Shown here: positions 1 through 64,000 of the stretch, piece by piece
Layout: each line of letters begins with the position of its first letter
Position numbering within the stretch: position 1 is the stretch's first letter
DNA from: an uncultured Pseudomonadota bacterium
GTDB lineage: Bacteria; Pseudomonadota; Alphaproteobacteria; JACZXZ01
Reading direction: 5' to 3'
Assembly: GCA_963749075.1 (NCBI GenBank)
Contig: CAVVLJ010000016.1
Coordinates: forward strand, 736,001-800,000
Length of the DNA stretch: 64,000 bases
Translations under genes and position numbers: made by a program
Notes under the pieces: model-generated
Databases searched by the model: none
What the model was told of the DNA's origin: nothing
Seen by the model: only the letters and a program-made list of their open reading frames with translations

Positions 1-242
1 TCAACCGGCTTGTCGTCCTCGGCGTCGCCTTGGTGATGGTGTGGTTCGGCTATAAGAACGCGCTTTTGGACCTGGGCAGCTTCCGCATGCCCTCCCTCAT
101 CCCGCTCACGGTCTATACCGCCGTGGTGCCGATCGCGGGCGCCTTGATCGCGCTCTTCGCCGTCGAGCAGCTCGTCAACGGCTGGCGCCACGGCTTCGAG
201 GGCCCCGAGGACCACGACGACTTCGCGGAGACGCCCGAATGA
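1..242 (+). CDS. TRAP transporter small permease (DctQ-like), 5'-truncated by the window edge
   Basis: Hydrophobic C-terminal helices; stop overlaps the ATG of the large permease (ATGA at 239-242). Confidence 0.8.
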   Translation, partial: NRLVVLGVALVMVWFGYKNALLDLGSFRMPSLIPLTVYTAVVPIAGALIALFAVEQLVNGWRHGFEGPEDHDDFAETPE

Positions 243-1579
243 GCCACGCCGGGGTGCTGTTCCTCATGGCGGCCCTCTTCCTGGGGCTCGGCTACATGGG
301 CGTCCCGGTGGCGTTCTCGCTCGCCGCCGGCGTGCTGGTCGCCACCGCCTTCACGCCCATCAGCATGCAATCGATGATCGGCCAGCTCTTCCACGGCATC
401 GATACCGAGGCGCTGCTGGCGGTGCCGTTCTTCCTCATGGTCGGCGAGCTCATGACCTCGACCGGCGTCGTTCACCGCATGATCCGGCTCTCCCAGACGC
501 TGGTCGGGCACATGCGCGGCGGCCTGGCCCAAGTGATCACGCTGTTCAGCATGTTCTTCGCCGGCATCTCGGGCTCGTCCACGGCCGACGTGGCGGTGCT
601 CAGCCGGACGGTCGCGCTCGAGATGGACCGCGAGGGCTACGATCGCGGCTTCACCGCGGCGCTGATCGCCTCCGCCTCGACCATGGCGAACCTGATCCCG
701 CCGAGCATCATGGCGGTGGTCTATGGCGCCACCGGCAACGTGTCGATCGGCGGGCTGTTCCTCGCCGGCGTGGTGCCCGGCGTGCTGATCGGCATGGGCC
801 TGATGGTCTACAGCTATTTCTTCGGACCCGTCGGGATCAAGAAGAAGCGCGCTCCGCTCATCGAGGTCGGCATCGCGGCCAAGGATTCGGCGCTGCCGCT
901 GATGATTCCGGTGATCATCATGGGCGGCATCCTGACCGGCTGGTTCACGCCGACCGAGGCCGGCATGGTGGCGTGCGTGTACATCCTGGTCGTGCTGATC
1001 CCGGCCCTCAAGCCGCGGCATATCTTCGAGCTGCCGCGCGACTTCATGTATGCGGGGCTGCTCTATTCCATCCCGCTCGCCGCGGTGGCGAGCGCGTCCT
1101 CCTTCGGCTGGATGCTGGCCTACCTGCGCGGTCCCGATATCGTCGCGGACTGGATCGCCTACTACGCCGGCACGGACCCCCGGATGATCATGTCGCTTCT
1201 CGTCGTGCTCTTCGTCATCGTCGGCGATTTCGTCGATGCGGTGCCGGCGATCATCATCTTCATGCCGATCATCAACAAGCTGACCGAGCTCGGCAACATC
1301 AACCCGGTGCACATGGGCGTGGTCATCATCACCACGCTGGTGTTCGGGCTGATCACGCCGCCCTATGGCCTCTCGCTGCTGGTGGCGTCGAAATTCGTCG
1401 GCGTCGGGTTCGGCCGGGCGATGGTGCGCTCGCTGCCGCTTTATGTCGTGTTCTTCCTGACCATCGCCTTCACGGTGTGCTTCGCCGACATCGTGCTGTG
1501 GCTGCCCAAGCAGCTGCTGCCCGAATCGGTCGGCTGTTTCAAGTCCCCGACGGGGGTGGGCTATATCTGCCCGCCGTGA
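239..1579 (+). CDS. dctM: TRAP transporter large permease
   Basis: 446 aa, very hydrophobic; DctM motifs LLAVPFF, GISGSSTAD, IPPSI, FTPTEA, GLITPPYG. Confidence 0.95.
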   Translation: MSHAGVLFLMAALFLGLGYMGVPVAFSLAAGVLVATAFTPISMQSMIGQLFHGIDTEALLAVPFFLMVGELMTSTGVVHRMIRLSQTLVGHMRGGLAQVITLFSMFFAGISGSSTADVAVLSRTVALEMDREGYDRGFTAALIASASTMANLIPPSIMAVVYGATGNVSIGGLFLAGVVPGVLIGMGLMVYSYFFGPVGIKKKRAPLIEVGIAAKDSALPLMIPVIIMGGILTGWFTPTEAGMVACVYILVVLIPALKPRHIFELPRDFMYAGLLYSIPLAAVASASSFGWMLAYLRGPDIVADWIAYYAGTDPRMIMSLLVVLFVIVGDFVDAVPAIIIFMPIINKLTELGNINPVHMGVVIITTLVFGLITPPYGLSLLVASKFVGVGFGRAMVRSLPLYVVFFLTIAFTVCFADIVLWLPKQLLPESVGCFKSPTGVGYICPP

Positions 1580-1590
1580 CCGGGTGCGCG

Positions 1591-2400
1591 CTATTTGGTC
1601 CAGTGCTCGAAGTCGGCCTGGTATTCCTTGCTCTCGATCGCCTGATGGAGCCACTGGTCGGCGAAGTCCTTCCACAGCTGATCGCGCGGCAGGAGATAGG
1701 CCATCTCCGCGAAGTTGAAGGGGTGCTCCGGATGGATGGCACAGATGCCGGGATGCTCCTTCTGCCAGAGCAGCGTCTCGCTGGCGTCCGTGATCATGAC
1801 GTTGGCCTTGTCGTCGAGGAGCTGCTGCCAGATCGTCTTGTTGTCGGCATAGACGGCGATGGTCGCCGACTTGAGGTTGGCGCGGTCGAAGCGCTCGTTG
1901 GTGCCGCCCGGGTTGGTGATCACCGTGACGCCGGCGCGGTCGATCGCAGCCAGGCTCTGGTACTTGCCCACGTCGGCGCAGCGCGCCGCCGCCGCCTTGC
2001 CGTTGACCAGCACGGGGATGGTGAAGAGCGCCTTCTTCTGGCGCTCGAAGTTGATCGAGATGCCGCCCATGGCGATGTCGAACTTGCCGGCCAGCAGGTC
2101 GTCCATCAAGTGGGGCCACGCGGTCTGGACGAACTCGACCTCGACGCCGAGCGCCTTGGCCAGCGAGCGCGCCATGTCGATGTCGATGCCCTCGTACGTC
2201 TTGGTCTCGGCATTGAGGTAGGAGAAGGGCCGGTAATCGCCGGTCGTCCCCACCCGCAGCACCTTGGCCGCGAGCACGGCGTCGAGACGGCTCGCCGCCG
2301 GCTCCTCGGTCCTGACCGGCACGGAGGTCACGGCGAGGCCGATGAGCACGGCGATCGTGAGGGCGGAGAGTACGAGGACGAGCCGGCGGATGTGGTTCAT
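1591..2400 (-). CDS. Periplasmic cyclohexadienyl dehydratase-like protein / family 3 solute-binding protein
   Basis: Signal peptide; VGTTGDYRPFS, NPGGTNERF and TDASE motifs typical of the PheC/CDT clade of amino-acid-binding proteins. Confidence 0.8.
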   Translation of the reverse strand: MNHIRRLVLVLSALTIAVLIGLAVTSVPVRTEEPAASRLDAVLAAKVLRVGTTGDYRPFSYLNAETKTYEGIDIDMARSLAKALGVEVEFVQTAWPHLMDDLLAGKFDIAMGGISINFERQKKALFTIPVLVNGKAAAARCADVGKYQSLAAIDRAGVTVITNPGGTNERFDRANLKSATIAVYADNKTIWQQLLDDKANVMITDASETLLWQKEHPGICAIHPEHPFNFAEMAYLLPRDQLWKDFADQWLHQAIESKEYQADFEHWTK

Positions 2401-2576
2401 CGTGATCCCTTGCGACCCAGGCGAAAATCCGCGGGCACGCTACGCGATCGGCGGCGGCAGGGCTAGAGGCTATTTGATTCTCGACGCCATCGCGGCGCTT
2501 GCCGGGGCCGGGGGCGGGGCGCCACAATGGCCCGAGCGACTGGCGACGGGCGCGCAGCGCAGGCCGGAGGTGGGAC

Positions 2577-3323
2577 GTGGAGCTTCACTTGCAGACCTGG
2601 CAGGAGGTCGAGCGCTATCTCGGGCGCTCCAACGGCATCATCGTTCCCATCGGCTCGACGGAGCAGCACGGCTTGAACGGGCTCATCGGCACGGACGCCA
2701 TCTGCGCCGAGCTCATCGGCCGCCGCGCCGGCGAGCAGGCGGAGGCACTCGTCGGTCCCACCATCAGCGTCGGCATGGCGCAGCACCACATGGCTTTTTC
2801 CGGCACCATCACGCTCAGGCCCTCGACGCTCATCGCGCTCATCGGCGACTATGTGGCCTCGCTCAGGCGGCACGGCTTCGCGCACTTCTATTTCCTCAAC
2901 GGCCATGGCGGCAACGTCGCGACCGTGAACGCGGCGTTCAGCGAGATCTATGCCGGCGTCTCCCTGGAGAGGGGCAACAACGCGCCCACGGTGCGCTGCA
3001 AGCTCGCCAACTGGTGGGAAGCGCCGGCGGTCAAGGCCATCGCGCGCGAGCTCTTCGGCGCCCGCGAGGGATCGCACGCGACGCCGAGCGAGGTGTCGGT
3101 CAGCCAATTCGCCTATCCCCAATCGATCAAGCGGCCCGGGCCGATTCCGCTCGGGCCGGCCTATCGGCCCTTTACCGACGGCGAGCACTACCGGCGGCTC
3201 TATCCCGAGGGGCACATCGGCTCGGACCCGAGTCTCGCCACGCCCGCGCACGGCGAGCGCCTGGTGGAGGCGGCGGTCGAGGCCACCCGCGACGACTATC
3301 TCGCCTTCCTCGAGGCGGCTTGA
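2577..3323 (+). CDS. Creatininase family amidohydrolase
   Basis: PIGSTEQHG, D at GTDA, NGHGGN and SHATPSE motifs; GTG start at 2577 with GGAGG at 2566-2570. Confidence 0.9.
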   Translation: MELHLQTWQEVERYLGRSNGIIVPIGSTEQHGLNGLIGTDAICAELIGRRAGEQAEALVGPTISVGMAQHHMAFSGTITLRPSTLIALIGDYVASLRRHGFAHFYFLNGHGGNVATVNAAFSEIYAGVSLERGNNAPTVRCKLANWWEAPAVKAIARELFGAREGSHATPSEVSVSQFAYPQSIKRPGPIPLGPAYRPFTDGEHYRRLYPEGHIGSDPSLATPAHGERLVEAAVEATRDDYLAFLEAA

Positions 3324-3362
3324 GCGGAACGCGGCGATTTGAACTCTGTCAATTGGACGCCG

Positions 3363-3388
3363 GAAAATTTCAATAATGAAAATTTCAA
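3363..3388. promoter_or_regulatory. Tandem 11-bp direct repeat GAAAATTTCAA (x2) in an AT-rich promoter region; putative regulator site
   Basis: GAAAATTTCAA at 3363-3373 and 3378-3388, plus a partial copy near 3426, upstream of the GGDEF-EAL gene. Confidence 0.45.
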
Positions 3389-3482
3389 GAATAATTCCGA
3401 GTCGCGTTTTTCCACCGGTAATGGTTGAAAATTGTCCCGCGAAGCCTCAAAAGGATTGAGCATTGCCGACCGGACGGCGCTA

Positions 3483-6470
3483 ATGTCGCAGACCATGGCA
3501 GCAGGGCGCAAGGGACCCCCGCAATACGAGCCGCGCGGGCGAAGCGTCGCGGGCGGCGCCGTCGACGCCGAGGAGAGCAATGGCCCCGGGAGCCCGGAAG
3601 AGGCGCTTGCGGCGCTCAGGGCCAGCGAGGCGCGCTACGCGCTCGCCGTCGCCGGGGCCGATGACGGCCTCTGGGACTGGGACCTCGTTGCCGGCACGGT
3701 CTACCGCTCGGCGCGGCTCGAAGAGATGCTCGGGCGCGCGGCCAAAGAGGCGGAGACGACGCCGGCCGACTGGCTCGCCCGCGTCCACCCCGAGGACAAG
3801 GAGCAATACCGCGCGGTCTTCCGCACCTACGTCAAGGGCGAGGCGGAGCGTTTCGAGTGCAAGTACCGCCTGATCGACGCAGCGGGCGGCGAGCGCTGGG
3901 TCCACGAGTATGCCAAAGGCCTGCGGGATGCTGCGGGCCGCCTCTACCGCATCGCGGGCTCGGTGCGGGACATCACCGAGCAGAAGCGCCTCGAGGAGGA
4001 GCTGCGCCGCGCCGGCGAGTTGTTGCGGGACTACGCCGAGACCGCGTCCGACTGGTACTGGGAGACAGCTCCCGACCATCGCTTTACCGTTTATCCGGAG
4101 CGCGTACGCCGCTTCGGCGTCGACCCCGCCACCCGTCTCGGGAAGCCTCGCACCGACTTCGCGGCGGACCTCGAGGAGGAGCCCGAGAAATGGCGCGCGC
4201 ATACGGCGCTCCTCGCGCGTCACGAGCCCTTCCGCGACTTCGTCTACAAGATCAGGCTGGCGGGCGGCGAGGTTCGCTTCATCTCGACGAGCGGCAAGCC
4301 GATCTTCGCCGCGGACGGCCGCTTCTTGGGATATCGCGGCAGCGGCCGGGACGTGACCAAGGCCATGCTCGCGGCCGAGGCGCTCAAGGACAGCGAGCAG
4401 CGCTTCAGCGACATCGCCGAGGTCGCCGGCGACGTGCTCTGGGAGCTCGATGCGGACTACCGCTTCGTCTATGTCTCGGGCGCCGGGCGCGATGCCGTCG
4501 GCGTCGAGGACGGCTTCATCCTCGGCAAGACGCGCTGGGAGCTCGCCGGCGCCGATCCGGCGAAGGACGCGCTCTGGGCGCGCCACAAGGCCGCGCTCGA
4601 CGCCCGCCAGCCCTTCAGGAATTTCAGCTATTCCTTCAGGGGCAGCACCGGCCGCATGCTGCACTGCACGGTGAGCGGCAAGCCGATCTTCGACGCGAAG
4701 GGCGCCTTCCGCGGCTATCGCGGCACCACGACCAATGAGACCGGCGCCGTCGAGCTCTTGCGCCGCACCGAGCAGCAGGCCGATCTCCTGCGCAAGATCT
4801 TCGCCTCGATGGTCGAGGGTATCGTGGTCGTCGACGCCGGCCTCAAGGTCGTCACCTTCAACCCGCAGTTCCTCGAGCTCGGCGAATATCCCGCGGATTT
4901 CGTCGCCACCGGCGAACCCTTCGAGAAGATCGTCCGCTTCGGCGCCGTGCGGGGCGACTATGGCGCCGGCGAGGTCGAAGCGCTGGTCGCCGCCCAGATC
5001 GAGGAGCTGATGCGCTTCAAGCCGCATGTGGCGGAGCGTCAGCTGCCGAGCGGCAGGGTGCTCGAGCTGCGCGGCAATCCGCTCGCCGAGGGCGGCCTCG
5101 TCATCACCTGCGTCGAGGTCACCGAGCGCAAGCGCACCGAGAGGAGGATCGCCCGTCTCGCCCGCATCGACGCGCTAACCAATCTCGCCAACCGCGCCCA
5201 GTTCAGCGAGCACCTCGAGCACGCGACCGCCGAGGGCACGCGCTACAACCAGCCCTGCGCGCTCTTCTACGTCGATCTCGACAACCTCAAGGAGGTGAAC
5301 GACACGCTCGGCCACCCGGCGGGAGACGGTCTCCTGCGGCTGGTCGGCAAGCGGCTCGCCTCGATCGTCCGCGAGGCCGACCTGGTGGCGCGCCTGGGCG
5401 GCGACGAGTTCGCGGTCATCCAGGCCAATCTCGCGCACTCGGACGACGCCGCCAAGTTCGCCGGGCGCCTGGTCGAGACGCTGTCCCACCCCTATCGCAT
5501 CGGCGGCCACGAGGTGCACACCACGGCGAGCGTGGGCGTCGCCATCTCCGCGCCGGAGAAGCCGGTCTCCGCCGAGGAGCTGATGAGCCAGGCGGACACG
5601 GCGCTCTACAAGGCCAAGCAGGAGGGGCGCAACCGCTTCTGCTTCCATTCGCCGCAGATCGAGAAGACGGTGCGCGCGCGGGTCGCCATGGCGGACGCGC
5701 TGCGCCGGGCGCTCGCCCAGCGGCAGATGACGCTCCACTACCAGCCGCGCTACGATCTCGCGAGCGGCAGCGTCACGGGCATCGAGGCCTTGCTGCGCTG
5801 GCGCCACCCGAACGGCGAGCTCATGAGCGCCGGCGAGTTCGTCACCAGCATGCACGACAGGGGGCTCTTGCGGAAGCTCGACGCCTGGGTCCTCGGGCGC
5901 GCCTGCCGGCAGATGCGCAAGTGGCAGGACGGCGGCCAGCTCGAGGGTGCCGTGATCGGCGTCAATATCGCACCCGTGCAATTCAAGGACCCCAGCCTCG
6001 AGGCCGCCGTCCGGCACGCGCTCGAGCAAAGCGGGCTGCCGCCGGGCCGCCTCGAGATCGAGCTCATCGAGCTCGTCCTCATGCACGCCAACGACGGCTT
6101 GCTCGCCGCCCTGCGCGCGCTCCACGAGCTCGACGTGCGGCTGTCGATCGACGGCTTCGGCTCCGGCTACATCGCACCCAGGCAGCTCAACAGCCTGCCG
6201 ATCGCGAGCGCCAAGATCGGCCCCGAGCTTGTCTCCGACCTGGCGGCCGGCGGCGGCCGCGAGACGACGGTCGCCGCCACGCTCTCGCTCGCCCGCAACC
6301 TCGGCCTCAGGGTCGTCGCCAAGGGGGTCGAGACGGCCGAGCAGCTGCGCCGCCTCGGCGAGCTCGGCTGCGACGAGGTGCAGGGCCGCCTGCTCGCAGC
6401 CCCGGTTTCCGCCGAGGAGCTCCCCGCCGCGGCGGCCGAGGGCGCGCGGCTGCTCGCGGCGTTGGCGTAG
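3483..6470 (+). CDS. Multi-PAS diguanylate cyclase with GGDEF domain and degenerate EAL domain
   Basis: PAS/PAC repeats (GLWDWD, DWYWET, RDITE), LGGDEF with RxxD I-site, EAL domain (IEALLRW). Start uncertain (frame open from 3432). Confidence 0.93.
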   Translation: MSQTMAAGRKGPPQYEPRGRSVAGGAVDAEESNGPGSPEEALAALRASEARYALAVAGADDGLWDWDLVAGTVYRSARLEEMLGRAAKEAETTPADWLARVHPEDKEQYRAVFRTYVKGEAERFECKYRLIDAAGGERWVHEYAKGLRDAAGRLYRIAGSVRDITEQKRLEEELRRAGELLRDYAETASDWYWETAPDHRFTVYPERVRRFGVDPATRLGKPRTDFAADLEEEPEKWRAHTALLARHEPFRDFVYKIRLAGGEVRFISTSGKPIFAADGRFLGYRGSGRDVTKAMLAAEALKDSEQRFSDIAEVAGDVLWELDADYRFVYVSGAGRDAVGVEDGFILGKTRWELAGADPAKDALWARHKAALDARQPFRNFSYSFRGSTGRMLHCTVSGKPIFDAKGAFRGYRGTTTNETGAVELLRRTEQQADLLRKIFASMVEGIVVVDAGLKVVTFNPQFLELGEYPADFVATGEPFEKIVRFGAVRGDYGAGEVEALVAAQIEELMRFKPHVAERQLPSGRVLELRGNPLAEGGLVITCVEVTERKRTERRIARLARIDALTNLANRAQFSEHLEHATAEGTRYNQPCALFYVDLDNLKEVNDTLGHPAGDGLLRLVGKRLASIVREADLVARLGGDEFAVIQANLAHSDDAAKFAGRLVETLSHPYRIGGHEVHTTASVGVAISAPEKPVSAEELMSQADTALYKAKQEGRNRFCFHSPQIEKTVRARVAMADALRRALAQRQMTLHYQPRYDLASGSVTGIEALLRWRHPNGELMSAGEFVTSMHDRGLLRKLDAWVLGRACRQMRKWQDGGQLEGAVIGVNIAPVQFKDPSLEAAVRHALEQSGLPPGRLEIELIELVLMHANDGLLAALRALHELDVRLSIDGFGSGYIAPRQLNSLPIASAKIGPELVSDLAAGGGRETTVAATLSLARNLGLRVVAKGVETAEQLRRLGELGCDEVQGRLLAAPVSAEELPAAAAEGARLLAALA

Positions 6471-6566
6471 CGCCGGCTATCGCGAAGTTGCAGACCGAGC
6501 CCGTTTGACCAGGCCGGCGCGCTTGCGGTTAGATTGCAGCAAGCGTCGATTGGAGCGGGGGGGACG

Positions 6567-7463
6567 ATGAAGCTCGGCATCACGCTGCCGCTTGTCGACA
6601 TCCAGGGCGACCCGGCCGCGGTGCGCGATTTCGCGCAAGCCGCGGAGGCGCTCGGCTACCGCCATCTAGGCGCGCCGGATCACGTGCTCGGCGTCAATGT
6701 CGCGAGCCGTCCGGAGTGGGGCACGCGCAACACCTCGAAGGATTTCTTCCACGATCCCTTCGTCTTGTTCGGCTTTCTCAGCGCCTGCACGCAAAAGATC
6801 GAGTTCTCGACCGAGGTCCTGATCCTGCCGCAGCGGCAGACGGTTCTCGTCGCCAAGCAGGCGGCATCGCTCGACGTGCTCTCCGGCGGACGCTTCCGTT
6901 TCGGCATCGGTATCGGCTGGAATGCCGTCGAGTTCGTCGGCTTGAGCGAGAACTTCCGCAATCGCGGCAAGCGCTCGGAGGAGCAGGTGCGGGTCATGAA
7001 GGCGCTGTGGGCGGAGCCGCACGTCACCTTCAAGGGGAAGTGGCACAGAATCGACGACGCCGGCATCAATCCCCTGCCGACCCGGCGGACGATCCCCCTC
7101 TGGTTCGGCGGGCACGAGGACGTGACCCTGCGCCGCATCGCCGAGCTGGGCGACGGCTGGATCATGCTGCGGCAGCCGATGGGCGCCGCGGCCGAGGCCG
7201 AGTTTGCCAAGCTCCGCCGCTATGTCGCGGAGGCCGGCCGCGATCCGAGCGCCGTCGGCATCGAAGTCTGGGTCTCGACCGCCGAAGGCGGTCCTGACGA
7301 CTGGCGCAAGGCGCTCCAATACTGGAAGGCCGCCGGCGTCACCCACATCACCCTCAACAGCGCCTACGGCCAACCGCCGCACCGCCGCATCGCCGGCAGG
7401 TCGATGGCCGACCACCTGGCGGCGATGAGGGAGTATCACGCGGCGGTCGCGGATTTGCTCTGA
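6567..7463 (+). CDS. LLM-class (luciferase-like, possibly F420-dependent) oxidoreductase
   Basis: PDHVLG, HDPFVLFGFL, AKQAASLDVLSGGRFRFGIGIGW, GDGW motifs. Confidence 0.92.
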   Translation: MKLGITLPLVDIQGDPAAVRDFAQAAEALGYRHLGAPDHVLGVNVASRPEWGTRNTSKDFFHDPFVLFGFLSACTQKIEFSTEVLILPQRQTVLVAKQAASLDVLSGGRFRFGIGIGWNAVEFVGLSENFRNRGKRSEEQVRVMKALWAEPHVTFKGKWHRIDDAGINPLPTRRTIPLWFGGHEDVTLRRIAELGDGWIMLRQPMGAAAEAEFAKLRRYVAEAGRDPSAVGIEVWVSTAEGGPDDWRKALQYWKAAGVTHITLNSAYGQPPHRRIAGRSMADHLAAMREYHAAVADLL

Positions 7464-7494
7464 CCGCGGCTTCGGGTGGGGAGGGGGAGCGAAA

Positions 7495-7516
7495 CGCTCC
7501 GGCTGTTGCCGGAGCG
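7495..7516. terminator. GC-rich hairpin between convergent genes (possible terminator)
   Basis: CGCTCCGGC-TGTT-GCCGGAGCG inverted repeat; no clear U-tract. Confidence 0.35.
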
Positions 7517-7556
7517 GGACCGGCCGAAGCGTCGACCGGCGACCCGCCCGATATCG

Positions 7557-8057
7557 TCATTGATACTCGTCGCTCACCTCTCGCGCGGAATGAAATGCCA
7601 CGACGCTCCAATGTCGTCGTCCGGGTGCCGTAGATTTGTGCCAGACGCCCGCCGGTACGACGTGCCAGCGATCCTCGAGCACCGCCGGAGCGCCCTCGCC
7701 GAAACGATCCACGCGCCAGCGGCCCTCCGTCTCGACGTGCGTCTCGATGGGGCCATCGAGCGCAAAAAGATACTGTGTGCTATTGGCATGCCGCTCGACG
7801 CCCGCGCCATCGGCATCGCGTGTCGCGGCAACCCTGATGCTGCCGGCTGCAACGGGTGCCGCACCCCCGAGGCCCGCCGGGTCCAATGTCACGAAGGTTG
7901 CCGGCATGCTCGAATCCCGCTGAAGCTTCCTCACCGCTTCGGCCTGGGCGCGCCGCAGGGCGGCCAAAACATCGGGCCTGCTCGCGAATCTCTCCAGCTC
8001 CTCGACGACAGGCCGCTCGGCTGGCGTGATGCTTCGATTGTTTGTCGGCTGAGCCAT
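7557..8057 (-). CDS. Cupin-fold protein, ureidoglycolate-lyase-like
   Basis: ERHANSTQ...WHVVPAGVWH resembles the ERHP..Q...GVWH cupin motif; ATG at 8057 preceded by AAGGGGG. Confidence 0.6.
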   Translation of the reverse strand: MAQPTNNRSITPAERPVVEELERFASRPDVLAALRRAQAEAVRKLQRDSSMPATFVTLDPAGLGGAAPVAAGSIRVAATRDADGAGVERHANSTQYLFALDGPIETHVETEGRWRVDRFGEGAPAVLEDRWHVVPAGVWHKSTAPGRRHWSVVAFHSAREVSDEYQ

Positions 8058-8151
8058 CGATGACCCCCTTAGGTCGTGGATAGAAGTCTCAGACGAAAAG
8101 TACCGGAAGCCGGCCAATGCCAGTTGTAGGGCCTACATAGCACACGGCGCA

Positions 8152-8427
8152 TCGGTGCACATGGGCGTGGTGTTCATCGCGACGCTCGCCTTCGGCCTCA
8201 TCACGCCGCCCTATGGCCTCGCCCTCCTCATGTCGTCCAAGTTCGTGGGCGCGCGCTTCTCCGCGGCGCTCAAGGGGTCGTTGTCGATCTATGTGGTGTT
8301 CTTCCTCACCATCGCCTTCACCATCTTCTTCCCGCGCGTGGTGCTCTGGCTGCCGAAGCAGGTCATCCCGGAATCGGTCGGCTGCTTCAAATCGCCCTCG
8401 GGGCCGGGGTATATCTACCCGCCGTAG
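8152..8427 (+). pseudogene. Orphan 3' fragment of a second dctM (last 90 codons)
   Basis: About 65/90 identical residues (manual count) to the C-terminus of DctM at 239-1579; no upstream homology. Confidence 0.9.
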
Positions 8428-8543
8428 GGGCACAACTCGATCGGCATCGCCGGCGTGGCGGCTTGGGGCGGGCAGCGGAAATTGGATGGAGAAACCTAAG
8501 TCGTCTCCCATAGGCGGCTCGAAGTTGCCGGCCCGCTAGGTCG

Positions 8544-9155
8544 CTATGCCAGAAAATCTCTGACGAGACCCCAATACGGCCGGCGCTTTCTCTCGCATTC
8601 CCAAAACCCGATCTTCTCGGTCGGCGCGAAGCAGAAGAAGTCGGCGGGCGTGCGTGGGTCACGCCGCGACGTGTACCTCGGGCCATCGTCCATCAGCCAA
8701 ATCTCGGTGAACCCGAAGCCGTCGAAGTCGCTCGGAACGATCAGTTCTGCGAGTTCCTCGTGCACGTCGTATTGCGCCGGGCCTTCGACATCTTTGGTGG
8801 GCCAATCCAGATGACCCAACAGGATGACTGGCCGAGTATCGAAGATGCCGCGTCGATCGTAGCTCTCGTGCTTTTGGCTCGCTAGGCGCAAGAGCTCGGC
8901 AATGATGTGGTCGGCGCTGCCGGCCTTGATGAGGGTTAACTCGACCCCGGTCTCAATCCCGTCGATGAGCGCGATCCGGTCAGGTGACTCGCCGGCCGAC
9001 AAAATCTTGACCGTTCGACCTGTGATGACCGGGAACTCCGCCTCGAACGTATCCGCAACGCCAGTCTCGACCTCGCGCCCGCCGACTGCGTCCTCGTACG
9101 CGTCTCTTGATCTCCGCCCCATCGGAACCTTGTCTTGCTCAACCTTAAGTCGCAC
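8544..9155 (-). CDS. Hypothetical protein, possible PD-(D/E)xK nuclease fold
   Basis: Lower-GC ORF of about 190-200 aa; GESPD...GVELT pattern; start probably ATG at 9122. Confidence 0.55.
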   Translation of the reverse strand: MRLKVEQDKVPMGRRSRDAYEDAVGGREVETGVADTFEAEFPVITGRTVKILSAGESPDRIALIDGIETGVELTLIKAGSADHIIAELLRLASQKHESYDRRGIFDTRPVILLGHLDWPTKDVEGPAQYDVHEELAELIVPSDFDGFGFTEIWLMDDGPRYTSRRDPRTPADFFCFAPTEKIGFWECERKRRPYWGLVRDFLA

Positions 9156-9304
9156 AGAAATGTGCCGGAGTGAGTATGCTGACTTTAGTGGCGCTCGGCA
9201 ATCCGCATCAGCGCGGCTCGCTAATAGGGCGTTTCCGGCATCATTTTTCGGATAACTTCGCGTCTATATGGCGTCGTATAACCCAAGGGGGAAGCGGGGA
9301 GTCC

Positions 9305-10312
9305 ATGAGAAGCTCCATAGTCTGCTTACTGGGCGCCGGCTTTTCGTACGTTGGGGGGACTCCACTCGCTAGGGACCTCCTCAAGCCGAATTGGCTCATC
9401 ACGACGTCGGAGCGCAGTCGCCGGCGCTTCCGTATGGTTCGTGAGCATTACGAAAATTGGCAGAAAGACCACCCCGGAGAATATCCAGAGCAATACATGG
9501 AGCTGGTGTACACGCGGAGTGCGGGACCAAATACACCGAAGTGGGATTGGGTCGTAGAGTATGTCTGCGCTGTAATTGCGTCAGCGGGAACGCCATCAGC
9601 ATCATTAAATCGAAACCCCCGATATTCTAACCGCGTCAACCGGCCCTTCTATTGCGCGGCCCACCAACAATTTTGGAATGCACTTTTCAGCACCACTAGG
9701 GACCTCTCGGTGATCACGACTAACTACGACATTCTGGTCGAACGGGTATTGCGCCATCGGCCGATGCGCCGACCGTGGTCCCCTGGTTGCTTCTATGGCG
9801 GTCTTGCACGGCCTCAAATCCTAAAGGGAGCGGCTCAGCCATTTTCCCGATGGGCTCCGGAGCGCATCATTGAGATGACTGGGACGATACCCGTCTTCAA
9901 GCTCCATGGTTCGCTCAATTGGACACTGGACGGTCAGTCCATCGTCACCTTCCAGGACATGCGACCGGCATTTCGGCATGGTGGTACCGCAGCGATTATT
10001 CCACCGGTTCCGGAGAAGCTTGTGCCCCCATGGTTGCATGAAATTTGGCGCGAGGCGGAATCGAGCCTGCGCGGATCTGATTTGTGGGTGATGTGCGGTT
10101 ATTCCATGCCGGCCTATGACACCGAGGTGTTGCGACTGCTGAAGACAGCTGGGACCGGTTGGCCCCTTACCATTTTTCTCCTCAGCCCCGAGGCCGCCGC
10201 CCTCCAGAAAAGGTGGACAGGCCTCCTTCCTGAAGCCAGCACTATTTGTCTTCCAGGACTTCCCGAAGGGATCGAACCGCTCGCTCACCGCCTCGTGTCG
10301 TTGCCGCAATAG
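9305..10312 (+). CDS. SIR2-like (sirtuin/NADase fold) protein
   Basis: LLGAGFS, ITTNYDILVE, FKLHGSLNW and CGYSMPAYD motifs of the SIR2_2 type; lower GC than flanks. Confidence 0.88.
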   Translation: MRSSIVCLLGAGFSYVGGTPLARDLLKPNWLITTSERSRRRFRMVREHYENWQKDHPGEYPEQYMELVYTRSAGPNTPKWDWVVEYVCAVIASAGTPSASLNRNPRYSNRVNRPFYCAAHQQFWNALFSTTRDLSVITTNYDILVERVLRHRPMRRPWSPGCFYGGLARPQILKGAAQPFSRWAPERIIEMTGTIPVFKLHGSLNWTLDGQSIVTFQDMRPAFRHGGTAAIIPPVPEKLVPPWLHEIWREAESSLRGSDLWVMCGYSMPAYDTEVLRLLKTAGTGWPLTIFLLSPEAAALQKRWTGLLPEASTICLPGLPEGIEPLAHRLVSLPQ

Positions 10313-10624
10313 CACCATCAGGTAAACCAACCGAGGACCTCGCGAGCGGCAGGGGAGCCGCACGATACGCCCACCTTGTAGCGGCACGGCCGTTGTGACG
10401 TGCTATTCGTCGGCGTCATAGATGACTGCGACGCACTGTTGCCGGAGGGCGTATCGGGCGACGTTGATCGCGGGATGGGGGAGACCCTCGGCGATGCGCT
10501 CCTGCCCCGGCATCGGATGCGACCTTCCGCTGCCGCATACACCGGGCGGTAGGGAATGACCGCTTCGGGCCGAGAGCACCCGCTGGCGGGCCACGGCTGA
10601 CTTGGTTTTGACCCCAGCCCCGCC

Positions 10625-12868
10625 TCAATGCCCCACGAGCGCCGCCTTGACGCGCTCGGCCGTGATCGGCGCCGTCCGCATCCTGGCGCCCGTCGCATCG
10701 AAGATGGCGTTGGCAAGCGCCCCCGGCACCGGCGTGGTCGAGGCCTCGCCGGCGCCGAAGGGGGGGAGCTCGGGGCGGGAGACGAGGTCGATCTCGATTG
10801 TGGGCGCCTCGGGGAAGGTGAGGATGGGGTAGCTCGACCAGTCCGTGCTGGTGACGCGGGCGCGGTCGAAGGCGACCTCCTCGTGGAGCACGCGGCTCAG
10901 GGTCTGGAGGATGCAGCCCTCGATCTGGTTCTTCAGCGCATCGGGGTTGATGATGAGCCCGCAGTCGTGGGCGCAGGCGACGCGCCTCACGCGCACCTCG
11001 CCCGACGTGCGGTCGACGGCCGCCTCCATGGCGATCGCCACGTAGTTCTCGTTGTGCTTGTAATGCACGTAGGCGATGCCGCGGCCGATCGCAAGCGGGC
11101 CCGAGCCGCGCTCGGGATTGGGCGAGGGGCGCGCCTGCCAGCCGAAGAGGGCGGCCGCGCGCTTGAGGACCTCGATGCCGCGCGAGTCCGAGAGTGCCGA
11201 GAGGCGGAACTCGAGCGGGTCGCGCTTGGCCGCCGCGGCGAGCTCGTCGGTGAAGCCCTCGACCGCGAAGCTGTTGGCGATCTTGCCGGGGGCGCGGATG
11301 TTGGACGGGCGGAGCGGCGTCGCCTTGAGCCAATGGACCGTCGCCTCCATGTCCTTGACGGCATACGGCGGATCGCCGTTCTGCCCGATGAGGCCGGCGG
11401 ACAGGCCGAGCTTCTGCGCGATGCCGGCGGCGGCAGGTGCCAGGAGCGGCACGTGCGGCATGCCCTTGGTCGCTGCGGGCAGCCACATCTCGGTGCGCCA
11501 GGCGGCGATGCGGCCCTCGCCGTCGAGGCTCGCGTCCAAGTCGATGAGCTGCGGCGGGCCCTTGGGGTCCCAGCCGTGCTCGTCCTCGCGCATCCATTGC
11601 ACGCGCACCGGCCGGCCGGTCGCGCGCGAGAGGAGCGCTGCGTCCGCCGCCGCGTCGTCGTGGCCGTTCATGCCGTAGCAGCCGGCGCCGTCGAGATAGA
11701 TGAGGCGCACCTTGTCCTCAGGCAGGCCGAGGATGTGGGCGAAGGCGATGCGGAACTTGTGCGTCGCCTGGGAGGCGGTCCAGATGGTGGCGCTGCCGTC
11801 GCTCACGTCGGCGATGGCGCAGGAGGGCCCCATCGAGGCGTGGCTCTGCACCGGCCACCAGTAGCTCGCCGTGAAGCGGTGTCTTGCCGCATTGAGTGCC
11901 GCGGCCGCATCGCCGCGCTTGGCGACCGTCTCGTCGTGGTCGACCGCACTCGCGCGCACGAAACGCGCAAGGTCCGTGTTTCCCGGCAGCTCTTGCGCCT
12001 GGCTCCAGCTCGCCTTGAGCGCTCTCGCGGCGCGGATCGCCGCCCATTCGTCCTCCGCCACCACGCCGAGGAAGTCCTTGATGCGCACGACGCCCGCGTG
12101 GGGGATGCCGGCCAGCGATTCCGGGTCGATCGAGAGCAGCGCAGCACCCACCGCTGGCGGCCGGATGGCGCGGCCGTGCAGCATGTTGGGCACGCTGAAA
12201 TCATGCATATAGACGTGCGTGCCGGTGCATTTGGCCGGCAGGTCAGGGCGCTTGAGCGGCTGGCCCACCACCTTGTAGGAGGCGGGCGGCTTGAGCGGCG
12301 CCTGGGCGTCGACCTTGAGCGAGAGGCGCTTCCCCGCGACGAGGTCGCCGTAGCCGACGCGTCCCGTGCCCGAGGCCGTGCGCACGACGCCGTCCTCGAC
12401 CGCGAGATCGCCCACGGCAGCACCGAGGCGCTCGGCCGCGAGCTTGAGGAGGGCCTGGCGCGCGGTCGCCGCCGCCTGGCGGATGGGGACGCCGCCGCGG
12501 GTGATGCCGGAGCTGCCGCCGGTCGGGCCCTGGTCGGGGGTAAGCGCCGTGTCGCCCTCGATGAGGTCGATGCGCCCGACCGGGAGATAGAGCTCCTCCG
12601 CCACCATCTGGCGGACGGCGATGCGCAGGCCCGTGCCGAGATCGACCTTGCCGGTATAGACCGTGGCCGAGCCGTCGGCGTGGATGGCGAGGAAGCTCGC
12701 CACCTCGTCGAGTGCCAGCGGCTTGCCGACGTCGGCTGGCGAGCCGAGGAGCGGCTCGGCCAGGGCCGCGAGTGCCATGCGCGGTGCGACGCCGATGCTC
12801 ACGATGAGCGTGCTGCCCGCCTTGAGGAGAGCGCGGCGGGAGAGCTTGAGAGGGCGGATGGCGTTCAT
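10625..12868 (-). CDS. Xanthine dehydrogenase family molybdopterin-binding subunit (NicB/IorB-like), Tat signal
   Basis: SRRALLK Tat motif; GKVDLGTG, AHDCGLIINP, QIEG, GAGE motifs. Confidence 0.93.
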   Translation of the reverse strand: MNAIRPLKLSRRALLKAGSTLIVSIGVAPRMALAALAEPLLGSPADVGKPLALDEVASFLAIHADGSATVYTGKVDLGTGLRIAVRQMVAEELYLPVGRIDLIEGDTALTPDQGPTGGSSGITRGGVPIRQAAATARQALLKLAAERLGAAVGDLAVEDGVVRTASGTGRVGYGDLVAGKRLSLKVDAQAPLKPPASYKVVGQPLKRPDLPAKCTGTHVYMHDFSVPNMLHGRAIRPPAVGAALLSIDPESLAGIPHAGVVRIKDFLGVVAEDEWAAIRAARALKASWSQAQELPGNTDLARFVRASAVDHDETVAKRGDAAAALNAARHRFTASYWWPVQSHASMGPSCAIADVSDGSATIWTASQATHKFRIAFAHILGLPEDKVRLIYLDGAGCYGMNGHDDAAADAALLSRATGRPVRVQWMREDEHGWDPKGPPQLIDLDASLDGEGRIAAWRTEMWLPAATKGMPHVPLLAPAAAGIAQKLGLSAGLIGQNGDPPYAVKDMEATVHWLKATPLRPSNIRAPGKIANSFAVEGFTDELAAAAKRDPLEFRLSALSDSRGIEVLKRAAALFGWQARPSPNPERGSGPLAIGRGIAYVHYKHNENYVAIAMEAAVDRTSGEVRVRRVACAHDCGLIINPDALKNQIEGCILQTLSRVLHEEVAFDRARVTSTDWSSYPILTFPEAPTIEIDLVSRPELPPFGAGEASTTPVPGALANAIFDATGARMRTAPITAERVKAALVGH

Positions 12869-12879
12869 GGCCGCCTCCC

Positions 12880-13341
12880 TCAAGCGCCGGCCGCGCGCAT
12901 GACCGCGCGCAGGATGCGAACGTGCGTGCCGCAGCGGCAGAGCGTTGCGGCGAGCGCCTCCTTGACCTCGTCGAGCGTCGGCTTGGGCTTGTGGTCGAGG
13001 AGCGCCTTGGCCGCCATCACCATGCCGTTGGTGCAATAGCCGCACTGCGCCGCCTGCTCCGCGATGAAGGCGGCCTGCACCGGGTGCGGCTTCTCGGGCG
13101 TCCCGAGCCCCTCGATGGTGGTGACCGAGCGGCCGGCCACGGCGCTCATGGGTGTGATACAGGCGCGCGCGATCTCGCCGTCGATGAGCACCGCGCAGGC
13201 GCCGCACTGGCCGAGCCCGCAGCCGAACTTGGGCCCATGCAGGCCGAGCTGGTTGCGCAGCACGTAGAGGAGCGGGACGTCGGCGTCCCAGCTCTCGAGC
13301 TTCTCGGCCTTGCCGTTCACCTGGAGCTCGACCGTCGCCAT
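12880..13341 (-). CDS. (2Fe-2S)-binding small subunit (CoxS/NicA-like)
   Basis: KFGCGLGQCGAC, QCGYC and LCRCGT motifs. Confidence 0.95.
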   Translation of the reverse strand: MATVELQVNGKAEKLESWDADVPLLYVLRNQLGLHGPKFGCGLGQCGACAVLIDGEIARACITPMSAVAGRSVTTIEGLGTPEKPHPVQAAFIAEQAAQCGYCTNGMVMAAKALLDHKPKPTLDEVKEALAATLCRCGTHVRILRAVMRAAGA

Positions 13342-13361
13342 TTCTGCACTCCACCGTTATG

Positions 13362-13573
13362 CTCGTTGATGCACACAAATCGTAAGATTACAGGTGCCTC
13401 GGACAGGCAGCGGTGGGTCCTTCGAGACGCTCGCTGCGCTCGCTCCTCAGGATGAGGTAAAGTCTTTCTGCCACACACAAATCTGCCTCATCCTGAGGAG
13501 CGCCCCGAAGGGGCGCGTCTCGAAGGACCCACGGCGGCCCTGCAAGTCTCTTGGACGTGTGTGCATCGACTGG
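13362..13573. mobile_element. Family A MITE-like element, copy 1 (212 bp)
   Basis: TIRs CTCGTTGATGCACACA ... TGTGTGCATCGACTGG around inverted arms CCTTCGAGACGC-loop-GCTCCTCAGGATGAG and the spacer AAGTCTTTCTGCCACACACAAAT. Confidence 0.85.
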
Positions 13574-13759
13574 CGCTATCCTGCCCGGATTTCCGCAAGC
13601 ATTACCCGATTGCGTGCCCCATGCAACCGGGAGGCAGCCCGGCGCACGCGAAAGTGACCGCGCACGCCGCGCCCCGTGATTTTGCTTTGCCTTGCCGCGG
13701 CGGGCTGCCTAATCTCCGGGCAATCAAGGCCATGGGCACGCGCACGGCGAGGAGGAGAC

Positions 13760-14685
13760 ATGCGGATCGCCATCATCGGCCAGCAGGATTTCGGCAAGGC
13801 CGTGCTCGAGGCGTTCTTGAAGCGCGGCGACGAGGTGGCCGGCGTCTTCGTCTCGCCCGAGAAGCCGGGGTCGCGGCCCGATCCCTTGCGCGCGGCTGCC
13901 GAGGCGGCGGGCGTGAAAGTCTTCCAGATCGCCAAATTCACCGAGGCGCCGGCGCATGGACGCGCTCAAGGGCCTCGGCGCCGACATCGGCATCATGGCC
14001 TATGTGCTCGCCTTCGCGCCGCAGAGCTTCTGCGCGATCCCGAAGCACGGCACCATCCAGTACCACCCCTCGCTGCTTGCCGCTCCACCGCGGCCCCTCC
14101 TCGATCAACTGGCCGATCATCAAGGGCTTCACGAAGACAGGCCTCAGCATCTTCCGCCCGAGCGACGGGCTCGACGAGGGTCCGGTGGTGCTGCAGAAGG
14201 AGGTCGCCATCGGGCCGGACGACACCCTCGGCTCGCTCTATTTCGACAAGCTCTTTCCCATGGGCATCGCCGCCATGCTCGAGGCCGCGGATCTCGTGGC
14301 AGCTGGCAAGGCCAAGGAGACGGTGCAGGACGAGAGCCAGGCGACCTACGAGGGCTGGGTGCGCGAGGCCGAGGCGCGCATCAATTGGGCGCAGCCCATC
14401 GACCAGACCTACAACCTCATCCGCGGCTGCAACCCGCAGCCGGGCGCCTGGACCACGCTGGCCGGGAAGAAGCTCTATCTCTTCGACGCCAGGAAGACGA
14501 TCGCGCACACCTTCGGCCAGGTGCGCGGCAAGAAGATCGGCCAGGTCGCAGCCCTCTCGGACAAGAGCTTCACCGTGCACGGCCAGGGCGGCTTCATCGA
14601 GGTCTTGCGCTGCCGCTTCGAGGACGGCAAGAAGATCGCCGCGAACGAGGCGGGCATCGCCGAGGGCACTCTGCTGGGCGGCTGA
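13760..14685 (+). CDS. Formyltransferase (Fmt-like), split by two +1 frameshifts (near 13955 and 14078)
   Basis: MRIAIIGQQDFG, IQYHPSLL-PLHRGPSSINW and DGLDEG motifs spread over three frames; GGAGG RBS. Confidence 0.85.
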
Positions 14686-14755
14686 GCCCGCAACCATTCA
14701 TCCCATGGACATGACGGGCGCGCCCCTCGCGGCTGCGCCGGATCGAGGAGGACAT

Positions 14756-15937
14756 ATGGCGACGCCGCGCGGACGCAACTTCTTTCAGGCACCGGGGCCA
14801 ACCAACATCCCGGAGCGCATCCTGCGCGCGATGGCGGCACCGGCGATCGACTTCAAGGGTGCGGAGTTCGAGGCCATCGCGGAAGAGTGCTACGCGGGCC
14901 TGCGGCAGCTCTTCAAGACCGAGGGGACGGTCCTCGTCTATGCCTCGTCCGGTCACGGCGCCTGGGAGGCGGCGCTCGCCAATACGCTCTCGCCGGGCGA
15001 CAAGGTGCTGGTGGTGGAGAGCGGCTATTTCTCGCTCAAGTGGGGCGAGCTCGCGCAAGGCCTCGGGCTCGAAGCGGAGACGCTGGCGGCGGACTGGCGC
15101 ACGGGCGCCGATCCGGCAGCGCTCGAGGCTCGCTTGCGCGAGGACCGCGGGCACGCCATCAAGGCCGTGATGCTGGTGCACAACGAGACCTCGACGGGCG
15201 GCGTCGTCGGCGTCGCCGAGGCGCGCCGCGCCATCGATGCGGCCAAGCACCCCGCACTCTTCCTCGTCGACGTGATCTCCTCGCTCGCCTCGCTCGATTT
15301 CCGCATGGACGAGTGGCGCTGTGACGTGGTGGTCGGCGGCTCGCAGAAGGGCCTCATGATGCCGGCCGGCATGGCCTTCACCGCGGCGAGCGCGCGCGCG
15401 ATGGCGGCAGCGAAGGAGGCGCGGCTGCCGCGCATCTATTGGGACTGGCGGCGGCTCCTCGACGGCAAGCGCCAGGTCCATTTCAACGGCACGGGACCCG
15501 TGCACTTCTTCTATGGCCTCAGGGAGGCGCTCCGCATGCTCGGGGAAGAGGGGCTCGAGGAGGTCTTCGCGCGCCACCGCCGCCTCGCCGAGGCGACGCG
15601 CCGCGCGGTGCGCGCCTGGCAGCGGAACGACGGGCCGGAAATCTACGCGGCGAACCCGCGCATCCGCTCGGACTCGGTGACCGCCATCCTCGTGCCCGAG
15701 GGCCACGACGCGGACGCGGTGCGCCGCTTGAGCTTCGAGCGCTTCAACGTCTCGCTCGGCGGCGGCCTGGGGCCGCTCCAAGGCCACGTCTTCCGTCTCG
15801 CCCACATGGGCGAGCTCAACGAGCCCACGCTCCTCGGCGCCATCGCCGCGGTCGAGATGGCGCTCAAGCTCGCAGAAGTGCCCCACGGCAAGGGCGGCGT
15901 CGACGCCGCGATGGAGTATCTCGTCTCGCCCGGCTGA
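14756..15937 (+). CDS. Class V PLP aminotransferase (serine-glyoxylate aminotransferase-like), paralog 1
   Basis: PGPTNIP, HNETSTG, VDVISSL, GSQKGLM and FRLAHMG motifs. Confidence 0.93.
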   Translation: MATPRGRNFFQAPGPTNIPERILRAMAAPAIDFKGAEFEAIAEECYAGLRQLFKTEGTVLVYASSGHGAWEAALANTLSPGDKVLVVESGYFSLKWGELAQGLGLEAETLAADWRTGADPAALEARLREDRGHAIKAVMLVHNETSTGGVVGVAEARRAIDAAKHPALFLVDVISSLASLDFRMDEWRCDVVVGGSQKGLMMPAGMAFTAASARAMAAAKEARLPRIYWDWRRLLDGKRQVHFNGTGPVHFFYGLREALRMLGEEGLEEVFARHRRLAEATRRAVRAWQRNDGPEIYAANPRIRSDSVTAILVPEGHDADAVRRLSFERFNVSLGGGLGPLQGHVFRLAHMGELNEPTLLGAIAAVEMALKLAEVPHGKGGVDAAMEYLVSPG

Positions 15938-16206
15938 ACCGTGCATGGATTGCAAGGACGCTTGCACTTTCATCGCGGGTCCTTCGAGACGCGCCCCCGG
16001 CGCGCCAAGCGCGCCTCTCTTGCATCATGCAAGAGAGCGGGCCTTCGGCCCGCGGGGCGCTCCTCAGGATGAGGCAGATTTGTGTGTGGCAGAAAGACTT
16101 AACCTCATCCTGAGGAGCGAGCGCAGCGAGCGTCTCGAAGGACGCACCGCACTTGGTCCGAGGCGCCTTTACCTTGCGGAGCGCCGCTCGTCGCGTGCTT
16201 CTTACT
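15934..16206. mobile_element. Family A element, copy 2 (reverse orientation, 55-bp three-hairpin module in one arm, decayed TIRs)
   Basis: Core at about 15977-16148 matches copy 1 in reverse; module at 15999-16053; ends approximate. Confidence 0.8.
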
Positions 16207-17593
16207 GATACGGTTTGACGAGGACGGGATCGACGCGGTCTGCGTCGCCGCCGTCCGCCGGCTTTTTGCCGTAGGCGGCGATATCGACGCGCTCGGCCGA
16301 GATGCCCTGGCCCAGGAGGAAGGCGCGCACCGCATAGGCGCGCGAGAGCGAGATGCGGCGCGCGTGGCCGGCGTCGGCCCCGCTCTCGGAGGCGTAGGCG
16401 TAGAGCTTGATGCGCAAATCCTCGTCCTTCTTGAGCCGGCCGACCACCTGGCCGAGCGCCGCCTTGGCCTGGTCGCTGAGCTCGATGGCGCCGGCCGCGA
16501 AATCGATGCTCGGTCCCTTCTCTCCGGCCAACTGGGCGGGCGGCTTGGCCGCGACTTCGCCGACGGCGGTGGCCGGCGGCAGCTTGGGCTCGGCCAACGA
16601 CGCCGCCGCCGGTGCCGCCGGCGCCGGCGTTGTCGCGGCCTCCGGGACGGGTGGCGAAGCCGAGGCCTCTCGCGCGGGCGTGCTCGCCGCCGGCTCTGCG
16701 GGCGCGGCACTTTGGGCGGGCGAAGGACTTTGCGCCGGTGGGGCGGCCGGCGGAGCGGGTTTTGCCTCGGCAGCGGCCGCTGCGGGCGGAGAGGGCGGCG
16801 AGGTCAGCACCTCGGGCGTCGGCGGAGACGGCGGCGCCGCGGGCGCCCGTGCTGGCGCCGGTGCCGCCGCGGCGGCGCGCGCCGGTGCCGCCGCGGCCGC
16901 GGTCGGCTGCGCACTCGTCCGGGCAACCGGCGGCGGTGCTGCGGCTGTGCTCCGGGGTGCTGCGGGTCGCTGCGCGGCATTGGCTGGCGTCGCCAGCGTG
17001 CGCATGTAGCGCAGGAGCTCGCTCGTGGGGCGGCCGTCGACGGGAAGCCCGCTGTCCTGCTGGAAGAGCCGGATGGCGCGGAGCGTGCGCATCCCCATCC
17101 TGCCGCCGGTGGAGTCGGGCTCGTAGCCGAAGGAGATGAGCAGGCGCTGGATCTCGGCGAGCTCGGGCGACGCCTCGGCCGCAGCGCTTGCCGGCGCCTT
17201 GGCGGCCGGGCGCGGCGCTTTCGCAGCACTGCGCGGGGCCGCGGGTGGCGGCGCTGGCGGCGTCGCCGCTACGCTCGGCGCGGGGGCGGCGGGCTCGACG
17301 GGGGCCGCCGCAGGTGCGGCCGCCGCTTGCTGCTGCGGCGCTTCCGCCTGGGCCGGCGGAGCGGGCGTTGCCGCCGGTGCCGCCGCCGGCTGCGGCGCAC
17401 TTTCCTGCGCGGCGGGCGCCGGCGGCGAGGCCTCGCTCTTGGCGGCCGCGACGCTGGTGCCGGCCCCGGGCGCCTTCTCCTGCGCGCGATGCCCGGGGGC
17501 GAGGAGCAGCCACACGGCAAAGCCGAGAGCTGCGAAGCCGACGGCCACGCCCGTCCAACGAAGAATGTTCCTGGTTCTCGCTTGCAAGGCCAC
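16202..17593 (-). CDS. Membrane-anchored protein with peptidoglycan-binding domain, long Ala/Pro linkers and C-terminal OmpA-like domain
   Basis: N-terminal TM helix; EIQRLLISFGY...AIRLFQQDSGLPVDG; ISLSRAYAVRAFL...DRVD; GTG start at 17593 after AGGA. Confidence 0.85.
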   Translation of the reverse strand: MALQARTRNILRWTGVAVGFAALGFAVWLLLAPGHRAQEKAPGAGTSVAAAKSEASPPAPAAQESAPQPAAAPAATPAPPAQAEAPQQQAAAAPAAAPVEPAAPAPSVAATPPAPPPAAPRSAAKAPRPAAKAPASAAAEASPELAEIQRLLISFGYEPDSTGGRMGMRTLRAIRLFQQDSGLPVDGRPTSELLRYMRTLATPANAAQRPAAPRSTAAAPPPVARTSAQPTAAAAAPARAAAAAPAPARAPAAPPSPPTPEVLTSPPSPPAAAAAEAKPAPPAAPPAQSPSPAQSAAPAEPAASTPAREASASPPVPEAATTPAPAAPAAASLAEPKLPPATAVGEVAAKPPAQLAGEKGPSIDFAAGAIELSDQAKAALGQVVGRLKKDEDLRIKLYAYASESGADAGHARRISLSRAYAVRAFLLGQGISAERVDIAAYGKKPADGGDADRVDPVLVKPYQ

Positions 17594-17745
17594 GGTTCCT
17601 CTAGCGCCTGCGCGGTGGCGGGAAGGGGGCCGCGCGCTGCGCGACGCGCCGCCCTCGCCGCTCGCTGAATTTCCCAATCATTTCGGGAATATAGGCGGTG
17701 CCCCGGCGGGGAACAAGCAAGCAGCGCGCCGGCATCGGCGGCGGC

Positions 17746-18414
17746 TCAGAACTTGCCGTATTTGAGATAGGCCTCCTTGGGGTCCATGCCGCCCAGGATA
17801 GCCTTCCTGAGCTCGCTCTCGGTGCCGATCACCTCCTCGCTCAGCCGCACCACCTCCTCGGCGCGCGCGCGCGGGATGCGCACGATGCCGTCGCGGTCGG
17901 CGAGGACGTAGTCGCCGCTCGCGATCGTGACGGCGCCGATGACGAGCGGCTCCCCGATGCGCTCGGGCAGCCATTTCGCCACGATGTCGCTCGGCGTGGC
18001 GAAGCGGCAATAGACGGGAAAGCCGAGGGCCAGGATGAACTCCACGTCGCGCGTGGCACCGTCGACCAGGTAGCCGCGCACGCCGCGGTGCTTCAGCGTC
18101 TCGGCCGAGAGCTCGCCCATGAGGGCGCAGGCCGAGGTATTGGGCTGGCAGACCACGACCGAGCCTGCGGGTGCGCGCGAGAGGAGGCCGGTCCAGGCGA
18201 GGAGCGTCGCATGCGCCTCGAGCGTCTCGTCGTAGCGCCCGCTCACCGTGAAGGCGGGACCCGCGAGCTTGAGCGCGGGATCGAGGCCGCGGATCGTCTC
18301 GGGCAGCACGAAGCGGCACTCGCCGAGTGCGCGCAGCACGTCGTGGACAGCACCCGTGTAGCAGCGCGCGAGCCGCTGGGTGAGGGCCGCCTCGCTTGCG
18401 GCAAGCTCAGTCAT
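17746..18414 (-). CDS. RraA family / HMG-CHA aldolase-like protein
   Basis: GPAFTV, ALMGEL, VDGATRD and GDYVLADRDG motifs. Confidence 0.92.
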   Translation of the reverse strand: MTELAASEAALTQRLARCYTGAVHDVLRALGECRFVLPETIRGLDPALKLAGPAFTVSGRYDETLEAHATLLAWTGLLSRAPAGSVVVCQPNTSACALMGELSAETLKHRGVRGYLVDGATRDVEFILALGFPVYCRFATPSDIVAKWLPERIGEPLVIGAVTIASGDYVLADRDGIVRIPRARAEEVVRLSEEVIGTESELRKAILGGMDPKEAYLKYGKF

Positions 18415-19188
18415 CTACGACAGGCCCGCGGCGAGATAGCCGCCGTCGACGCGGATGATCTCGCCGGTGACATAGCTCGCGGCGGGCGAGGCGAGGAAGA
18501 TGGCCGCGCCCACCAGCTCCGGGAGCTCGCCGAAACGGCCCATGGGGGTGCGGCGCATGGCGGCCGCCTTGCGCTCCGGGCTCATCTTGTCGCGGTTGAG
18601 CTCGGTCATGAAATAGCCGGGTGCGATGGCGTTGACGCGCACGCCGCGCGTCGCCCACTCGGCGGCGAGCGTCTCGGTGAGGCCGAGCACGCCGTGCTTG
18701 CTCATCGTATAGGGCGTCGACTTTTGCAGGCCGATGAGCGAGGCGATCGAGCCGATGTTGACGATCGCTCCCTCGCCCCGCGCCAGCATGTGCCGCCCCG
18801 CCTCGAGGCAGGCGAAGAAGACGCTTTTGAGGTTGGTGTCGATCACGAGGTCGTACTGCTCGGGCGTGAAGTCCTCGCTCGGCTGGATGATCGTCACACC
18901 CTGGGAGTTGACCAGCACGTCGAGCTTGCCGAATTTAGCCGCCGCCCCGTCGATCACTGCCTTGAGGCGGGGGAGGTCGGTCACGTCGGCGGCATAACCC
19001 ACGGCGTCGGGATCGCTCTCGCGCAGGCGCTCTGCCACCTCCGCCACCTTGGCCGGCGTCTTGCCGAGGATGGCCACGCGCGCGCCCGCCTCCTGATAGG
19101 CGAGTGCGATCTCGCGCCCGATGCCGCTCGAGCCGCCGATGACGAGCGCCACCTTGTCCTTGAGCGAGAAGCGGTCGGCTTGGGTCAT
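18415..19188 (-). CDS. Short-chain dehydrogenase/reductase
   Basis: GGSSGIG, YTMSK (YxxxK), VRVNAIAPG and VDGG motifs. Confidence 0.95.
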   Translation of the reverse strand: MTQADRFSLKDKVALVIGGSSGIGREIALAYQEAGARVAILGKTPAKVAEVAERLRESDPDAVGYAADVTDLPRLKAVIDGAAAKFGKLDVLVNSQGVTIIQPSEDFTPEQYDLVIDTNLKSVFFACLEAGRHMLARGEGAIVNIGSIASLIGLQKSTPYTMSKHGVLGLTETLAAEWATRGVRVNAIAPGYFMTELNRDKMSPERKAAAMRRTPMGRFGELPELVGAAIFLASPAASYVTGEIIRVDGGYLAAGLS

Positions 19189-19201
19189 GGAGGGCGCTCC
19201 G

Positions 19202-19386
19202 CTAACGCTGAGTTACGAGGGGTCGCGACGCTTGCGGCGACGCAGTGGGTCCTTCGAGACGCAACCCTTTCGGGTTGCTCCTCAGGACGAGGTCAATTCG
19301 TGTGTGGCAGAAAGATTCTAACTCATCCTGAGGAGCGAGCGTAGCGAGCGTCTCGAAGGACGCACTACAGCCGGTCCGAGACCCAC
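19202..19386. mobile_element. Family A element, copy 3 (reverse orientation, right end missing)
   Basis: Core at 19245-19365 with arm loop AACCCTTTCGGGTT; flank CCGGTCCGAG as in other copies; ends approximate. Confidence 0.8.
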
Positions 19387-19423
19387 TATCGCTCTCCACG
19401 TCGAGCCAGCGGGCGTCGCTCAT
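19387..19423 (-). pseudogene. 12-codon N-terminal remnant (MSDARWLDVESD) of the gene coupled to the MNT; probably a HEPN-type partner
   Basis: ATG overlaps the MNT stop (ATGA at 19420-19423); the frame runs directly into family A copy 3. Confidence 0.5.
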
Positions 19424-19749
19424 TCGAGCACCAGGCCGTCCTTGAGCACGCGTGCGACAAATTCGGGCTTGCAGTACAGGGCTGGCCGAACATCCGGCGT
19501 CAAGCCAAGGCGCCGGCATTCGCCCTCGGCGAAGCGGCGGGCTTCGGAGGTGCTGGTCTCCGGAAAATCGACCAGGATGTCGATGTCGCTGTCGAAGCGA
19601 AGGCGATCCTCGGCGGCCGATCCGAAGACGATGAAACGTCCGCCGCGAGCCCGGGCATAAGAGCGCAGCGCCTCGCACAGGGTCGCGAAACCCTGACGCA
19701 TGGCCGCCACGTGCGCACGTTTCTGCTCGGTCAGCGTCGGGAACGTCAC
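19420..19749 (-). CDS. Minimal nucleotidyltransferase (MNT) domain protein
   Basis: VFGSAA...DSDIDILVD motif; 109 aa. Confidence 0.88.
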   Translation of the reverse strand: MTFPTLTEQKRAHVAAMRQGFATLCEALRSYARARGGRFIVFGSAAEDRLRFDSDIDILVDFPETSTSEARRFAEGECRRLGLTPDVRPALYCKPEFVARVLKDGLVLE

Positions 19750-19845
19750 AGCATCACCTGGAGCTGTGGATTGCTGGCTCTATTCGCACTCATTGCAGGC
19801 CTGCGTAGTTGCCAGCCGGCCAAAGCGATGTCAAGTGCGCGCCAT

Positions 19846-20546
<701 letters not shown>

Positions 20547-20547
<1 letters not shown>

Positions 20548-21275
20548 CACACCGCCTCCTCGCCGAGGTAGGACTTGAGCACCTCGGGATGGCGCACGAC
20601 TTCGGCGGGCGGGCCCTCGGCGATGCGCTCGCCGTGGTGCAGCACGACGATGCGGCCGGCGAGCGCCATCACCGCGCGCATGACGTGCTCGATGAGGAGG
20701 ATGGTAAGGCCGCCCTCGCGGTTGAGCTCGCGCAAGACCGCCACCATGCGGTCGACCTCGGTCGGGCGCAAGCCTGCCATGGTCTCGTCGAGGAGGAGGA
20801 GGCGAGGGGCTGTCGCGAGCGCCCGTGCGAGCTCGAGGCTTTTGCGGTCGGGGAGTGCGAGGCTGCCGGCAGCGAGATGGCGCTTCTCCCAGAGATCGAG
20901 GCGGCGCAGCACCTCGGCCGCGCGCGCCCGCGCCGCCTCCACGCCGCGCTCGGCCGCCAATGCCCCCACCACCGCATTGTCCTCGACCGAGAGCGCCATG
21001 AATGGGCGCACGGTCTGGAAGGTGCGCGCGATGCCGGCGCGGCACACGGCGTCGGGCGAGAGCCCGGCGATGCTGCGGCCGTCGAGCCGCACGTCGCCCT
21101 CGTCCGGCGCATGGACGCCGGCGATGACGTTGAAGAGCGTCGTCTTGCCGGCGCCGTTGGGGCCGATGACGGCGGCGATCTCGCCGCTCCGAAGCGCAAA
21201 GGAGACCGCGTTCACGGCGACGAGGCCGCGGAAGCGCTTGCTCACCCTATCCACGCTCAGAAGGGCGGCGCTCAT
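20547..21275 (-). CDS. livG: Branched-chain amino acid ABC transporter ATP-binding protein
   Basis: GPNGAGKT, GIARTFQ, IEHVM and SYLG motifs. Confidence 0.93.
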
Positions 21276-22270
21276 GCGGCGGCTTGGCGCGCCGCGCCCC
21301 GGCGTGCGCGGCGGGCAAGCCAGGGCCACACGCCGCCCGGCAAGGCGCGGATGACGGCGATGAGGATGAGGCCGTGGATGACGAGCTCGAGCCCGGGAAG
21401 CTCGAGCCCCATAGCGCCGGTGGCGCCGAGAAGGAGGGCGCGGAGCGGCGTCAAAAGGAAAGCGCCCACGATGGGGCCCACGAGCGTGCCGAGCCCGCCC
21501 ACGATGGGGGCGAGGATGATGTCGATGGAGCTGGCAATGGAGAAGACGTGCTCGGGGAAGAGATTGTCGTTGTAGAAGGCGTAGAAGGTGCCGGCGAGCG
21601 CCGTCATCGCGGCCGAGATGAGCACGGCCGCCATGCGCGCGCGGAAGAGATTGATGCCGAGCGCCTGGGCGGCCTCCGGGTCCTCGCGGATGGCGCGCCA
21701 TTGGTAGCCGAGGCGCGAGCGCAGCAGCAGTGCTGAGATGAGGAGTGCCGCCGCGGCGAGGAGCAGGATCGCGTAATAGTAAAGCTCGATGGGGCCGCGC
21801 AGCGCCAGGATGTCGAGGCGCCCCGCCGTGGCCACGGGAATGAAGAGGCCGCCCGAGGCGCCCGTCCACTCGATGTGGTCGAAGCCGATGCGCGCCACCT
21901 CGGCGAAGGCGATGGTGAGGAGAGCAAAATAGACGCCGGAGATGCGGAAGCGGAAGCCGAGCCAGCCGATGAAGGCGCCGGCCGTGGCCGCGAGCAGCAT
22001 GCCGGGGAAGAGCCCGAGGAGCGGCGGGATGCCGTAATGGACGAAGAGTGCCGCCGAGGCATAGGCGCCGAGGCCGACATAGAGCGCGTGGCCGATCGAG
22101 AGCAGGCCGGCGAAGCCCATCATCAGGTTCCACGCCTGGCCGAGATAGGCCGAGTAGAGCACGAGGATGAGGAGGGAGAGGCTGTAGCGGTCGAGGAGGA
22201 GGGGGGCGGCGAGGAGGACGACGAGCGCTGCCGCTGCCGCGAAGAGGCCGTTCCGGGAGAGGCCGCGCAT
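21272..22270 (-). CDS. livM: Branched-chain amino acid ABC transporter permease
   Basis: WNLMMGFAGLLSIGH, YFALLTIAF and AIREDPEAA motifs. Confidence 0.92.
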   Translation of the reverse strand: MRGLSRNGLFAAAAALVVLLAAPLLLDRYSLSLLILVLYSAYLGQAWNLMMGFAGLLSIGHALYVGLGAYASAALFVHYGIPPLLGLFPGMLLAATAGAFIGWLGFRFRISGVYFALLTIAFAEVARIGFDHIEWTGASGGLFIPVATAGRLDILALRGPIELYYYAILLLAAAALLISALLLRSRLGYQWRAIREDPEAAQALGINLFRARMAAVLISAAMTALAGTFYAFYNDNLFPEHVFSIASSIDIILAPIVGGLGTLVGPIVGAFLLTPLRALLLGATGAMGLELPGLELVIHGLILIAVIRALPGGVWPWLARRARRGAARQAAA

Positions 22271-23139
22271 CAGCGCTTGCTCCCGAGCAGGCCCTGCGGC
22301 CGCACCACGAGGACGAGGACGAGGAGGGCGAAGGACACCATGCTCTTCATCGAGGGCGCCATGAGGAGCCCGGCGAGGGCTTCGGAGAGGCCGATTAGGA
22401 CGCCGCCCAGGAGTGCCCCCGCCATGCTGCCGAGCCCGCCGATGATCACGATGGTGAAGGCGAGGAGCGTGAAGTCGGGGGCAAGCGCCGGCGTGGCGTC
22501 GGAGACGAGGATCATGAGGGTGCCGGCGATACCCGCGCACGCCGCACCGATGCCGAAGCTCAGCGCATAGAGCCGCTTGAAGTCGAGCCCGACGACGGCC
22601 GCACCCACGAGATTGTCGGCCGCTGCGCGGATCGCCGTCCCGGTCCGCGTCGAACGGAAGAAGACGAAGAGGGCCGCCGCCGCCGCGATCGCCACGAGGG
22701 CGGCATAGACGCGCACCTTGTCGAGGAGGAGCGGGCCGAGCGCAAAGCTGTCGTAGGCGTAGGCCACGTCGACGTGGCGGGCGTCGGGCCCGAAGGCCAT
22801 GAGGAGGAGGTTGACGATGACGAGGGCCACGCCGGCCAGGAGGATGAACTGCTCGTGCTCGGGGCGTGCCACGAAGGGATTGATGAGGGCCGTCTGGAGC
22901 GCATAGCCGAAGCAGAAGAGGAGGAGGGCGACAGGTGCGAGTGCCAGCAAGGGATCGAGGCCGAGCCCCTTGAACAGCACGAAGGCCGCATACATGGCGA
23001 GCACCGTCATCTCGCCGTGGGCGAAGTTGACGACGCGCACGACGCCGAAGATGACCGAGAGGCCGAGCGCCATCAGGCCGTAGACGAGGCCGCTCAGCAC
23101 CCCGCTCAGCACCACGTTGGCGACGAGGGAGGCGGTCAT
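22270..23139 (-). CDS. livH: Branched-chain amino acid ABC transporter permease
   Basis: ALGLSVIFGVVRVVNFAHG and IIGGLGS motifs. Confidence 0.93.
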   Translation of the reverse strand: MTASLVANVVLSGVLSGLVYGLMALGLSVIFGVVRVVNFAHGEMTVLAMYAAFVLFKGLGLDPLLALAPVALLLFCFGYALQTALINPFVARPEHEQFILLAGVALVIVNLLLMAFGPDARHVDVAYAYDSFALGPLLLDKVRVYAALVAIAAAAALFVFFRSTRTGTAIRAAADNLVGAAVVGLDFKRLYALSFGIGAACAGIAGTLMILVSDATPALAPDFTLLAFTIVIIGGLGSMAGALLGGVLIGLSEALAGLLMAPSMKSMVSFALLVLVLVVRPQGLLGSKR

Positions 23140-23183
23140 GGAGGCTCGGGTGCGCGGCGCGCGCCGAGCCCGATGTGGAGGTA

Positions 23184-23231
23184 CCCCCCTCCCTGACCCT
23201 CCCCCTCAAGGGGAGGACTAGGAGAGGGGAG
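23184..23231. repeat. Family B REP-like unit (left arm of the doublet around the GIY-YIG gene)
   Basis: CCCCCTCCCTGACCCTCCCCCTCAAGGGGAGG; its reverse complement recurs at 24302-24332. Confidence 0.75.
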
Positions 23232-23232
23232 A

Positions 23233-23994
23233 TCACATGTTCCAATAGCGGATTGGATTCGCGGCACCCTTCTTTCGCAAGGAGTTTGGAATGCGTTTTT
23301 GCTCATACCAATCTCTCACCTCCGCCGGTGCGTACTTCCCTATGAAGCCAAACCGCCTATTCCTTGGTCCGAAACCTTCTCGAACAAGGCCAGGAAAATT
23401 TTCAGGAGTTGCTTCCAGCCAGTCCTTTGCCTCGAAAGCCCCAACTATCAAGCCCCGGCGCACAGCCAGAACATAGTCGGCCTTGCGTGCCTTTTCAGGG
23501 CCGATCTTCCAGGCAAATCGAACGGCGTCGAATAAGTCGCCGCTATCACTGGTACGATTGACGTTGATCAAAATTAGCTTGTGACGGGCTTCTGCGACGG
23601 GCGCATCGTACTCTGCAACGACTTCCTGCGCATGCATGACACCTCGATAGGCGTCTTGCCCCTTCACCAGATTCGCGAGTCCCGGATAGGCATCAATGAG
23701 GGCGGCCTCAACTTCTTTGGCTGACTCTTCGCTCATTCCGTGACGGTGAATGACGTGTCCGACTGTTAGTCCAGCGATCTTCATTTCTCTGATCGTCCTG
23801 ATTTTCTGAGGATCGCCATCGTCATTAGCTTCACCGTCACTCTGAATGCCGACGCCCTCCGCATGCTCGAAAACTCGATTGTCCTGCCCGCGTCCGACGT
23901 AGAATGTCGATCCGTCACGGGGGTCAATGAGACGATAGACGTAGAATCGTAGCTTCTCGGAAACTTTCTCGGAGAACCTCAATTTCGGAGTCAT
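23233..23994 (-). CDS. LEM-3-like GIY-YIG domain nuclease
   Basis: FYVYRLIDPRDGSTFYVGRGQDNRVFEH, EVEAALID, LANLVKG and NPIRY; lower GC; AAGGAGG RBS. Confidence 0.88.
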   Translation of the reverse strand: MTPKLRFSEKVSEKLRFYVYRLIDPRDGSTFYVGRGQDNRVFEHAEGVGIQSDGEANDDGDPQKIRTIREMKIAGLTVGHVIHRHGMSEESAKEVEAALIDAYPGLANLVKGQDAYRGVMHAQEVVAEYDAPVAEARHKLILINVNRTSDSGDLFDAVRFAWKIGPEKARKADYVLAVRRGLIVGAFEAKDWLEATPENFPGLVREGFGPRNRRFGFIGKYAPAEVRDWYEQKRIPNSLRKKGAANPIRYWNM

Positions 23995-24062
23995 GAGCCC
24001 CCTCCTTCGTGTCTCAACAACATCTTCCGGCGACGGCTCCCCACCTCCCCCTCCCTTGAGGG

Positions 24063-24301
24063 CTAAGGGATGCACACATCTCGAGGAGCCTTGCAGTACC
24101 GCTGTGGGTCCTTCGAGACGCGCCCCTTCGGGGCGCTCCTCAGGATGAGGCGATTTCGTGTGTGGCAGAAAGACCTAACCTCATCCTGAGGAGCGAGCGC
24201 AGCGAGCGTCTCGAAGGACCCACCGCAGCCAGTCCGAGGCACCTTTGACCGCGCGACACCGCGCTTTGCCGGTGATATTCGGACTTGTGTGACTCCCATA
24301 G
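24063..24301. mobile_element. Family A element, copy 4 (239 bp), inserted in a family B REP hairpin
   Basis: TIRs CTAAGGGATGCACACA / TGTGTGACTCCCATAG (13/16 match); flanking direct repeats CTCCCTTGAGGG (24051-24062) and CCCCCTTGAGGG (24302-24313). Confidence 0.88.
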
Positions 24302-24332
24302 CCCCCTTGAGGGACAGGGTCAGGGAGGGGGG
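24302..24332. repeat. Family B REP-like unit (right arm, interrupted by family A copy 4)
   Basis: CCCCCTTGAGGGACAGGGTCAGGGAGGGGGG, inverted relative to 23184-23215. Confidence 0.75.
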
Positions 24333-24377
24333 TCGCTCGAGCATCGGCGCCCGGCTCGCGCGCGTCGCGGATCGGCC

Positions 24378-25637
24378 TCAGCTGCGCTGCTGCCAACCCG
24401 GCATCGGGAAGACCGGCTTCGCGGTCGCCGCGTCGGCCGGCAGCACCACGGTGGGAGCGCCATGGAGGTTTTGCACGCTCGCCGAATCGACCTTGGGGTT
24501 CTGGCCCTTGGCGTCAAACGTGATGGGGCCGCCGATCATCAGGTGGTCGACGATGTGGGTCGTGCGCAGCGCCTGGAGGAGGGCGGCCTTGTCGTTCGAG
24601 CCTGCGCGCCTGCGGGCGTCGGCCACCACCATGATCGCCTCGAAGGTGAAGCCGGCGCTGAGCGCATTGCCGGCGAAGGATTCGCTGGGGAAGGCCTTCG
24701 CGAAGGCGGCCGCGAAAGTCGCCGCGAGCTTGCTCCTGGGATTGTACCAGGGCACGTTCGAGATGCAGTAGTCGGCATACTTGCCGAGCGCCTGGATGAA
24801 CTCCTGCTCGTACATGCCCGGGCTGCCCGGGCTCATGACGCCCATCGGCTGGTAGCGCTGCTTGACCATCTCGCGCACGAGCTTGATGGCATCGCCCGCG
24901 CGCGTGGTGACGAGGACGAGCTCGGCCCTGCTCGCGCTCGCCTTGGCGATTTCGACCGAGAGGTCCTGCGCCTTGGGGTCGTAGGAGATCTCCTCGACGA
25001 GCTTGAAGGGCATGTCGAGGGTGGGGAAGAGCTTGTCGATGGCCTGGCGGTTGGCCTGGCCGAAGGTGTCGTTGGCATGGAGGAAGACGGCGGTCTTGGG
25101 CGTCGTTCCCGTCGCCTTGAAGAGCTCCTTGGCGAGCGTGAGGCCGTTGGTGATGAGGTCGACGCTGGTCGGGAAGTTGCGGAACACCCACTTGTAGCCC
25201 TGCTCGGTGATCTGCGTGGCGGCACCGAGGTTGATGACCAGGGGCACGCCGCGCTGCTCGGCGACCTGGGCGATCACCGCAGTGGCGCCCGAATCGAAGG
25301 CGCCGACCAGCGCCTCCGCCCCGTCGTTGATGAGCTTCTCGGCCTGGGTGCGGGCGAGCTCGACGTTGCTCTCGAAATCGACGGAGACGAGCTCGACCGG
25401 CATGCCCAGATCCTTGAGGATGGCGGGCGTTATGTCGGCGCCGCGCTGGCACTGCTGGCCGGGTGCCGCGAGGTAGCCCGAGCGCGGCAGGAGAAGGCCG
25501 ATCTTGATGGCGGCATCGGCGCGCGCGCGGCGGGGGGCGAGGCCGGCTGCGCCGAGTGCTGCAGCCGCGGCCGCTCCCTTGAGCACGCTCCGGCGGCCGA
25601 GCGGGCGGCCGAAGGGATGGCGATCACCGTGACGCAT
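24378..25637 (-). CDS. Branched-chain amino acid ABC transporter substrate-binding protein (Tat signal)
   Basis: GRRSVLKG Tat motif; IKIGLLLPRSG; ITFDAKGQN. Confidence 0.92.
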   Translation of the reverse strand: MRHGDRHPFGRPLGRRSVLKGAAAAAALGAAGLAPRRARADAAIKIGLLLPRSGYLAAPGQQCQRGADITPAILKDLGMPVELVSVDFESNVELARTQAEKLINDGAEALVGAFDSGATAVIAQVAEQRGVPLVINLGAATQITEQGYKWVFRNFPTSVDLITNGLTLAKELFKATGTTPKTAVFLHANDTFGQANRQAIDKLFPTLDMPFKLVEEISYDPKAQDLSVEIAKASASRAELVLVTTRAGDAIKLVREMVKQRYQPMGVMSPGSPGMYEQEFIQALGKYADYCISNVPWYNPRSKLAATFAAAFAKAFPSESFAGNALSAGFTFEAIMVVADARRRAGSNDKAALLQALRTTHIVDHLMIGGPITFDAKGQNPKVDSASVQNLHGAPTVVLPADAATAKPVFPMPGWQQRS

Positions 25638-25770
25638 GGAGCACTTCCTCCTCTAGATTGCGGTTGCGGCGGCAACGGCGATTGCCGCGGCAACGCGGTT
25701 GGGGACAGCTTGACGGCCAAGGGAGGATGCGGTCAAGCGCAGCGGACGCTTGGGGCGCCGCCTGGCAGGG

Positions 25771-26319
25771 TCACCAATGGCGGATGCGGCCCACGTCGAC
25801 GTGCACGAAGTCGGAGCTCGGATAGTAGCCGACGCCGCCGCGCCTCAAGCGCATGGCCGCCCGGTGGAGCGAGTGGAGCGAGCGGCCGGGCAGGCGGATA
25901 TCGATCGCCTTGCCCTGCATGTGCAGGCTGTTGACCGCGACGCCGTTCGACTCCTCGTGCAGCAGGGCGTTGGTTTCGGGCGAGCGGTAGCCGGAGATCA
26001 CCTGGAACGGCGCCTGCGTGCCGAGCAGGCGCCTGAGCGCGTCGAGGAGATCGAGGAGCTGGGGGTCGATGGCGTGGACGTGGCCGGTGCGGAAGTCCCG
26101 CAGATTATAATTGACCTGGTGGAGCGCCCCTCGCACGTAGCGGCCGTTGACCCAATAATGGACGTTGAGCCGCTCGCCGGTGTGGAGGTTGTCGAGGGCG
26201 ACGCTGCGAAAACGCGCGTGCCCGAGGGAGGCCAGCGCCGGTGCCGCGAAGCTCGTCACCGCCGCGGCAGCGCCCGCACAGAGGAACAGCCGCCGCCCGC
26301 GATTGCTCGGTTCCGTCAT
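25771..26319 (-). CDS. YcbK/DUF882 family M15 peptidase (MepK-like)
   Basis: Tat signal; ISGYRSP, SLHMQGKAID and FVHVDVG motifs. Confidence 0.92.
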   Translation of the reverse strand: MTEPSNRGRRLFLCAGAAAAVTSFAAPALASLGHARFRSVALDNLHTGERLNVHYWVNGRYVRGALHQVNYNLRDFRTGHVHAIDPQLLDLLDALRRLLGTQAPFQVISGYRSPETNALLHEESNGVAVNSLHMQGKAIDIRLPGRSLHSLHRAAMRLRRGGVGYYPSSDFVHVDVGRIRHW

Positions 26320-26404
26320 TCCCTGGCGCCCCCTTGCTCATGCCCCGGCTTCGCTCATATCAGAGCCGGGTGCTTAAAGCAACCCCTTGTGATTGCTAAT
26401 CCTT

Positions 26405-28103
26405 TCAACCGCTCTGCTGGTGTGCCTCCTGGTCGGCCGGAGCCTCCTTGGGCGGTGCGGCCAGATGGCGGCTGTGGTAGGCGAAGACCTCGGCCAGGCG
26501 CTTGTCGCGGCCATAGACGTCGGGGCGGAACTCGACGCTGCCGTCGGCCTTCGCGATGGCCGTCCAATCCAGCACATAGACGGGAAGCGGCATCTTGATG
26601 GCGAGATGACGGGTGTCGCCTGCCGCGATCTTCTCCTTGAGCTCGGCCAGGCCCTCGCTCGCGTCGCCGGTGAGCGCCAGCGAGGCGAGCGGCAAGGCCT
26701 CCTCGACGCGGATGCAGCCGTGACTGAAATTGCGCTCCGCGCGCGCGAAGAGGCGGCGCAAGGGCGTGTCGTGGAGATAGACGTTCGAAGGGGTTCGGCA
26801 TCTCGATCTTGACGCCGCCGAGCGAGTTGCCCGGGCCCGGAAGCTGGCGCAGCCGGTAGGGAAAGTGCCCGTCCGGGATGGCGCTCCAATCGACGTTGAC
26901 GCCGTAGGGATCGCCCGCCGGCCCATGCACGATCACGATATTCTCGCGCTCGAGATAGCTCGAATCCTGCTTGAGCTTGGGCAGCATCTCCTTCTGCGCG
27001 ATCGAGGGCGGCACGTTCCACGGCGGGTTCACGGTGATCGAGACCGCCATCGCGCGCAGGATCGGGCTTTGGTGCTTCTCGTCGCCCACCACGACCTTGG
27101 AGGCGAGGATGACGGCGCCGTGGTCGATGACGCGGAGCTCGCCGTCCGCCGCATTGACGGCCACGTAGCGCTCCTCGAGCTGGCGCGGCATCCAGCGCCA
27201 GCGCTCCATGTTGGCGATGATCTGGTTGATCCGCTCGTCCGCGCCGACGTTGAGGGCGGCGAAGGTCTTGGCGCCGATGCGGCCGTCGACGGCCAGGCCG
27301 TTGCGCGTCTGGAAGCGCCGCAAGGCGGCCCCGAGATCGCCCTTGACGGCGTGCGCCGGCTGGGCCGCGAGCGCCGTATCCTCGACGGCGAGGTGCTGGC
27401 GGAGGGTGGCAAGGCGGGGGTCGTGGCTGTCGAGCCTGAGTTCGTCGCCCGGCGGAATCTCGGGCCAGCCGCCCTTGTCCGCGAGTTCGCGGTAGTGCTT
27501 GAGCGCGTCCTTGAGCCGCGCATACTCGGCATAGGGCGGCGGCAGCTCGGCGATGAGCCCGGCAAGGCCCTCGCCCTTGAGCGCCGCCTCGAGCGCCGCC
27601 GCTGCATCGAAGTCCTCGGCCGGCAAGTTCACGTCGTCGAACACCCGGTGGGGTGCTACGCGCCCGAGGCGCATGTCATGGGCATAGCGCAGGAAGGCGT
27701 CCGTCAGGACGAGATCGTACGCCGCCGCGGCCGCGGCATCCGCGGGTGCCGCGGTGGCGGCGAGTGCGGCCGGGTGGTAGTCCGCCGGATTGAGCCCGTC
27801 GAGGTCCGCGGCCGCCAGCGCCGAGAGGGCAAGCTTGGCGCGCTCCGCGGCATCGCCGCTTCCCGCCCAGGCGGGCTCGGCGCCGCGCGCGCCATAGAAG
27901 CGCCGCAGCGTCGCCAGGTCGAGGGGCTGGTTGTCGAGCACGTGGCTGGGTGCGGCGTCGAGGAGCTGTTGCAGCGCCTCGGATATGGCGCGGTCGACCC
28001 CGGCCGTCGCCGGCTGGGCCTGGGCCGGCACCGCCGCAAGCGCCATCAGCCCGCAGAGGAGGGCCGGGCACAGCACCTCGCGGCGATACGCGCGCCGCCG
28101 CAT
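26405..28103 (-). CDS. L,D-transpeptidase YcbB/LdtD-like, one +1 frameshift near 26785
   Basis: ANMERWRW, NPPWNVP and RQLPGPGNSLG in one frame; VYLHDTP...SHGCIRV catalytic motif in the next frame; upstream of ycbK. Confidence 0.88.
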
Positions 28104-28465
28104 CGCGTGGCGAGGGATGGCAAGAGAGGGTGACACCAATGCACTCCGCTCGGGACCGCTCCTCGACCGGCTGGCCGTTCCGTTCGCGCCGCCGCTCTTG
28201 CCGCAGCACGGCCGCATTGCCGAGGCGAGTGCCCATTCGCCGGTATCGGGACGCGCATCCACGCACCTTTCTACCACGAACCGGCGGATGACGGCTACGT
28301 TCATGGCTGGCTCTTCCACGGCGCGGCCGGGCGCAATGCGCCGGCCGAGCGTCGGCCGGCCGGACAAGGTGCCTCCTGGAAAACCGCCGCGATTTGCGCG
28401 ACTGTTGCAGGCCGGGCGGCGCCGCGCGGCAAGGTGCCAAGGCATGGGCGGGAGGGAGGCCGGCG

Positions 28466-29186
28466 ATGGTCGAGGTGCAATTGCCCGACGAGCTCGTGCG
28501 GCGCGTGATCGAGCGTCGCGGGCGGCTCCACTGCTTTGACGAGCTGGAGCCCCGCCGCACGGCGCTCGTCGTCGTCGACATGCAGACCGCATTTCTCAAG
28601 CCGGAGTGGCCGACCTCGCTGGCTGCCGCGCGGGACATCGTGCCGACCGTCAACCGCCTGGCCCGCGTGGTGCGGCAGACGGGCGGGCAGGTGGTGTGGA
28701 TCGTCTCGACCTATGGCCCGCGGGCGGAGGACCGCTGGGGCGTCCTCTTCGACCACATCCTGGGCCCGGAGGCAGGCGCCTTCTTCCGCGAGGTGCTGAG
28801 CGAGGGGCACGAGGGCCACGCGATCTGGCCTGAGCTCGAGGTCGGGCGCGAGGACGCGATCGTGGCCAAGAACCGCTTCAGCGGCTTCTGCGGCAGCGAC
28901 GGGCGCCTCGAGCGCCTCCTCCGCGAGCGCGCCCTCGATACCCTCCTCATCGCCGGCACGGTGACCAACGTGTGCTGCGAGTTCGACGGCGCGCGAGGCG
29001 GCGTTTCGCGACTTCAAGACGATCATGATCTCGGACGCCAACGCCGGACGCTCCCGGGAGGACAACCTCGCCACCTTCGCGACCTTCATCCGCGTCTTCG
29101 GCGACGTGATGTCGAGCGCCGAGGCCGCGCGGCGGCTCGAGGCGGCCGCACTTCCCGCCGCCGCTGCCGCCCGCGATTCCTGTTGA
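28466..29186 (+). CDS. Isochorismatase-like cysteine hydrolase, one +1 frameshift near 28982
   Basis: ALVVVDMQ, KNRFSGF and GTVTNVCCE, then STAREA...SDANA in the shifted frame to TGA at 29184-29186. Confidence 0.85.
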
Positions 29187-29315
29187 CTCCGAGTTGCAAC
29201 CGCCTAGGCTTCATCATGGCTCGCGGCCGGCGTTGCCGGATCGCAAAAGAGAGCCGCTGAGGCTTCGAAGGCTGCGGCGCGGGGCTGCTGCCGGAACGAA
29301 CGGGCGGAGGCTTGC

Positions 29316-30893
29316 ATGTCTCGGAAGGCACGGATCGCGGCGGTGGCCGCGGCGCTGGCGTTGGTCGTCTCCACGCCGGCTTGGGCAAAGACTTTCAAAT
29401 GGGCGAACGACGGCGACGTGTCGTCGATGGATCCCTATTTCCTCAACGAGACGTTCCTCTTGGGCTTCCTCGGCAACATCTACGAGGCGCTGGTCACGCG
29501 CGGCAAGGAGCAGCAGCTCGAGCCGGCGCTGGCGCTCTCCTGGGAGCAGACCTCGCCCACGGTGTGGCGCTTTCACCTGCGCCCCGGCGTGAAATTCTCC
29601 GACGGCAGCCCCTTTACCGCCGATGACGTGCTGTTCTCCTTCGCCCGCGTGCGCACCGAGGGCTCGGACCTCAAGGCCTACCTCACCACCGTGAAGGAGC
29701 TCAAGAAGATCGACGACCTGACGGTCGATTTCATCACCTCGGCGCCCAACCCGCTGCTGCCGAGCGATATCGCCTTCTGGTACATCATGTCGAAGAGCTG
29801 GGCCGAGAAGAACGGCGCCGTCGCGGTCGCCTCCGTCAAGAAGAACGAGGAGAACTACGCGACGCGCCACACCGACGGCACCGGTCCCTTCATGGTCACC
29901 GCGCGCGAGCCCGACGTGAAGACGACGGCCGTGCCCAACCCCAACTGGTGGGGCAAGCCCGAGCATGACCTGACCGAGGTCGATTTCAGCGTCATCAAGT
30001 CGGACGCCACGCGCGTCGCCGCCCTCCTCTCCGGCGAGGTCGACATGGTCTATACCGTGCCGATCCAGGACGTGGAACGCATCAATGCCGCGGCGCACCG
30101 CAAGGTCCTCCAGGGCCCCGAGATGCGCACCATCTTCCTCGGCATGGACCAGTGGCGCGACGAGCTCATCGATTCCAACGTCAAGGGCAAGAACCCCTTC
30201 AAGGACGTGCGCGTGCGCAAGGCCTTCTACCAGGCGATCGACGAGGACACGATCGTTAGCAAGGTCATGCGGGGTGCCGCGACGCCGTCCGGGCTCATGG
30301 TCGCCCCCTCGGTCAACGGCTGGGACGCCGATCTCAACAAGCGCTTCCCCTACGACCCGGAGGCGGCAAAGAAGCTCCTCGCCGAGGCCGGTTATCCGGG
30401 CGGCTTCACCGTCGGCATGAACTGTCCCAACGACCGCTACGTCAACGACGAGCAGATCTGCGAGGCCGTGGTCGCCATGCTCGCCAAGGTCGGCGTCAAG
30501 GTGAACTTGCTCGCCGAGACCAAGAGCAAGTATTTCGCCAAAGTGCTTGCGCGCAACACGAGCTTCTATCTGCTCGGCTGGACGCCGGGCACCTACGACT
30601 TGCAGAACGCCATGTTCAACCTGATGGCGACGCCGAACGACGCCGGCCAGGGCAAGTTCAATCTCGGCAAATACTCGAACAAGCGCTTCGACGAGCTCAC
30701 CACCCTCGTCACCAGCGAGAGCGACACCAAGAAGCGCGATGCCGAGATCCACGAGGCCTTCAAGATCCACGAGGACGAGATCGGCCACATCCCGCTCCAC
30801 CAGCAGGCGCTCGCCTGGGGCATCAAGGACAACGTCCATCTCGTGCAGCGCCCGGACAACATCTTCGTCTGGAAATGGGTGCACATCGATTAG
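29316..30893 (+). CDS. Dipeptide/oligopeptide ABC transporter substrate-binding protein
   Basis: LRPGVKFSDGSPFTADDVLFS, GTGPF, DVRVRKA and YDPEAAKKLLAEAGY motifs. Confidence 0.95.
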   Translation: MSRKARIAAVAAALALVVSTPAWAKTFKWANDGDVSSMDPYFLNETFLLGFLGNIYEALVTRGKEQQLEPALALSWEQTSPTVWRFHLRPGVKFSDGSPFTADDVLFSFARVRTEGSDLKAYLTTVKELKKIDDLTVDFITSAPNPLLPSDIAFWYIMSKSWAEKNGAVAVASVKKNEENYATRHTDGTGPFMVTAREPDVKTTAVPNPNWWGKPEHDLTEVDFSVIKSDATRVAALLSGEVDMVYTVPIQDVERINAAAHRKVLQGPEMRTIFLGMDQWRDELIDSNVKGKNPFKDVRVRKAFYQAIDEDTIVSKVMRGAATPSGLMVAPSVNGWDADLNKRFPYDPEAAKKLLAEAGYPGGFTVGMNCPNDRYVNDEQICEAVVAMLAKVGVKVNLLAETKSKYFAKVLARNTSFYLLGWTPGTYDLQNAMFNLMATPNDAGQGKFNLGKYSNKRFDELTTLVTSESDTKKRDAEIHEAFKIHEDEIGHIPLHQQALAWGIKDNVHLVQRPDNIFVWKWVHID

Positions 30894-30952
30894 CGCGAGC
30901 GACGATGCGTGTGGCGGTCGCCGCCTGTCCTCTCCCTCCCCCGCGAGGGGGG

Positions 30953-31235
30953 CTGCGCGGTGAATGGAAGTCAGAGAAGCAATGGCAGAGTGGTGCCGTG
31001 GCGCCTCGGACCCCGCGCAGTGGGTCCTTCGAGACGCTCGCCCGGCGCGCGAAGTGCGCCTCTCCGCATGATGCAAGGGAGCGGGCCTTCGGCCCGCCAG
31101 GCGCTCCTCAGGATGAGATCAAGTCTTTCTGCCACGCACAAATTGCCCTCGTCCTGAGGAGCAACCCGCAAGGGTTGCGTCTCGAAGGACGTGCGGTGGC
31201 TCTGCCAGCGTTCCTAAGATGTGCGAATGCCGTAG
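30953..31235. mobile_element. Family A element, copy 5 (about 283 bp, with the three-hairpin module), inserted at a family B-like hairpin
   Basis: Core at 31020-31190; module at 31044-31097; right TIR TGTGCGAATGCCGTAG; flanks CGCGAGGGGGG (30942-30952) / CTCGAGCGGGG (31236-31246), 9/11 match. Confidence 0.78.
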
Positions 31236-31290
31236 CTCGAGCGGGGCAGGGGAGCGGGCTCGACGTCCACGGTGCCGGGGCGGCCCGCCG

Positions 31291-32283
31291 ATGACCGCCT
31301 TCGTCCTGCGCCGGCTCTTGCAATCGGTCTCGGTCATGCTGGTGGTGGGCCTGATCGCCTTCTCGCTCTTCCGCTTCGTGGGCGACCCGATCAACAACAT
31401 GGTCGGCCAGGATACCGGCGACAAGGACCGCGCGCTGCTGCGCCAGGAGCTGGGGCTCGACGATCCGTTCGTGGTGCAGTTCGCGCATTTCGTCGAGAAT
31501 GCCGTCAGGGGCGAGTTCGGCGTCTCCTTCCGCCAGGGCCGCAAGGTCTCGACGCTGATCGCCGAGCGCCTGCCGGCCACCCTCGAGCTCAGCCTGACCG
31601 CGGCGGTGCTCGCCCTTCTCGTGGGCGTGCCGCTCGGCGTCTATACCGGTCTCAACCGGGACAAGTGGACGAGCAAGGCGCTCCTCGCACTCTCGCTCGT
31701 CGGCGTCTCGCTGCCGACCTTCCTCATCGGCATCCTGCTCATCCTCCTTTTCTCGGTGGTGCTCGGCTGGCTCCCCGCCTTCGGACGAGGCGACGTGGTC
31801 CACCTCGGCTGGTGGTCGACGGGCTTTCTCACGCGCACGGGGCTCGAGGCGCTCATCCTGCCGGCGATCACCCTCGGGCTCTTCCAGATGACGCTCATCA
31901 TCCGCCTGGTGCGCGCCGAGATGCTCGAGGTGCTGCGCACCGACTACATCAAGTTCGCGCGCGCGCGCGGGCTCACCAACCGGGCGATCAACTTCGGCCA
32001 CGCGCTCAAGAACACGCTCGTGCCGGTCATCACCATCACCGGCCTCCAGCTCGGCTCGATCATCGCCTTCTCGATCATCACCGAGCAGGTCTTCCAGTGG
32101 CCGGGCATGGGCCTCCTCTTCATCCAGGCGGTGGCCTTCGTCGACATCCCGGTGATGGCGGCCTATCTCGTGCTCGTCGCCTTCCTCTTCGTGCTGATCA
32201 ATCTGATCGTCGATCTGCTCTATTACGCGGTCGACCCGCGCCTGCGCATCGACCGCGCCGTGGCGGGAGGCCACGGTGGCTGA
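31291..32283 (+). CDS. Peptide ABC transporter permease (DppB-like)
   Basis: LGLDDP, LPATLEL, DYIKFARARGL and FQWPGMG motifs. Confidence 0.95.
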   Translation: MTAFVLRRLLQSVSVMLVVGLIAFSLFRFVGDPINNMVGQDTGDKDRALLRQELGLDDPFVVQFAHFVENAVRGEFGVSFRQGRKVSTLIAERLPATLELSLTAAVLALLVGVPLGVYTGLNRDKWTSKALLALSLVGVSLPTFLIGILLILLFSVVLGWLPAFGRGDVVHLGWWSTGFLTRTGLEALILPAITLGLFQMTLIIRLVRAEMLEVLRTDYIKFARARGLTNRAINFGHALKNTLVPVITITGLQLGSIIAFSIITEQVFQWPGMGLLFIQAVAFVDIPVMAAYLVLVAFLFVLINLIVDLLYYAVDPRLRIDRAVAGGHGG

Positions 32284-33229
32284 AGCGCGGCTCCCGGCGG
32301 CCGCGGCCTCGCCCTTGCGCGATGCCCTGCGGCGCGCCTGGGACAGCGATCTCTCCTATAGCTTCCGCCGCTCGCCGGTGACCGTGGCCGCGGCCCTCAC
32401 CACGCTTCTCATCTTCTGCGGCGCCGCCTTCGCACCCTGGATCGCACCCCACAATCCCTTCGACCTCGCGACCGTGAGCCTCTTGGACGCGCGCAATCCG
32501 CCGGTCTGGCTCCCCGGCGGGAGCTGGGAGTTCCCGCTCGGCACCGACAACCTCGGGCGCGACGTGCTGTCGACGATCCTCTACGGCTCGCGCCTGTCGC
32601 TCGTGGTCGGCTTCGCCTCGATCGCCCTCGCCATGGTGCTCGGGGTCTCGCTCGGCCTCATCTCCGGCTATCTCGGCGGCTTCGTCGAGGCGCTCATCAT
32701 GCGCGTGGCCGAGGTGCAGCTGAGCTTCCCCGCGATCCTCGTGGCGCTCCTCGTCGACGGCATCATGCGCGGCCTGGTGCCGCGCGAATTCCAGGACGAG
32801 GTCGCCGAGTACGTGCTCATCCTCTCGATCGGGCTTTCCTTCTGGGTGCAGTACGCGCGCACGGTGCGCGGCTCGACCATGGTCGAGAAGAACAAGGAGT
32901 ACGTGCAGGCCGCCCGCGTCATCGGCCGCCATCCGGCCGCCATCATGCTGCGCCACGTGCTGCCCAACGTCATGGGCCCGGTCCTGGTGATCGCCACCAT
33001 CAACCTGGCACTCGCCATCATCACCGAGGCGACGCTGTCGTTCCTCGGCGTGGGCGTGCCGCCGACCGAGCCCTCGCTCGGCACGCTCATCCGCGTCGGC
33101 AACGACTTCCTCTTCTCGGGCGAGTGGTGGATCTCGATCTTCCCCGGCGCGGTGCTCGTGGTGCTCGTGCTGGCGGTCAACATGCTGGGCGACTGGCTGC
33201 GCGACGCGCTCAACCCGAAGCTGCGCTGA
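32276..33229 (+). CDS. Peptide ABC transporter permease (DppC-like)
   Basis: LGTDNLGRD, EYVQAAR, EATLSFLG and GDWLRDALNP motifs. Confidence 0.95.
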   Translation: MAEARLPAAAASPLRDALRRAWDSDLSYSFRRSPVTVAAALTTLLIFCGAAFAPWIAPHNPFDLATVSLLDARNPPVWLPGGSWEFPLGTDNLGRDVLSTILYGSRLSLVVGFASIALAMVLGVSLGLISGYLGGFVEALIMRVAEVQLSFPAILVALLVDGIMRGLVPREFQDEVAEYVLILSIGLSFWVQYARTVRGSTMVEKNKEYVQAARVIGRHPAAIMLRHVLPNVMGPVLVIATINLALAIITEATLSFLGVGVPPTEPSLGTLIRVGNDFLFSGEWWISIFPGAVLVVLVLAVNMLGDWLRDALNPKLR

Positions 33230-34225
33230 TGGCAGCCCTCGGCAACCGCCCGCCGCTCTTGCAGGTCGAGCGCCTGCGGGTCGAGTTCCCCACCCGGCGC
33301 GGCACGCTCACCGCCGTCGACGACGTCTCCCTCGAGATCGCCGAGGGCGAGGTGCTCGGCGTGGTCGGCGAATCGGGCGCCGGGAAGTCGATCACCGGCT
33401 CGGCGGTCATCGGCCTCATCGAGCCGCCCGGGCGCATCGCCGGCGGGCGCATACTCTTCGAGGGCGAGCGCATCGACGGCCTGGCTTACGAGAAGCTGCG
33501 GCGCATCAGGGGAAAGCGCATCGGCACCATCTTCCAGGACCCGCTTACCAGCCTGAACCCGCTCTATGCCATCGGCCGCCAGCTCGTCGAGACCATCACG
33601 ACGCACCTCGAGCTTTCGCCGCGCCAGGCGCGCGAGCGCGCCATCGAGCTCTTGGCCGAGGTCGGCATCCCCTCGCCGGGGGAGCGCTTCGAGCACTATC
33701 CCCACCAGTTCTCCGGCGGCATGCGCCAGCGCGTGGTGATCGCCTTGGCGCTCTGCGCCAACCCGCGCCTCGTCATCGCCGACGAGCCGACGACGGCGCT
33801 CAACGTCTCCATCCAGGCGCAGATCATCGCCCTCCTCAAGAAGCTCTGCCGCGAGCACGGCACCGCGGTGATGCTCATCACCCACGACATGGGCGTCATC
33901 GCCGAGACGGCGGACCGCGTTGCCGTCATGTATGCCGGCCGCCTCGTCGAGGTGGGGCCGCTGCGCGAGGTGGTGAAGGCGCCGCGCCATCCCTACACGG
34001 TCGGGCTCATGGGCTCGATCCCCTCGCTCCACGGCTCGCGCGAGCGCCTCGCCCAGATCGACGGCAGCATGCCGCGGCTCAACCGCATTCCGCCGGGCTG
34101 CGCCTTCCATCCGCGCTGCCCGCGCGCCTTCGCACCCTGCGCCCGCGAGCGGCCGGAGCTGGTGCCGGACGGGCCGTCGAGCGCCGCCTGCTGGCTCTAC
34201 GGCCCGCTCGCACGGACGGGGAGCG

Positions 34226-34233
<8 letters not shown>
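33229..34233 (+). CDS. Peptide ABC transporter ATP-binding protein (DppD-like)
   Basis: GESGAGKS, FSGGMRQR, ADEPTTALNV and GCAFHPRC motifs. Confidence 0.94.
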
Positions 34234-35265
<1,032 letters not shown>

Positions 35266-35266
<1 letters not shown>

Positions 35267-35356
35267 CGGTGCTGTCCCTCACCCTCCCAAGGCTTCGCCT
35301 TGGGTCCCTCCCTCTCCCGTTTACGGGAGAGGGTCGGGGTGAGGGCCGGCACCGCC
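35266..35356. repeat. Family B REP-like multi-hairpin unit
   Basis: CCCTCACCCT-CCCAAGGCTTCGCCTTGGG-TCCCTCCCTCTCCCGTTTACGGGAGAGGG-TCGGGGTGAGGG. Confidence 0.8.
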
Positions 35357-35453
35357 TTTCAAGGAGATGCGAGCGATGCAATCGGCTGCACGCGACCGAG
35401 GCGGGGGTGCGCATCCTTGAGGAGGGCGGCAACGCGATCGATGCGGCACGGTC
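35350..35453 (+). pseudogene. Degenerate duplicate of the ggt RBS and 5' end with an internal deletion of about 100 bp
   Basis: CACCGCCTTTCAAGGAGA...ATGCAATCG and GTGCGCATCCT...GAGGGCGGCAACGCGATCGA match 37633-37835. Confidence 0.85.
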
Positions 35454-35599
35454 CACAGCAGTCGATACAGTGCCGAACTTCGCCTGGAATTACGTTCGGC
35501 CGAAAGCAAGTGATCGTATTCCTATGGACAGGATCACGATCTGCACCAACTCCACTCCATATGGTATTGTCAAAGGCGGTATTCCGGTAGCGGGCGCCA

Positions 35600-37227
35600 T
35601 TACGCAGCCCGTGCAATTCTCCTAGTGTCACTCAGCGCCCGATCGATCAAACAGTCCATCTCAAGGCGGACGAGGTTGTTGTCCAGAGTCCCGATATTGT
35701 CGGAGCGAGTTTGCTCCGGGGCCGAGCCCACCGCAATTCTTTGCTCGACCGCATTGCGCAGTCGCCGCAGGCGGAATTCCTCGAAAGGTACAATTGCCGC
35801 CACGACGCTTTGGCGTGCCGCCGTCAAGTGACCCAAGACCGCCTCGGCGTGCGCATTGATCAGGCGCAGTGCCGCGCGCTCCTCGACATCTATCCCCGGG
35901 CGTGCTGAGATACTCATCAAGATGTCGCGCGCAGCTTGCGCTCGCCTTGACGCGATCCGTGCGACGGCCAGCGTCGTCTCGAAGTAACGCTTCTGCTCAT
36001 AATACGGACAGGTCGCGGCATATTCAATGAGACGATCGGCAAAAGCCGGTGATATGCCCTCCCTCATTTCAATCATCAAAAGAACGTGGACACCGATCCA
36101 TTCGCTCAAACTGCGGGGCTTGCGGACCAGAGATTGAAGGATCGAACGTGCTTCGTCCGAGCGCCTAATTCCACAAGAACGACTGCTTGTCCAACAATGT
36201 TGAAATCAGACGGCAATTCCCCTCTCCCGTTTGGTAGGCGGCGAGCGCCTCATCGAGCCGCCCCATGGCGCGCAGCGTCTCGGCGCGGCCGTTCCGTGCG
36301 ACGGCATTCTCCGGAAATGCCTCGACCGTCCGGTCATAGGCGGCGAGCGCCTCATCGAGCCGCCCCATGGCGCGCAGCGTCTCGGCGCGGCCGGTCCGTG
36401 CGTCGACTTTCTCCGGAAACGCCTCGACCGTCCGGTCATAGGCGGCGAGCGCCTCATCGAGCCGCCCCATGGCGCGCAGCGTCTCGGCGCGGCGAATGTA
36501 GAAATGCAGAAGAATGTTGTAAGATGTATAATTGAACGTATTTAAAATGCGGAGCTGTGCTAGTTGTAAGAGAATGAATTTTTGACTATACTGAAGCTGG
36601 CTTATAATGAAGTGTTACGGAGTGATATGAACTTGAACATTGGATATTGATTGTTTGAGAACTGTAGTGGTGAGAGTAGGGGTGAGCGCAGTTTTGCAGG
36701 AGCTTGAACTGCTAAGCTTGTACAGCAGAGCACAAGGATAAATATTGTGGTAGCTTGAATTTTTTGTGTGAGATATAATAAGTTTAAGTTGAGGTTTGAG
36801 AAATGATTGAAAGTGGTTGGAGATCTGTCCAATTGACATTTTTGGCGAAGAATATTTTTGTCCGTAGATCGCCTTGATCGCCATCGAAGATACCCGTTGC
36901 CAACGCTGCAACAAGCCCGTTATCGTACGCTTGGTCCAATGCAGCTGTGCCTTCGACCGAGGTTAATTTCTTCTGGTAACCCCAAGCCCGGACCTCGTCC
37001 TCGATTTGGAGGAGCAACGGCGCACTAACGATGCCATAGAGTCTTTCAACTCTCTTGAGCTCCTCCTCGCGCGCCAAGCGTAGCGCGCCGAAGAAATCCC
37101 AGGCTTGACTGGCAACTGGTTTCAGAAAACGCCTCTCAATGAACTCCGCGACCGCTCGGTCCGCAAGCACGCGATCGGCGCGGCGTATATTGCGACGCCG
37201 CAAATCCCAATCCAGTTCGGGGTCCAT
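35600..37227 (-). pseudogene. Probable disrupted TPR-repeat protein gene (N-terminal part 36830-37227, TPRs 36235-36493, C-terminal part 35600-36109)
   Basis: Three same-strand ORF pieces; TPR unit GRLDEALAAYDRTVEAFPE..ARNGRAETLRAM; interrupted by an AT-rich block and a frameshift. Joining the pieces into one gene is inference. Confidence 0.6.
36235..36493. repeat. 102-bp tandem repeat (2.5 units) encoding 34-aa TPRs
   Basis: Unit starts TAGGCGGCGAGCGCCTCATCGAGCCGCCCCATGG at 36235, 36337 and 36439. Confidence 0.95.
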
Positions 37228-37658
37228 ACCGATCAGGATCCATGGAGAGTTTCGAAGCGGCGCGTCTCAATTTTAAGAGTTAATTTAGAGGTTATCTTCT
37301 GTTAGTGGACCATCGGCCGTAGGATCGAATACCCGCACCTCAAGCCAAGATCAAAGAAGAACCGGATATCGTTCGCCTGGGGCGGCGCCGGTCCTCACCT
37401 TGGAAAAGCCAGTCTCGCCGAGAGGGAAGGGGCCCGGCCCGCAGAGATGTGAATGTGACGGCTGAGTTCATGCGCCAACTTGGTTGATCGCCGCAATTCC
37501 GGATGCGGTAGCTTTGAGCAACCGAACTCCCAAGCCTCTCGGTCGTCGGCGTCGGTTAGAGGTCTATCCAATGTCACCTGTCCAATGCTTCTCGGGGCAG
37601 AGTACCGTTTGGACGGGAAGGGTGAGGGACAGCACCGCCTTTCAAGGAGACCAGAGCA

Positions 37659-39413
37659 ATGCAATCGACTGCACGTGCCCTTCTTATTCTCGTCCTCGCG
37701 ACCCTCCACGCCCACGCGGCCACGCGCCCGGCGGTCGAGGCCGAGCATGGCATGGTCGTCGCCGCCCAGCATTATGCGACCGACGTTGGCGTGCGCATCC
37801 TGCAAGAGGGCGGCAACGCGATCGACGCCGCGGTCGCGGTCGGCTACGCGCTCGCGGTGGTCAACCCCTGCTGCGGCAACATCGGCGGCGGCGGCTTCAT
37901 GACCATCCACCTAGCCGACGGGCGCGACAGCTTCATCAATTTCCGCGAGACGGCACCGGCGGCGGCGACGGCGACCATGTATCTCGACGCGGCCGGCAAG
38001 CCCATTCCCGGCGCCAGCCTCTACGGCTACCTTGCCGTGGGCGTGCCGGGCACCGTGATGGGGCTCGAGAAGGCACTCGCCGAGTACGGCAGGCTGCCGC
38101 GCGCGAAGGTCATGGCGCCGGCGATCGCACTCGCGCGCGATGGCTATCTCCTGGCCCGCGCCGACACCGACATCCTCGACAACAAGGTCGCACGCTTCGG
38201 CCGCGACCCCGCCGCGCGCCGGATCTTCCTCCGGCCCGACGGCACGCCCTTCGAGCCCGGCGACCGCCTCGTCCAGAGCGACCTCGCCGCCACCCTGGCG
38301 CTCATCGCCGAGCGCGGCGCGGACGCCTTCTACGAGGGCCCCATCGCGGCGGCGGTGGCGGCGGCGAGCAAGGCCAATGGCGGCATCCTGACGGCGGACG
38401 ACTTCGCCCATTACACGGTAACCGAGGCTGCGCCGCTCAGTTGCAGCTACCGCGGCTACGTGCTGCTCTCGGCACCCCCGCCGAGCTCGGGCGGCGTCAC
38501 CATCTGCGAGATCCTCGACGTGCTCGAGGGCTACGACATGGCGGCGCTCGGCTTCCGCTCGGCCCGCTCGGTGCATCTCATGGTCGAGGCCATGCGCCAC
38601 GCCTTCATGGACCGCAACAGCTACCTGGGCGACCCGGCCTTTGTTAAGAACCCGCTTGAGCGCCTGCTCTCCAAGGACTACGCGGCTCAGATCCGCGCCG
38701 CGATCCAGCCCGACAAGGCGACGCCGTCGGCGGCGGTGGCGCCAGGTGTGGCGCCGCACGAGAAGGCGGAGACCACGCACTACTCGATCGTGGACAAGGA
38801 GGGCAACGCGGTCTCGGTCACCTACACGATCAACGGCTACTTCGGCGCCAACGTGATGGCGCCCGGCACGGGCTTCTTCCTCAACGACGAGATGGACGAT
38901 TTCACCATCAAGCCCGGGACGGCGAACCTCTTCGGCCTGGTGCAGGGCAAGGCGAACGCCATCGAGCCCGGCAAGCGGCCGCTCTCCTCCATGGCGCCCA
39001 CCATCGTGACCAAGGACGGCAAGGTCTTCCTCGTGGTCGGCAGCCCGGGGGGCTCGCGCATCATCACCATCACGCTCGAGACCGTGATGAACGTCATCGA
39101 TTACGGCATGGGCCCGGAGGAGGCGGTCGACGCGCCGCGCCTCCATCACCAATGGCTGCCCGATGAGGTGTTCTACGAGCCCTACGGCCTGTCGCCCGAC
39201 ACGATCGCGCTTCTCACGGGCATGGGCTACAGGCTTAAGGAGCAGCCGCCCTGGGGGGCGGCCGAGCTCATCGAGATCGCAGGCGTCGCACCCGCCGCCA
39301 GGGGCAGCGCCTCCTCGGGCAACGGCGCGGCGCTCTCCGGCCGCTTGCGCGCTGGCTACCTCTACGGCGCCAACGACGACCGCCGCCCGGCGGGCGAGGC
39401 GGCGGGATATTGA
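37659..39413 (+). CDS. ggt: Gamma-glutamyltranspeptidase (exported)
   Basis: GGNAIDAAVA, FRETAP, ETTHYS (Thr nucleophile), LNDEMDDF, KRPLSSMAP and GSPGGSRI motifs. Confidence 0.96.
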   Translation: MQSTARALLILVLATLHAHAATRPAVEAEHGMVVAAQHYATDVGVRILQEGGNAIDAAVAVGYALAVVNPCCGNIGGGGFMTIHLADGRDSFINFRETAPAAATATMYLDAAGKPIPGASLYGYLAVGVPGTVMGLEKALAEYGRLPRAKVMAPAIALARDGYLLARADTDILDNKVARFGRDPAARRIFLRPDGTPFEPGDRLVQSDLAATLALIAERGADAFYEGPIAAAVAAASKANGGILTADDFAHYTVTEAAPLSCSYRGYVLLSAPPPSSGGVTICEILDVLEGYDMAALGFRSARSVHLMVEAMRHAFMDRNSYLGDPAFVKNPLERLLSKDYAAQIRAAIQPDKATPSAAVAPGVAPHEKAETTHYSIVDKEGNAVSVTYTINGYFGANVMAPGTGFFLNDEMDDFTIKPGTANLFGLVQGKANAIEPGKRPLSSMAPTIVTKDGKVFLVVGSPGGSRIITITLETVMNVIDYGMGPEEAVDAPRLHHQWLPDEVFYEPYGLSPDTIALLTGMGYRLKEQPPWGAAELIEIAGVAPAARGSASSGNGAALSGRLRAGYLYGANDDRRPAGEAAGY

Positions 39414-39561
39414 CGGCGCGGTCGAGCGGAGGCCGCGGCCGACGGCCTCCGGCCGGGCGCTTTCGGTTGCCCGGGCGGATTGCTATCATTCATGCCGCTG
39501 CAAAGGCCATCGGGCGGGTGTAAGCCCGGGAACGAGCCGCGAGCACCTGGGGAGGGCGCCC

Positions 39562-40224
39562 TTGAACTACGTCTTCCAGTTCGGAGACGTGTGGAATTCC
39601 TGGCACGAGCTGGCGCTGGGGGCGTGGCTCACCGTGCGGCTCTCGGCCTATTCGATGGTGCTCGGGCTGCTCGTCGCGATCGTCTTCGCCCTGGGCAAGA
39701 CCTCGGGGCCGAGGCCCATCCGCGCGCTCGTCGACGTCTACGTCGAGGTGATCCGCAACACGCCCTTCCTCATCCAGCTTTTCATCGTCTTTTTCGGCTT
39801 GCCGGTGCTCGGGCTGCGCCTCGAGGCGAACACGGCGGCCCTCCTCGCCATGGTGATCAACGTCGGGGCCTATGCCACCGAGATCGTGCGCGCCGGCATC
39901 GAGAGCATCACGCGCGGCCAGACCGAGGCGGGGAAGGCCCTCGGCCTCAGGCCGCTGCAGGTCTTCCGCCACATCGTCCTCCTGCCGGCGATCCGCACGG
40001 TCTATCCCGCCCTCACCAGCCAGTTCATCCTCCTGATGCTGAACTCCAGCGTCTGCTCGACGATCGCCGCGGACGAGCTGACGGCTGCGGCCAACGACAT
40101 CCAGTCGCGCACCTTCCGCAGCTTCGAGGTGTATTTCGTCGCGACCGGCATCTACCTCGCCCTCTCGCTCGCCTTCTCGGCCGTCTTCGCCGGGATCGAG
40201 CGGGCCGTTCTCGTGCGCCGCTGA
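39562..40224 (+). CDS. Polar amino acid ABC transporter permease
   Basis: IRNTPFLIQ and AYATEIVRAGIESI..GQ.EA motifs; TTG start after GGAGG. Confidence 0.92.
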   Translation: MNYVFQFGDVWNSWHELALGAWLTVRLSAYSMVLGLLVAIVFALGKTSGPRPIRALVDVYVEVIRNTPFLIQLFIVFFGLPVLGLRLEANTAALLAMVINVGAYATEIVRAGIESITRGQTEAGKALGLRPLQVFRHIVLLPAIRTVYPALTSQFILLMLNSSVCSTIAADELTAAANDIQSRTFRSFEVYFVATGIYLALSLAFSAVFAGIERAVLVRR

Positions 40225-40241
40225 CGGGGCGGAGAAGTTCC

Positions 40242-40892
40242 ATGCGCGATCTCGGCTTCAGCGATCTCGCCTACATCGTGCTCGCGGCGCGCTGGACGAT
40301 CGCCCTTTCGGGAATCGCCTTCGTGGGCGGCAGCATCGGAGGCCTGGCCGTGGCTCTCGCGCGCACGGCGCCGCCCTTATGGCTGTGCTATCTCTCCGCC
40401 GGCTACATCCGGCTCTTCCAGGGCACGCCGCTCCTCATGCAGCTTTTCCTCGTCTTCTTCGGCATCAACATCCTCGGCCTGAGCGTCGATCCGTGGACGG
40501 CGGCAAGCCTCGGCCTCACGCTCAACGCCAGCGCCTTCCTGGGCGAGATCTGGCGCGGCTGCATCGAGGCCGTTCCCAAGGGCCAGTGGGAGGCGGCGGA
40601 GGCGCTCGGCCTGCGCTATGCGGGCCAGATGCGCAGCGTCATCCTGCCGCAGGCCGCGAAGGTCGCCGTGGCCCCCACCGTGGGCTTCCTCGTGCAGCTC
40701 ATCAAGGCGACCTCGCTCGCCTCGATCATCGGCTTCGTGGAGCTCACGCGCTCGGCGCAGGTCATCAACAACGCCGTCTTCCAGCCCTTCAAGATCTTCG
40801 GCCTCGTGGCGCTGGTCTATTTCCTGATGTGCTGGCCGCTCTCGATTTTGAGCAATCGCATGGAGAAGAGACTTGCCCTAGGATCGCGCTGA
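40242..40892 (+). CDS. Polar amino acid ABC transporter permease
   Basis: FQGTPLLMQ, EIWRGCIEAVPKGQWEA and KATSLAS motifs. Confidence 0.93.
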   Translation: MRDLGFSDLAYIVLAARWTIALSGIAFVGGSIGGLAVALARTAPPLWLCYLSAGYIRLFQGTPLLMQLFLVFFGINILGLSVDPWTAASLGLTLNASAFLGEIWRGCIEAVPKGQWEAAEALGLRYAGQMRSVILPQAAKVAVAPTVGFLVQLIKATSLASIIGFVELTRSAQVINNAVFQPFKIFGLVALVYFLMCWPLSILSNRMEKRLALGSR

Positions 40893-40992
40893 GCCGAGGC
40901 GAGAGGGAGCTTGCGCGAGCCGTCCGTGCCGCCGGCCGGGCATGGTGGAGACGGGCTCGAGATAACCGGCCGAGCAAGGGAGGAATCGTGCC

Positions 40993-41812
40993 ATGAGATC
41001 GCTGCATCCGCTTCAGAGGATCGTGCATTGGCCGCTTGCGGCGCTCGCCCTCGCGCTCGCCTTCGCCTGGGCGGCGCCCCAGCCCGCGCAGGCCCTCACG
41101 GTCGACGACATTCTCGCCAAGAAGAAGCTGGTGGTCGGCGTGCTCACCGACTTCCCGCCCTTCGGCGGCACCGACGCGCAGCAGAAGCCGGACGGCTACG
41201 ACGTTGACGTTCTCACGCCTCGTGGCCAAATACTTGGGCGTCGAGCTCGAGCTCGTGCCGGTGACCGGACCGAACCGCATCCCCTACCTCCTGACCAACA
41301 AGATCGACATGCTGATCGCCACCTTCGGCATCACGCCCGAGCGCGCCAAGCAGGTGCAGTTCTCCATTCCCTACAGCAGCATCGACATCTATCTCTTGGC
41401 GCCCAAGAAGCTCGCCATCAAGAGCCCCGAGGACCTGAAGGGCGTCAAGATCGCGGTGGCGCGCGCCAGCACCCAGGACACCGCGATCAGCGCGATCGCC
41501 CCCAAGGACGCCCGCATCATGCGCTTCGACGACGACGCGAGCGCGCTTCAGGCGATGATCTCCGGACAGTCCGACGCCCTGGGTGCTGCCAACGTGGTGC
41601 TGGCCCAGCTCAGGAAGAGCCATCCCGAGATGGAGATCGAGCCCAAGATCACGCTGCGCCACCAGCCGAACGGCATAGCACTCCGCCGCGCCGACGGCGA
41701 GCTGCGCCAATGGGTCGATACCGTGATCTTCTACATCAAGAACAACGGCGAGCTCGACGCCATCAACCGCAAATGGCTGGGCCAGCCGCTGCCCGAGCTG
41801 CCGACGTTCTGA
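40993..41812 (+). CDS. Polar amino acid ABC transporter substrate-binding protein, +1 frameshift near 41210
   Basis: Signal peptide and DFPPFG...DGYDVD in one frame; NRIPYL...ITPERAKQVQFS...KWLG in the next. Confidence 0.88.
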
Positions 41813-41839
41813 GGTATGTCCCGCTTCGGCGCGGCCGTT

Positions 41840-41961
41840 GAGCTGGTCCTCGATTGTTGGACAGGCGGCAGCAGACTTAGGGTGTATTCCGCCGAATAAC
41901 GGAGGAGTGCGAGACGGCGGAATACACCTTATCGCCCTGCCCGATTTTCCAGGACCAGCTC
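41840..41961. mobile_element. 122-bp MITE-like palindromic element (family D)
   Basis: 11-bp TIR GAGCTGGTCCT/AGGACCAGCTC; inner 14-bp inverted repeat GGTGTATTCCGCCG (41881-41894 / 41915-41928); flanks GCCGTT/GCCATT. Confidence 0.6.
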
Positions 41962-42097
41962 GCCATTGGCCCGCTCAGCGGACGTTGTCATCCTACTGGC
42001 GTCGAAAGCGACCTCCAAAGCGGCCATGGTTATAAAAGATAAGGCTATTATCAAATGCTTAGCGGTTGATCGGGGCACTGACCCATGGTAGGAACGA

Positions 42098-42424
42098 ATG
42101 ATGGACAAAGAATTGGCCAGCGATCCGATTCTAACCCGCTTCCGCGCCGCCTTAGACGACCTTTATGGCGCGCGGCTGGCTCGGGTCGTGCTCTTCGGTT
42201 CGCGCGCGCGCGGCGAAGGCGGACGTTCGTCCGATTACGACGTCGCCGTGTTCCTCACCGCCTTGTCCGACCGTTGGGCGGAACTCGACCGGCTGGCCGA
42301 TCTGCGCGTGCGGTTCCTCGACGAGACGGACACCTTCTTCGACGCCATGCCCTTCCCGGCAGCGGCGTATCGTGATCGCTCGCCGCTCATGCACGAAATC
42401 CGGCGGGACGGCCTTGACCTGTGA
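42098..42424 (+). CDS. Minimal nucleotidyltransferase (MNT) antitoxin-like protein
   Basis: VLFGSRARGE...SSDYDVAV motif. Confidence 0.9.
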   Translation: MMDKELASDPILTRFRAALDDLYGARLARVVLFGSRARGEGGRSSDYDVAVFLTALSDRWAELDRLADLRVRFLDETDTFFDAMPFPAAAYRDRSPLMHEIRRDGLDL

Positions 42425-42828
42425 CTCCGGAGGCATCCGCCTTTTTGGCGAAAGCGCAGCACCTGCTCGCCGAGGCGGACACCATGCTTGGCGTTGGCCT
42501 CAACGATGCTGCGGGACGCACGGCCTACCTCGCGGGCTTTCACGCCGCCCAGGCGCTTATATTCGAGCGCCTGGGCAAAATGCTTAAATCCCACCGGGGT
42601 GTGCAAACGGAATTCCTGCGGCTGACCAAAGACGACGCAAAACTGACGGTCGCCCTGCGCGGATTCCTCTCCCGCGCGTATAATCTCAAGGCAATTGCCG
42701 ATTATGAAACTGGCCCCGGTTCCGAGATATCGCGGGCGCGGGCAGGCGAAGCCGTGCGAACAGGCAAGCAGTTCGTCGCTCATGTTGAGGCGCAGGTTGC
42801 CGCGCCCGAAAAGCCATCAAGCCGGTAA
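42421..42828 (+). CDS. HEPN domain protein (UPF0332-like)
   Basis: AYLAGFHAAQAL, KSHRGV and IADYE; GTGA overlap with the MNT gene. Confidence 0.88.
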   Translation: MTPEASAFLAKAQHLLAEADTMLGVGLNDAAGRTAYLAGFHAAQALIFERLGKMLKSHRGVQTEFLRLTKDDAKLTVALRGFLSRAYNLKAIADYETGPGSEISRARAGEAVRTGKQFVAHVEAQVAAPEKPSSR

Positions 42829-42851
42829 TACGCGAATCGGGCATTCACATC

Positions 42852-43161
42852 GTCATTCCCGCGAAAGCGGGAATCCAGCATCGTCTGGACCCCCGCTTTC
42901 GCGCTAGCAGATGCACACATCTTGAGGGGGCTTGCAGATCCGCCGTGGGTCCTTCGAGACGCGCCCCTTCGGGGCGCTCCTCAGGATGAGGCAAATCTGT
43001 GTGTGGCAGAAAGACTTTTCCTCATCCTGAGGAGCGAGCGTAGCGAGCGTCTCGAAGGACGCACCGCGGCCGGTCCGAGGCCCCTTTGCAGCGCGCAACA
43101 TCATGATTTGCCGGTGATCTTAGAAATTGTGTGCATCAACTAGCGCTTTCGCGGGGGTGAC
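42852..43161. repeat. Family C REP-like doublet (GTCATTCCCGCGAAAGCGGGAATCCAG...CTGGACCCCCGCTTTCGCGGGGGTGAC), interrupted by family A copy 6
   Basis: Left arm at 42852-42878; right arm split into 42885-42903 and 43144-43161. Confidence 0.85.
42904..43143. mobile_element. Family A element, copy 6 (240 bp, best preserved)
   Basis: TIRs CTAGCAGATGCACACA / TGTGTGCATCAACTAG (14/16 match); perfect 10-bp duplication CGCTTTCGCG at 42894-42903 and 43144-43153. Confidence 0.92.
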
Positions 43162-43192
43162 GCCGGGTGTTTCAACCTGATCGGATCATGCT

Positions 43193-46147
43193 CTATGCGC
43201 CCGGCCCGGCGAGTGCCGCGGCCAGCACGCGGGCCACATGCACCGCCTCGCGGCCGGTGGCGTCCTTGATCTGGTGGCGGCAGCTCGTGCCGCAGGCGAC
43301 GAGGAGGCTCTCGGGAGGTGCTGCGCGCACGGCGGGGAGGAGCGAAAGCTCGGCCATCTTGAGCGAGGCGCCGTAGGTCTCGGCCTGGTAGCCGAAGACG
43401 CCAGCCATGCCGCAGCAGGAGGCGGCAATGGTCTCGACCGCGAGGCCGGGGACGAGGCGGAGCGTCGCCTCGAGTGCCGTCATGGTAGCGAAGGCCTTCT
43501 GGTGGCAGTGGCCGTGGACGAGTGCGCCGCGTGCGCCGGCGGGGCGGAGCTCGAGCGAGAGACGGCCCGCCTTCGCCTCCTCGGCGACGAACTCCTCGAA
43601 GAGCCTGGCGCTCGACGCAAGTGCTGCCGCCTCCTCGCCGAGACCGAGCACGGTGAGCTCGTCGCGCAAGGTCAAGAGGCAGGAGGGCTCGAGGCCGACG
43701 ACCGGCACGCCGCGCGCGACGTAAGGGCGCAGGCCCGCGAGCAGGCGGCGCATCTCCTTCCGCGCCTCCTCGACGAGCCCCACGGCGAGGAAGGTGCGGC
43801 CGCAGCAGAGCGGCCGGCCGCCGTCGGCCGCCTCCGCCACCTGCACGCGGTAGCCCGCGGCCTCGAGCACGGCGAGCGCCGCGTGGCCGTTCTCGGGCTC
43901 GAAATAGGTGGTGAAGGTGTCGGGGAGGAGGACGACCTCGCGGCCACCCGGATTTCGCGATGCTCCCGGTGCCCTGAAGACGTCCCGGCGCCACTGCGGC
44001 AGGGTGCGCGCGGCGGCGACGCCGAGCCAGCGCTCGCCGAGCCGGCGCAAGCCCGGGACCGCCTCGCGCAGGTTGCTCAAGGGGGCGAAATGGGCGGCCC
44101 AGGGCGCGTAGCGCGGCAGATAGGCCACGAGCCGGTCGCGCAAACCGAGACCGTGGCGCTTGTTGTAGTGGTGGAGGAACTCGATCTTCATGCGCGCCAT
44201 GTCGACGCCCGTCGGGCACTCGCGCTTGCACGCCTTGCAGCCGACGCAAAGGCGCATGGTCTCGGCCAGATCGTCGGCGGCGAGGGCATCGGGGCCGAGC
44301 TGGCCCGAGAGTGCGAGGCGCAGCGTGTTGGCGCGGCCGCGCGTCACGTGCTGCTCGTCGAGCGTGGCGCGGTAGGAGGGGCACATCACGTTCGCGTCGA
44401 ACTTGCGGCAGGTGCCGTTGTTGTTGCACATCTCGACGGCACGGCCGAGGCCGCCCCACGCGGACCAGTCGAGCGCCGTGGCGATGGCAGCCGTGCCGTA
44501 GCCGGGCTTGAAGCGGAAGAGGCTGCGCTCGTCCATCTTGGGCGCGCGCACGATCTTGCCGGGATTGAAGAGGCCCTTGGGGTCGAGCGCGTCCTTGACC
44601 GCCTCGAAGTCGGCCACCATGCGCGGCCCGAACATCGCCGCGTGGAACTCGGAGCGCACCAGCCCGTCGCCGTGCTCGCCCGAGTGCGAGCCCTTGTACT
44701 CGCGCACGATGGCGAAGGCCTCCTCGGCGATGGCGCGCATCTTCCGCGCACCCTCCGGGTCCTTCATGTTGAGGACCGGGCGCACGTGGAGGCAGCCGAC
44801 CGAGGCGTGGGCGTACCAGGTCCCCACGGTGCCGTGCCGCGCGAAGATTTCGTCGAGGCGCCTCGTATAGTCCGCGAGGTCGTCGAGCGACACCGCGCAG
44901 TCCTCGATGAAGGAGACCGGCTTGCCGTCGCCCTTCATCGACATCATGATGTTGAGACCCGACTTGCGCACCTCCCAGATGTCGCGCTGGAAGGCCGGGT
45001 CCGTCGCCTCGACGACGGCACCGGGGAAGCCGAGATCGCCCATGAGCTCGGCGAGCGCCTTGAGCCGCTTCAACTGCGGGGCGAGTTCGTCGCCGGCGAA
45101 CTCGACGAGGAGGAGGGCGGCCGGCGTACCGCGCACGAAGCGCTCGAGGGTGCGGCGGAAGAGCGGGATGTCGCGCGCGAGCTCGATCATGGTGCGGTCG
45201 ACGAGCTCGACCGCGTCGGGACCGAGCCCGACGATGCGCTTGGTCGCCGCCATGGCCGCGTAGAAGCTCGGGAAGTGGCAGACGCCGAGCGCCTTGTGCT
45301 TGGGAAGCTTATGGAGCTTGAGCTCGATGCGCCGCGAGAAGGCGAGCGTGCCCTCGGAGCCGACGAGGAGGTGCGCCAGATTGATGGGCGGCGCGTTGGC
45401 GCCCCGCGGTGCCAGGGCATCGATATTGTAGCCGCCGACGCGGCGCTGCAGCTTGGGGAAGCGCTCGGCGATCTCGCCCGCCTCGCGCCGGCCGAGCTCG
45501 AGGAGCCGCGCCACCATGGCGCGCTGTGCTGCGCTCAGGCCCGCCGTACCGTCGCCCTCGGCGAGTTCGGCAAAGCGCATGGCGCTGCCGTCGGCGAGCG
45601 TCGCATGAATTGCCCGCACGTTGTCGCGCATGGTGCCGAAGCGGATCGAGCGGGCGCCGCAGCTGTTGTTGCCCGCCATGCCGCCGAGGGTCGCCTGGCT
45701 CGAGGTCGAGACGTTGACCGGGAAGAAGAGCCCGTGCGGGCGCAGAAGCGCGTTCAGGCGGTCGAGCACGATGCCCGGCTCGACGACGGCTCGGAGTGCC
45801 GCCGCGTCGAGCTCGAGGAGGCGGTTGAGCCGCGGGCTCACGTCGACGACGAGCGCCTCGCCCACGGTCTGGCCGCATTGCGAGGTGCCGCCGCCGCGCG
45901 GCAGGAGCGGGATGCCCTCGTCGGCCGCGATGCCGACGATGCGGGGGATGTCGGCCTCGCTCGCCGGGATGGCCACGCCGATCGGCTCGATCTGGTAGAT
46001 CGAGGCGTCCGTCGAGTAGCGCCCGCGCGTTCCGGCGTCGAAGCGCACCTCGCCCTCGATCCCGCTCGCGAGGCGCGCAGCCAGCGCGCTGTCGCCGATG
46101 CGGGAGTGCGCCGCCCGGCGACCGGTGGGGCTGCCTTGAGCCATCAT
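43193..46147 (-). CDS. FAD-linked, Fe-S-containing oxidoreductase (D-2-hydroxyacid/glycolate dehydrogenase YdiJ-like)
   Basis: RGGGTSQCGQ, GSEGTL, SGEHGDG, CNNNGTC, CVGCKACKRECP and CCG domains. Confidence 0.93.
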   Translation of the reverse strand: MMAQGSPTGRRAAHSRIGDSALAARLASGIEGEVRFDAGTRGRYSTDASIYQIEPIGVAIPASEADIPRIVGIAADEGIPLLPRGGGTSQCGQTVGEALVVDVSPRLNRLLELDAAALRAVVEPGIVLDRLNALLRPHGLFFPVNVSTSSQATLGGMAGNNSCGARSIRFGTMRDNVRAIHATLADGSAMRFAELAEGDGTAGLSAAQRAMVARLLELGRREAGEIAERFPKLQRRVGGYNIDALAPRGANAPPINLAHLLVGSEGTLAFSRRIELKLHKLPKHKALGVCHFPSFYAAMAATKRIVGLGPDAVELVDRTMIELARDIPLFRRTLERFVRGTPAALLLVEFAGDELAPQLKRLKALAELMGDLGFPGAVVEATDPAFQRDIWEVRKSGLNIMMSMKGDGKPVSFIEDCAVSLDDLADYTRRLDEIFARHGTVGTWYAHASVGCLHVRPVLNMKDPEGARKMRAIAEEAFAIVREYKGSHSGEHGDGLVRSEFHAAMFGPRMVADFEAVKDALDPKGLFNPGKIVRAPKMDERSLFRFKPGYGTAAIATALDWSAWGGLGRAVEMCNNNGTCRKFDANVMCPSYRATLDEQHVTRGRANTLRLALSGQLGPDALAADDLAETMRLCVGCKACKRECPTGVDMARMKIEFLHHYNKRHGLGLRDRLVAYLPRYAPWAAHFAPLSNLREAVPGLRRLGERWLGVAAARTLPQWRRDVFRAPGASRNPGGREVVLLPDTFTTYFEPENGHAALAVLEAAGYRVQVAEAADGGRPLCCGRTFLAVGLVEEARKEMRRLLAGLRPYVARGVPVVGLEPSCLLTLRDELTVLGLGEEAAALASSARLFEEFVAEEAKAGRLSLELRPAGARGALVHGHCHQKAFATMTALEATLRLVPGLAVETIAASCCGMAGVFGYQAETYGASLKMAELSLLPAVRAAPPESLLVACGTSCRHQIKDATGREAVHVARVLAAALAGPGA

Positions 46148-46202
46148 GACCTCGGCATCAATTGGCGGCATAATGCCACAGCACGGGCGGGTGCGACGCG
46201 TC

Positions 46203-46357
46203 ATTCCTCTCCTCCTTGAGGAGGAGAGGAAGGAGCCCATCCCGAAGGAATGGGAAGGTGAGGAGGTCTATGACGCCGGCGCTTCGGCCGCAGACAATGC
46301 GTCTCACGGAGCCGCCTCCTCACCCCGGCCCTCTCCTCCTGAAGGCGGAGAGGGGGA
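46203..46357. repeat. Family B REP-like inverted doublet with a short spacer (no cargo)
   Basis: CCTCTCCTCCTTGAGGAGGAGAGG...GGTGAGGAGG, then CCTCCTCACCCCGGCCCTCTCCTCCTGAAGGCGGAGAGGG. Confidence 0.7.
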
Positions 46358-46439
46358 TCGCTGCTGCCGGCCGAGGACGCCGCCGCAGCAACGGGAAACC
46401 CGGCACCGCGCCGAGCGGGGCCGCACGCGAGGGCTTGCC

Positions 46440-47636
46440 ATGGCTTACCAGAGCGGCCGCCACTTCCTCCAAATCCCCGGGCCGACCAACGTGCCGGACC
46501 GTATCCTCCGCGCCATCGACCGGCCGACCATCGATCACCGCGGGCCAACCTTCCAGCGCCTGGGCAAGGAGCTGCTCGAGGGCTTGAAGGCGGTCTTCAA
46601 GACGCAAGCGCCCGTGGTGATCTTTCCCGCCTCGGGCACCGGCGCCTGGGAGGCAGCGCTCGTCAATACGCTCTCGCCCGGCGACAAGGTGCTGATGGTC
46701 GAGACCGGCCATTTCGCTACCCTCTGGTCGCGCATGGCAGGGCGGCTCGGCCTCGAGGTCGAGCTCATCCCCGGCGACTGGCGCCACGGCGTCGATCCGG
46801 CGGCGGTGGCCCGGCACCTGGCCGACGACCGCGCGCGCAAGATCAAGGCCGTCTGCATCGTGCACAACGAGACCTCGACCGGCGTCGCCTCGCGCGTGGC
46901 CGAGGTGCGCAAGGCGATCGACGGCAGCGGCCATCCGGCGCTCTTCATGGTCGACACCATCTCCTCGCTCGCCTCGATCGACTATCGCCACGACGAGTGG
47001 GGGGTGGACGTGACCGTAGCCGGCTCCCAGAAGGGCCTCATGCTGCCGCCCGGCCTCTCCTTCAACGCGGTCGGCGACAAGGCGCGCGCGGCGGGGAAGA
47101 CGGCGCGGCTGCCGCGCTCCTATTGGAGCTGGGAGGAGATGCTCGCCTCGAACTCGGCCGGCTTCTTCCCCTATACGCCGGCGACCAATCTGCTCTTCGG
47201 CCTCAAGGAGGCGGTCGCCATGCTGCTCGAGGAGGGGCTCGACAACGTCTTCGCGCGCCATGACCGCCACGCGGAGGCGACCCGGCGCGCCGTGGCGGCC
47301 TGGGGTCTCGAGGTGCTCTGCCTGGAGCCTCGCGAGCACTCGAGCTCGCTCACCGCCGTGCTGCTGCCGCCGGGCCACGACGCCGACGCCTTCCGCAAGG
47401 TGACGCTCGAGCGCTACAACCTCTCGCTCGGCAACGGCCTCGGCAAGCTCGCGGGCAAGGTCTTCCGCATCGGGCATCTGGGGGACTTCAACGACCTCAT
47501 GCTCGCCGGCACGCTCGCGGGCGTGGAGATGGGCCTCCAGGCTGCGGGGGTTCCCCTCAAGGGAAGCGGCATTGCCGTGGCACTCGCCTATCTCGGCGGC
47601 AATTACGCAGGCGGCACCTCGGCCTCGGCGGCTTGA
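46440..47636 (+). CDS. Class V PLP aminotransferase (serine-glyoxylate aminotransferase-like), paralog 2
   Basis: GRHFLQIPGPTNVP, HNETSTG, GSQKGLM and FRIGHLG motifs. Confidence 0.94.
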   Translation: MAYQSGRHFLQIPGPTNVPDRILRAIDRPTIDHRGPTFQRLGKELLEGLKAVFKTQAPVVIFPASGTGAWEAALVNTLSPGDKVLMVETGHFATLWSRMAGRLGLEVELIPGDWRHGVDPAAVARHLADDRARKIKAVCIVHNETSTGVASRVAEVRKAIDGSGHPALFMVDTISSLASIDYRHDEWGVDVTVAGSQKGLMLPPGLSFNAVGDKARAAGKTARLPRSYWSWEEMLASNSAGFFPYTPATNLLFGLKEAVAMLLEEGLDNVFARHDRHAEATRRAVAAWGLEVLCLEPREHSSSLTAVLLPPGHDADAFRKVTLERYNLSLGNGLGKLAGKVFRIGHLGDFNDLMLAGTLAGVEMGLQAAGVPLKGSGIAVALAYLGGNYAGGTSASAA

Positions 47637-47652
47637 GGCGGCCGGCCGCCGC

Positions 47653-48375
47653 TCAGGCGGCGACGACCTTGAGGTCCGGCTCGGCCTCGTCGATGAGGCG
47701 GTCCGGCATGCAATATTGCCTGAGCTTGCTCACGTCGATGAGCCGGATGCGGTGCCCGCGCACCTCCACGCCCATCTTGCGCAGGGAGGAGAAGCCGCGT
47801 GACAGGCTCTCGGGCGTCATGCCGAGCCGTGCCGCGATGAGGCGCTTGTCGTGCGGCAGCTCGACCAAGCCGTCGCCGCCGTTCTCCTCGGCGAGTGCCA
47901 GGAGATAGCAGCCGAGGCGCTGGGTCGAGGTCCGGAGCTTGAGGTCCTTCACCTGGCGGAGCAGCGAGCGGTATTGGCGCGACATGGAGGCCAGCATGGC
48001 GAGCGACAGCTGGGCGTCGCGCGCGATCCACTGGCGCAGTGCCGTTGCCGGCAGCATCAGGATGCGCGCCGGACGCACCACCTTGGCCGAGACCAGATAG
48101 GGGGTGTTGGTGAGGAGCGCTGCCGGCATGAAGGTATCCACCGGCTTCAGGATCTCCACCACCGTCTCGCGCTCATCGGGCGCCGTGCCGGTGAACTGCA
48201 CGCTGCCGTCGAGCAGCACGTAAAGGAAATCCGGCAGCTCGCCCTGCAGGAAGAGCGTCGTCTGGCTCGGGAAGCGCTGCAGGAAGGCGCCCGTGGCGAG
48301 CGCGCGAAGCGTGTCCTCCGAGGTCTCGGCAAAGAGTGAAACCTCACGAAGTTTTGCGAAATCTTCAGGCTGCAT
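47653..48375 (-). CDS. Crp/Fnr family transcriptional regulator (no FNR Cys cluster)
   Basis: cNMP-binding fold and HTH IAARLGMTPESLSR. Confidence 0.92.
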   Translation of the reverse strand: MQPEDFAKLREVSLFAETSEDTLRALATGAFLQRFPSQTTLFLQGELPDFLYVLLDGSVQFTGTAPDERETVVEILKPVDTFMPAALLTNTPYLVSAKVVRPARILMLPATALRQWIARDAQLSLAMLASMSRQYRSLLRQVKDLKLRTSTQRLGCYLLALAEENGGDGLVELPHDKRLIAARLGMTPESLSRGFSSLRKMGVEVRGHRIRLIDVSKLRQYCMPDRLIDEAEPDLKVVAA

Positions 48376-48699
48376 TGCGCGTGCTCCTTGTGCGATGGAC
48401 TCCCGCGGGCGCGGTCCCCGGCTCCGCCCGCTTCAATGGCGGCGATCCCCGATGTGGCGCAGTCGACAAGGCCAGCCAGGCTGAAGGATGCGGCGCCGAC
48501 TAAACTGGCGGAACCTGTGCACGCGCATCTTTGCCAATGAGCTATCACAGGGGTGAGCGCGACAAAAGTCAAAAAAAGTTAATCATTTTTAATGTTTAAC
48601 GCGCGCCGGGGCAGCGTCCGCAGCGGCGCTCACCGCCTTCGCGGGGCAAGCTTCGCCGGGGCGACGACCGGGGGGCGTTGCCGCCGATCGGAGCCCGCC

Positions 48700-49023
48700 C
48701 TAATTCGCGACGATGCGCCTGGGCCGATAGCGGCCGTTCTCGATGCCGGAGAAGAGATCGTTCAATTGCGGGTGGGAGAGCGGCCGGCCGCTCTCGTCGG
48801 ACACCAGGTTCTGCTCCGAGACGTAGGCGATGTAGGTGCTCTGCTCGTTCTCGGCGAGCAGATGGTAGAAGGGCTGGTCGCGGCGCGGCCGCACCTCCTC
48901 GGGGATCGACATCAGCCATTCCTCGGTGTTGGAGAACACCGGGTCGACATCGAAGATCACGCCGCGGAAGGGATAGATCCGGTGGCGCACGATCTCGCCG
49001 ATGTGGAACTTGGCCTCGCGCAT
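48700..49023 (-). CDS. hspQ: Heat shock protein HspQ
   Basis: AKFHIGEIVRHR..FRGVIFDVDP, QPFYHLLAEN and AYVSEQNL motifs. Confidence 0.95.
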   Translation of the reverse strand: MREAKFHIGEIVRHRIYPFRGVIFDVDPVFSNTEEWLMSIPEEVRPRRDQPFYHLLAENEQSTYIAYVSEQNLVSDESGRPLSHPQLNDLFSGIENGRYRPRRIVAN

Positions 49024-49117
49024 GGGTCGATCCTCTACGGCCTGCCGCGGTGAAAAACAACGGGCAAAGTGCGGCAGCCCTCCGCCATGACGCGGCCGCG
49101 CGGTGATCGTCTTCGAA

Positions 49118-49168
49118 ATGACATAAAACTGTCAACATACCGCATTAGGCTTGTCACCGAGCTGCAAC
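49118..49168 (+). promoter_or_regulatory. Pho box array (PhoB sites) upstream of pstS
   Basis: Half-sites every 11 bp: ATGACAT 49118, CTGTCAA 49129, CCGCATT 49140, TTGTCAC 49151, CTGCAAC 49162 (consensus CTGTCAT). Confidence 0.85.
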
Positions 49169-49252
49169 GCCCGGAGCCTAGGATCCCGCCGCTCGTCGCA
49201 TGGCACGCCGTCGTGGCGGGTCGTCGGCTCACTCCTTTTTATGGGAGCTCAT

Positions 49253-50314
49253 ATGATGAAACGCGTTGCGATCGCCGCCCTTGCGGGCGCTTCGCTGCTG
49301 TTCGCCATCGGCCAGGCGAAGGCAGCCGATATCTCCGGAGCGGGTGCGACCTTCCCCTACCCGATCTACGCCAAATGGGCGGATGCCTACAAGACGAAGA
49401 CCGGCATCGGGCTCAACTACCAGTCGATCGGCTCCGGCGGGGGGATCAAGCAGATCAAGGCCAAGACGGTCGACTTCGGCGCCTCCGACATGCCGCTCGA
49501 TCCCAAGGACCTCGACGAAGCCGGCCTCATGCAGTTCCCCATGGTCATGGGCGGCGTGGTGCCGGTCGTCAACATCAAGGGCGTCAATGCGGGCGACATC
49601 AAGCTGACCGGCCCGGTCCTCGCGGACATCTATCTCAAGAAGGTCGTCAAGTGGAGCGACCCGGAGATCGCCAAGCTCAATCCGGGCGTCAAGCTGCCGG
49701 ATTCCGCGATCACCGTCGTGCACCGCTCTGACGGTTCAGGCACCACCTTCATCTTCACCCACTACCTCTCCGAGATCAGCCCCGAGTGGAAGTCGAAGGT
49801 GGGCGAGAACACGTCGGTCGAATGGCCGGCCGGCGTCGGCGCCAAGGGCAACGAGGGCGTCGCCAACTACGCCAAGCAGATCGACGGGGGCATCGGCTAC
49901 GTCGAGTACGCCTATGCGCTGCAGAACAAGCTCGCCTGGACCTGGCTCTCCAATGCGGCCGGCAAGTTCGTCAAGCCGGAAGCCAGCGCCTTCATGGCCG
50001 CCGCCGCCAATGCCGACTGGAAGAACGCGCCCGACTTCAAGCTTCTCTTGACCAATCAGCCGGGGGACGCCAGCTGGCCCATCACCGGCGCCACCTTCAT
50101 CCTCTTCTACAAGACCCAGGACAAGCCGGAGATCGGCGCCGCGGTGCTCAAGTTCTTCGACTGGGCCTATCACAACGGCAGCCAGATGGCGGAGCAGCTC
50201 GACTACATCCCGATGCCCGCGAACGTCGTCAAGCTGGTCGAGACGACGTGGGAGAAGGAGATCAAATCGGCGGACGGCAAGCCGGTGTTCACGGCAAGCG
50301 CGATGCAGAACTAA
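49253..50314 (+). CDS. pstS: Phosphate ABC transporter substrate-binding protein
   Basis: GAGATFPYP, YQSIGSGGG, DFGASD and HRSDGSGTT motifs. Confidence 0.97.
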   Translation: MMKRVAIAALAGASLLFAIGQAKAADISGAGATFPYPIYAKWADAYKTKTGIGLNYQSIGSGGGIKQIKAKTVDFGASDMPLDPKDLDEAGLMQFPMVMGGVVPVVNIKGVNAGDIKLTGPVLADIYLKKVVKWSDPEIAKLNPGVKLPDSAITVVHRSDGSGTTFIFTHYLSEISPEWKSKVGENTSVEWPAGVGAKGNEGVANYAKQIDGGIGYVEYAYALQNKLAWTWLSNAAGKFVKPEASAFMAAAANADWKNAPDFKLLLTNQPGDASWPITGATFILFYKTQDKPEIGAAVLKFFDWAYHNGSQMAEQLDYIPMPANVVKLVETTWEKEIKSADGKPVFTASAMQN

Positions 50315-50329
50315 GCCTAGAAGCCGCGG

Positions 50330-50362
50330 TCCGGGGCGCCTCCTCGAGGACGGCGCCCCGGA
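50330..50362. other. Stem-loop between pstS and pstC (possible mRNA stabiliser)
   Basis: TCCGGGGCGCC...GGCGCCCCGGA 11-bp stem. Confidence 0.55.
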
Positions 50363-50426
50363 GTGCTGGAATTGGTAGGCGCCGAGAGCCGGGCCGCCGG
50401 CAGCCCTCCCCGTGATAAGGAAACCC

Positions 50427-51413
50427 ATGGCATTAGCCGACACCATGAGCGAGCGGCTGCGCTCCGGCAAGGCCGCGCGCTCGGCGGCCGCTTCGGGCGG
50501 CTTCGGGGACAAGGTCTTCTTCGGCCTGACCTACACCTTCGCCGTCTCCGTGCTCCTCATCCTGGCGGGCATCCTCCTGTCGCTCGCCATCGGCAGCTGG
50601 CCCGCCTTCTCTAAGCTCGGCTTCAGCTTCTTCACCAGCGCCTCCTGGAACCCGGTGACCGAGAAGTTCGGCGCCGTGGCGCCGGTCTACGGCACGCTCG
50701 TCACCTCGTTCATAGCCCTCCTCTTCGGGGTGCCGATCAGCCTCGGCATCGTCATCGTGCTGACCGAGCTGTCGCCGCCCTGGCTGCGCCGCCCGGTCGG
50801 CACGGCGATCGAGCTCCTGGCCGCGATCCCCAGCATCATCTACGGCATGTGGGGCCTCTTCGTCTTCGTGCCCTTCTACAAGGCCTACGTGCAGCCGGCG
50901 CTCGGCGACACCTTCGGCAATATCCCCATCGTCGGCGAGCTCTTCTCCGGGCCGCCCTTCGGCGTCGGCATGCTCACCGCCGGCATCATCCTCGCGATCA
51001 TGATCCTGCCCTTCATCTCGTCGGTGATGCGCGACGTTTTCGAGACGGTCCCGCCGCTCCTGCGCGAGTCCGCCTTCGGGCTGGGAGCGACCACCTGGGA
51101 GGTGGTGTGGCACGTCATCCTGCCCTACACGCGCACGAGCGTGGTGGGCGCCATCCTCTTGGGGCTCGGCCGGGCGCTCGGCGAGACCATGGCGGTCACT
51201 TTCGTGATCGGCAACTCCCATGATCTGAGCGCCTCGCTCTTCCTGCCGGGCTCGACGATCTCCTCGACCATCGCCAACGAGTTCACCGAGGCGGTGGGCG
51301 ACGTCTATTCGTCGTCGCTCATAGCGCTCGGCCTGACGCTCTTCTTCATCACCTTCGTCGTGCTCGTGCTGGCCAAGCTCATGCTGCGCCAGCTCGCGAG
51401 CAAGGTCAGGTGA
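50427..51413 (+). CDS. pstC: Phosphate ABC transporter permease
   Basis: [15 protein letters not shown] and RALGETMAV motifs. Confidence 0.96.
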
Positions 51414-51417
51414 CGCC

Positions 51418-52263
51418 ATGCTGTCGCTCTACCGCCGCCGCCAATTGACCAATTATTTCAACATGACGATGTCCGTGCTGGTGACGATGCTCGGCATCTT
51501 CATCCTCGGCTCGATCCTGTGGACGCTCATCGGCTACGGCTTCAACGGCCTGAGCCTCAAGATGTTCACGGACATGACGCCGCCGCCGGGCAATTCGGGC
51601 GGCGTGCTCAATGCGATCGCGGGGAGCGTGCTGCTGACGGCGCTCGGCATCTTCATCGGCGCCCCGGTGGGCGTGCTCGCCGGCACCTATCTCGCCGAAT
51701 ACAGCTCGCGCGGGAAGATCGCGCCCGCCACGCGCTTCATCAACGACATCCTGCTCTCCGCCCCCTCCATCCTCATCGGCCTCTTCGTCTACGAGGTGGC
51801 CGTGGTGCCGAGCGGGCACTTCTCCGCTTGGGCGGGCGCTATCGCACTGGCGCTGATCGCCATACCGGTCATCGTGCGCACGAGCGAGGACATGCTGCGC
51901 CTCGTGCCGAACGACCTGCGCGAGGCGGCGACGGCGCTCGGCGCGCCGCGCTGGAAGGTCATCGTGCGCGTCTCCTACCGCGCCGCGCGCGCGGGCATCC
52001 TGACCGGCATTCTCCTCTCGGTGGCGCGCATCGCCGGCGAGACGGCGCCCTTGCTCTTCACCGTGCTCAACAACCAGTTCTGGTCGTGGAACGTGAACGC
52101 GCCCATCGCCAACCTGCCGGTGGTGATCTTCCAGTTCGCGCTCAGCCCCTACAACGACTGGCAGCAGCTCGCCTGGGCGTCGGCACTGCTCGTCACGGTG
52201 ACCATTCTGGGGCTCAACATCATCGTGCGCCTGACGCTCGGCAAGCGGGACAAACGTTCGTGA
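51418..52263 (+). CDS. pstA: Phosphate ABC transporter permease
   Basis: APSILIGLF and [10 protein letters not shown] motifs. Confidence 0.96.
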
Positions 52264-52274
52264 AGGAAACCACC

Positions 52275-53132
52275 ATGCTCGGCAGCAACGCCCCTCAGGA
52301 CGGCGAGCAAGCCAACAACAAGATCAATCTGCGCGCGCCCCAGCCGGTGGCCCAATCGACCGACGGCAAGGCCGCGGTGACGCCCAAGATCGAGGTGCGC
52401 GACCTCAAGTTCTACTACGGCCAGGCCCTCGCGCTGAAATCGGTCACCATGACCATCTACGAGCGCCGCGTGACGGCCCTCATCGGGCCGTCCGGCTGCG
52501 GCAAGTCGACGCTGCTGCGCACGCTCAACCGTATCTACGAGCTCTATCCCCAGATGCGCGCCGAGGGCGAGGTGCTGCTCGACGGCGAGAACATCCTGGG
52601 CCCGAGCGTGGATCTCAACCATCTGCGCGCCCGCGTCGGCATGGTCTTCCAGAAGCCGACGCCGTTCCCCATGTCGATCTACGACAACATCTCCTTCGGG
52701 GTGCGGCTCTACGAGCGGCTCTCGACCGTCGAGATGGACGAGCGCGTCGAGAAGTCGCTCACCAAGGCGGCTCTCTGGGGCGAGGTCAAGGACAAGCTGC
52801 GCGCCTCGGGCTTGAGCCTCTCGGGCGGCCAGCAGCAGCGCCTCTGCATCGCCCGCGCGATCGCCCTCAATCCCGAGGTGATGCTGCTCGACGAGCCGGC
52901 CTCGGCGCTCGACCCCATCTCCACCCAGCGCATCGAGGAGCTCATCAAGGAGCTGCGCGACGACTATACGGTCGTCATCGTCACCCACAACCTGCAGCAG
53001 GCGGCGCGCGTCTCCGACTATACGGCGCTCATGTATCTAGGCGAGCTCGTCGAGTTCGATGCCACCGAGACGATCTTCACCCGGCCCAGCAAGAAGCAGA
53101 CCGAGGACTATGTGACGGGAAGATTCGGTTGA
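52275..53132 (+). CDS. pstB: Phosphate ABC transporter ATP-binding protein
   Basis: [27 protein letters not shown] and DYVTGRFG motifs. Confidence 0.97.
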
Positions 53133-54136
53133 GGGGGGTGCGGCTCGCCGGCGTCGGACTTGCGCGCCGGCCGCTTCGCGAACAGCCTCCTGCCCTCGAC
53201 GAACTGCCAGAGGGCGACCGCGGGCAGGCCGAAGATGAGCTCGCGCAGGCGCTTGGCGAGCGAGAGTGCCAGGCCCGCCTCGGGCGGCACGCCGAGCATG
53301 GCGCCGAACAGCATGTAGCCGCCTTCCTGGATGCCGATGGCGCCCGGCACGATGAAGCCGACGCTGCGCGAGGCCTGGCCCAGGCTCTCGAGGATGAAGG
53401 CGTCGCGCCAGCCGATCTCGGTGCCCATGAAATGCAGCGCCAGCCACACCTCGAGCGCGCCGAGCACCCACGAGAGCAGGTGCCAGGCAGCGCTTTCGGC
53501 AAGGGCCAGCGGATGGCCGTGGATCGTCTGGATGGCGTCGTGCAGCCCTTTGACCCCACCGAGCGAGAGCCAGCGCACGCGCGCCGCCAGGCGCTCGAGC
53601 GCCGACTCGATCAGCTTGAAGACGCCCGCCCGCTGCGAGACGACGAAGGCGGCGAAGAACGCCGCGGCAACGGCGAGCGCCAGCGCCAGCTCGAAGACGC
53701 CGCTGCCGCTCTGTCCGGCGCGCACGAGGAGGGCCACGCCCGCGATGGTGAAGAGGAACTGGGTGGCGACCTCGCTCGTGATGTCGACCACCACCGAGGC
53801 GCCCGCGAGATCGCCGGAGAGGCCCTGGAACGCGAGCAGCCGCGCGCCGATGATCTGCCCGCCGATATAGGCGAGCGGCAAGAGCCCGTTGGTGCCCTCG
53901 CGGATCCAGCGGATCTTGAGGAGGGTGAGCAGCGGGCTGCGGACGCGGCCGCCGATGAGCGGGCGCCAGCCGAGGGAGCAGAAGAGCATCTGCGTGAAAT
54001 GGACGAGAACGAGCGGCGCCAGCCCCCAGCCGAGCGTGGCCAGCGTGCCCATCACGGCGCCCGCACCTTCATAGACGACGAGTCCCGCGGCGAGCGCCAT
54101 GCCGGCGAGGAACGCTAGGCCGAGACCGAGTTTCAT
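53108..54136 (-). CDS. hpnL: HpnL-like membrane protein (lysylphosphatidylglycerol synthase TM/flippase-like)
   Basis: RWIREG.NGLLP and [14 protein letters not shown]; downstream of hpnJ. Confidence 0.75.
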
Positions 54137-54197
54137 TGCTCCTCGTTCCGCGCGCCCGTCTGCGGCGAATCCTCGGCCGCCGCTGCGGCGCTTGTCC

Positions 54198-55619
54198 TCA
54201 GGCGTGATTTTCGCGTTGGCGCAGGAAGCGGAAGAACTCGACGCCCTCGCGCAGGCGGCGCTTCATCATCTCGGCGCTGGTGGCCATCTCCCAGGTGAGC
54301 TCGGCGATCTTGCCCGGCCGGAAGTAGAAGCGCTTGTAGAAGCGCTTGAGCGCCTCGAAAATTTCCTCGCTCGAGAGATGGGGATATTCGAGCGAGCTGA
54401 TCTGCAGGCCGTCCGACGCGATCAGGCTGTCGCTGTTCTCGTGGAGCCAGCCCTTCATCACCGCCTCGCGGTAGAGCTCGGTGCCCGGATAAGGGGCCGC
54501 GAGCGAGACCTGGACGGTGTGCGGGTTCACGTCCTGGGCGAAGCGGATGGTCTCCTCGATGGTCTCCCGCGTCTCGCCGGGGAGGCCCACGATGAAGGTG
54601 CCGTGGATGGTGATGCCGAGCTTGCGGCAGTCGGCCGAGAACTTGCGCGCCACGTCGATGCGCATGCCCTTCTTTATGTTGTGCAGTATCTGCTGGTTGC
54701 CCAACTCGTAGCCGACGAGGAGGAGGCGCAGCCCGTTATCGCGCAGCACCTTGAGCGTCTCGTAAGGCACGTTGGCCTTGGCGTTGCACGACCAGACGAC
54801 GCCGAGCTTGCCGAGCCCGCGGGCGATCTCCTCGGCGCGCGGGCGGTCGTCCGTGAAGGTATCGTCGTCGAAGAAGAATTCCCGCACCTGCGGAAACTGG
54901 CGCTTGGCGAGTGCGATCTCGGCGACCACGTTCGCAGCGCTGCGCGTGCGGTAGCGGTGGCCGCCGATCGTCTGCGGCCACAGGCAGAAGGTGCAGCGCG
55001 ACTTGCAGCCGCGCCCGGTATAGAGCGAGACGTAGGGATGCAGGAGGTAGCCGATGAAGTAATCCTCGATCCTGAGGTCGCGCTTATAGACCTCGGTCAC
55101 CCACGGGAGCGTGTCCATGTTCTCGATGATGGCGCGCTCGCGGTTGTGCACCACCTCGCCCGCGGCCCTGTAGCTCACGCCGTCGACTTCCGCGAGCGGC
55201 CGGCCCTCCGCGATCTCCTTGATCGTGAAGTCGAACTCGCTGCGCGCCACGAAGTCGATGGCGTCGGACGCGGCGAGTGCCGGGCCCGGCGAAACCGCGA
55301 CGTGGGCGCCCACCATGCCGACTGTGAGCCCGGGATTGGCGGCCTTGAAGGCCGCGGCGACCTTCACGTCGGAGGCGAAGGAGGGCGTGCTCGTGTGCAG
55401 CACCAGGAGCTCGTAGTCCCCGGCGAGCGGCAGCACGTCGTCGAGCAAGAGCCCGCGCGCCGGGGCGTCGATGAGCCGGCTCCCGGGCACGAGTGCTGCC
55501 GGCTGGGCGAGCCAGGTCGGATACCAGAAGGAGCGGATCTCGCGCTTCGCCTGATAGCGCGAGCCGGCGCCGCCGTCGAAGCCCTCGTAGGAGGGGGGGT
55601 TGAGAAAGAGGGTCTTCAT
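54198..55619 (-). CDS. hpnJ: Hopanoid biosynthesis radical SAM protein
   Basis: FDGGAGSRYQAKREIRSFWYPTWLAQPAA N-terminus; CKSRCTFC CxxxCxxC motif. Confidence 0.93.
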   Translation of the reverse strand: MKTLFLNPPSYEGFDGGAGSRYQAKREIRSFWYPTWLAQPAALVPGSRLIDAPARGLLLDDVLPLAGDYELLVLHTSTPSFASDVKVAAAFKAANPGLTVGMVGAHVAVSPGPALAASDAIDFVARSEFDFTIKEIAEGRPLAEVDGVSYRAAGEVVHNRERAIIENMDTLPWVTEVYKRDLRIEDYFIGYLLHPYVSLYTGRGCKSRCTFCLWPQTIGGHRYRTRSAANVVAEIALAKRQFPQVREFFFDDDTFTDDRPRAEEIARGLGKLGVVWSCNAKANVPYETLKVLRDNGLRLLLVGYELGNQQILHNIKKGMRIDVARKFSADCRKLGITIHGTFIVGLPGETRETIEETIRFAQDVNPHTVQVSLAAPYPGTELYREAVMKGWLHENSDSLIASDGLQISSLEYPHLSSEEIFEALKRFYKRFYFRPGKIAELTWEMATSAEMMKRRLREGVEFFRFLRQRENHA

Positions 55620-55639
55620 AGCGCCACCTCGGAGGCCCT

Positions 55640-56791
55640 TCAATTGTTCACCACCATTTGGCCGTCCGGCTGGACGGAGAACTTCTGCTGGCGCCACTCG
55701 ACCCGGCGGCCGACGAAGCTCGCAGCCCTGATGGCGAAGGTGAGGAGATCGCGCACCGGCACGAGCCACGGCCAGGGAATGCCTTCGCTGCCCAGCACGC
55801 CGCGCGCCACGACATGCATGAGCATGCGCAGCGACAGCGCCGCCGCCATGAGGGCGAGCCCGGTCGTACAAAGGCCCGTCGCCGCGGCGAGGAGGATCGC
55901 GAGCGGCAATGCGTCGGTCACGAAGCTGAGCGCATAGCCCCACGGGCGCACCGCGCGCATGGTGCGCGCCCAGCGCAGCTCGTGGCGGACGAGCGCCTTG
56001 AGACTGGGCTCGCTGATGGTGATCTCCACGATGTGCCGCGCGAGCGCCACCCGGTAGCCGCTCGCCGCCACCAGCCGGCCCAGCATGTGGTCGTCGGCGA
56101 GATAGGAGGCGAGCAATTCGATCCCGCCGATCGCCTCGAGCGCCTTGCGCCGCACCGCCATGGTGGCGCCGAAGCAATATTCGAGCGGCTCGGAGAGCAG
56201 CGCCACCAGGACCGAGGGGATGAACCATTCGTTGATGAACATGGCGCCGAGCCGGTTGGCCAGACGCGTGCCGAGCGGGTTGCCGCGGTAGAGGCAGGTC
56301 ACGGCACCGACGCGGGGGTCGGCGAAGGCCGCGGCCACTTCCGAGAGGTAGCGCGGCCCCACCTTGCAATCGGCGTCCGAGATCACCAGGAAATCGTAGC
56401 GGGCGCGGCCGATCATGTTGGCGAGGTTGCTGATCTTGTAATTGCTGCCGATGACGCGCGGGTCGACGACGAGCGAGGCGCCCCGCTCGGGGAACTCGCG
56501 GATGATGCGCTCGATCACCGGGATCGCTGGATCGCCGGCGTCGCGCACGCCGAAGAGGACCTGGAACTTGGGATAGTCCTGGGCGCAGAACGAGCGCAGG
56601 TTCTCGTAGAGCCGCGGCTCGAGCCCGCAGACGGGCTTGAGCACGGTCATCGGCGGCAGGAAGACGGCGGAGACCGGCGCGCGGCCGCGCAGCAATGCCA
56701 CGCGCACCAGCGCAATGGCCGCATAGGCGAGAGAGGCCGCCACGGTCGCATAGCCGAGGAGCGTCGACAGCGTGGAGACAAGATGCAGCAC
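55640..56791 (-). CDS. hpnI: Bacteriohopanetetrol glucosamine biosynthesis glycosyltransferase
   Basis: LKPVCG, NYKISNL, ISDAD, LADDH.LG and RWARTMR; upstream of hpnJ; start uncertain. Confidence 0.88.
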   Translation of the reverse strand: MLHLVSTLSTLLGYATVAASLAYAAIALVRVALLRGRAPVSAVFLPPMTVLKPVCGLEPRLYENLRSFCAQDYPKFQVLFGVRDAGDPAIPVIERIIREFPERGASLVVDPRVIGSNYKISNLANMIGRARYDFLVISDADCKVGPRYLSEVAAAFADPRVGAVTCLYRGNPLGTRLANRLGAMFINEWFIPSVLVALLSEPLEYCFGATMAVRRKALEAIGGIELLASYLADDHMLGRLVAASGYRVALARHIVEITISEPSLKALVRHELRWARTMRAVRPWGYALSFVTDALPLAILLAAATGLCTTGLALMAAALSLRMLMHVVARGVLGSEGIPWPWLVPVRDLLTFAIRAASFVGRRVEWRQQKFSVQPDGQMVVNN

Positions 56792-57066
56792 AGGCAGGCC
56801 CCGCTCCCCCCGAGACGTTTCGCGACGGTGAGCCCCGCGCCACGCGCATGCGCGTCGCATGGCCGGCGCCGTCCGCGACAAGGGCTCCCGAGTTGAGAGC
56901 CTTTTACCCCGGCGCACGCCCCTACGGGAAGTCATTCTTTGCAATTTTGATGAACAAAGCGTGACCGCAGTCGCCAAAAGAACCGCGATCCCGCTTGCGC
57001 TTTAGCGCCGGCGGCCCGGCCCGCCGCGCGGGGGCCGGCACCGCCTGCGCGAAAGCCCCCTCGCAA

Positions 57067-57234
57067 TCAGAAGAGGAGGCCGACCGCGGCCATCTGCTCC
57101 GGGAACAACAGCGCATAAGCGAGCGACAGCGCCGCGAGGAGCACGAGGACGAGCACCTCCGGCATGACGTACTTGAAGACGCGCTTCGCGGCGGCGGGGA
57201 CGCGGGCGGCGACGGCTAAGTTTTGGCTTGTCAT
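57067..57234 (-). CDS. Small (55 aa) membrane protein absent from the ORF track
   Basis: MTSQNLAVAARVPAAAKRVFKYVMPEVLVLVLLAALSLAYALLFPEQMAAVGLLF; AGGGAGA RBS; GC3-rich codons. Confidence 0.6.
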   Translation of the reverse strand: MTSQNLAVAARVPAAAKRVFKYVMPEVLVLVLLAALSLAYALLFPEQMAAVGLLF

Positions 57235-57338
57235 GGCCTGTTCTCCCTTGCCTATGATTGCCCTTCTAAAGGCCGCGGGAGCGTCCGTCAGTGACCGCTA
57301 TCACGGGGACGCTGCGACAAGGGGCACGGGAGCGCTTG

Positions 57339-58175
57339 ATGCCTGTCTCGATCTCGACGGATTACGTTCCTGGCCGCCCGCGGCTCGCCTACGACCATGC
57401 AGGCGTGGGTCCGCTCGCCGTCTTCATGCACGGGATCGGCGGCAACCGCACGAATTGGCACGAGCAGCTCGGAGCACTCGCGGCGGACTTCCATGCGGTC
57501 GCCTGGGATGCGCGCGGCTACGGTCTCTCGGACGATTACGAGGGCGATCTCGACTTCGGCGATTTCAGCGCCGATCTCCTGCGTCTTCTCGATTGCCTCG
57601 GCGCCGCGCGGGGGCATCTTTGCGGGCTCTCCATGGGCGGGCGGATCGCCCTCGACTTCCACGCGCGTCACCGCGAGAGGGTTGCCACGCTTGTGCTGTG
57701 CGACAGCTTCGCCGGCTTCGATGCCAGCTTCACGCCGGAGAAGCGCGCCGAGTTCGCGCGCTTGCGCAAGGAGCCGCTCCTCTCGGGCAAGGAGCCGCGC
57801 GACATCGCCCCCGCCGTGGCCGCGACGCTCGTCGGCCCCAACGCGCCGCCGGCGGTCTTGGCACGCCTCGTCGCCAGCATGGCAGCACTCCACAAGGAGT
57901 CCTACATCAAGGCGGTCGAGGCCACGACCAATTACGACAGGGTGGCCGCACTCGGCGAGATCGACGTCCCGACCCTTCTCGTCTATGGCGCCCACGACCG
58001 CTTGACGCCGCCTCGGCTCGGCCGCGACATGGCCGCGAGGATTTCCGGCGCCCGCTTCGTCGTCATCGAGGATGCCGGCCACCTGCCCAACATCGAGCAG
58101 CCGGCGGCGTTCAGCGCGGCGGTGCGCGAGTTTCTCCTCGCCCACCGCGCGCGGGCGACGAGCCGCCCGCGATGA
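57339..58175 (+). CDS. Alpha/beta hydrolase (enol-lactonase-like)
   Basis: HGIGG, DARGYG, GLSMGG nucleophile elbow and AGHLPNIEQP motifs. Confidence 0.92.
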   Translation: MPVSISTDYVPGRPRLAYDHAGVGPLAVFMHGIGGNRTNWHEQLGALAADFHAVAWDARGYGLSDDYEGDLDFGDFSADLLRLLDCLGAARGHLCGLSMGGRIALDFHARHRERVATLVLCDSFAGFDASFTPEKRAEFARLRKEPLLSGKEPRDIAPAVAATLVGPNAPPAVLARLVASMAALHKESYIKAVEATTNYDRVAALGEIDVPTLLVYGAHDRLTPPRLGRDMAARISGARFVVIEDAGHLPNIEQPAAFSAAVREFLLAHRARATSRPR

Positions 58176-58307
58176 TCGGCGACCGCACCTCCGCCGCAGA
58201 TCGCAGAGCCCGGAACAACGGGGCTTTCATCCGCGCGCGCGGGCAGGCATGATGCGCCGGCCTGCATCCGAACATGGTGCACAATTGCGGCAGAGGGAGG
58301 GAGCGAG

Positions 58308-59405
58308 ATGCGTCGATCGGCAGTCCTCAAGGCTCTTGCCGGCGCCGTGCTCGGTGCCGCGAGCCTGGCCATCGTTACCTCGCTCGGCGGCCAGGCGGCC
58401 GAGCCCTTCAAGGTCGCCTTCGTCTACGTGGCTCCGGTGGGCGACGCGGGCTGGACCTATCAGCACGACCTCGGGCGCAAGGCGGTGGAGCAGGCGCTCG
58501 GCGACAAAGTGAAGACCAGCTTCGTCGAGAGCGTCAGCGAGGGCGCCGACGCCGAGCGCGTCATCCGCGAGCTTGCGCTCGCCGGCAACAAGCTCATCTT
58601 CACCACCTCCTTCGGCTACATGAACCCGACGCTCAAGGTGGCGAAGCAATTCCCCAAGACGCTCTTCGAGCACGCCACGGGCTACAAGCGCGCGGAGAAC
58701 GTCGCGACCTACTCGGCGCGCTTCTACCAGGCGCGCTATTTGACCGGCATGGTCGCCGGCAAGATGACGAAGTCGAACACCCTCGGCTACGTCGCCGCCT
58801 TCCCCATCCCCGAGGTCGTGCAGGGCATCGACGCCTTCACCCTCGGCGCCCGCTCGGTCAATCCCAAGGCGCAGGTCAAGGTGATCTGGACGAGCAGCTG
58901 GTACGATCCGGGCAAGGAGCGCGAGGCGGCCGAGACGCTGGTCAATCAGGGAGCCGACGTTCTGACCCACCACACGGACTCGACCGCGGTCGTGCAGGCC
59001 GCCGAGGCCAAGGGCGTGTGGGCCATCGCCTACCATTCGGATATGTCGAAGTACGGCCCGCACGCCGAGCTCACCGCGGCGACCCACCATTGGGGCCAAT
59101 ACTACATTCGCGAGGTCAAGGCGGCGATGGACGGCAGCTGGAAATCGCACGACGTCTGGGGCGGCATCAAGGACGGCATGGTGGGGCTTGCCCCCTTCAA
59201 TCCTGCTGTGCCCAAGGACGTCGTCGCCCTCGTCGAGGCCAAGAAGGCGGCGATCGCGGCCGGCACCTTCGATCCCTTCCAGGGCCCGATCAAGGACAAC
59301 GACGGCAACCTCAAGGTGCCCGCGGGCAAGGCGCTCAGCGACGAGGAGATCCTCAAGCTCGGCTGGTACGTCGACGGCGTGCAAGGCAAGCTGCCGGCGA
59401 ATTGA
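58308..59405 (+). CDS. BMP family (nucleoside/purine) ABC transporter substrate-binding protein
   Basis: PVGDAGWTYQH, FTTSFGYM, PIPEV and WYDPGKE motifs. Confidence 0.93.
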   Translation: MRRSAVLKALAGAVLGAASLAIVTSLGGQAAEPFKVAFVYVAPVGDAGWTYQHDLGRKAVEQALGDKVKTSFVESVSEGADAERVIRELALAGNKLIFTTSFGYMNPTLKVAKQFPKTLFEHATGYKRAENVATYSARFYQARYLTGMVAGKMTKSNTLGYVAAFPIPEVVQGIDAFTLGARSVNPKAQVKVIWTSSWYDPGKEREAAETLVNQGADVLTHHTDSTAVVQAAEAKGVWAIAYHSDMSKYGPHAELTAATHHWGQYYIREVKAAMDGSWKSHDVWGGIKDGMVGLAPFNPAVPKDVVALVEAKKAAIAAGTFDPFQGPIKDNDGNLKVPAGKALSDEEILKLGWYVDGVQGKLPAN

Positions 59406-59411
59406 CGGATA

Positions 59412-61199
59412 TCACCGCCCGACCGCGTATCCCATCATGTTGCGCGGGTTGGCCGCGGCCTTGAGGAAGGGGCCGTCCTTGGTGCAGACGCAGATGCGGC
59501 CGAGCGACCAGGGCGGCGCCACCGTCACCTTGTGGCCGCGCGCGCGTAAGGACTCGATCGTCTCCTTGGGGAAGTTGCCCTCGAGCGCAATCTCGCCAGG
59601 CCGTGCCGTGCGCGGGTAGAAGGAATCGGGCCAGTGGAAGGACTGGAAGGCCGGCTGGTCGATGGCCTCCTGGAGATTGAGCCCGTGGTGGAGATGGCGG
59701 AGGAAGAAGGCGAGGGCCCACTGGTCCTGGCCGTCGCCGCCCGGCGAGCCGAAGACCATGTAGGGCTCGCCGTCGCGCAAGGCCAGGCCGGGGCTCAATG
59801 TGGTGCGCGGGCGCTTCCCCGGCGCCAGGCTCGCGGGATGGCCCTCCTCGAGCCAGAACATCTGGGCGCGCGAGCCGAGGCAAAAGCCGAGCTCGGGGAT
59901 GACCGGCGAGCTGTGCATCCAGCCGCCGCTCGGCATGGCGGCGATCATGTTGCCCCAGCGGTCGATGGCGTCCACATGCACCGTGTCGCCGGCCACCACG
60001 CCGCGCGCGGCAAGCCCGGGCTCGCCGATGCCGGCAGCTGCTAAGCCGTCCGCCGCCACGCGGATGCCGCGGATGAGGGTGGGGAGGCGCGGTGCTGTCG
60101 TGCCGGCGGCACCCGGCCGCAGCTCGAGCGAGGCCGTCTCGCCCACCAGGCGCCGGCGCTCGGCGTTGTATCCGTCGCTCAAGAGAGCCGCCATGGGCAC
60201 CGCGCCGAAGTCGGGATCGCCGTACCAGGCCTCGCGGTCGGCAAAGGCGAGCTTGGCGCACTCGATGACCGTGTGGAGGAACTCGGCGCTGTTCGGGCCC
60301 ATCTTCGCGAGGTCGAAGCCCTTGAGGAGGGCGAGCTGCTGGAGGAACACCGGGCCCTGGCCCCAGGGCCCCGTCTTCGCCACTTGGCAGCCGTGGTAGT
60401 CGTAGCTGAGCGGCGCCTCGTAGCTCGCCTGCCAGCGCGCCAAGTCGTCCGCCGCAAGCACGCCGCGATGGCGCCGGCCGGAGTTGTCGAGCACCTCGTT
60501 CTCGCGGCAGAAGCGCCCGATCGCCTCTGCCACGAAGCCGCGATAGAACGCCCCGCGCGCCGCCTCGATCTGCTTGACGCGGTCGCTCCCCGCCGCCTCC
60601 GCGGCAGCTAAGATGCGCTCGTATGTGTCCGCGAGGGTCGGGTTGCGCATGACGCTGCCCGGCTGAGGCGGTTTGCCGTCCTTGAGATAGACCGCGGCCG
60701 AGCTCGGCCAGGCCTTGACGAAGAGTTCCGCCACATTGGCGTAGGAGACGCTCTGGGTCGGCGTCACCGGATAGCCGTGGCGCGCGTAATGGATGGCCGG
60801 CGCCAGCACCTCGCGGAGCGCCTGCGTTCCGTGATCGCGCAGGAGCAGCATCCAGCCGTCGAAGGCGCCCGGCACCACCGCGGCGAGGAGCCCGGTGCCG
60901 GGGACGAGCTCGAGGCCGAGCCCGCGGTAGTGGGCAATGGTCGCCCCCGCCGGCGCCGGACCCTGGCCGCAGATCACCTCGAGGCGCTTTTTCGCCGCAC
61001 TCCAGAAGATGAGCGGCACGTCGCCCGCCGGCCCGTTCTGGTTGGGCTCGACCACTTGCAGGGTGAAGGCCGCTGCGGCGGCGGCGTCGAAGGCGTTGCC
61101 GCCCTTCTCGAGGCTGGCCATGCCGACCGCCGAGGCGATCCAGTGGGTCGAGGAGACGACGCCGAACGTGCCCTTGATCTCGGGGCGGGTGGTGAACAT
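59412..61199 (-). CDS. Gamma-glutamyltransferase family Ntn-hydrolase (YwrD-like, cytoplasmic)
   Basis: GGNAFDAAAA, GDTVH (Thr nucleophile), KRPRTTLSP and GSPGGDGQ motifs. Confidence 0.92.
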   Translation of the reverse strand: MFTTRPEIKGTFGVVSSTHWIASAVGMASLEKGGNAFDAAAAAAFTLQVVEPNQNGPAGDVPLIFWSAAKKRLEVICGQGPAPAGATIAHYRGLGLELVPGTGLLAAVVPGAFDGWMLLLRDHGTQALREVLAPAIHYARHGYPVTPTQSVSYANVAELFVKAWPSSAAVYLKDGKPPQPGSVMRNPTLADTYERILAAAEAAGSDRVKQIEAARGAFYRGFVAEAIGRFCRENEVLDNSGRRHRGVLAADDLARWQASYEAPLSYDYHGCQVAKTGPWGQGPVFLQQLALLKGFDLAKMGPNSAEFLHTVIECAKLAFADREAWYGDPDFGAVPMAALLSDGYNAERRRLVGETASLELRPGAAGTTAPRLPTLIRGIRVAADGLAAAGIGEPGLAARGVVAGDTVHVDAIDRWGNMIAAMPSGGWMHSSPVIPELGFCLGSRAQMFWLEEGHPASLAPGKRPRTTLSPGLALRDGEPYMVFGSPGGDGQDQWALAFFLRHLHHGLNLQEAIDQPAFQSFHWPDSFYPRTARPGEIALEGNFPKETIESLRARGHKVTVAPPWSLGRICVCTKDGPFLKAAANPRNMMGYAVGR

Positions 61200-61337
61200 G
61201 GGGGGCGGGGACTTTCGTTCAGGGACGGAGGAAGCGGGCCACTATAACGGCGGAGCCGGCGGGCGGCAACCGCCCGACGGGCTGCACAGCCGCTCCGAAG
61301 TTGGCTATCATCGCCCCACCTTTGGGGGAGGTGCCAC

Positions 61338-62342
61338 GTGAACATCGAGCGACCCTATCTCTTGTTCCTCGGCGACGCCCACGACGATCTCGCGGCCAAG
61401 ACCGCGCGAGGCATCAAGGATTGGCGGCCCGACTGGTGCATCGGCCAGTTGCGCCTCGAAGGCTGCAAGACGACGCTCGGCCTTCCCGACCTCTCGCTCG
61501 AGGAGGCCGTGGCAAAGGGGGCGAAGACGCTCGTCATCGGCGTCGCCAACCGCGGCGGGGTGATCGGGCCTGCCTGGGCGGCGAGCCTCTTGCACGCGGT
61601 CGAGCTCGGCCTCGATCTGGCGAGCGGGCTGCACAGCCGCCTCGAGTCCGTTCCCGGTCTCCAGGAGGCCGCGCGGAAACGCGGGCGCAAGCTGCACGAC
61701 GTGCGCCACCCGACCCAGGAATTCCCCCTCGGTACCGGCGAGAAGCGCTCGGGGAGGCGCCTCCTGACCGTGGGCAGCGACGCCTCGATCGGCAAGATGT
61801 ACACGACGCTCACCCTCGAGCGCGAGATGCGCGGCCGCGGCCTCAAGGCCGACTTCCGCGCCACGGGCCAGACCGGCATCTTCATCGCGGGCAGCGGCGT
61901 CTCGATCGACGCGGTGGTCTCGGACTTCGTCTCCGGCGCCGTCGAGTGGCTGACGCCGGCCAACGATCCCGACCATTGGGACCTCATCGAGGGCCAGGGC
62001 TCGCTCCTCCATCCCTCCTTCGCGGCCGTCACGCTGGGCCTCGTGCACGGCGCCCAGGCCGACGCCCTCGTGCTCTGCCACGAGCCCACGCGCAGCCACA
62101 TGCGCGGCCTGCCGAAGCAGCCCATGCCGAGCCCCGAGGAGACCATGGAGCTCTGCCTCAAGTGCGCCCGGCTCACCAACAAGGCGGCGCGCTTCGTGGG
62201 CGTCAGCATCAACAGCTCGCGGCTCGAGCCCGCGGCCGCGGCGAAATATCTCAAGGAGGTCGAGGCAAAGCTCGGGCTTCCCGCGGTCGATGCGGTGCGC
62301 ACCGGCACAGCCCGCATCGTCGACAATCTCGTGAAGGCCTGA
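61338..62342 (+). CDS. dgcN: D-glutamate N-acetyltransferase (DUF1611 family)
   Basis: YLLFLGD, AAKTARG, GKMYT, RATGQTG and IEGQGSL motifs; followed by dgcA. Confidence 0.88.
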   Translation: MNIERPYLLFLGDAHDDLAAKTARGIKDWRPDWCIGQLRLEGCKTTLGLPDLSLEEAVAKGAKTLVIGVANRGGVIGPAWAASLLHAVELGLDLASGLHSRLESVPGLQEAARKRGRKLHDVRHPTQEFPLGTGEKRSGRRLLTVGSDASIGKMYTTLTLEREMRGRGLKADFRATGQTGIFIAGSGVSIDAVVSDFVSGAVEWLTPANDPDHWDLIEGQGSLLHPSFAAVTLGLVHGAQADALVLCHEPTRSHMRGLPKQPMPSPEETMELCLKCARLTNKAARFVGVSINSSRLEPAAAAKYLKEVEAKLGLPAVDAVRTGTARIVDNLVKA

Positions 62343-62347
62343 GCGGC

Positions 62348-63328
62348 ATGCCGCGGCTCGCCGTCCGCCGCGAGCGCTTCGCCATACGCGGCGTCTTCAC
62401 CATCTCGCGCGGCTCGCGCCGCGAGTCCGAGGTCGTGGTGGCGGAGCTCTCCGAGGGAGGCCTCACAGGGAGGGGCGAGTGCGTGCCCTATGCCCGCTAC
62501 GGTGAATCGGTCGAGAGCGTGATGGCCGAGATCGCGGCTCAAGGCGCAGCGCTCGCGGCGGGCCTCGGGCGGAGCGGCTTGCAGGAGGCGCTTGCCCCCG
62601 GTGCGGCGAGGAACGCCCTCGATTGCGCGCTCTGGGATCTCGAGGCGAAGACGACGGGCGTGCGGGTCTGGCGCCTGGCCGGCCTCGCCGAGCCGCGGCC
62701 CGTCGTCACCGCCTACACCTTGAGCCTCGCTGATGCGGCGGCGATGGGGGAGGCGGCGCGCGCCAGTCGCCAGCGCCCGCTCCTCAAGCTGAAGCTCGGC
62801 GGCGAGGGCGACGTGGCACGGGTCGAGGCGGTGCGGGCCGCAGCACCGGGCGCCCGCCTCATCGTCGATGCCAACGAGGCCTGGACGCCCTCGATGCTGC
62901 CCGACTATCTTCCCGCGATGGCACGGCTCGGCGTCGCACTCGTCGAGCAGCCGCTCCCCGCCGGGCGCGACGAGGCGCTGGCGTACGTACCGCATGCGGT
63001 GCCGGTCGCCGCGGACAAGTCCTCCCATACGAGCGGCGACGTGGCGGCGCTCGTCGGGCGCTACGACGTGGTCAACGTCAAGCTCGACAAGACGGGCGGC
63101 TTGAGCGAGGCGCTCCGCCTCGTCGCGGCCGCCGAGGCGCTGGGGCTCGGCATCATGGTCGGCTGCATGGTCGGCACCTCGCTCGCCATGGCGCCGGCCA
63201 TGCTGATCGCCGGCCGCGCCGCCTTCGTCGATCTCGACGGCCCGCTCCTCCTGGCCGAGGACCGGCCGCACGGCCTCGCGTACGACGACGGCCGCGTTCA
63301 TCCGCCGGAGCCGGAGCTCTGGGGGTGA
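62348..63328 (+). CDS. dgcA: N-acetyl-D-Glu racemase / dipeptide epimerase (enolase superfamily)
   Basis: FTISRG, GECVPY, LKLKLG, DANEAW, EQP, KLDKTGG, GCMVG and DLDG motifs. Confidence 0.88.
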   Translation: MPRLAVRRERFAIRGVFTISRGSRRESEVVVAELSEGGLTGRGECVPYARYGESVESVMAEIAAQGAALAAGLGRSGLQEALAPGAARNALDCALWDLEAKTTGVRVWRLAGLAEPRPVVTAYTLSLADAAAMGEAARASRQRPLLKLKLGGEGDVARVEAVRAAAPGARLIVDANEAWTPSMLPDYLPAMARLGVALVEQPLPAGRDEALAYVPHAVPVAADKSSHTSGDVAALVGRYDVVNVKLDKTGGLSEALRLVAAAEALGLGIMVGCMVGTSLAMAPAMLIAGRAAFVDLDGPLLLAEDRPHGLAYDDGRVHPPEPELWG

Positions 63329-63365
63329 GGTGCGGCAGCATGGCTTTTTGCGCAAGGAGGTCGCG

Positions 63366-64000
63366 ATGAACACGGCGCTCAAGGCGGAGCTCGACGGCTT
63401 CAAGCGTTGGATCGGCAAGTGCCAAGAGACGCGCGACGTGCTGCTGCCGCTCCACGTGGCCGGGCTCGAGGCCATGCTGGACCGCGACGACGCCCTGCCG
63501 CGCGCGGGCGACGCGGCGGCACCAGGCGCCCATTGGCTCATCCGGCCGCGCTGGCTGCGCGCCTCCGAGCTCGGCGACGACGGCCATCCGCGGCGCGGCG
63601 GCTTCATGCCGCCGGTGCCGCTGCCGCGCCGCATGTGGGCGGGGAGCGTGCTCAGCCTCGGCGGGCCGCTCCGCGTGGGCGAGGAGATCCTGCGCCGCTC
63701 CGAGATCCGCGACGTGGCCGTCAAGGAGGGGCGCGGCGGCCTCCTCGTCTTCGTGAAGGTGCGCCACGAGTTCCACGGCTCGGCCGGCCTCGCGCAATGG
63801 GAGGAGCAGGACGTGGTCTACCGCGACGCGGCCGATCCCTCCCAGCCGGCGTCGGCGCCCGAGCCCGCCCCGCCCGACGGCCCCTGGCGGCGCAGCGTCG
63901 AGCCCGATCCCGTCATGCTCTTCCGCTACTCGGCGCTCACCTACAACGGCCACCGCATCCATTACGACCAGCCCTATGTGACGCAGGTCGAGGGCTATCC
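63366..64000 (+). CDS. MaoC/HTD2-like acyl-CoA dehydratase (mesaconyl/itaconyl-CoA hydratase-like), 3'-truncated by the window edge
   Basis: DGHPRRGGFMPPVPLPRRMWAG and FRYSALTYNGHRIHYD motifs; AAGGAGG RBS. Confidence 0.88.
   Translation, partial: MNTALKAELDGFKRWIGKCQETRDVLLPLHVAGLEAMLDRDDALPRAGDAAAPGAHWLIRPRWLRASELGDDGHPRRGGFMPPVPLPRRMWAGSVLSLGGPLRVGEEILRRSEIRDVAVKEGRGGLLVFVKVRHEFHGSAGLAQWEEQDVVYRDAADPSQPASAPEPAPPDGPWRRSVEPDPVMLFRYSALTYNGHRIHYDQPYVTQVEGY

Follow-up and report, generated by a model that had tools for sequence, protein, structure and literature searches.

Across the 64,000-nt stretch of DNA analyzed here (the window), most of five small islets of foreign genes share their intergenic spacer with palindromic repeats of known kinds, a pattern more in keeping with the documented instability of such spacers than with a new cassette system anchored on repeats. 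Two of the islets carry MNT genes, one as an MNT-HEPN pair and the other alone; the others are a type IV restriction nuclease of the PD-T4-3/CMoRE kind, a SIR2-like gene, and a decayed TPR islet. Islet GC content is low, at 0.53-0.59 vs 0.68 for the window. The first-pass annotation had placed every accessory or defense-like gene in or beside a palindromic repeat or a duplicated gene end, and had read this as a repeat-anchored cargo system. Its repeat families, A-D, are for the most part real, and most of its placements stood; the placement of the TPR islet and family D did not, and "every" is too strong, because four of the five islets adjoin a repeat of families A-C but the borders of the SIR2 islet hold no clear one. 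Its interpretation drew partial support from repeat-bearing empty alleles in relatives, but none for a dedicated cassette system. As it had stated, the window contains no integrase, transposase, or RAYT gene detectable by Pfam scan (0 found in 90 + 26 main window ORFs and 115 islet ORFs from six-frame translation).

The comparison set comprised five syntenic MAG relatives, and 11 loci (labeled L001 and so on) were fetched. These relatives are distant, with amino-acid identities of 61-70% for YcbB and 74-89% for the liv and opp proteins, and their junctions have diverged; the sites of three of the five islets could be compared with them. Judged by its sequence, family B matches the published BoxC/PIT/"triplex motif" (TM) type of REP and appears widespread and old. 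A complete unit at 35269-35346 (plus strand) carries the canonical three-block motif at 35307-35345, which agrees with the E. coli TM/BoxC sequences in Table 1 of Holder et al. 2015 (NAR, PMC4666352), and is 84% identical to the livK/livH units of L002 and L004. B units also occur in orthologous spacers (livK/livH of L001-L004, livF/SDR of L009, SBP5'/oppB of L003 and L004), and matches to the family were obtained in 29 plasmid or chromid records, 19 of which are from Azospirillum. Within the window, a two-block B-like hairpin 3' of the SBP5 gene (30925-30965) weakly matches L004 59-79. As in the BoxC/PIT/TM elements presented by Holder et al., a short loop separates a C/T block from a complementary G/A block, which a short linker joins to another G/A block, with block sequences nearly equal to their E. 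coli list; the units are likewise intergenic, multicopy, and arranged in inverted pairs, and the loci that carry them vary by indels among relatives. Unlike those elements, the family B unit is part of a longer compound palindrome, which adds a 5' arm and another small hairpin, and its host is an alphaproteobacterium of 68% GC, the triplex likeness here being one of sequence alone. Defense genes inside a doublet are not described in sections 15 and 19 or Table 1 of that paper. Family B also resembles the REP/BIME and REPIN-RAYT elements outlined by Bertels and Rainey 2011, Nunvar 2010, and Ton-Hoang 2012 (PMC3333891) in being short, GC-rich, and extragenic, in forming inverted doublets, and in lying between operon genes, but differs from REPIN-RAYT in having no RAYT gene within the window.

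The livK/livH spacer measures 1238 nt in the window vs 132-151 nt, with a B unit alone, in four of the five syntenic relatives; in the fifth, it measures 362 nt and holds other repeats. The window allele contains a GIY-YIG nuclease gene of the PD-T4-3/CMoRE type (23233-23994, minus strand; 253 aa, GC 0.53), which matches the PADLOC model PD-T4-3 over its full length (3.2e-94) and the PDB entries 9U7U/9U75 (1e-69). PD-T4-3 has been described as a type IV restriction enzyme (PMC12923530). The gene does lie in a family B doublet, as claimed, between inverted B-like arms at 23157-23213 and 24303-24361 (59 nt, 85% complementary, E=7e-9 to 7e-12). On the livH side, a B-like (BoxC-like) hairpin with its outer arm occupies 23157-23232 (minus strand) and is 91% identical over 35 nt to L004 108-141. 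The second B-like hairpin is split into an inner half at 24030-24062 (minus strand), which contains the left family A duplication 24053-24062, and an outer half with its outer arm at 24304-24361 (plus strand), inverted relative to 23157-23213; a family A copy thus also lies between the arms, beside the gene. The interval between the doublet's two hairpins is taken up by this gene as a tight single ORF, with a foreign flank of only ~13 nt upstream and ~19 nt downstream.

A comparable difference is seen at livF/SDR, where the spacer measures 657 nt in the window vs 191 nt, with a B unit alone, in L009, the one relative covering the site; the lone MNT gene is absent from the L009 spacer. This MNT-type nucleotidyltransferase gene (19420-19749, minus strand; Pfam PF01909 at 3.9e-8, with a visible GS..DxD motif) abuts family A as had been reported, ~35 nt from the copy at 19228-19384. 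That copy occupies the place expected for a HEPN partner of the lone MNT. Empty-site alleles therefore exist in relatives at both livK/livH and livF/SDR, whereas their absence would, by the first-pass annotation, have refuted its proposal, and they carry repeats. This suggests that small cargo was gained in this lineage at spacers bearing repeats; the sequences partly support this reading, in a comparison made without a rooted tree, where gain and loss are not formally separable.

Repeats and foreign genes may, however, share few spacers because each persists only where insertion is harmless, at operon ends or where a binding-protein gene gives way to permease genes, with the repeats having no role in cargo entry. 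We consider such pure coincidence unlikely, yet substantial enough to be weighed with care. The repeat-bearing livK/livH and SBP5/oppB spacers are both binding-protein gene/permease junctions, and it is at such ABC-operon junctions that REPs are classically found, stabilizing upstream mRNA. Two further observations favor coincidence and count against a link between repeats and cargo, namely, the borders of the SIR2 islet, and the oppF/GGT spacer, which varies in L003 with no repeat there. In-window enrichment of accessory genes at repeats was obtained for the five islets by Fisher test (p=0.010) but is fragile and depends on the null model: the spacer-length-weighted chance of at least four of five islets falling in repeat-bearing junctions was p=0.04-0.25, which favors coincidence, and all p-values are post hoc because the window was chosen for showing this pattern. 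Against coincidence stand the position of the nuclease gene, which is enclosed precisely by the hairpins of a single B doublet and so does more than share a spacer with it, and the homology at the TPR islet, which begins in a B unit. Moreover, in all three spacers that bear repeats in relatives, the window allele departs by >200 nt, vs one to two of six repeat-free spacers. A similar tendency was reported for 56 E. coli strains, in which TM/BoxC loci were rearranged more than randomly chosen intergenic control sites (PMC4666352). In Pseudomonas, mobile elements and strain-specific genes were reported in REP deserts (PMC3390384), which is the opposite trend, for large islands.

The MNT-HEPN pair (MNT 42098-42424, HEPN 42421-42828, plus strand, with a 4-nt overlap; Pfam PF01909 at 1.5e-8 and PF05168 at 5.8e-7, PADLOC PDC-S09 at 1.3e-21) had been placed between families D and C. 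It is indeed flanked by a hairpin at 41870-41935, 3' of the SBP3 gene, and by family C at 42845-43192, but the former is no repeat family. Neither the rest of the window nor the 11 loci from relatives contain another copy of this hairpin, and "family D" was rejected. Family C has one occurrence in the window, interrupted by a family A copy. Its left part (42845-42903, plus strand), which includes the left family A duplication 42894-42903, is 90% identical over 50 nt to L009 3023-3072, and its right part (43144-43192, plus strand) is 79% identical over 42 nt to L009 3070-3111. The two matches abut in L009, which thus holds an uninterrupted copy; family C is a second compound palindrome, and it is this copy alone that shows it to be a repeat.

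Family A is represented by six copies in the window (self-BLAST, E 1e-24 to 2e-72) and has the build of a MITE, 212-240 nt long with 16-nt terminal inverted repeats and 10-bp target duplications. The copy at 13362-13573 (minus strand) is full length at 212 nt and retains both terminal inverted repeat ends, with no clear target duplication, in the spacer of the divergent genes for a 2Fe-2S subunit and a formyltransferase. Two plus-strand copies carry a nested palindromic module: that at 15960-16171, of a subfamily with a ~56-nt module (15995-16052), has convergent genes on either side, and that at 31000-31246 (module 31041-31096) lies in the SBP5/oppB spacer, which in relatives contains another SBP5 gene along with a B unit. 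The copy at 19228-19384 (plus strand), just 3' of the lone MNT gene, has degenerate ends. The remaining two, both on the plus strand, each occupy a hairpin loop, one in family B and one in family C. The first (24063-24301, 239 nt) interrupts the loop of the B-like hairpin and is bracketed by a 10-bp direct repeat (24053-24062/24304-24313); the second (42904-43143, 240 nt) lies in the second hairpin of family C, has a 10-bp direct repeat at 42894-42903/43144-43153, and folds end to end (z=-10.8). Such 10-bp repeats thus flank two of the three full-length copies, and because asymmetric loop bases have the same orientation on both sides, these flanks are duplications and not palindrome arms. The uninterrupted family C unit of L009 represents a paralogous empty site for family A. 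Family A was absent from all 11 loci fetched from relatives and from the plasmid collection. It is a separate, lineage-specific MITE that is free of cargo, inserts in hairpin loops of other repeats, and presumably depends on a transposase encoded elsewhere. Insertion into REPs is known from several IS elements (IS1397, ISKpn1, IS621, and IS1594, as listed by Delihas 2011, PMC3184786); family A shares with them its specific insertion into existing palindromic repeats, as its copies in the B and C loops illustrate, but differs in being noncoding, in its 10-bp target duplications, and in lacking a match in the plasmid collection.

The TPR islet (about 35448-37597, minus strand; GC 0.55, with one 313-nt stretch at 0.40) contains unk169 (35600-36109), a 5'-truncated TPR ORF with three 102-nt tandem repeats (36165-36470), and unk147 (36784-37227), for which the atlas gave only a weak phage-like feature match of low recognition value. 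The islet had been assigned to a split B unit, but the B unit is complete at 35269-35346, and the islet is instead flanked by a direct repeat of ~250 nt. The left copy of this repeat (35337-35447, plus strand) has lost 101 nt internally and consists of a B 3' arm, a ribosome-binding site, and a pseudo-fragment of the GGT 5' end; the right copy (37598-37831, plus strand) consists of a degenerate B hairpin, a B 3' arm, a ribosome-binding site, and the functional GGT start. Segments 35337-35392 and 35392-35447 correspond to 37620-37675 and 37776-37831, respectively, at 84-88% identity. A direct repeat reaching into the 5' end of GGT appears to be a Campbell-type signature, and the islet would have entered by a crossover of this type over the ~250 nt of shared sequence formed by the B unit and the GGT 5' end. 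In L003, the one relative covering oppF/GGT, a different gene and no repeat are found.

The SIR2 islet (8428-10400, GC 0.59) contains unk203 (8544-9155, minus strand), which returned only hypothetical-protein clusters from the atlas, and a SIR2_2-domain gene (9170-10312, plus strand) with matches to Pfam PF13289 (3.2e-5) and to PADLOC SIR2 models (down to 1.2e-10) and none in the PDB. It does follow a dctM 3' end, as had been described, but not a fresh duplication. The fragment (8153-8427, plus strand) gives a borderline Pfam match to the DctM C terminus (profile positions 352-412 of 413) and is 76.6% identical over 273 nt (8153-8425) to window positions 1305-1577. It lies 6.5 kb from the intact dctM; because the identity is 77%, we regard it as an old paralogue remnant.

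The islets could instead be worn-down integrative elements, phage-like or integrase islands targeting gene ends, that lost their recombinase by deletion and whose scars were colonized by repeats later, an origin we hold to be very improbable. The direct repeat of the TPR islet holds a gene 5' end and so resembles attL/attR, and the truncated TPR ORF, the 0.40 GC stretch, the unk147 match, and the dctM fragment adjoining the SIR2 islet could all be taken as remnants. However, B units sit in the empty alleles of relatives, and repeats therefore preceded cargo at livK/livH and livF/SDR; the nuclease cassette has hardly any foreign DNA at its flanks, the 115 six-frame ORFs include no integrase pseudogene, and no intact dctM adjoins the SIR2 islet.

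The first-pass annotation had proposed that several REP/MITE families together may act as landing pads that gain and lose single-gene cassettes with the help of trans-acting enzymes. In the form weighed here, families A-D would be served by an enzyme encoded elsewhere (a RAYT, the transposase of family A, or some other nuclease), much as in an integron lacking IntI. Two sites with repeat-bearing empty alleles, cargo units of only one or two genes each, and the lack of a recombinase in the window are in keeping with this proposal, and family A attests to past activity in this lineage of a trans-acting transposase that recognizes hairpin loops. The nuclease gene, a single promoterless ORF in the same orientation as the liv operon around it, also recalls an integron cassette; unlike in integrons, the cargo has no IntI, attI, shared attC-like element, or cassette array. 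In window self-BLAST, the cargo borders share nothing but the resident repeats, and therefore no attC-like element is present. The junctions also differ from each other (a ~250-nt Campbell-type repeat into GGT, a single ORF in a B doublet, and a paralogue remnant), the family A copies have no ORF and keep their own terminal repeats and target duplications apart from the cargo, and D is no repeat family. The GIY-YIG gene belongs to a characterized restriction enzyme family and is no mobility enzyme; its plasmid homologues are annotated beside toprim/TraM-recognition-domain genes in Bosea, integrase/HNH genes in Rhizobium, and repC/IS66 transposase genes in Roseibium. Cargo genes are not known from REPINs. 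With neither a shared recombination site nor a trans-acting enzyme found, landing pads of this kind are very improbable.

We somewhat favor independent entries of the five islets into repeat-bearing spacers, in separate events and by more than one route, for which no single repeat-anchored cassette machinery would be needed. Repeats and cargo would then coincide because repeat-bearing spacers are both unstable and insertion-tolerant points of the chromosome; by analogy with the E. coli BoxC/TM work, the instability of B repeats may itself have caused cargo to enter. Family A would then have joined the same spacers, drawn by the hairpins that it targets. A similar arrangement was reported for the variable folA-apaH spacer of E. 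coli, which carries the ccdO157 toxin-antitoxin genes, with a REP in about half of the isolates (Mine et al. 2009, via PMC3184786). There too, the presence of a small accessory cassette varies in a spacer between core genes that has a REP and no recombinase, although that case concerns another organism and repeat family and one locus, where a part played by the REP is, again, only suspected. The stretch belongs to the ordinary core chromosome of a sparsely sampled alphaproteobacterium whose operon-border spacers carry layered palindromic repeats; that such spacers are unstable or permissive sites is a known phenomenon, and the new part is the family A MITE.

The core of the window, mapped from GC3-filtered ORFs and Pfam matches, is made up of ordinary operons for metabolism and transport, with TRAP transporter genes, a molybdopterin oxidoreductase, livKHMGF, an L,D-transpeptidase, an opp-type ABC operon, a gamma-glutamyltransferase (GGT), and pstSCAB. 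The GC content of the window is 67.8%. On the same map, this core is broken by five small low-GC or accessory inserts: the SIR2 insert (7557-10400), comprising two unknown genes separated by a dctM fragment, followed by a SIR2-like gene; a lone MNT gene (19420-19749); a GIY-YIG nuclease gene (23233-23994); a TPR islet (about 35448-37597); and an MNT-HEPN pair (42098-42828). The first-pass annotation had proposed that palindromic repeat families A to D serve as integrase-free landing pads for such cargo, and had seen no integrase, transposase, or RAYT in the window. Pfam searches of 116 main ORFs and 115 six-frame islet ORFs bore out the latter observation, as none of these domains was found. 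Scans for tRNA genes and Rfam families across the window were likewise empty; the window thus contains no tRNA attachment site, and the repeats do not belong to a curated RNA family. The best nucleotide matches of the window genes were ~72-78% identical, mostly from Azospirillum and other alphaproteobacterial replicons, and a megablast search of 7000-46500 against a plasmid collection found nothing closer than ~72-78% across gene-sized stretches, with mostly Azospirillum, Sinorhizobium, and others among the matches. Over 100 plasmid records from Ralstonia also matched some part of the window over short stretches at 90-95% identity, probably through a short repeat or a conserved piece of a gene.

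Several features of the core were recorded alongside. Two class-V aminotransferase paralogues (14769-15868 and 46453-47540), 32 kb apart, are 69% identical over 1.1 kb. The spacer at 3324-3431, upstream of a PAS-GGDEF-EAL gene, has an unusually low GC content (0.42) and is probably a promoter or regulatory region. The YcbB-type L,D-transpeptidase gene (26355-28592, minus strand) and the adjoining isochorismatase gene (28292-29260, plus strand) both look frameshifted, as the YkuD catalytic part of the former scores in a different frame (26408-26932) and the Pfam match of the latter is divided over two frames near 28970; they are either pseudogenes or the result of assembly indel errors.

A genome-contig search with the YcbB residues encoded by 26748-28103 returned 11 loci, five of which (L001-L004 and L009, from related MAGs) are syntenic with the window and encode liv and opp proteins 74-89% identical to its own. 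The livK/livH spacer measures 1238 nt in the window versus 132-151 nt, essentially one unit of repeat family B, in four of these relatives; that of L009 consists of 362 nt of other repeats, including a unit of family C, a compound palindrome. In the window, B-like parts frame the nuclease ORF. In order, the spacer consists of an outer arm, a first hairpin whose loop now hosts a family A copy, the ORF with margins of about 13 nt on its upstream side and about 19 nt on its downstream side, then a second hairpin and another outer arm. This second hairpin occupies the place of the B unit in the relatives and shares its linker, which puts the nuclease gene between the paired hairpins of a B doublet, in agreement with the first-pass annotation. 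The empty alleles to be expected of such a site were also present, with the B unit alone and no nuclease gene at livK/livH in the four relatives and the B unit alone at livF/SDR in L009. Besides its family C unit, the L009 livK/livH spacer carries another compound palindrome (2860-2950, arms of ~35 nt) of a type unseen in the window.

The GIY-YIG protein matches the PADLOC PD-T4-3 model over positions 5-252 of 256 (E = 3.2e-94), and its residues 7-250 align with residues 11-258 of PDB 9U7U (E = 1.3e-69), a full-length match to CMoRE; the CMoRE structure 9U75 matches likewise (E about 1e-69), and the Pfam match is to LEM-3-like GIY-YIG. The gene thus encodes a full-length PD-T4-3/CMoRE homologue, a predicted type IV restriction nuclease. 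In the relevant passages of PMC12923530, PD-T4-3/CMoRE is a type IV restriction endonuclease for DNA containing 5hmC and glucosyl-5hmC, with activity shown for E. coli proteins only. We also considered this protein as the mobiliser of the repeats, and rejected that role because it is a full-length PD-T4-3/CMoRE homologue. Identity to its nearest database relatives is 79% and then falls to about 66%, and homologues on plasmids neighbor genes with toprim and TraM-recognition domains (Bosea), integrase and HNH genes (Rhizobium), or repC and IS66 genes (Roseibium).

Family B itself is not new. Its complete unit (35269-35346) contains, at 35307-35345, a C/T block followed by its G/A complement and a further G/A block, and the block sequences nearly match those of the E. 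coli BoxC/PIT/'triplex motif' (TM) elements tabulated by Holder et al. 2015 (PMC4666352, Table 1). A scan for the triplex-motif pattern (a pyrimidine block, a 1-6 nt loop, a complementary purine block, a short linker, and a second purine block) recovered the window's 35307-35345 as well as units of L002, L003, and L004, with 0 hits in 50 shuffles; the two B-like units on either side of the nuclease gene are degenerate and do not pass the strict pattern. The complete unit recurs at 84% identity in spacers of the related MAGs, where copies occupy three different spacers, and the family matches 29 plasmid or chromid records in 77 places, 19 of these records being from Azospirillum. Judged by this sequence pattern, family B is a BoxC/PIT/TM-type repeat, multi-copy, intergenic, and conserved across genomes. 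A purine/pyrimidine mirror hairpin at the 5' end of an FAD-oxidase ORF (46205-46235) also passes the scan. The hairpin at 41870-41935, which had been taken for a fourth family, D, has no second copy in the window or the 11 fetched loci, and we no longer treat it as a repeat family.

Family A is present in six copies in the window, three of them full length (13362-13573, 24063-24301, and 42904-43143). Its termini are 16-nt inverted repeats that agree at 13-14 of 16 positions in the three full-length copies, and the entire element folds into one hairpin (z = -10.8). Direct repeats of 10 bp surround two of the three (42894-42903/43144-43153 and 24053-24062/24304-24313), while the copy at 13362-13573 has no flanking direct repeat. 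Their central four bases are asymmetric and read in the same direction on either side, so these repeats are target duplications and not palindrome arms. Taken together, these features mark family A as a predicted MITE. Both duplicated targets are the tips of short hairpins within other repeats, one being the B-like hairpin adjoining the GIY-YIG gene and the other the second hairpin of family C, whose unit lies downstream of HEPN (42845-42903 and 43144-43192). In L009, the family C unit is uninterrupted, and its halves abut exactly at the position of the window's 240-nt A copy. None of the 11 fetched loci, with the orthologous spacers of the relatives among them, contains family A, and a distant-mode search of the plasmid collection gave no match. 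Two A copies contain a nested palindromic module of ~56 nt with three small hairpins (15995-16052 and 31041-31096, with 89% mutual identity), which may be another mini-element or mark a subfamily of A.

Of the five cargo sites, the fetched loci cover three, at livK/livH, livF/SDR, and oppF/GGT, the SIR2 and MNT-HEPN sites lying beyond them. At livF/SDR, the spacer of L009 is 191 nt long and contains one B unit, versus 657 nt in the window that include the lone MNT gene and a copy of family A. At SBP5/oppB, a B unit accompanies a second SBP5 paralogue in L003 and L004; the corresponding spacer of the window (30894-31271) has no second SBP5, and holds a B-like hairpin and the family A copy with the nested module. 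This difference could reflect a deletion in the window lineage or a gain in the others. The second paralogue (L003 5563-7137 and L004 174-1748) is 72% identical to the window SBP5. At oppF/GGT, the position of the window's TPR islet, L003 carries a gene for a 200-aa protein with a cNMP-binding domain (570-1172, minus strand) and no repeat. The oppF/GGT spacer is therefore variable in more than one lineage, yet without repeat anchoring in L003. The repeat-free DUF882/livK, YcbB/isochorismatase, and isochorismatase/SBP5 spacers have kept their length, and DUF882/livK has kept recognizable sequence too.

The TPR islet contains a 5'-truncated TPR ORF, a 313-nt stretch at 40% GC (36471-36783), and two ORFs without any family, one of which, unk147, has a weak phage-like lead from the atlas; the islet looks decayed. 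Within it, three tandem TPR-coding repeats of 102 nt (36235-36493) share 55 nt identical in all three, the whole units being 95-97% identical. The islet had been described as lying inside a split family B unit. We rejected this description in favor of a direct repeat, with one copy on the left (35337-35447), following an intact B unit, and the other on the right (about 37598-37831). The two copies are 84-88% identical across the B 3' arm, a ribosome-binding site, and the 5' coding part of GGT; 101 nt are deleted from within the left one, and the B hairpin of the right one is degenerate. Such a direct repeat would be the product of a single crossover by a circular molecule that carried a homologous segment, through either Campbell-type homologous recombination or a site-specific recombinase since lost. 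The homology begins in the B repeat and extends about 190 nt into the GGT gene, and the B repeat is therefore at most part of the target.

Among the other inserts, the MNT-HEPN pair (Pfam PF01909 and PF05168) consists of genes overlapping by 4 nt, with a GS..DxD motif visible in MNT. The HEPN nuclease motif is Rx4-6H, and the HEPN translation shows no clear instance of it; NCBIfam MntA scores are under the cut-off. In gene layout and MNT motif, the pair resembles a putative toxin-antitoxin of the HepT-MntA type. The SIR2-like gene has weak matches to PADLOC models of SIR2 defence, and its protein has no PDB match by sequence. The ORFs unk186, unk203, unk169, unk147, and a 115-aa ORF have no Pfam match at E up to 1; the four named ones have no PHROGs, PADLOC, or NCBIfam match either, and the atlas gives only hypothetical-protein clusters for unk203.

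The claim that every accessory gene sits at a repeat held in part. Core genes in the window meet at 26 junctions of 30 nt or more, with family A-C repeats in seven of these and cargo in five; four of the cargo junctions hold such repeats and one does not (Fisher one-sided p = 0.010). Weighted by spacer length, the probability of at least four of five is 0.04-0.06 without family A and 0.25 with it. Spacers that bear repeats in the relatives are altered in the window in 3/3 cases versus 1-2/6 of the repeat-free ones (p = 0.05-0.12). All these samples are very small, and the window was chosen for its repeat-cargo pattern. An association beyond chance is therefore suggestive, not established.

Two known systems differ from this arrangement. 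REPIN-RAYT systems have a RAYT gene flanked by its own REPs, whereas no Pfam match to such an IS200/IS605-like Y1 transposase was found within the window. Integrons have IntI, attI, and an attC at each cassette end, whereas the window lacks an integrase, and its self-BLAST revealed no repeat common to the 3' ends of the cargo genes. Passages in Holder et al. (PMC4666352) report that, across 56 E. coli strains, TM/BoxC loci have undergone far more rearrangement than control intergenic sites, by a mechanism unknown there. We found no published description of a defence gene inside a BoxC doublet in the open-access literature, though precedents for cargo at REPs exist: Delihas 2011 (PMC3184786) describes, among its examples, a REP-containing variable folA-apaH spacer that holds ccdO157, as well as REP-targeting IS elements. 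Against a general repeat-cargo rule stands the part of Loper et al. 2012 (PMC3390384) that places Pseudomonas mobile elements and strain-specific genes in REP deserts.

On balance, known phenomena account for the evidence better than a new system would. In the account we propose, B and C repeats would mark unstable, permissive spacers of the chromosome, and small cargo would have entered these spacers independently and by different routes. Family A would add itself to these spacers, since the hairpin loops in them would be the target of its transposase. A more specific reading, which we regard as unlikely, is that BoxC/triplex-motif doublets are recombinase-free capture sites: the palindrome would stall replication or be cut at its center, end joining or short REP-REP homology would capture DNA, single defence ORFs such as PD-T4-3 in the liv operon would be slotted between the hairpins, and family A would use the same structures.

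The finding mainly carries two published observations, the instability of BoxC/TM loci and the use of REPs as insertion targets, to an uncultured alphaproteobacterial lineage. To these it adds a new, putatively hairpin-targeting MITE (family A), one clean filled-versus-empty case of a predicted type IV restriction gene in a repeat doublet within an amino-acid transporter operon, and a probable Campbell-type islet whose homology starts in a repeat. Should the capture reading hold generally, the sites at which small defence genes enter the genomes of many bacteria could be predicted from a single conserved repeat type. If repeat-bearing spacers are true entry points, small defence and toxin-antitoxin genes would be predictable at BoxC-type doublets without a nearby mobile-element gene, and the origin of integrase-free 'islets' would gain a concrete sequence context.

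Follow-up and report, generated by a model that had tools for sequence, protein, structure and literature searches.

A MITE carrying a REP-like doublet, and its probable Tn5/IS50-like partner IS, at repeat hairpins of an alphaproteobacterial genome

The window analyzed in this work, a stretch of 64,000 nucleotides of an alphaproteobacterial contig, contains six copies of a repeat designated Family A, which were detected by its 23-nt spacer (at most 3 mismatches; six sites versus 0 expected from 100 shuffles) at positions 13460(+), 16078(-), 19296(-), 24154(-), 31121(+) and 42995(-). Two matches on the plus and four on the minus strand bear out the preliminary description of this DNA, which had listed six copies in both orientations, and its placing of all copies in intergenic regions agrees with a purely mechanical ORF map, on which 6/6 lie between long ORFs. 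The copies, c1 to c6, and the two parts of the c6 target are as follows:

13362..13573, plus strand: c1, MITE with both TIRs, 212 bp
about 15942..16178, minus strand: c2, core-only copy without TIRs (nhmmer, model positions 49-174 and 177-232)
about 19227..19384, minus strand: c3, core-only copy (nhmmer, model positions 61-217)
24063..24299, minus strand: c4, full-length MITE inside a C-run/G-run palindromic repeat
30953..31235, plus strand: c5, an old copy of full length, TIRs decayed (nhmmer, model positions 25-122 and 108-237)
42851..42903, plus strand: left part of the c6 target, a CGTC-type REP doublet (hairpin 1 and the left half of hairpin 2)
42904..43143, minus strand: c6, full-length MITE, 240 bp
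43144..43161, plus strand: right side of the c6 target, comprising the right copy of the 10-bp duplication (43144-43153) and, after it, the right half-hairpin with a TGAC tag

The arm-spacer-arm layout was found in 6/6 of these copies. TIRs of the form CTAGnnGATGCACACA, which the preliminary description had made part of the general architecture, are clear in c1, c4 and c6 and decayed in c5, but are missing from c2 and c3; the latter lacks its left part together with the left TIR, and its right end resembles a TIR weakly. One arm of c2 holds a nested three-hairpin insert of ~56 nt, and a nested insert of ~56 nt is also contained in c5. Copy c1, which is short due to the loss of a part of its left subterminal region, is located 20 bp from the start codon of a minus-strand ORF ending at 13341, and no direct repeat was detected in its flanks. 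The interior of the MITE is an inverted hairpin doublet which folds into a long hairpin; c6, folded as single-stranded DNA, reached -69.7 kcal/mol (z = -8.8 versus 200 shuffles).

Direct repeats flank c4 (11/12, 24051-24062 / 24300-24311), c5 (9/11, 30942-30952 / 31236-31246, in a C-run/G-run hairpin) and c6 (10/10, 42894-42903 / 43144-43153, across the loop of CCCCCGCTTTCGCGGGGG). Thus, the three copies proposed to carry direct repeats at hairpins do carry them, but not in three separate target families, as c4 and c5 both lie in hairpins that look like one C-run/G-run family, and the window therefore holds two.

In the whole source genome, 56 spacer-bearing copies were revealed, about 20 of which possess both ends, 11 one end, and 25 the core only; both 10-nt TIR cores (at most 2 mismatches each) are present in 18 copies. 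Full MITE copies are 212-249 bp long, a size that rules out a transposase, and the MITE is regarded as having no coding capacity. Copy c6 is one of four that are 99-100% identical to each other. The designation of Family A as a non-autonomous element suits the TIR-bearing copies (240 bp, TIRs, 10-bp duplications); since 25/56 copies of the genome and 2/6 of the window are end-less, the family as a whole is not simply a MITE. A search of the window against Rfam at the gathering score gave 0 matches, and c6 resembled only miRNA models of long hairpins, far under the threshold (e.g., 35 vs 268 bits).

A candidate autonomous partner is a 1484-bp IS, present in the source genome in two copies, on contig C17 (950547-952030) and on contig C2; in the extracted loci L001 and L002 the copies span 248-1731 and 261-1744. 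Its single ORF encodes an intact Tn5-like transposase of the IS4 family, recognized by NCBIfam NF033590 (E 6e-87, 292 bits at a cut-off of 160) and, above the cut-off, by Pfam DDE_Tnp_1. Residues 11-443 align with the Tn5 transposase 1mus (E 1e-29); the Y-2-R-3-E-6-K motif, YKKRWTIEQLFRTLK, and two D residues upstream of it align with the matching segments of Tn5. The proteins of the two copies are 100% identical and contain no stops. The right end of the MITE matches the left end of the IS at 20/21 positions, and its left end the right end of the IS at 15/16; beyond the ends, the MITE displayed no match to the IS. Hence, a transposase gene bounded by the same TIR, as envisaged in the preliminary description, does occur in this genome. 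Among the five congeneric genomes analyzed (G001-G005), all of which carry the MITE, the partner transposase was found in one; these assemblies consist of 210-600 contigs, in which multi-copy ISs may have remained unassembled.

Target site duplications were analyzed at 40 sites, namely 18 MITEs and two ISs of the source genome and 20 MITEs of G001-G005. The scripted comparison revealed 10-bp flanks at least 8/10 identical at 22/40 sites versus 22/20000 random pairs, and 10/10 identical at 12/40; to the 22 scripted sites the C17 IS (10/10) and c4 (11/12) were added by eye, both having scored low in the script through coordinates displaced by 1-2 bp. The duplication length of 10 bp is fixed by the non-palindromic sites L065 and L067. 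A recognizable duplication is absent from 4/18 MITEs of the source genome and 5/20 of the relatives, some of these sites being explained by a nested IS or swapped flanks. At 3-4 sites of the source genome the two copies of the duplication are the reverse complement of each other, which a plain staggered cut does not produce.

The main target of both the IS and the MITE is the hairpin CCCCCGCnnnnGCGGGGG, the second one of a CGTC-type REP doublet, and the duplication mostly spans its loop. Within CCCCCGCnnnnGCGGGGG, a single point of the hairpin is occupied by both ISs and by as many as 13-14 of the 18 source-genome MITEs. Hairpins of other repeats, named as targets in the preliminary description, are indeed preferred. 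The CGTC tag, GC-rich stem, 4-nt loop and doublet layout are all visible in the target doublet, which was classified by this layout. Fourteen doublet rows are broken at one common position, as compared with about 10 intact ones. The 10-bp pattern CGCNNNNGCG on its own has 18470 occurrences. The rebuilt target sites had a median folding energy of -8.3 kcal/mol versus -6.1 kcal/mol for random 40-mers, with 9/40 under the 5th percentile and 0/40 under the 1st, which is a weak test.

Empty sites, the search for which had been suggested in the preliminary description, were found in the relatives at positions orthologous to three window copies. The c1 position is empty in G001, G003, G004 and G005, and G002 has an independent copy elsewhere in the orthologous spacer; c3 is missing from the orthologous spacer of G002 and G005, and c5 from that of G001, G002, G004 and G005, where G002 and G004 retain an intact C-run/G-run palindrome. 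At the locus C17:46769, G002 has an intact doublet and the four other genomes only ~20 bp. The target bias extends to related ISs of other Alphaproteobacteria (38-66% amino acid identity, both ends called), as 8/9 of them are inserted between the halves of a GC-rich palindrome. A related IS of Sinorhizobium meliloti (L059, 38% amino acid identity) is present at eight places of a single replicon; its ends are of the partner-IS type, and it is inserted into a CCCCTCCCC/GGGGAGGGG palindrome.

Taken together, these data make it highly probable that the TIR-bearing copies of Family A represent a non-coding MITE, about 240 bp long, that owes its movement to the transposase of the 1484-bp Tn5/IS50-like IS (IS4 family) acting in trans. 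Read directly from the genomes are the build of the element, its matching partner, the duplications and the bias in target choice, as well as the occurrence in both orientations, copies that are nearly identical and orthologous sites that are empty; the last two indirectly suggest that the MITE is mobile. From all these we infer that this transposase is the mover, that it works by cut-and-paste, and which way the capture went. Weighing against this explanation are the detection of the transposase in a single congener, the sites with no duplication or a reverse-complemented one, the weak folding-energy contrast, the end-less copies and their mixing with end-bearing ones in the core tree, and the shorter repeats tabulated for the IS50 subgroup. 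The transposase would bind the ends of ~16-21 bp common to the IS and the MITE, excise the element by Tn5-like DDE cut-and-paste chemistry and insert it into the target DNA by a joining reaction staggered by 10 bp. The staggered positions would coincide with the dyad of a GC-rich palindrome or lie close to it, mainly that of the CCCCCGCnnnnGCGGGGG hairpin of the CGTC-type REP doublet, and for this reason the duplication would span the hairpin loop. The interior of the MITE belongs to a broader class of 'doublet' repeats that lack ends, and most likely it became enclosed by the IS ends a single time, in the genus ancestor.

How much of Family A has been spread in this way depends on the end-less copies. 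With a probability that we place slightly below even, the family is for the most part a REP-like doublet of ~165-175 nt without ends, spreading by some other route as CGTC REPs supposedly do, so that the MITE is a minority derivative and most copies were not moved by an IS. The 25 core-only copies point in this direction, as none of them resembles either MITE end above shuffles (0/21 for the left end, 0/19 for the right one), yet their cores are 82-92% like the consensus. The right boundary of the copies is clustered at model positions 216-225 (nhmmer), about 25 other end-less doublets combine the arms of Family A with different spacers, a second MITE type wraps another REP doublet as cargo in the same ends, and end-less c3 and c5-like sites are lineage-specific as well. 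Against this, the left boundaries of the end-less copies are spread over model positions 20 to 61, as in erosion, and the FastTree phylogeny of the core (columns 61-215, a short alignment in which support values were not considered) intermixes end-bearing and end-less copies instead of separating them into two clades. Moreover, no Y1/RAYT transposase was found in the 96%-complete genome, and therefore no candidate mover of the end-less doublets is known. The capture of a REP doublet, as proposed in the preliminary description, is consequently plausible, being favored by the sharp core boundaries, the second MITE type and the end-less doublets, with the mixed core tree speaking against it.

Two further explanations concern the hairpins themselves. 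If the half-hairpins beside the element were extended inverted ends of a longer unit copied as a whole, rather than target duplications, one would understand why nearly all hairpins of the intact pattern are occupied, with only two intact CCCCCGCnnnnGCGGGGG loci left in the source genome, and why the flanks of three copies are perfect inverted repeats (flip 10/10). However, direct 10-bp repeats outnumber inverted ones (22/40 vs 3/40), the same MITE occurs in unrelated palindromes and at a non-palindromic site, and looser intact doublets do exist (about 10 in the source genome and one at the orthologous spacer in G002). Near-identical MITEs are found in both orientations relative to asymmetric outer flanks (GGA versus TGAC) and therefore arose by separate insertions; these orientation data largely refute such a composite repeat, which we regard as very improbable. 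The inverted doublet of the interior, folding into a long hairpin, would also fit a REPIN-like element mobilized by a RAYT, i.e., a tyrosine transposase associated with REPs, but TIRs and 10-bp duplications are foreign to REPINs, and no match to Y1_Tnp (PF01797) was obtained in the 96%-complete genome, the control search having matched 6/14 genomes; this explanation is scarcely credible.

Returning to the IS-moved MITE, a bolder and rather unlikely extension is that the Tn5-like clade represented in this genome and in assemblies of Bradyrhizobium, Sinorhizobium, Reyranella and other Alphaproteobacteria recognizes extruded hairpin or cruciform DNA and not sequence, the loop-flipped duplications being a footprint of insertion into non-B DNA and not later mutations. 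Loop-flipped (inverted) 10-bp duplications occur in about 4/15 hairpin insertions here and in two related ISs, as compared with 0/9 intact hairpins. If so, the enzyme would repeatedly package REP doublets between IS ends and would be the mover, or at least the shaper, of otherwise orphan CGTC-type and doublet repeats. Anyway, the system offers a clean natural case in which a Tn5-type transposase is narrow in its choice of target, hitting loops of GC-rich repeat hairpins with a 10-bp stagger, and is accompanied by an abundant, recently active MITE usable as a reporter. It makes testable whether a Tn5 relative reads DNA structure or palindromic sequence, and how repeats nest in one another in alphaproteobacterial intergenic regions. 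For annotation, it accounts for ~30 intergenic repeats per genome in the genus, and the MITE copies drive the exchange of flanks between loci.

Among known systems, IS50/Tn5 is close to the partner IS in its transposase (alignment over 430 residues), in the length of the element, which falls within the range of 1350-1550 bp (PMC2266710), and in its ends, which begin with 5'-CT and, compared by eye with Table 1 of PMC2266710, fit the IS50-subgroup pattern CW------Y---CA-A--W- at 7/7 specified positions. A preference of IS50/Tn5 for palindromic targets with G/C at the repeat ends is likewise cited in PMC1525189. The differences lie in the duplications, which are 10 bp and not 9 bp long, i.e., outside the 8-9 bp tabulated for the subgroup (PMC2266710) although compatible with the 'about 10 bp' of the whole IS4 family, in a far narrower target choice, hairpins of REP-like repeats, and in the abundant MITE to which the partner IS appears to have given rise. 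ISRm22 of S. meliloti (Tobes and Pareja, 2006; PMC1525189) is also an element with an IS4-family DDE transposase; every copy is described as interrupting a REP, with the insertion point at the axis of its GC-rich palindrome. Imperfect repeats at some copies, which the authors put down to recombination, are a further common feature. It differs in being an autonomous IS, for which the account in PMC1525189 that we draw on mentions no MITE derivative, in its reported 6-bp repeats versus 10 bp here, and in its assignment to the subgroup IS4Sa (PMC2266710), whereas the partner IS matches the end pattern of the IS50 subgroup. The S. meliloti IS L059, whose annotation carries no IS name, comes from the same species and may or may not be ISRm22. 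REP-specific ISs of other families (IS1397, ISKpn1, IS621, ISPpu9/10, ISPsy8, ISPa11) share a fixed insertion point in REP palindromes, often the symmetry axis, but have transposases of the IS3 and IS110 families and duplications of 0-3 bp, and none is presented as a MITE where PMC1525189 treats them. With REPINs and CGTC REP doublets, both the cargo and the target described here share the inverted doublet of GC-rich hairpins (PMC3116915, PMC3733652), and the target doublet resembles the CGTC-1 repeats, common in Alphaproteobacteria, in its CGTC tags and 4-nt loops (PMC3733652); as described for CGTC repeats (PMC3733652), no dedicated transposase was found here either. Unlike REPINs, the mobile unit is bounded by terminal inverted repeats of the IS type, is flanked by 10-bp duplications and would rely on a DDE, not a tyrosine, transposase. 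No existing name was found for the MITE, in line with the preliminary remark that it was not recognized as a described element, but an IS4-family IS that targets REPs has been published before (PMC1525189). It is thus not a new kind of system, as REP-targeting ISs and IS-derived MITEs are both established, and the MITE is a new, apparently unnamed member of this known kind.

The Family A repeat is a real and recently active MITE, associated with a Tn5-like element of the IS4 family and showing a preference for REP hairpins. The genome that carries it (G000) is a draft of 5.49 Mb in 23 contigs with 68% G+C, of which the window represents C16:736001-800000. A search for the 23-nt spacer at ≤3 mismatches recovered six occurrences in the window, two on the plus and four on the minus strand, versus none in 100 shuffles, which bears out the six copies in both orientations claimed in the preliminary description. 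The common architecture (left arm, asymmetric spacer, right arm) was seen in all six loci when these were read and aligned, each arm of the core also containing a small internal hairpin; folded as single-stranded DNA, copy c6 reached -69.7 kcal/mol (z = -8.8). The three direct repeats reported earlier were all present on reading of the sequence, and the 16-bp TIRs ascribed to the copies were clear in some of them but decayed or missing in others:

Family A copies in the window, with the state of their TIRs and direct repeats
13362-13573 (c1): TIRs clear
~15942-16178 (c2): TIRs missing
~19227-19384 (c3): left part missing, right end weakly resembling the TIR
24063-24299 (c4): TIRs clear, direct repeat 11/12
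30953-31235 (c5): TIRs decayed, direct repeat 9/11
42904-43143 (c6): TIRs clear, direct repeat 10/10

An extra three-hairpin insert of ~56 nt lies in one arm of c2 (~15985-16045) and of c5 (~31035-31095). It was found at 15 loci genome-wide, always (15/15) inside the small hairpin that a doublet arm contains, and so adds, at a strictly kept site, a third level to the nesting of repeats within repeats. Other repeats of the window comprise three head-to-tail 102-bp units, 95-100% identical, at 36235-36540 (families D8 and D10), and the stretches 15062-15619 and 46746-47303 (families D3, D7 and D12), a constant 31684 bp apart with 70-77% identity, which are probably paralogous genes. The segment 19400-19850 adjoining c3 (~450 bp, with a small ORF) is replaced in the congeneric genomes G002 and G005 by ~175 bp with another kind of REP doublet.

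Mobilisation of the MITE in trans had been supposed in the preliminary description, and a transposase gene bounded by the same TIR was found twice in G000, as a 1484-bp IS4-family element. Among 110 near-matches to the 10-nt TIR core (≤1 mismatch), there were two cases in which a pair of ends was separated by ~1.48 kb that contained no Family A core:

Partner IS in G000
L001, 248-1731: first copy, 1484 bp, one 469-aa ORF
L002, 261-1744: second copy

The proteins of the two copies are identical and stop-free. The ORF matched the NCBIfam model NF033590 ('IS4 family transposase', E 6e-87) and Pfam DDE_Tnp_1, both above cut-off, and aligned over residues 11-443 with Tn5 transposase structures (E 1e-29), with the catalytic D, D and E segments opposite D, D and E of the ORF. 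Its motif YKKRWTIEQLFRTLK corresponds to the Y-2-R-3-E-6-K family signature, as defined in the text of PMC2266710. Similarity between IS and MITE is confined to the tips (20/21 at one end, 15/16 at the other), the pattern to be expected between an autonomous element and its MITE.

Target duplications were assessed on the 10 bp either side of 40 elements, namely 18 MITEs and two ISs of G000 and 20 full MITEs of the five congeners. The scripted comparison gave flank identity of at least 8/10 at 22 of 40 sites (10/10 at 12) against 22 of 20000 random pairs of 10-mers 240 bp apart. Two low-scored sites, where the element boundary was off by 1-2 bp, were read directly, which gave 10/10 for the IS on contig C17 and the 11/12 of c4. 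The duplication length of 10 bp was fixed by the non-palindromic sites L065, L067 and C17:397534. Nested insertion and recombination between copies explain the repeat-less copies in part. One such MITE abuts, at its terminal CTAG, a nested insertion of ~2.3 kb, and three MITEs of G005 have a left and a right flank that come from different sites in G002; these swaps, seen among the G002/G005 loci L061, L066, L069, L070 and L071, indicate recombination between MITE copies and suggest that such recombination has rearranged the genome. The ~2.3-kb insertion itself (G000:C16:1369440-1371750, L081 ~341-2650) has CTAG on both sides. DDE_3 and HTH_32 domains were identified in an ORF within it, one of its ends gives a second transposase-like reading, and the same junction is seen on contig C5 near 11868.

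The hairpin targets asserted in the preliminary description are supported by recurrent use of one exact hairpin position, but folding energy is only weakly shifted. In 13-14 of the 18 G000 MITEs and in both ISs, CCCCCGCnnnnGCGGGGG is interrupted at one identical position, and just two intact loci of this exact pattern occur in G000. With 18470 genomic occurrences of the bare 10-bp pattern CGCNNNNGCG, the duplication sequence alone does not explain the choice of target. The target hairpin makes up a doublet with a similar hairpin that comes first, each of the two bearing CGTC/GACG tags like those of the alphaproteobacterial CGTC-tagged REPs, as these are presented in PMC3733652; 14 doublet rows in G000 are interrupted at the target point and ~10 are intact or nearly so. 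Judged against the hairpin's asymmetric outer flanks, four MITEs that are 99-100% identical to one another are found in both orientations, and thus represent separate insertions and not copying of a larger composite. The other targets are GC-rich palindromes, e.g., the C-run/G-run repeats at c4, c5, C17:397534 and L067, together with a few non-palindromic sites such as c1 and L065. Rebuilt target sites folded at a median of -8.3 versus -6.1 kcal/mol for random 40-mers, a weak shift in a 68% G+C genome, with 9/40 below the 5th random percentile and 0/40 below the 1st. The evidence taken for hairpin preference is the recurrence of a single exact insertion point, not folding energy.

Of 15 insertions into hairpins in G000, ~4 have duplicates that are reverse complements of each other; three scored 10/10 in this form and one was read across the nested ~2.3-kb IS. 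Flipped duplications also occur in two related ISs (L011 and L014), and none of nine intact hairpins has a flipped loop. Recombination between copies residing in oppositely oriented targets was considered and rejected, because at each flipped site the outer flanks go together as a single site in one orientation. One flipped site holds a MITE with essentially the sequence of its sisters, which implies that the flip is one event; it could reflect template switching that corrected an imperfect long palindrome, or else insertion into non-B DNA.

Any match was found in 12 of the 31 genomes searched. Full-length MITE copies (82-91% identity) are present in all five congeners; in other genera of the family the match is limited to the generic arm region, and most of the other genomes searched have none. 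The transposase was detected in one of the five congeners (66% identity) and not in the other four, whose assemblies comprise 210-600 contigs. Empty sites were found for four copies:

Orthologous sites in the congeners (G001-G005)
c1 spacer: element absent in G001, G003, G004 and G005; an independent copy at another point of this spacer in G002
c3 spacer: element absent in G002 and G005
c5 spacer: element absent in G001, G002, G004 and G005; intact C-run/G-run palindrome in G002 and G004
C17:46769: the same gene pair ~20 bp apart in four congeners; intact doublet with uninterrupted hairpin in G002

For c6 the five congeners offered no usable orthologous site, its left flank not being syntenic; the flank query for c4 had no match, and c2 gave only paralogue-level matches (~69%).

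A profile built from full copies retrieved 56 spacer-bearing copies in G000, which by our own thresholds have both ends (20, of which 18 carry both 10-nt TIR cores at ≤2 mismatches), the right end only (9), the left end only (2) or neither (25); the same arms, with other spacers and no ends, occur at ~25 further loci. Plain decay of MITEs as the sole origin of the 25 end-less copies was rejected, because their cores remain 82-92% conserved and their flanks, compared with a natural copy, show no residual end similarity outside the core. A second MITE type of ~190 bp (G000:C16:365804-365996, L082 ~105-297), probably also present near G000:C21:711745, has the same TIRs around a different, CGTC-type REP doublet, with no clear duplication seen at its flanks. 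This second type and the end-less flanks favour the view that IS ends captured a doublet which already existed, as proposed earlier, but a quick tree of cores intermixes end-bearing and end-less copies. The RAYT/REPIN reading was rejected, there being no match to Y1_Tnp (tyrosine transposase) in G000. Rfam gave no match in the whole window at the gathering threshold, and an E-value search on c6 yielded only spurious long-hairpin miRNA models.

The best-supported interpretation, judged from sequence, is a Tn5-type cut-and-paste element plus its MITE. The transposase would bind the ends common to both, excise the element and insert it into a GC-rich palindrome, the 10-bp stagger falling on the dyad; a symmetric target of this sort would naturally be favoured by a synaptic complex with two-fold symmetry. 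Speculatively, the interior hairpin of the MITE might help bring the ends together, or might render the element harmless in intergenic DNA.

Our literature search, with ISfinder outside its scope, found no description of the MITE, which apparently has no name in the literature searched. Compared by eye, the ends of the partner IS fit the pattern given for the IS50 subgroup in Table 1 of PMC2266710. Proteins 58-68% identical to its transposase were found in assemblies labelled Bradyrhizobium, Reyranella, Mesorhizobium, Phenylobacterium and others, and in Sinorhizobium plasmids; two Bradyrhizobium contigs, 1484-1485 bp long, each consist of exactly one such IS. Eight of nine related ISs with both ends correctly called have one half of a GC-rich palindrome on either side. 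REP-palindrome targeting by an IS4-family IS is already known, from ISRm22 of S. meliloti: the account by Tobes and Pareja (PMC1525189) places every copy at the REP-palindrome axis, with imperfect repeats at three, and De Palmenaer et al. (PMC2266710) mention its 'spectacular apparent insertion specificity'. The behaviour of the partner IS is therefore of a known kind.
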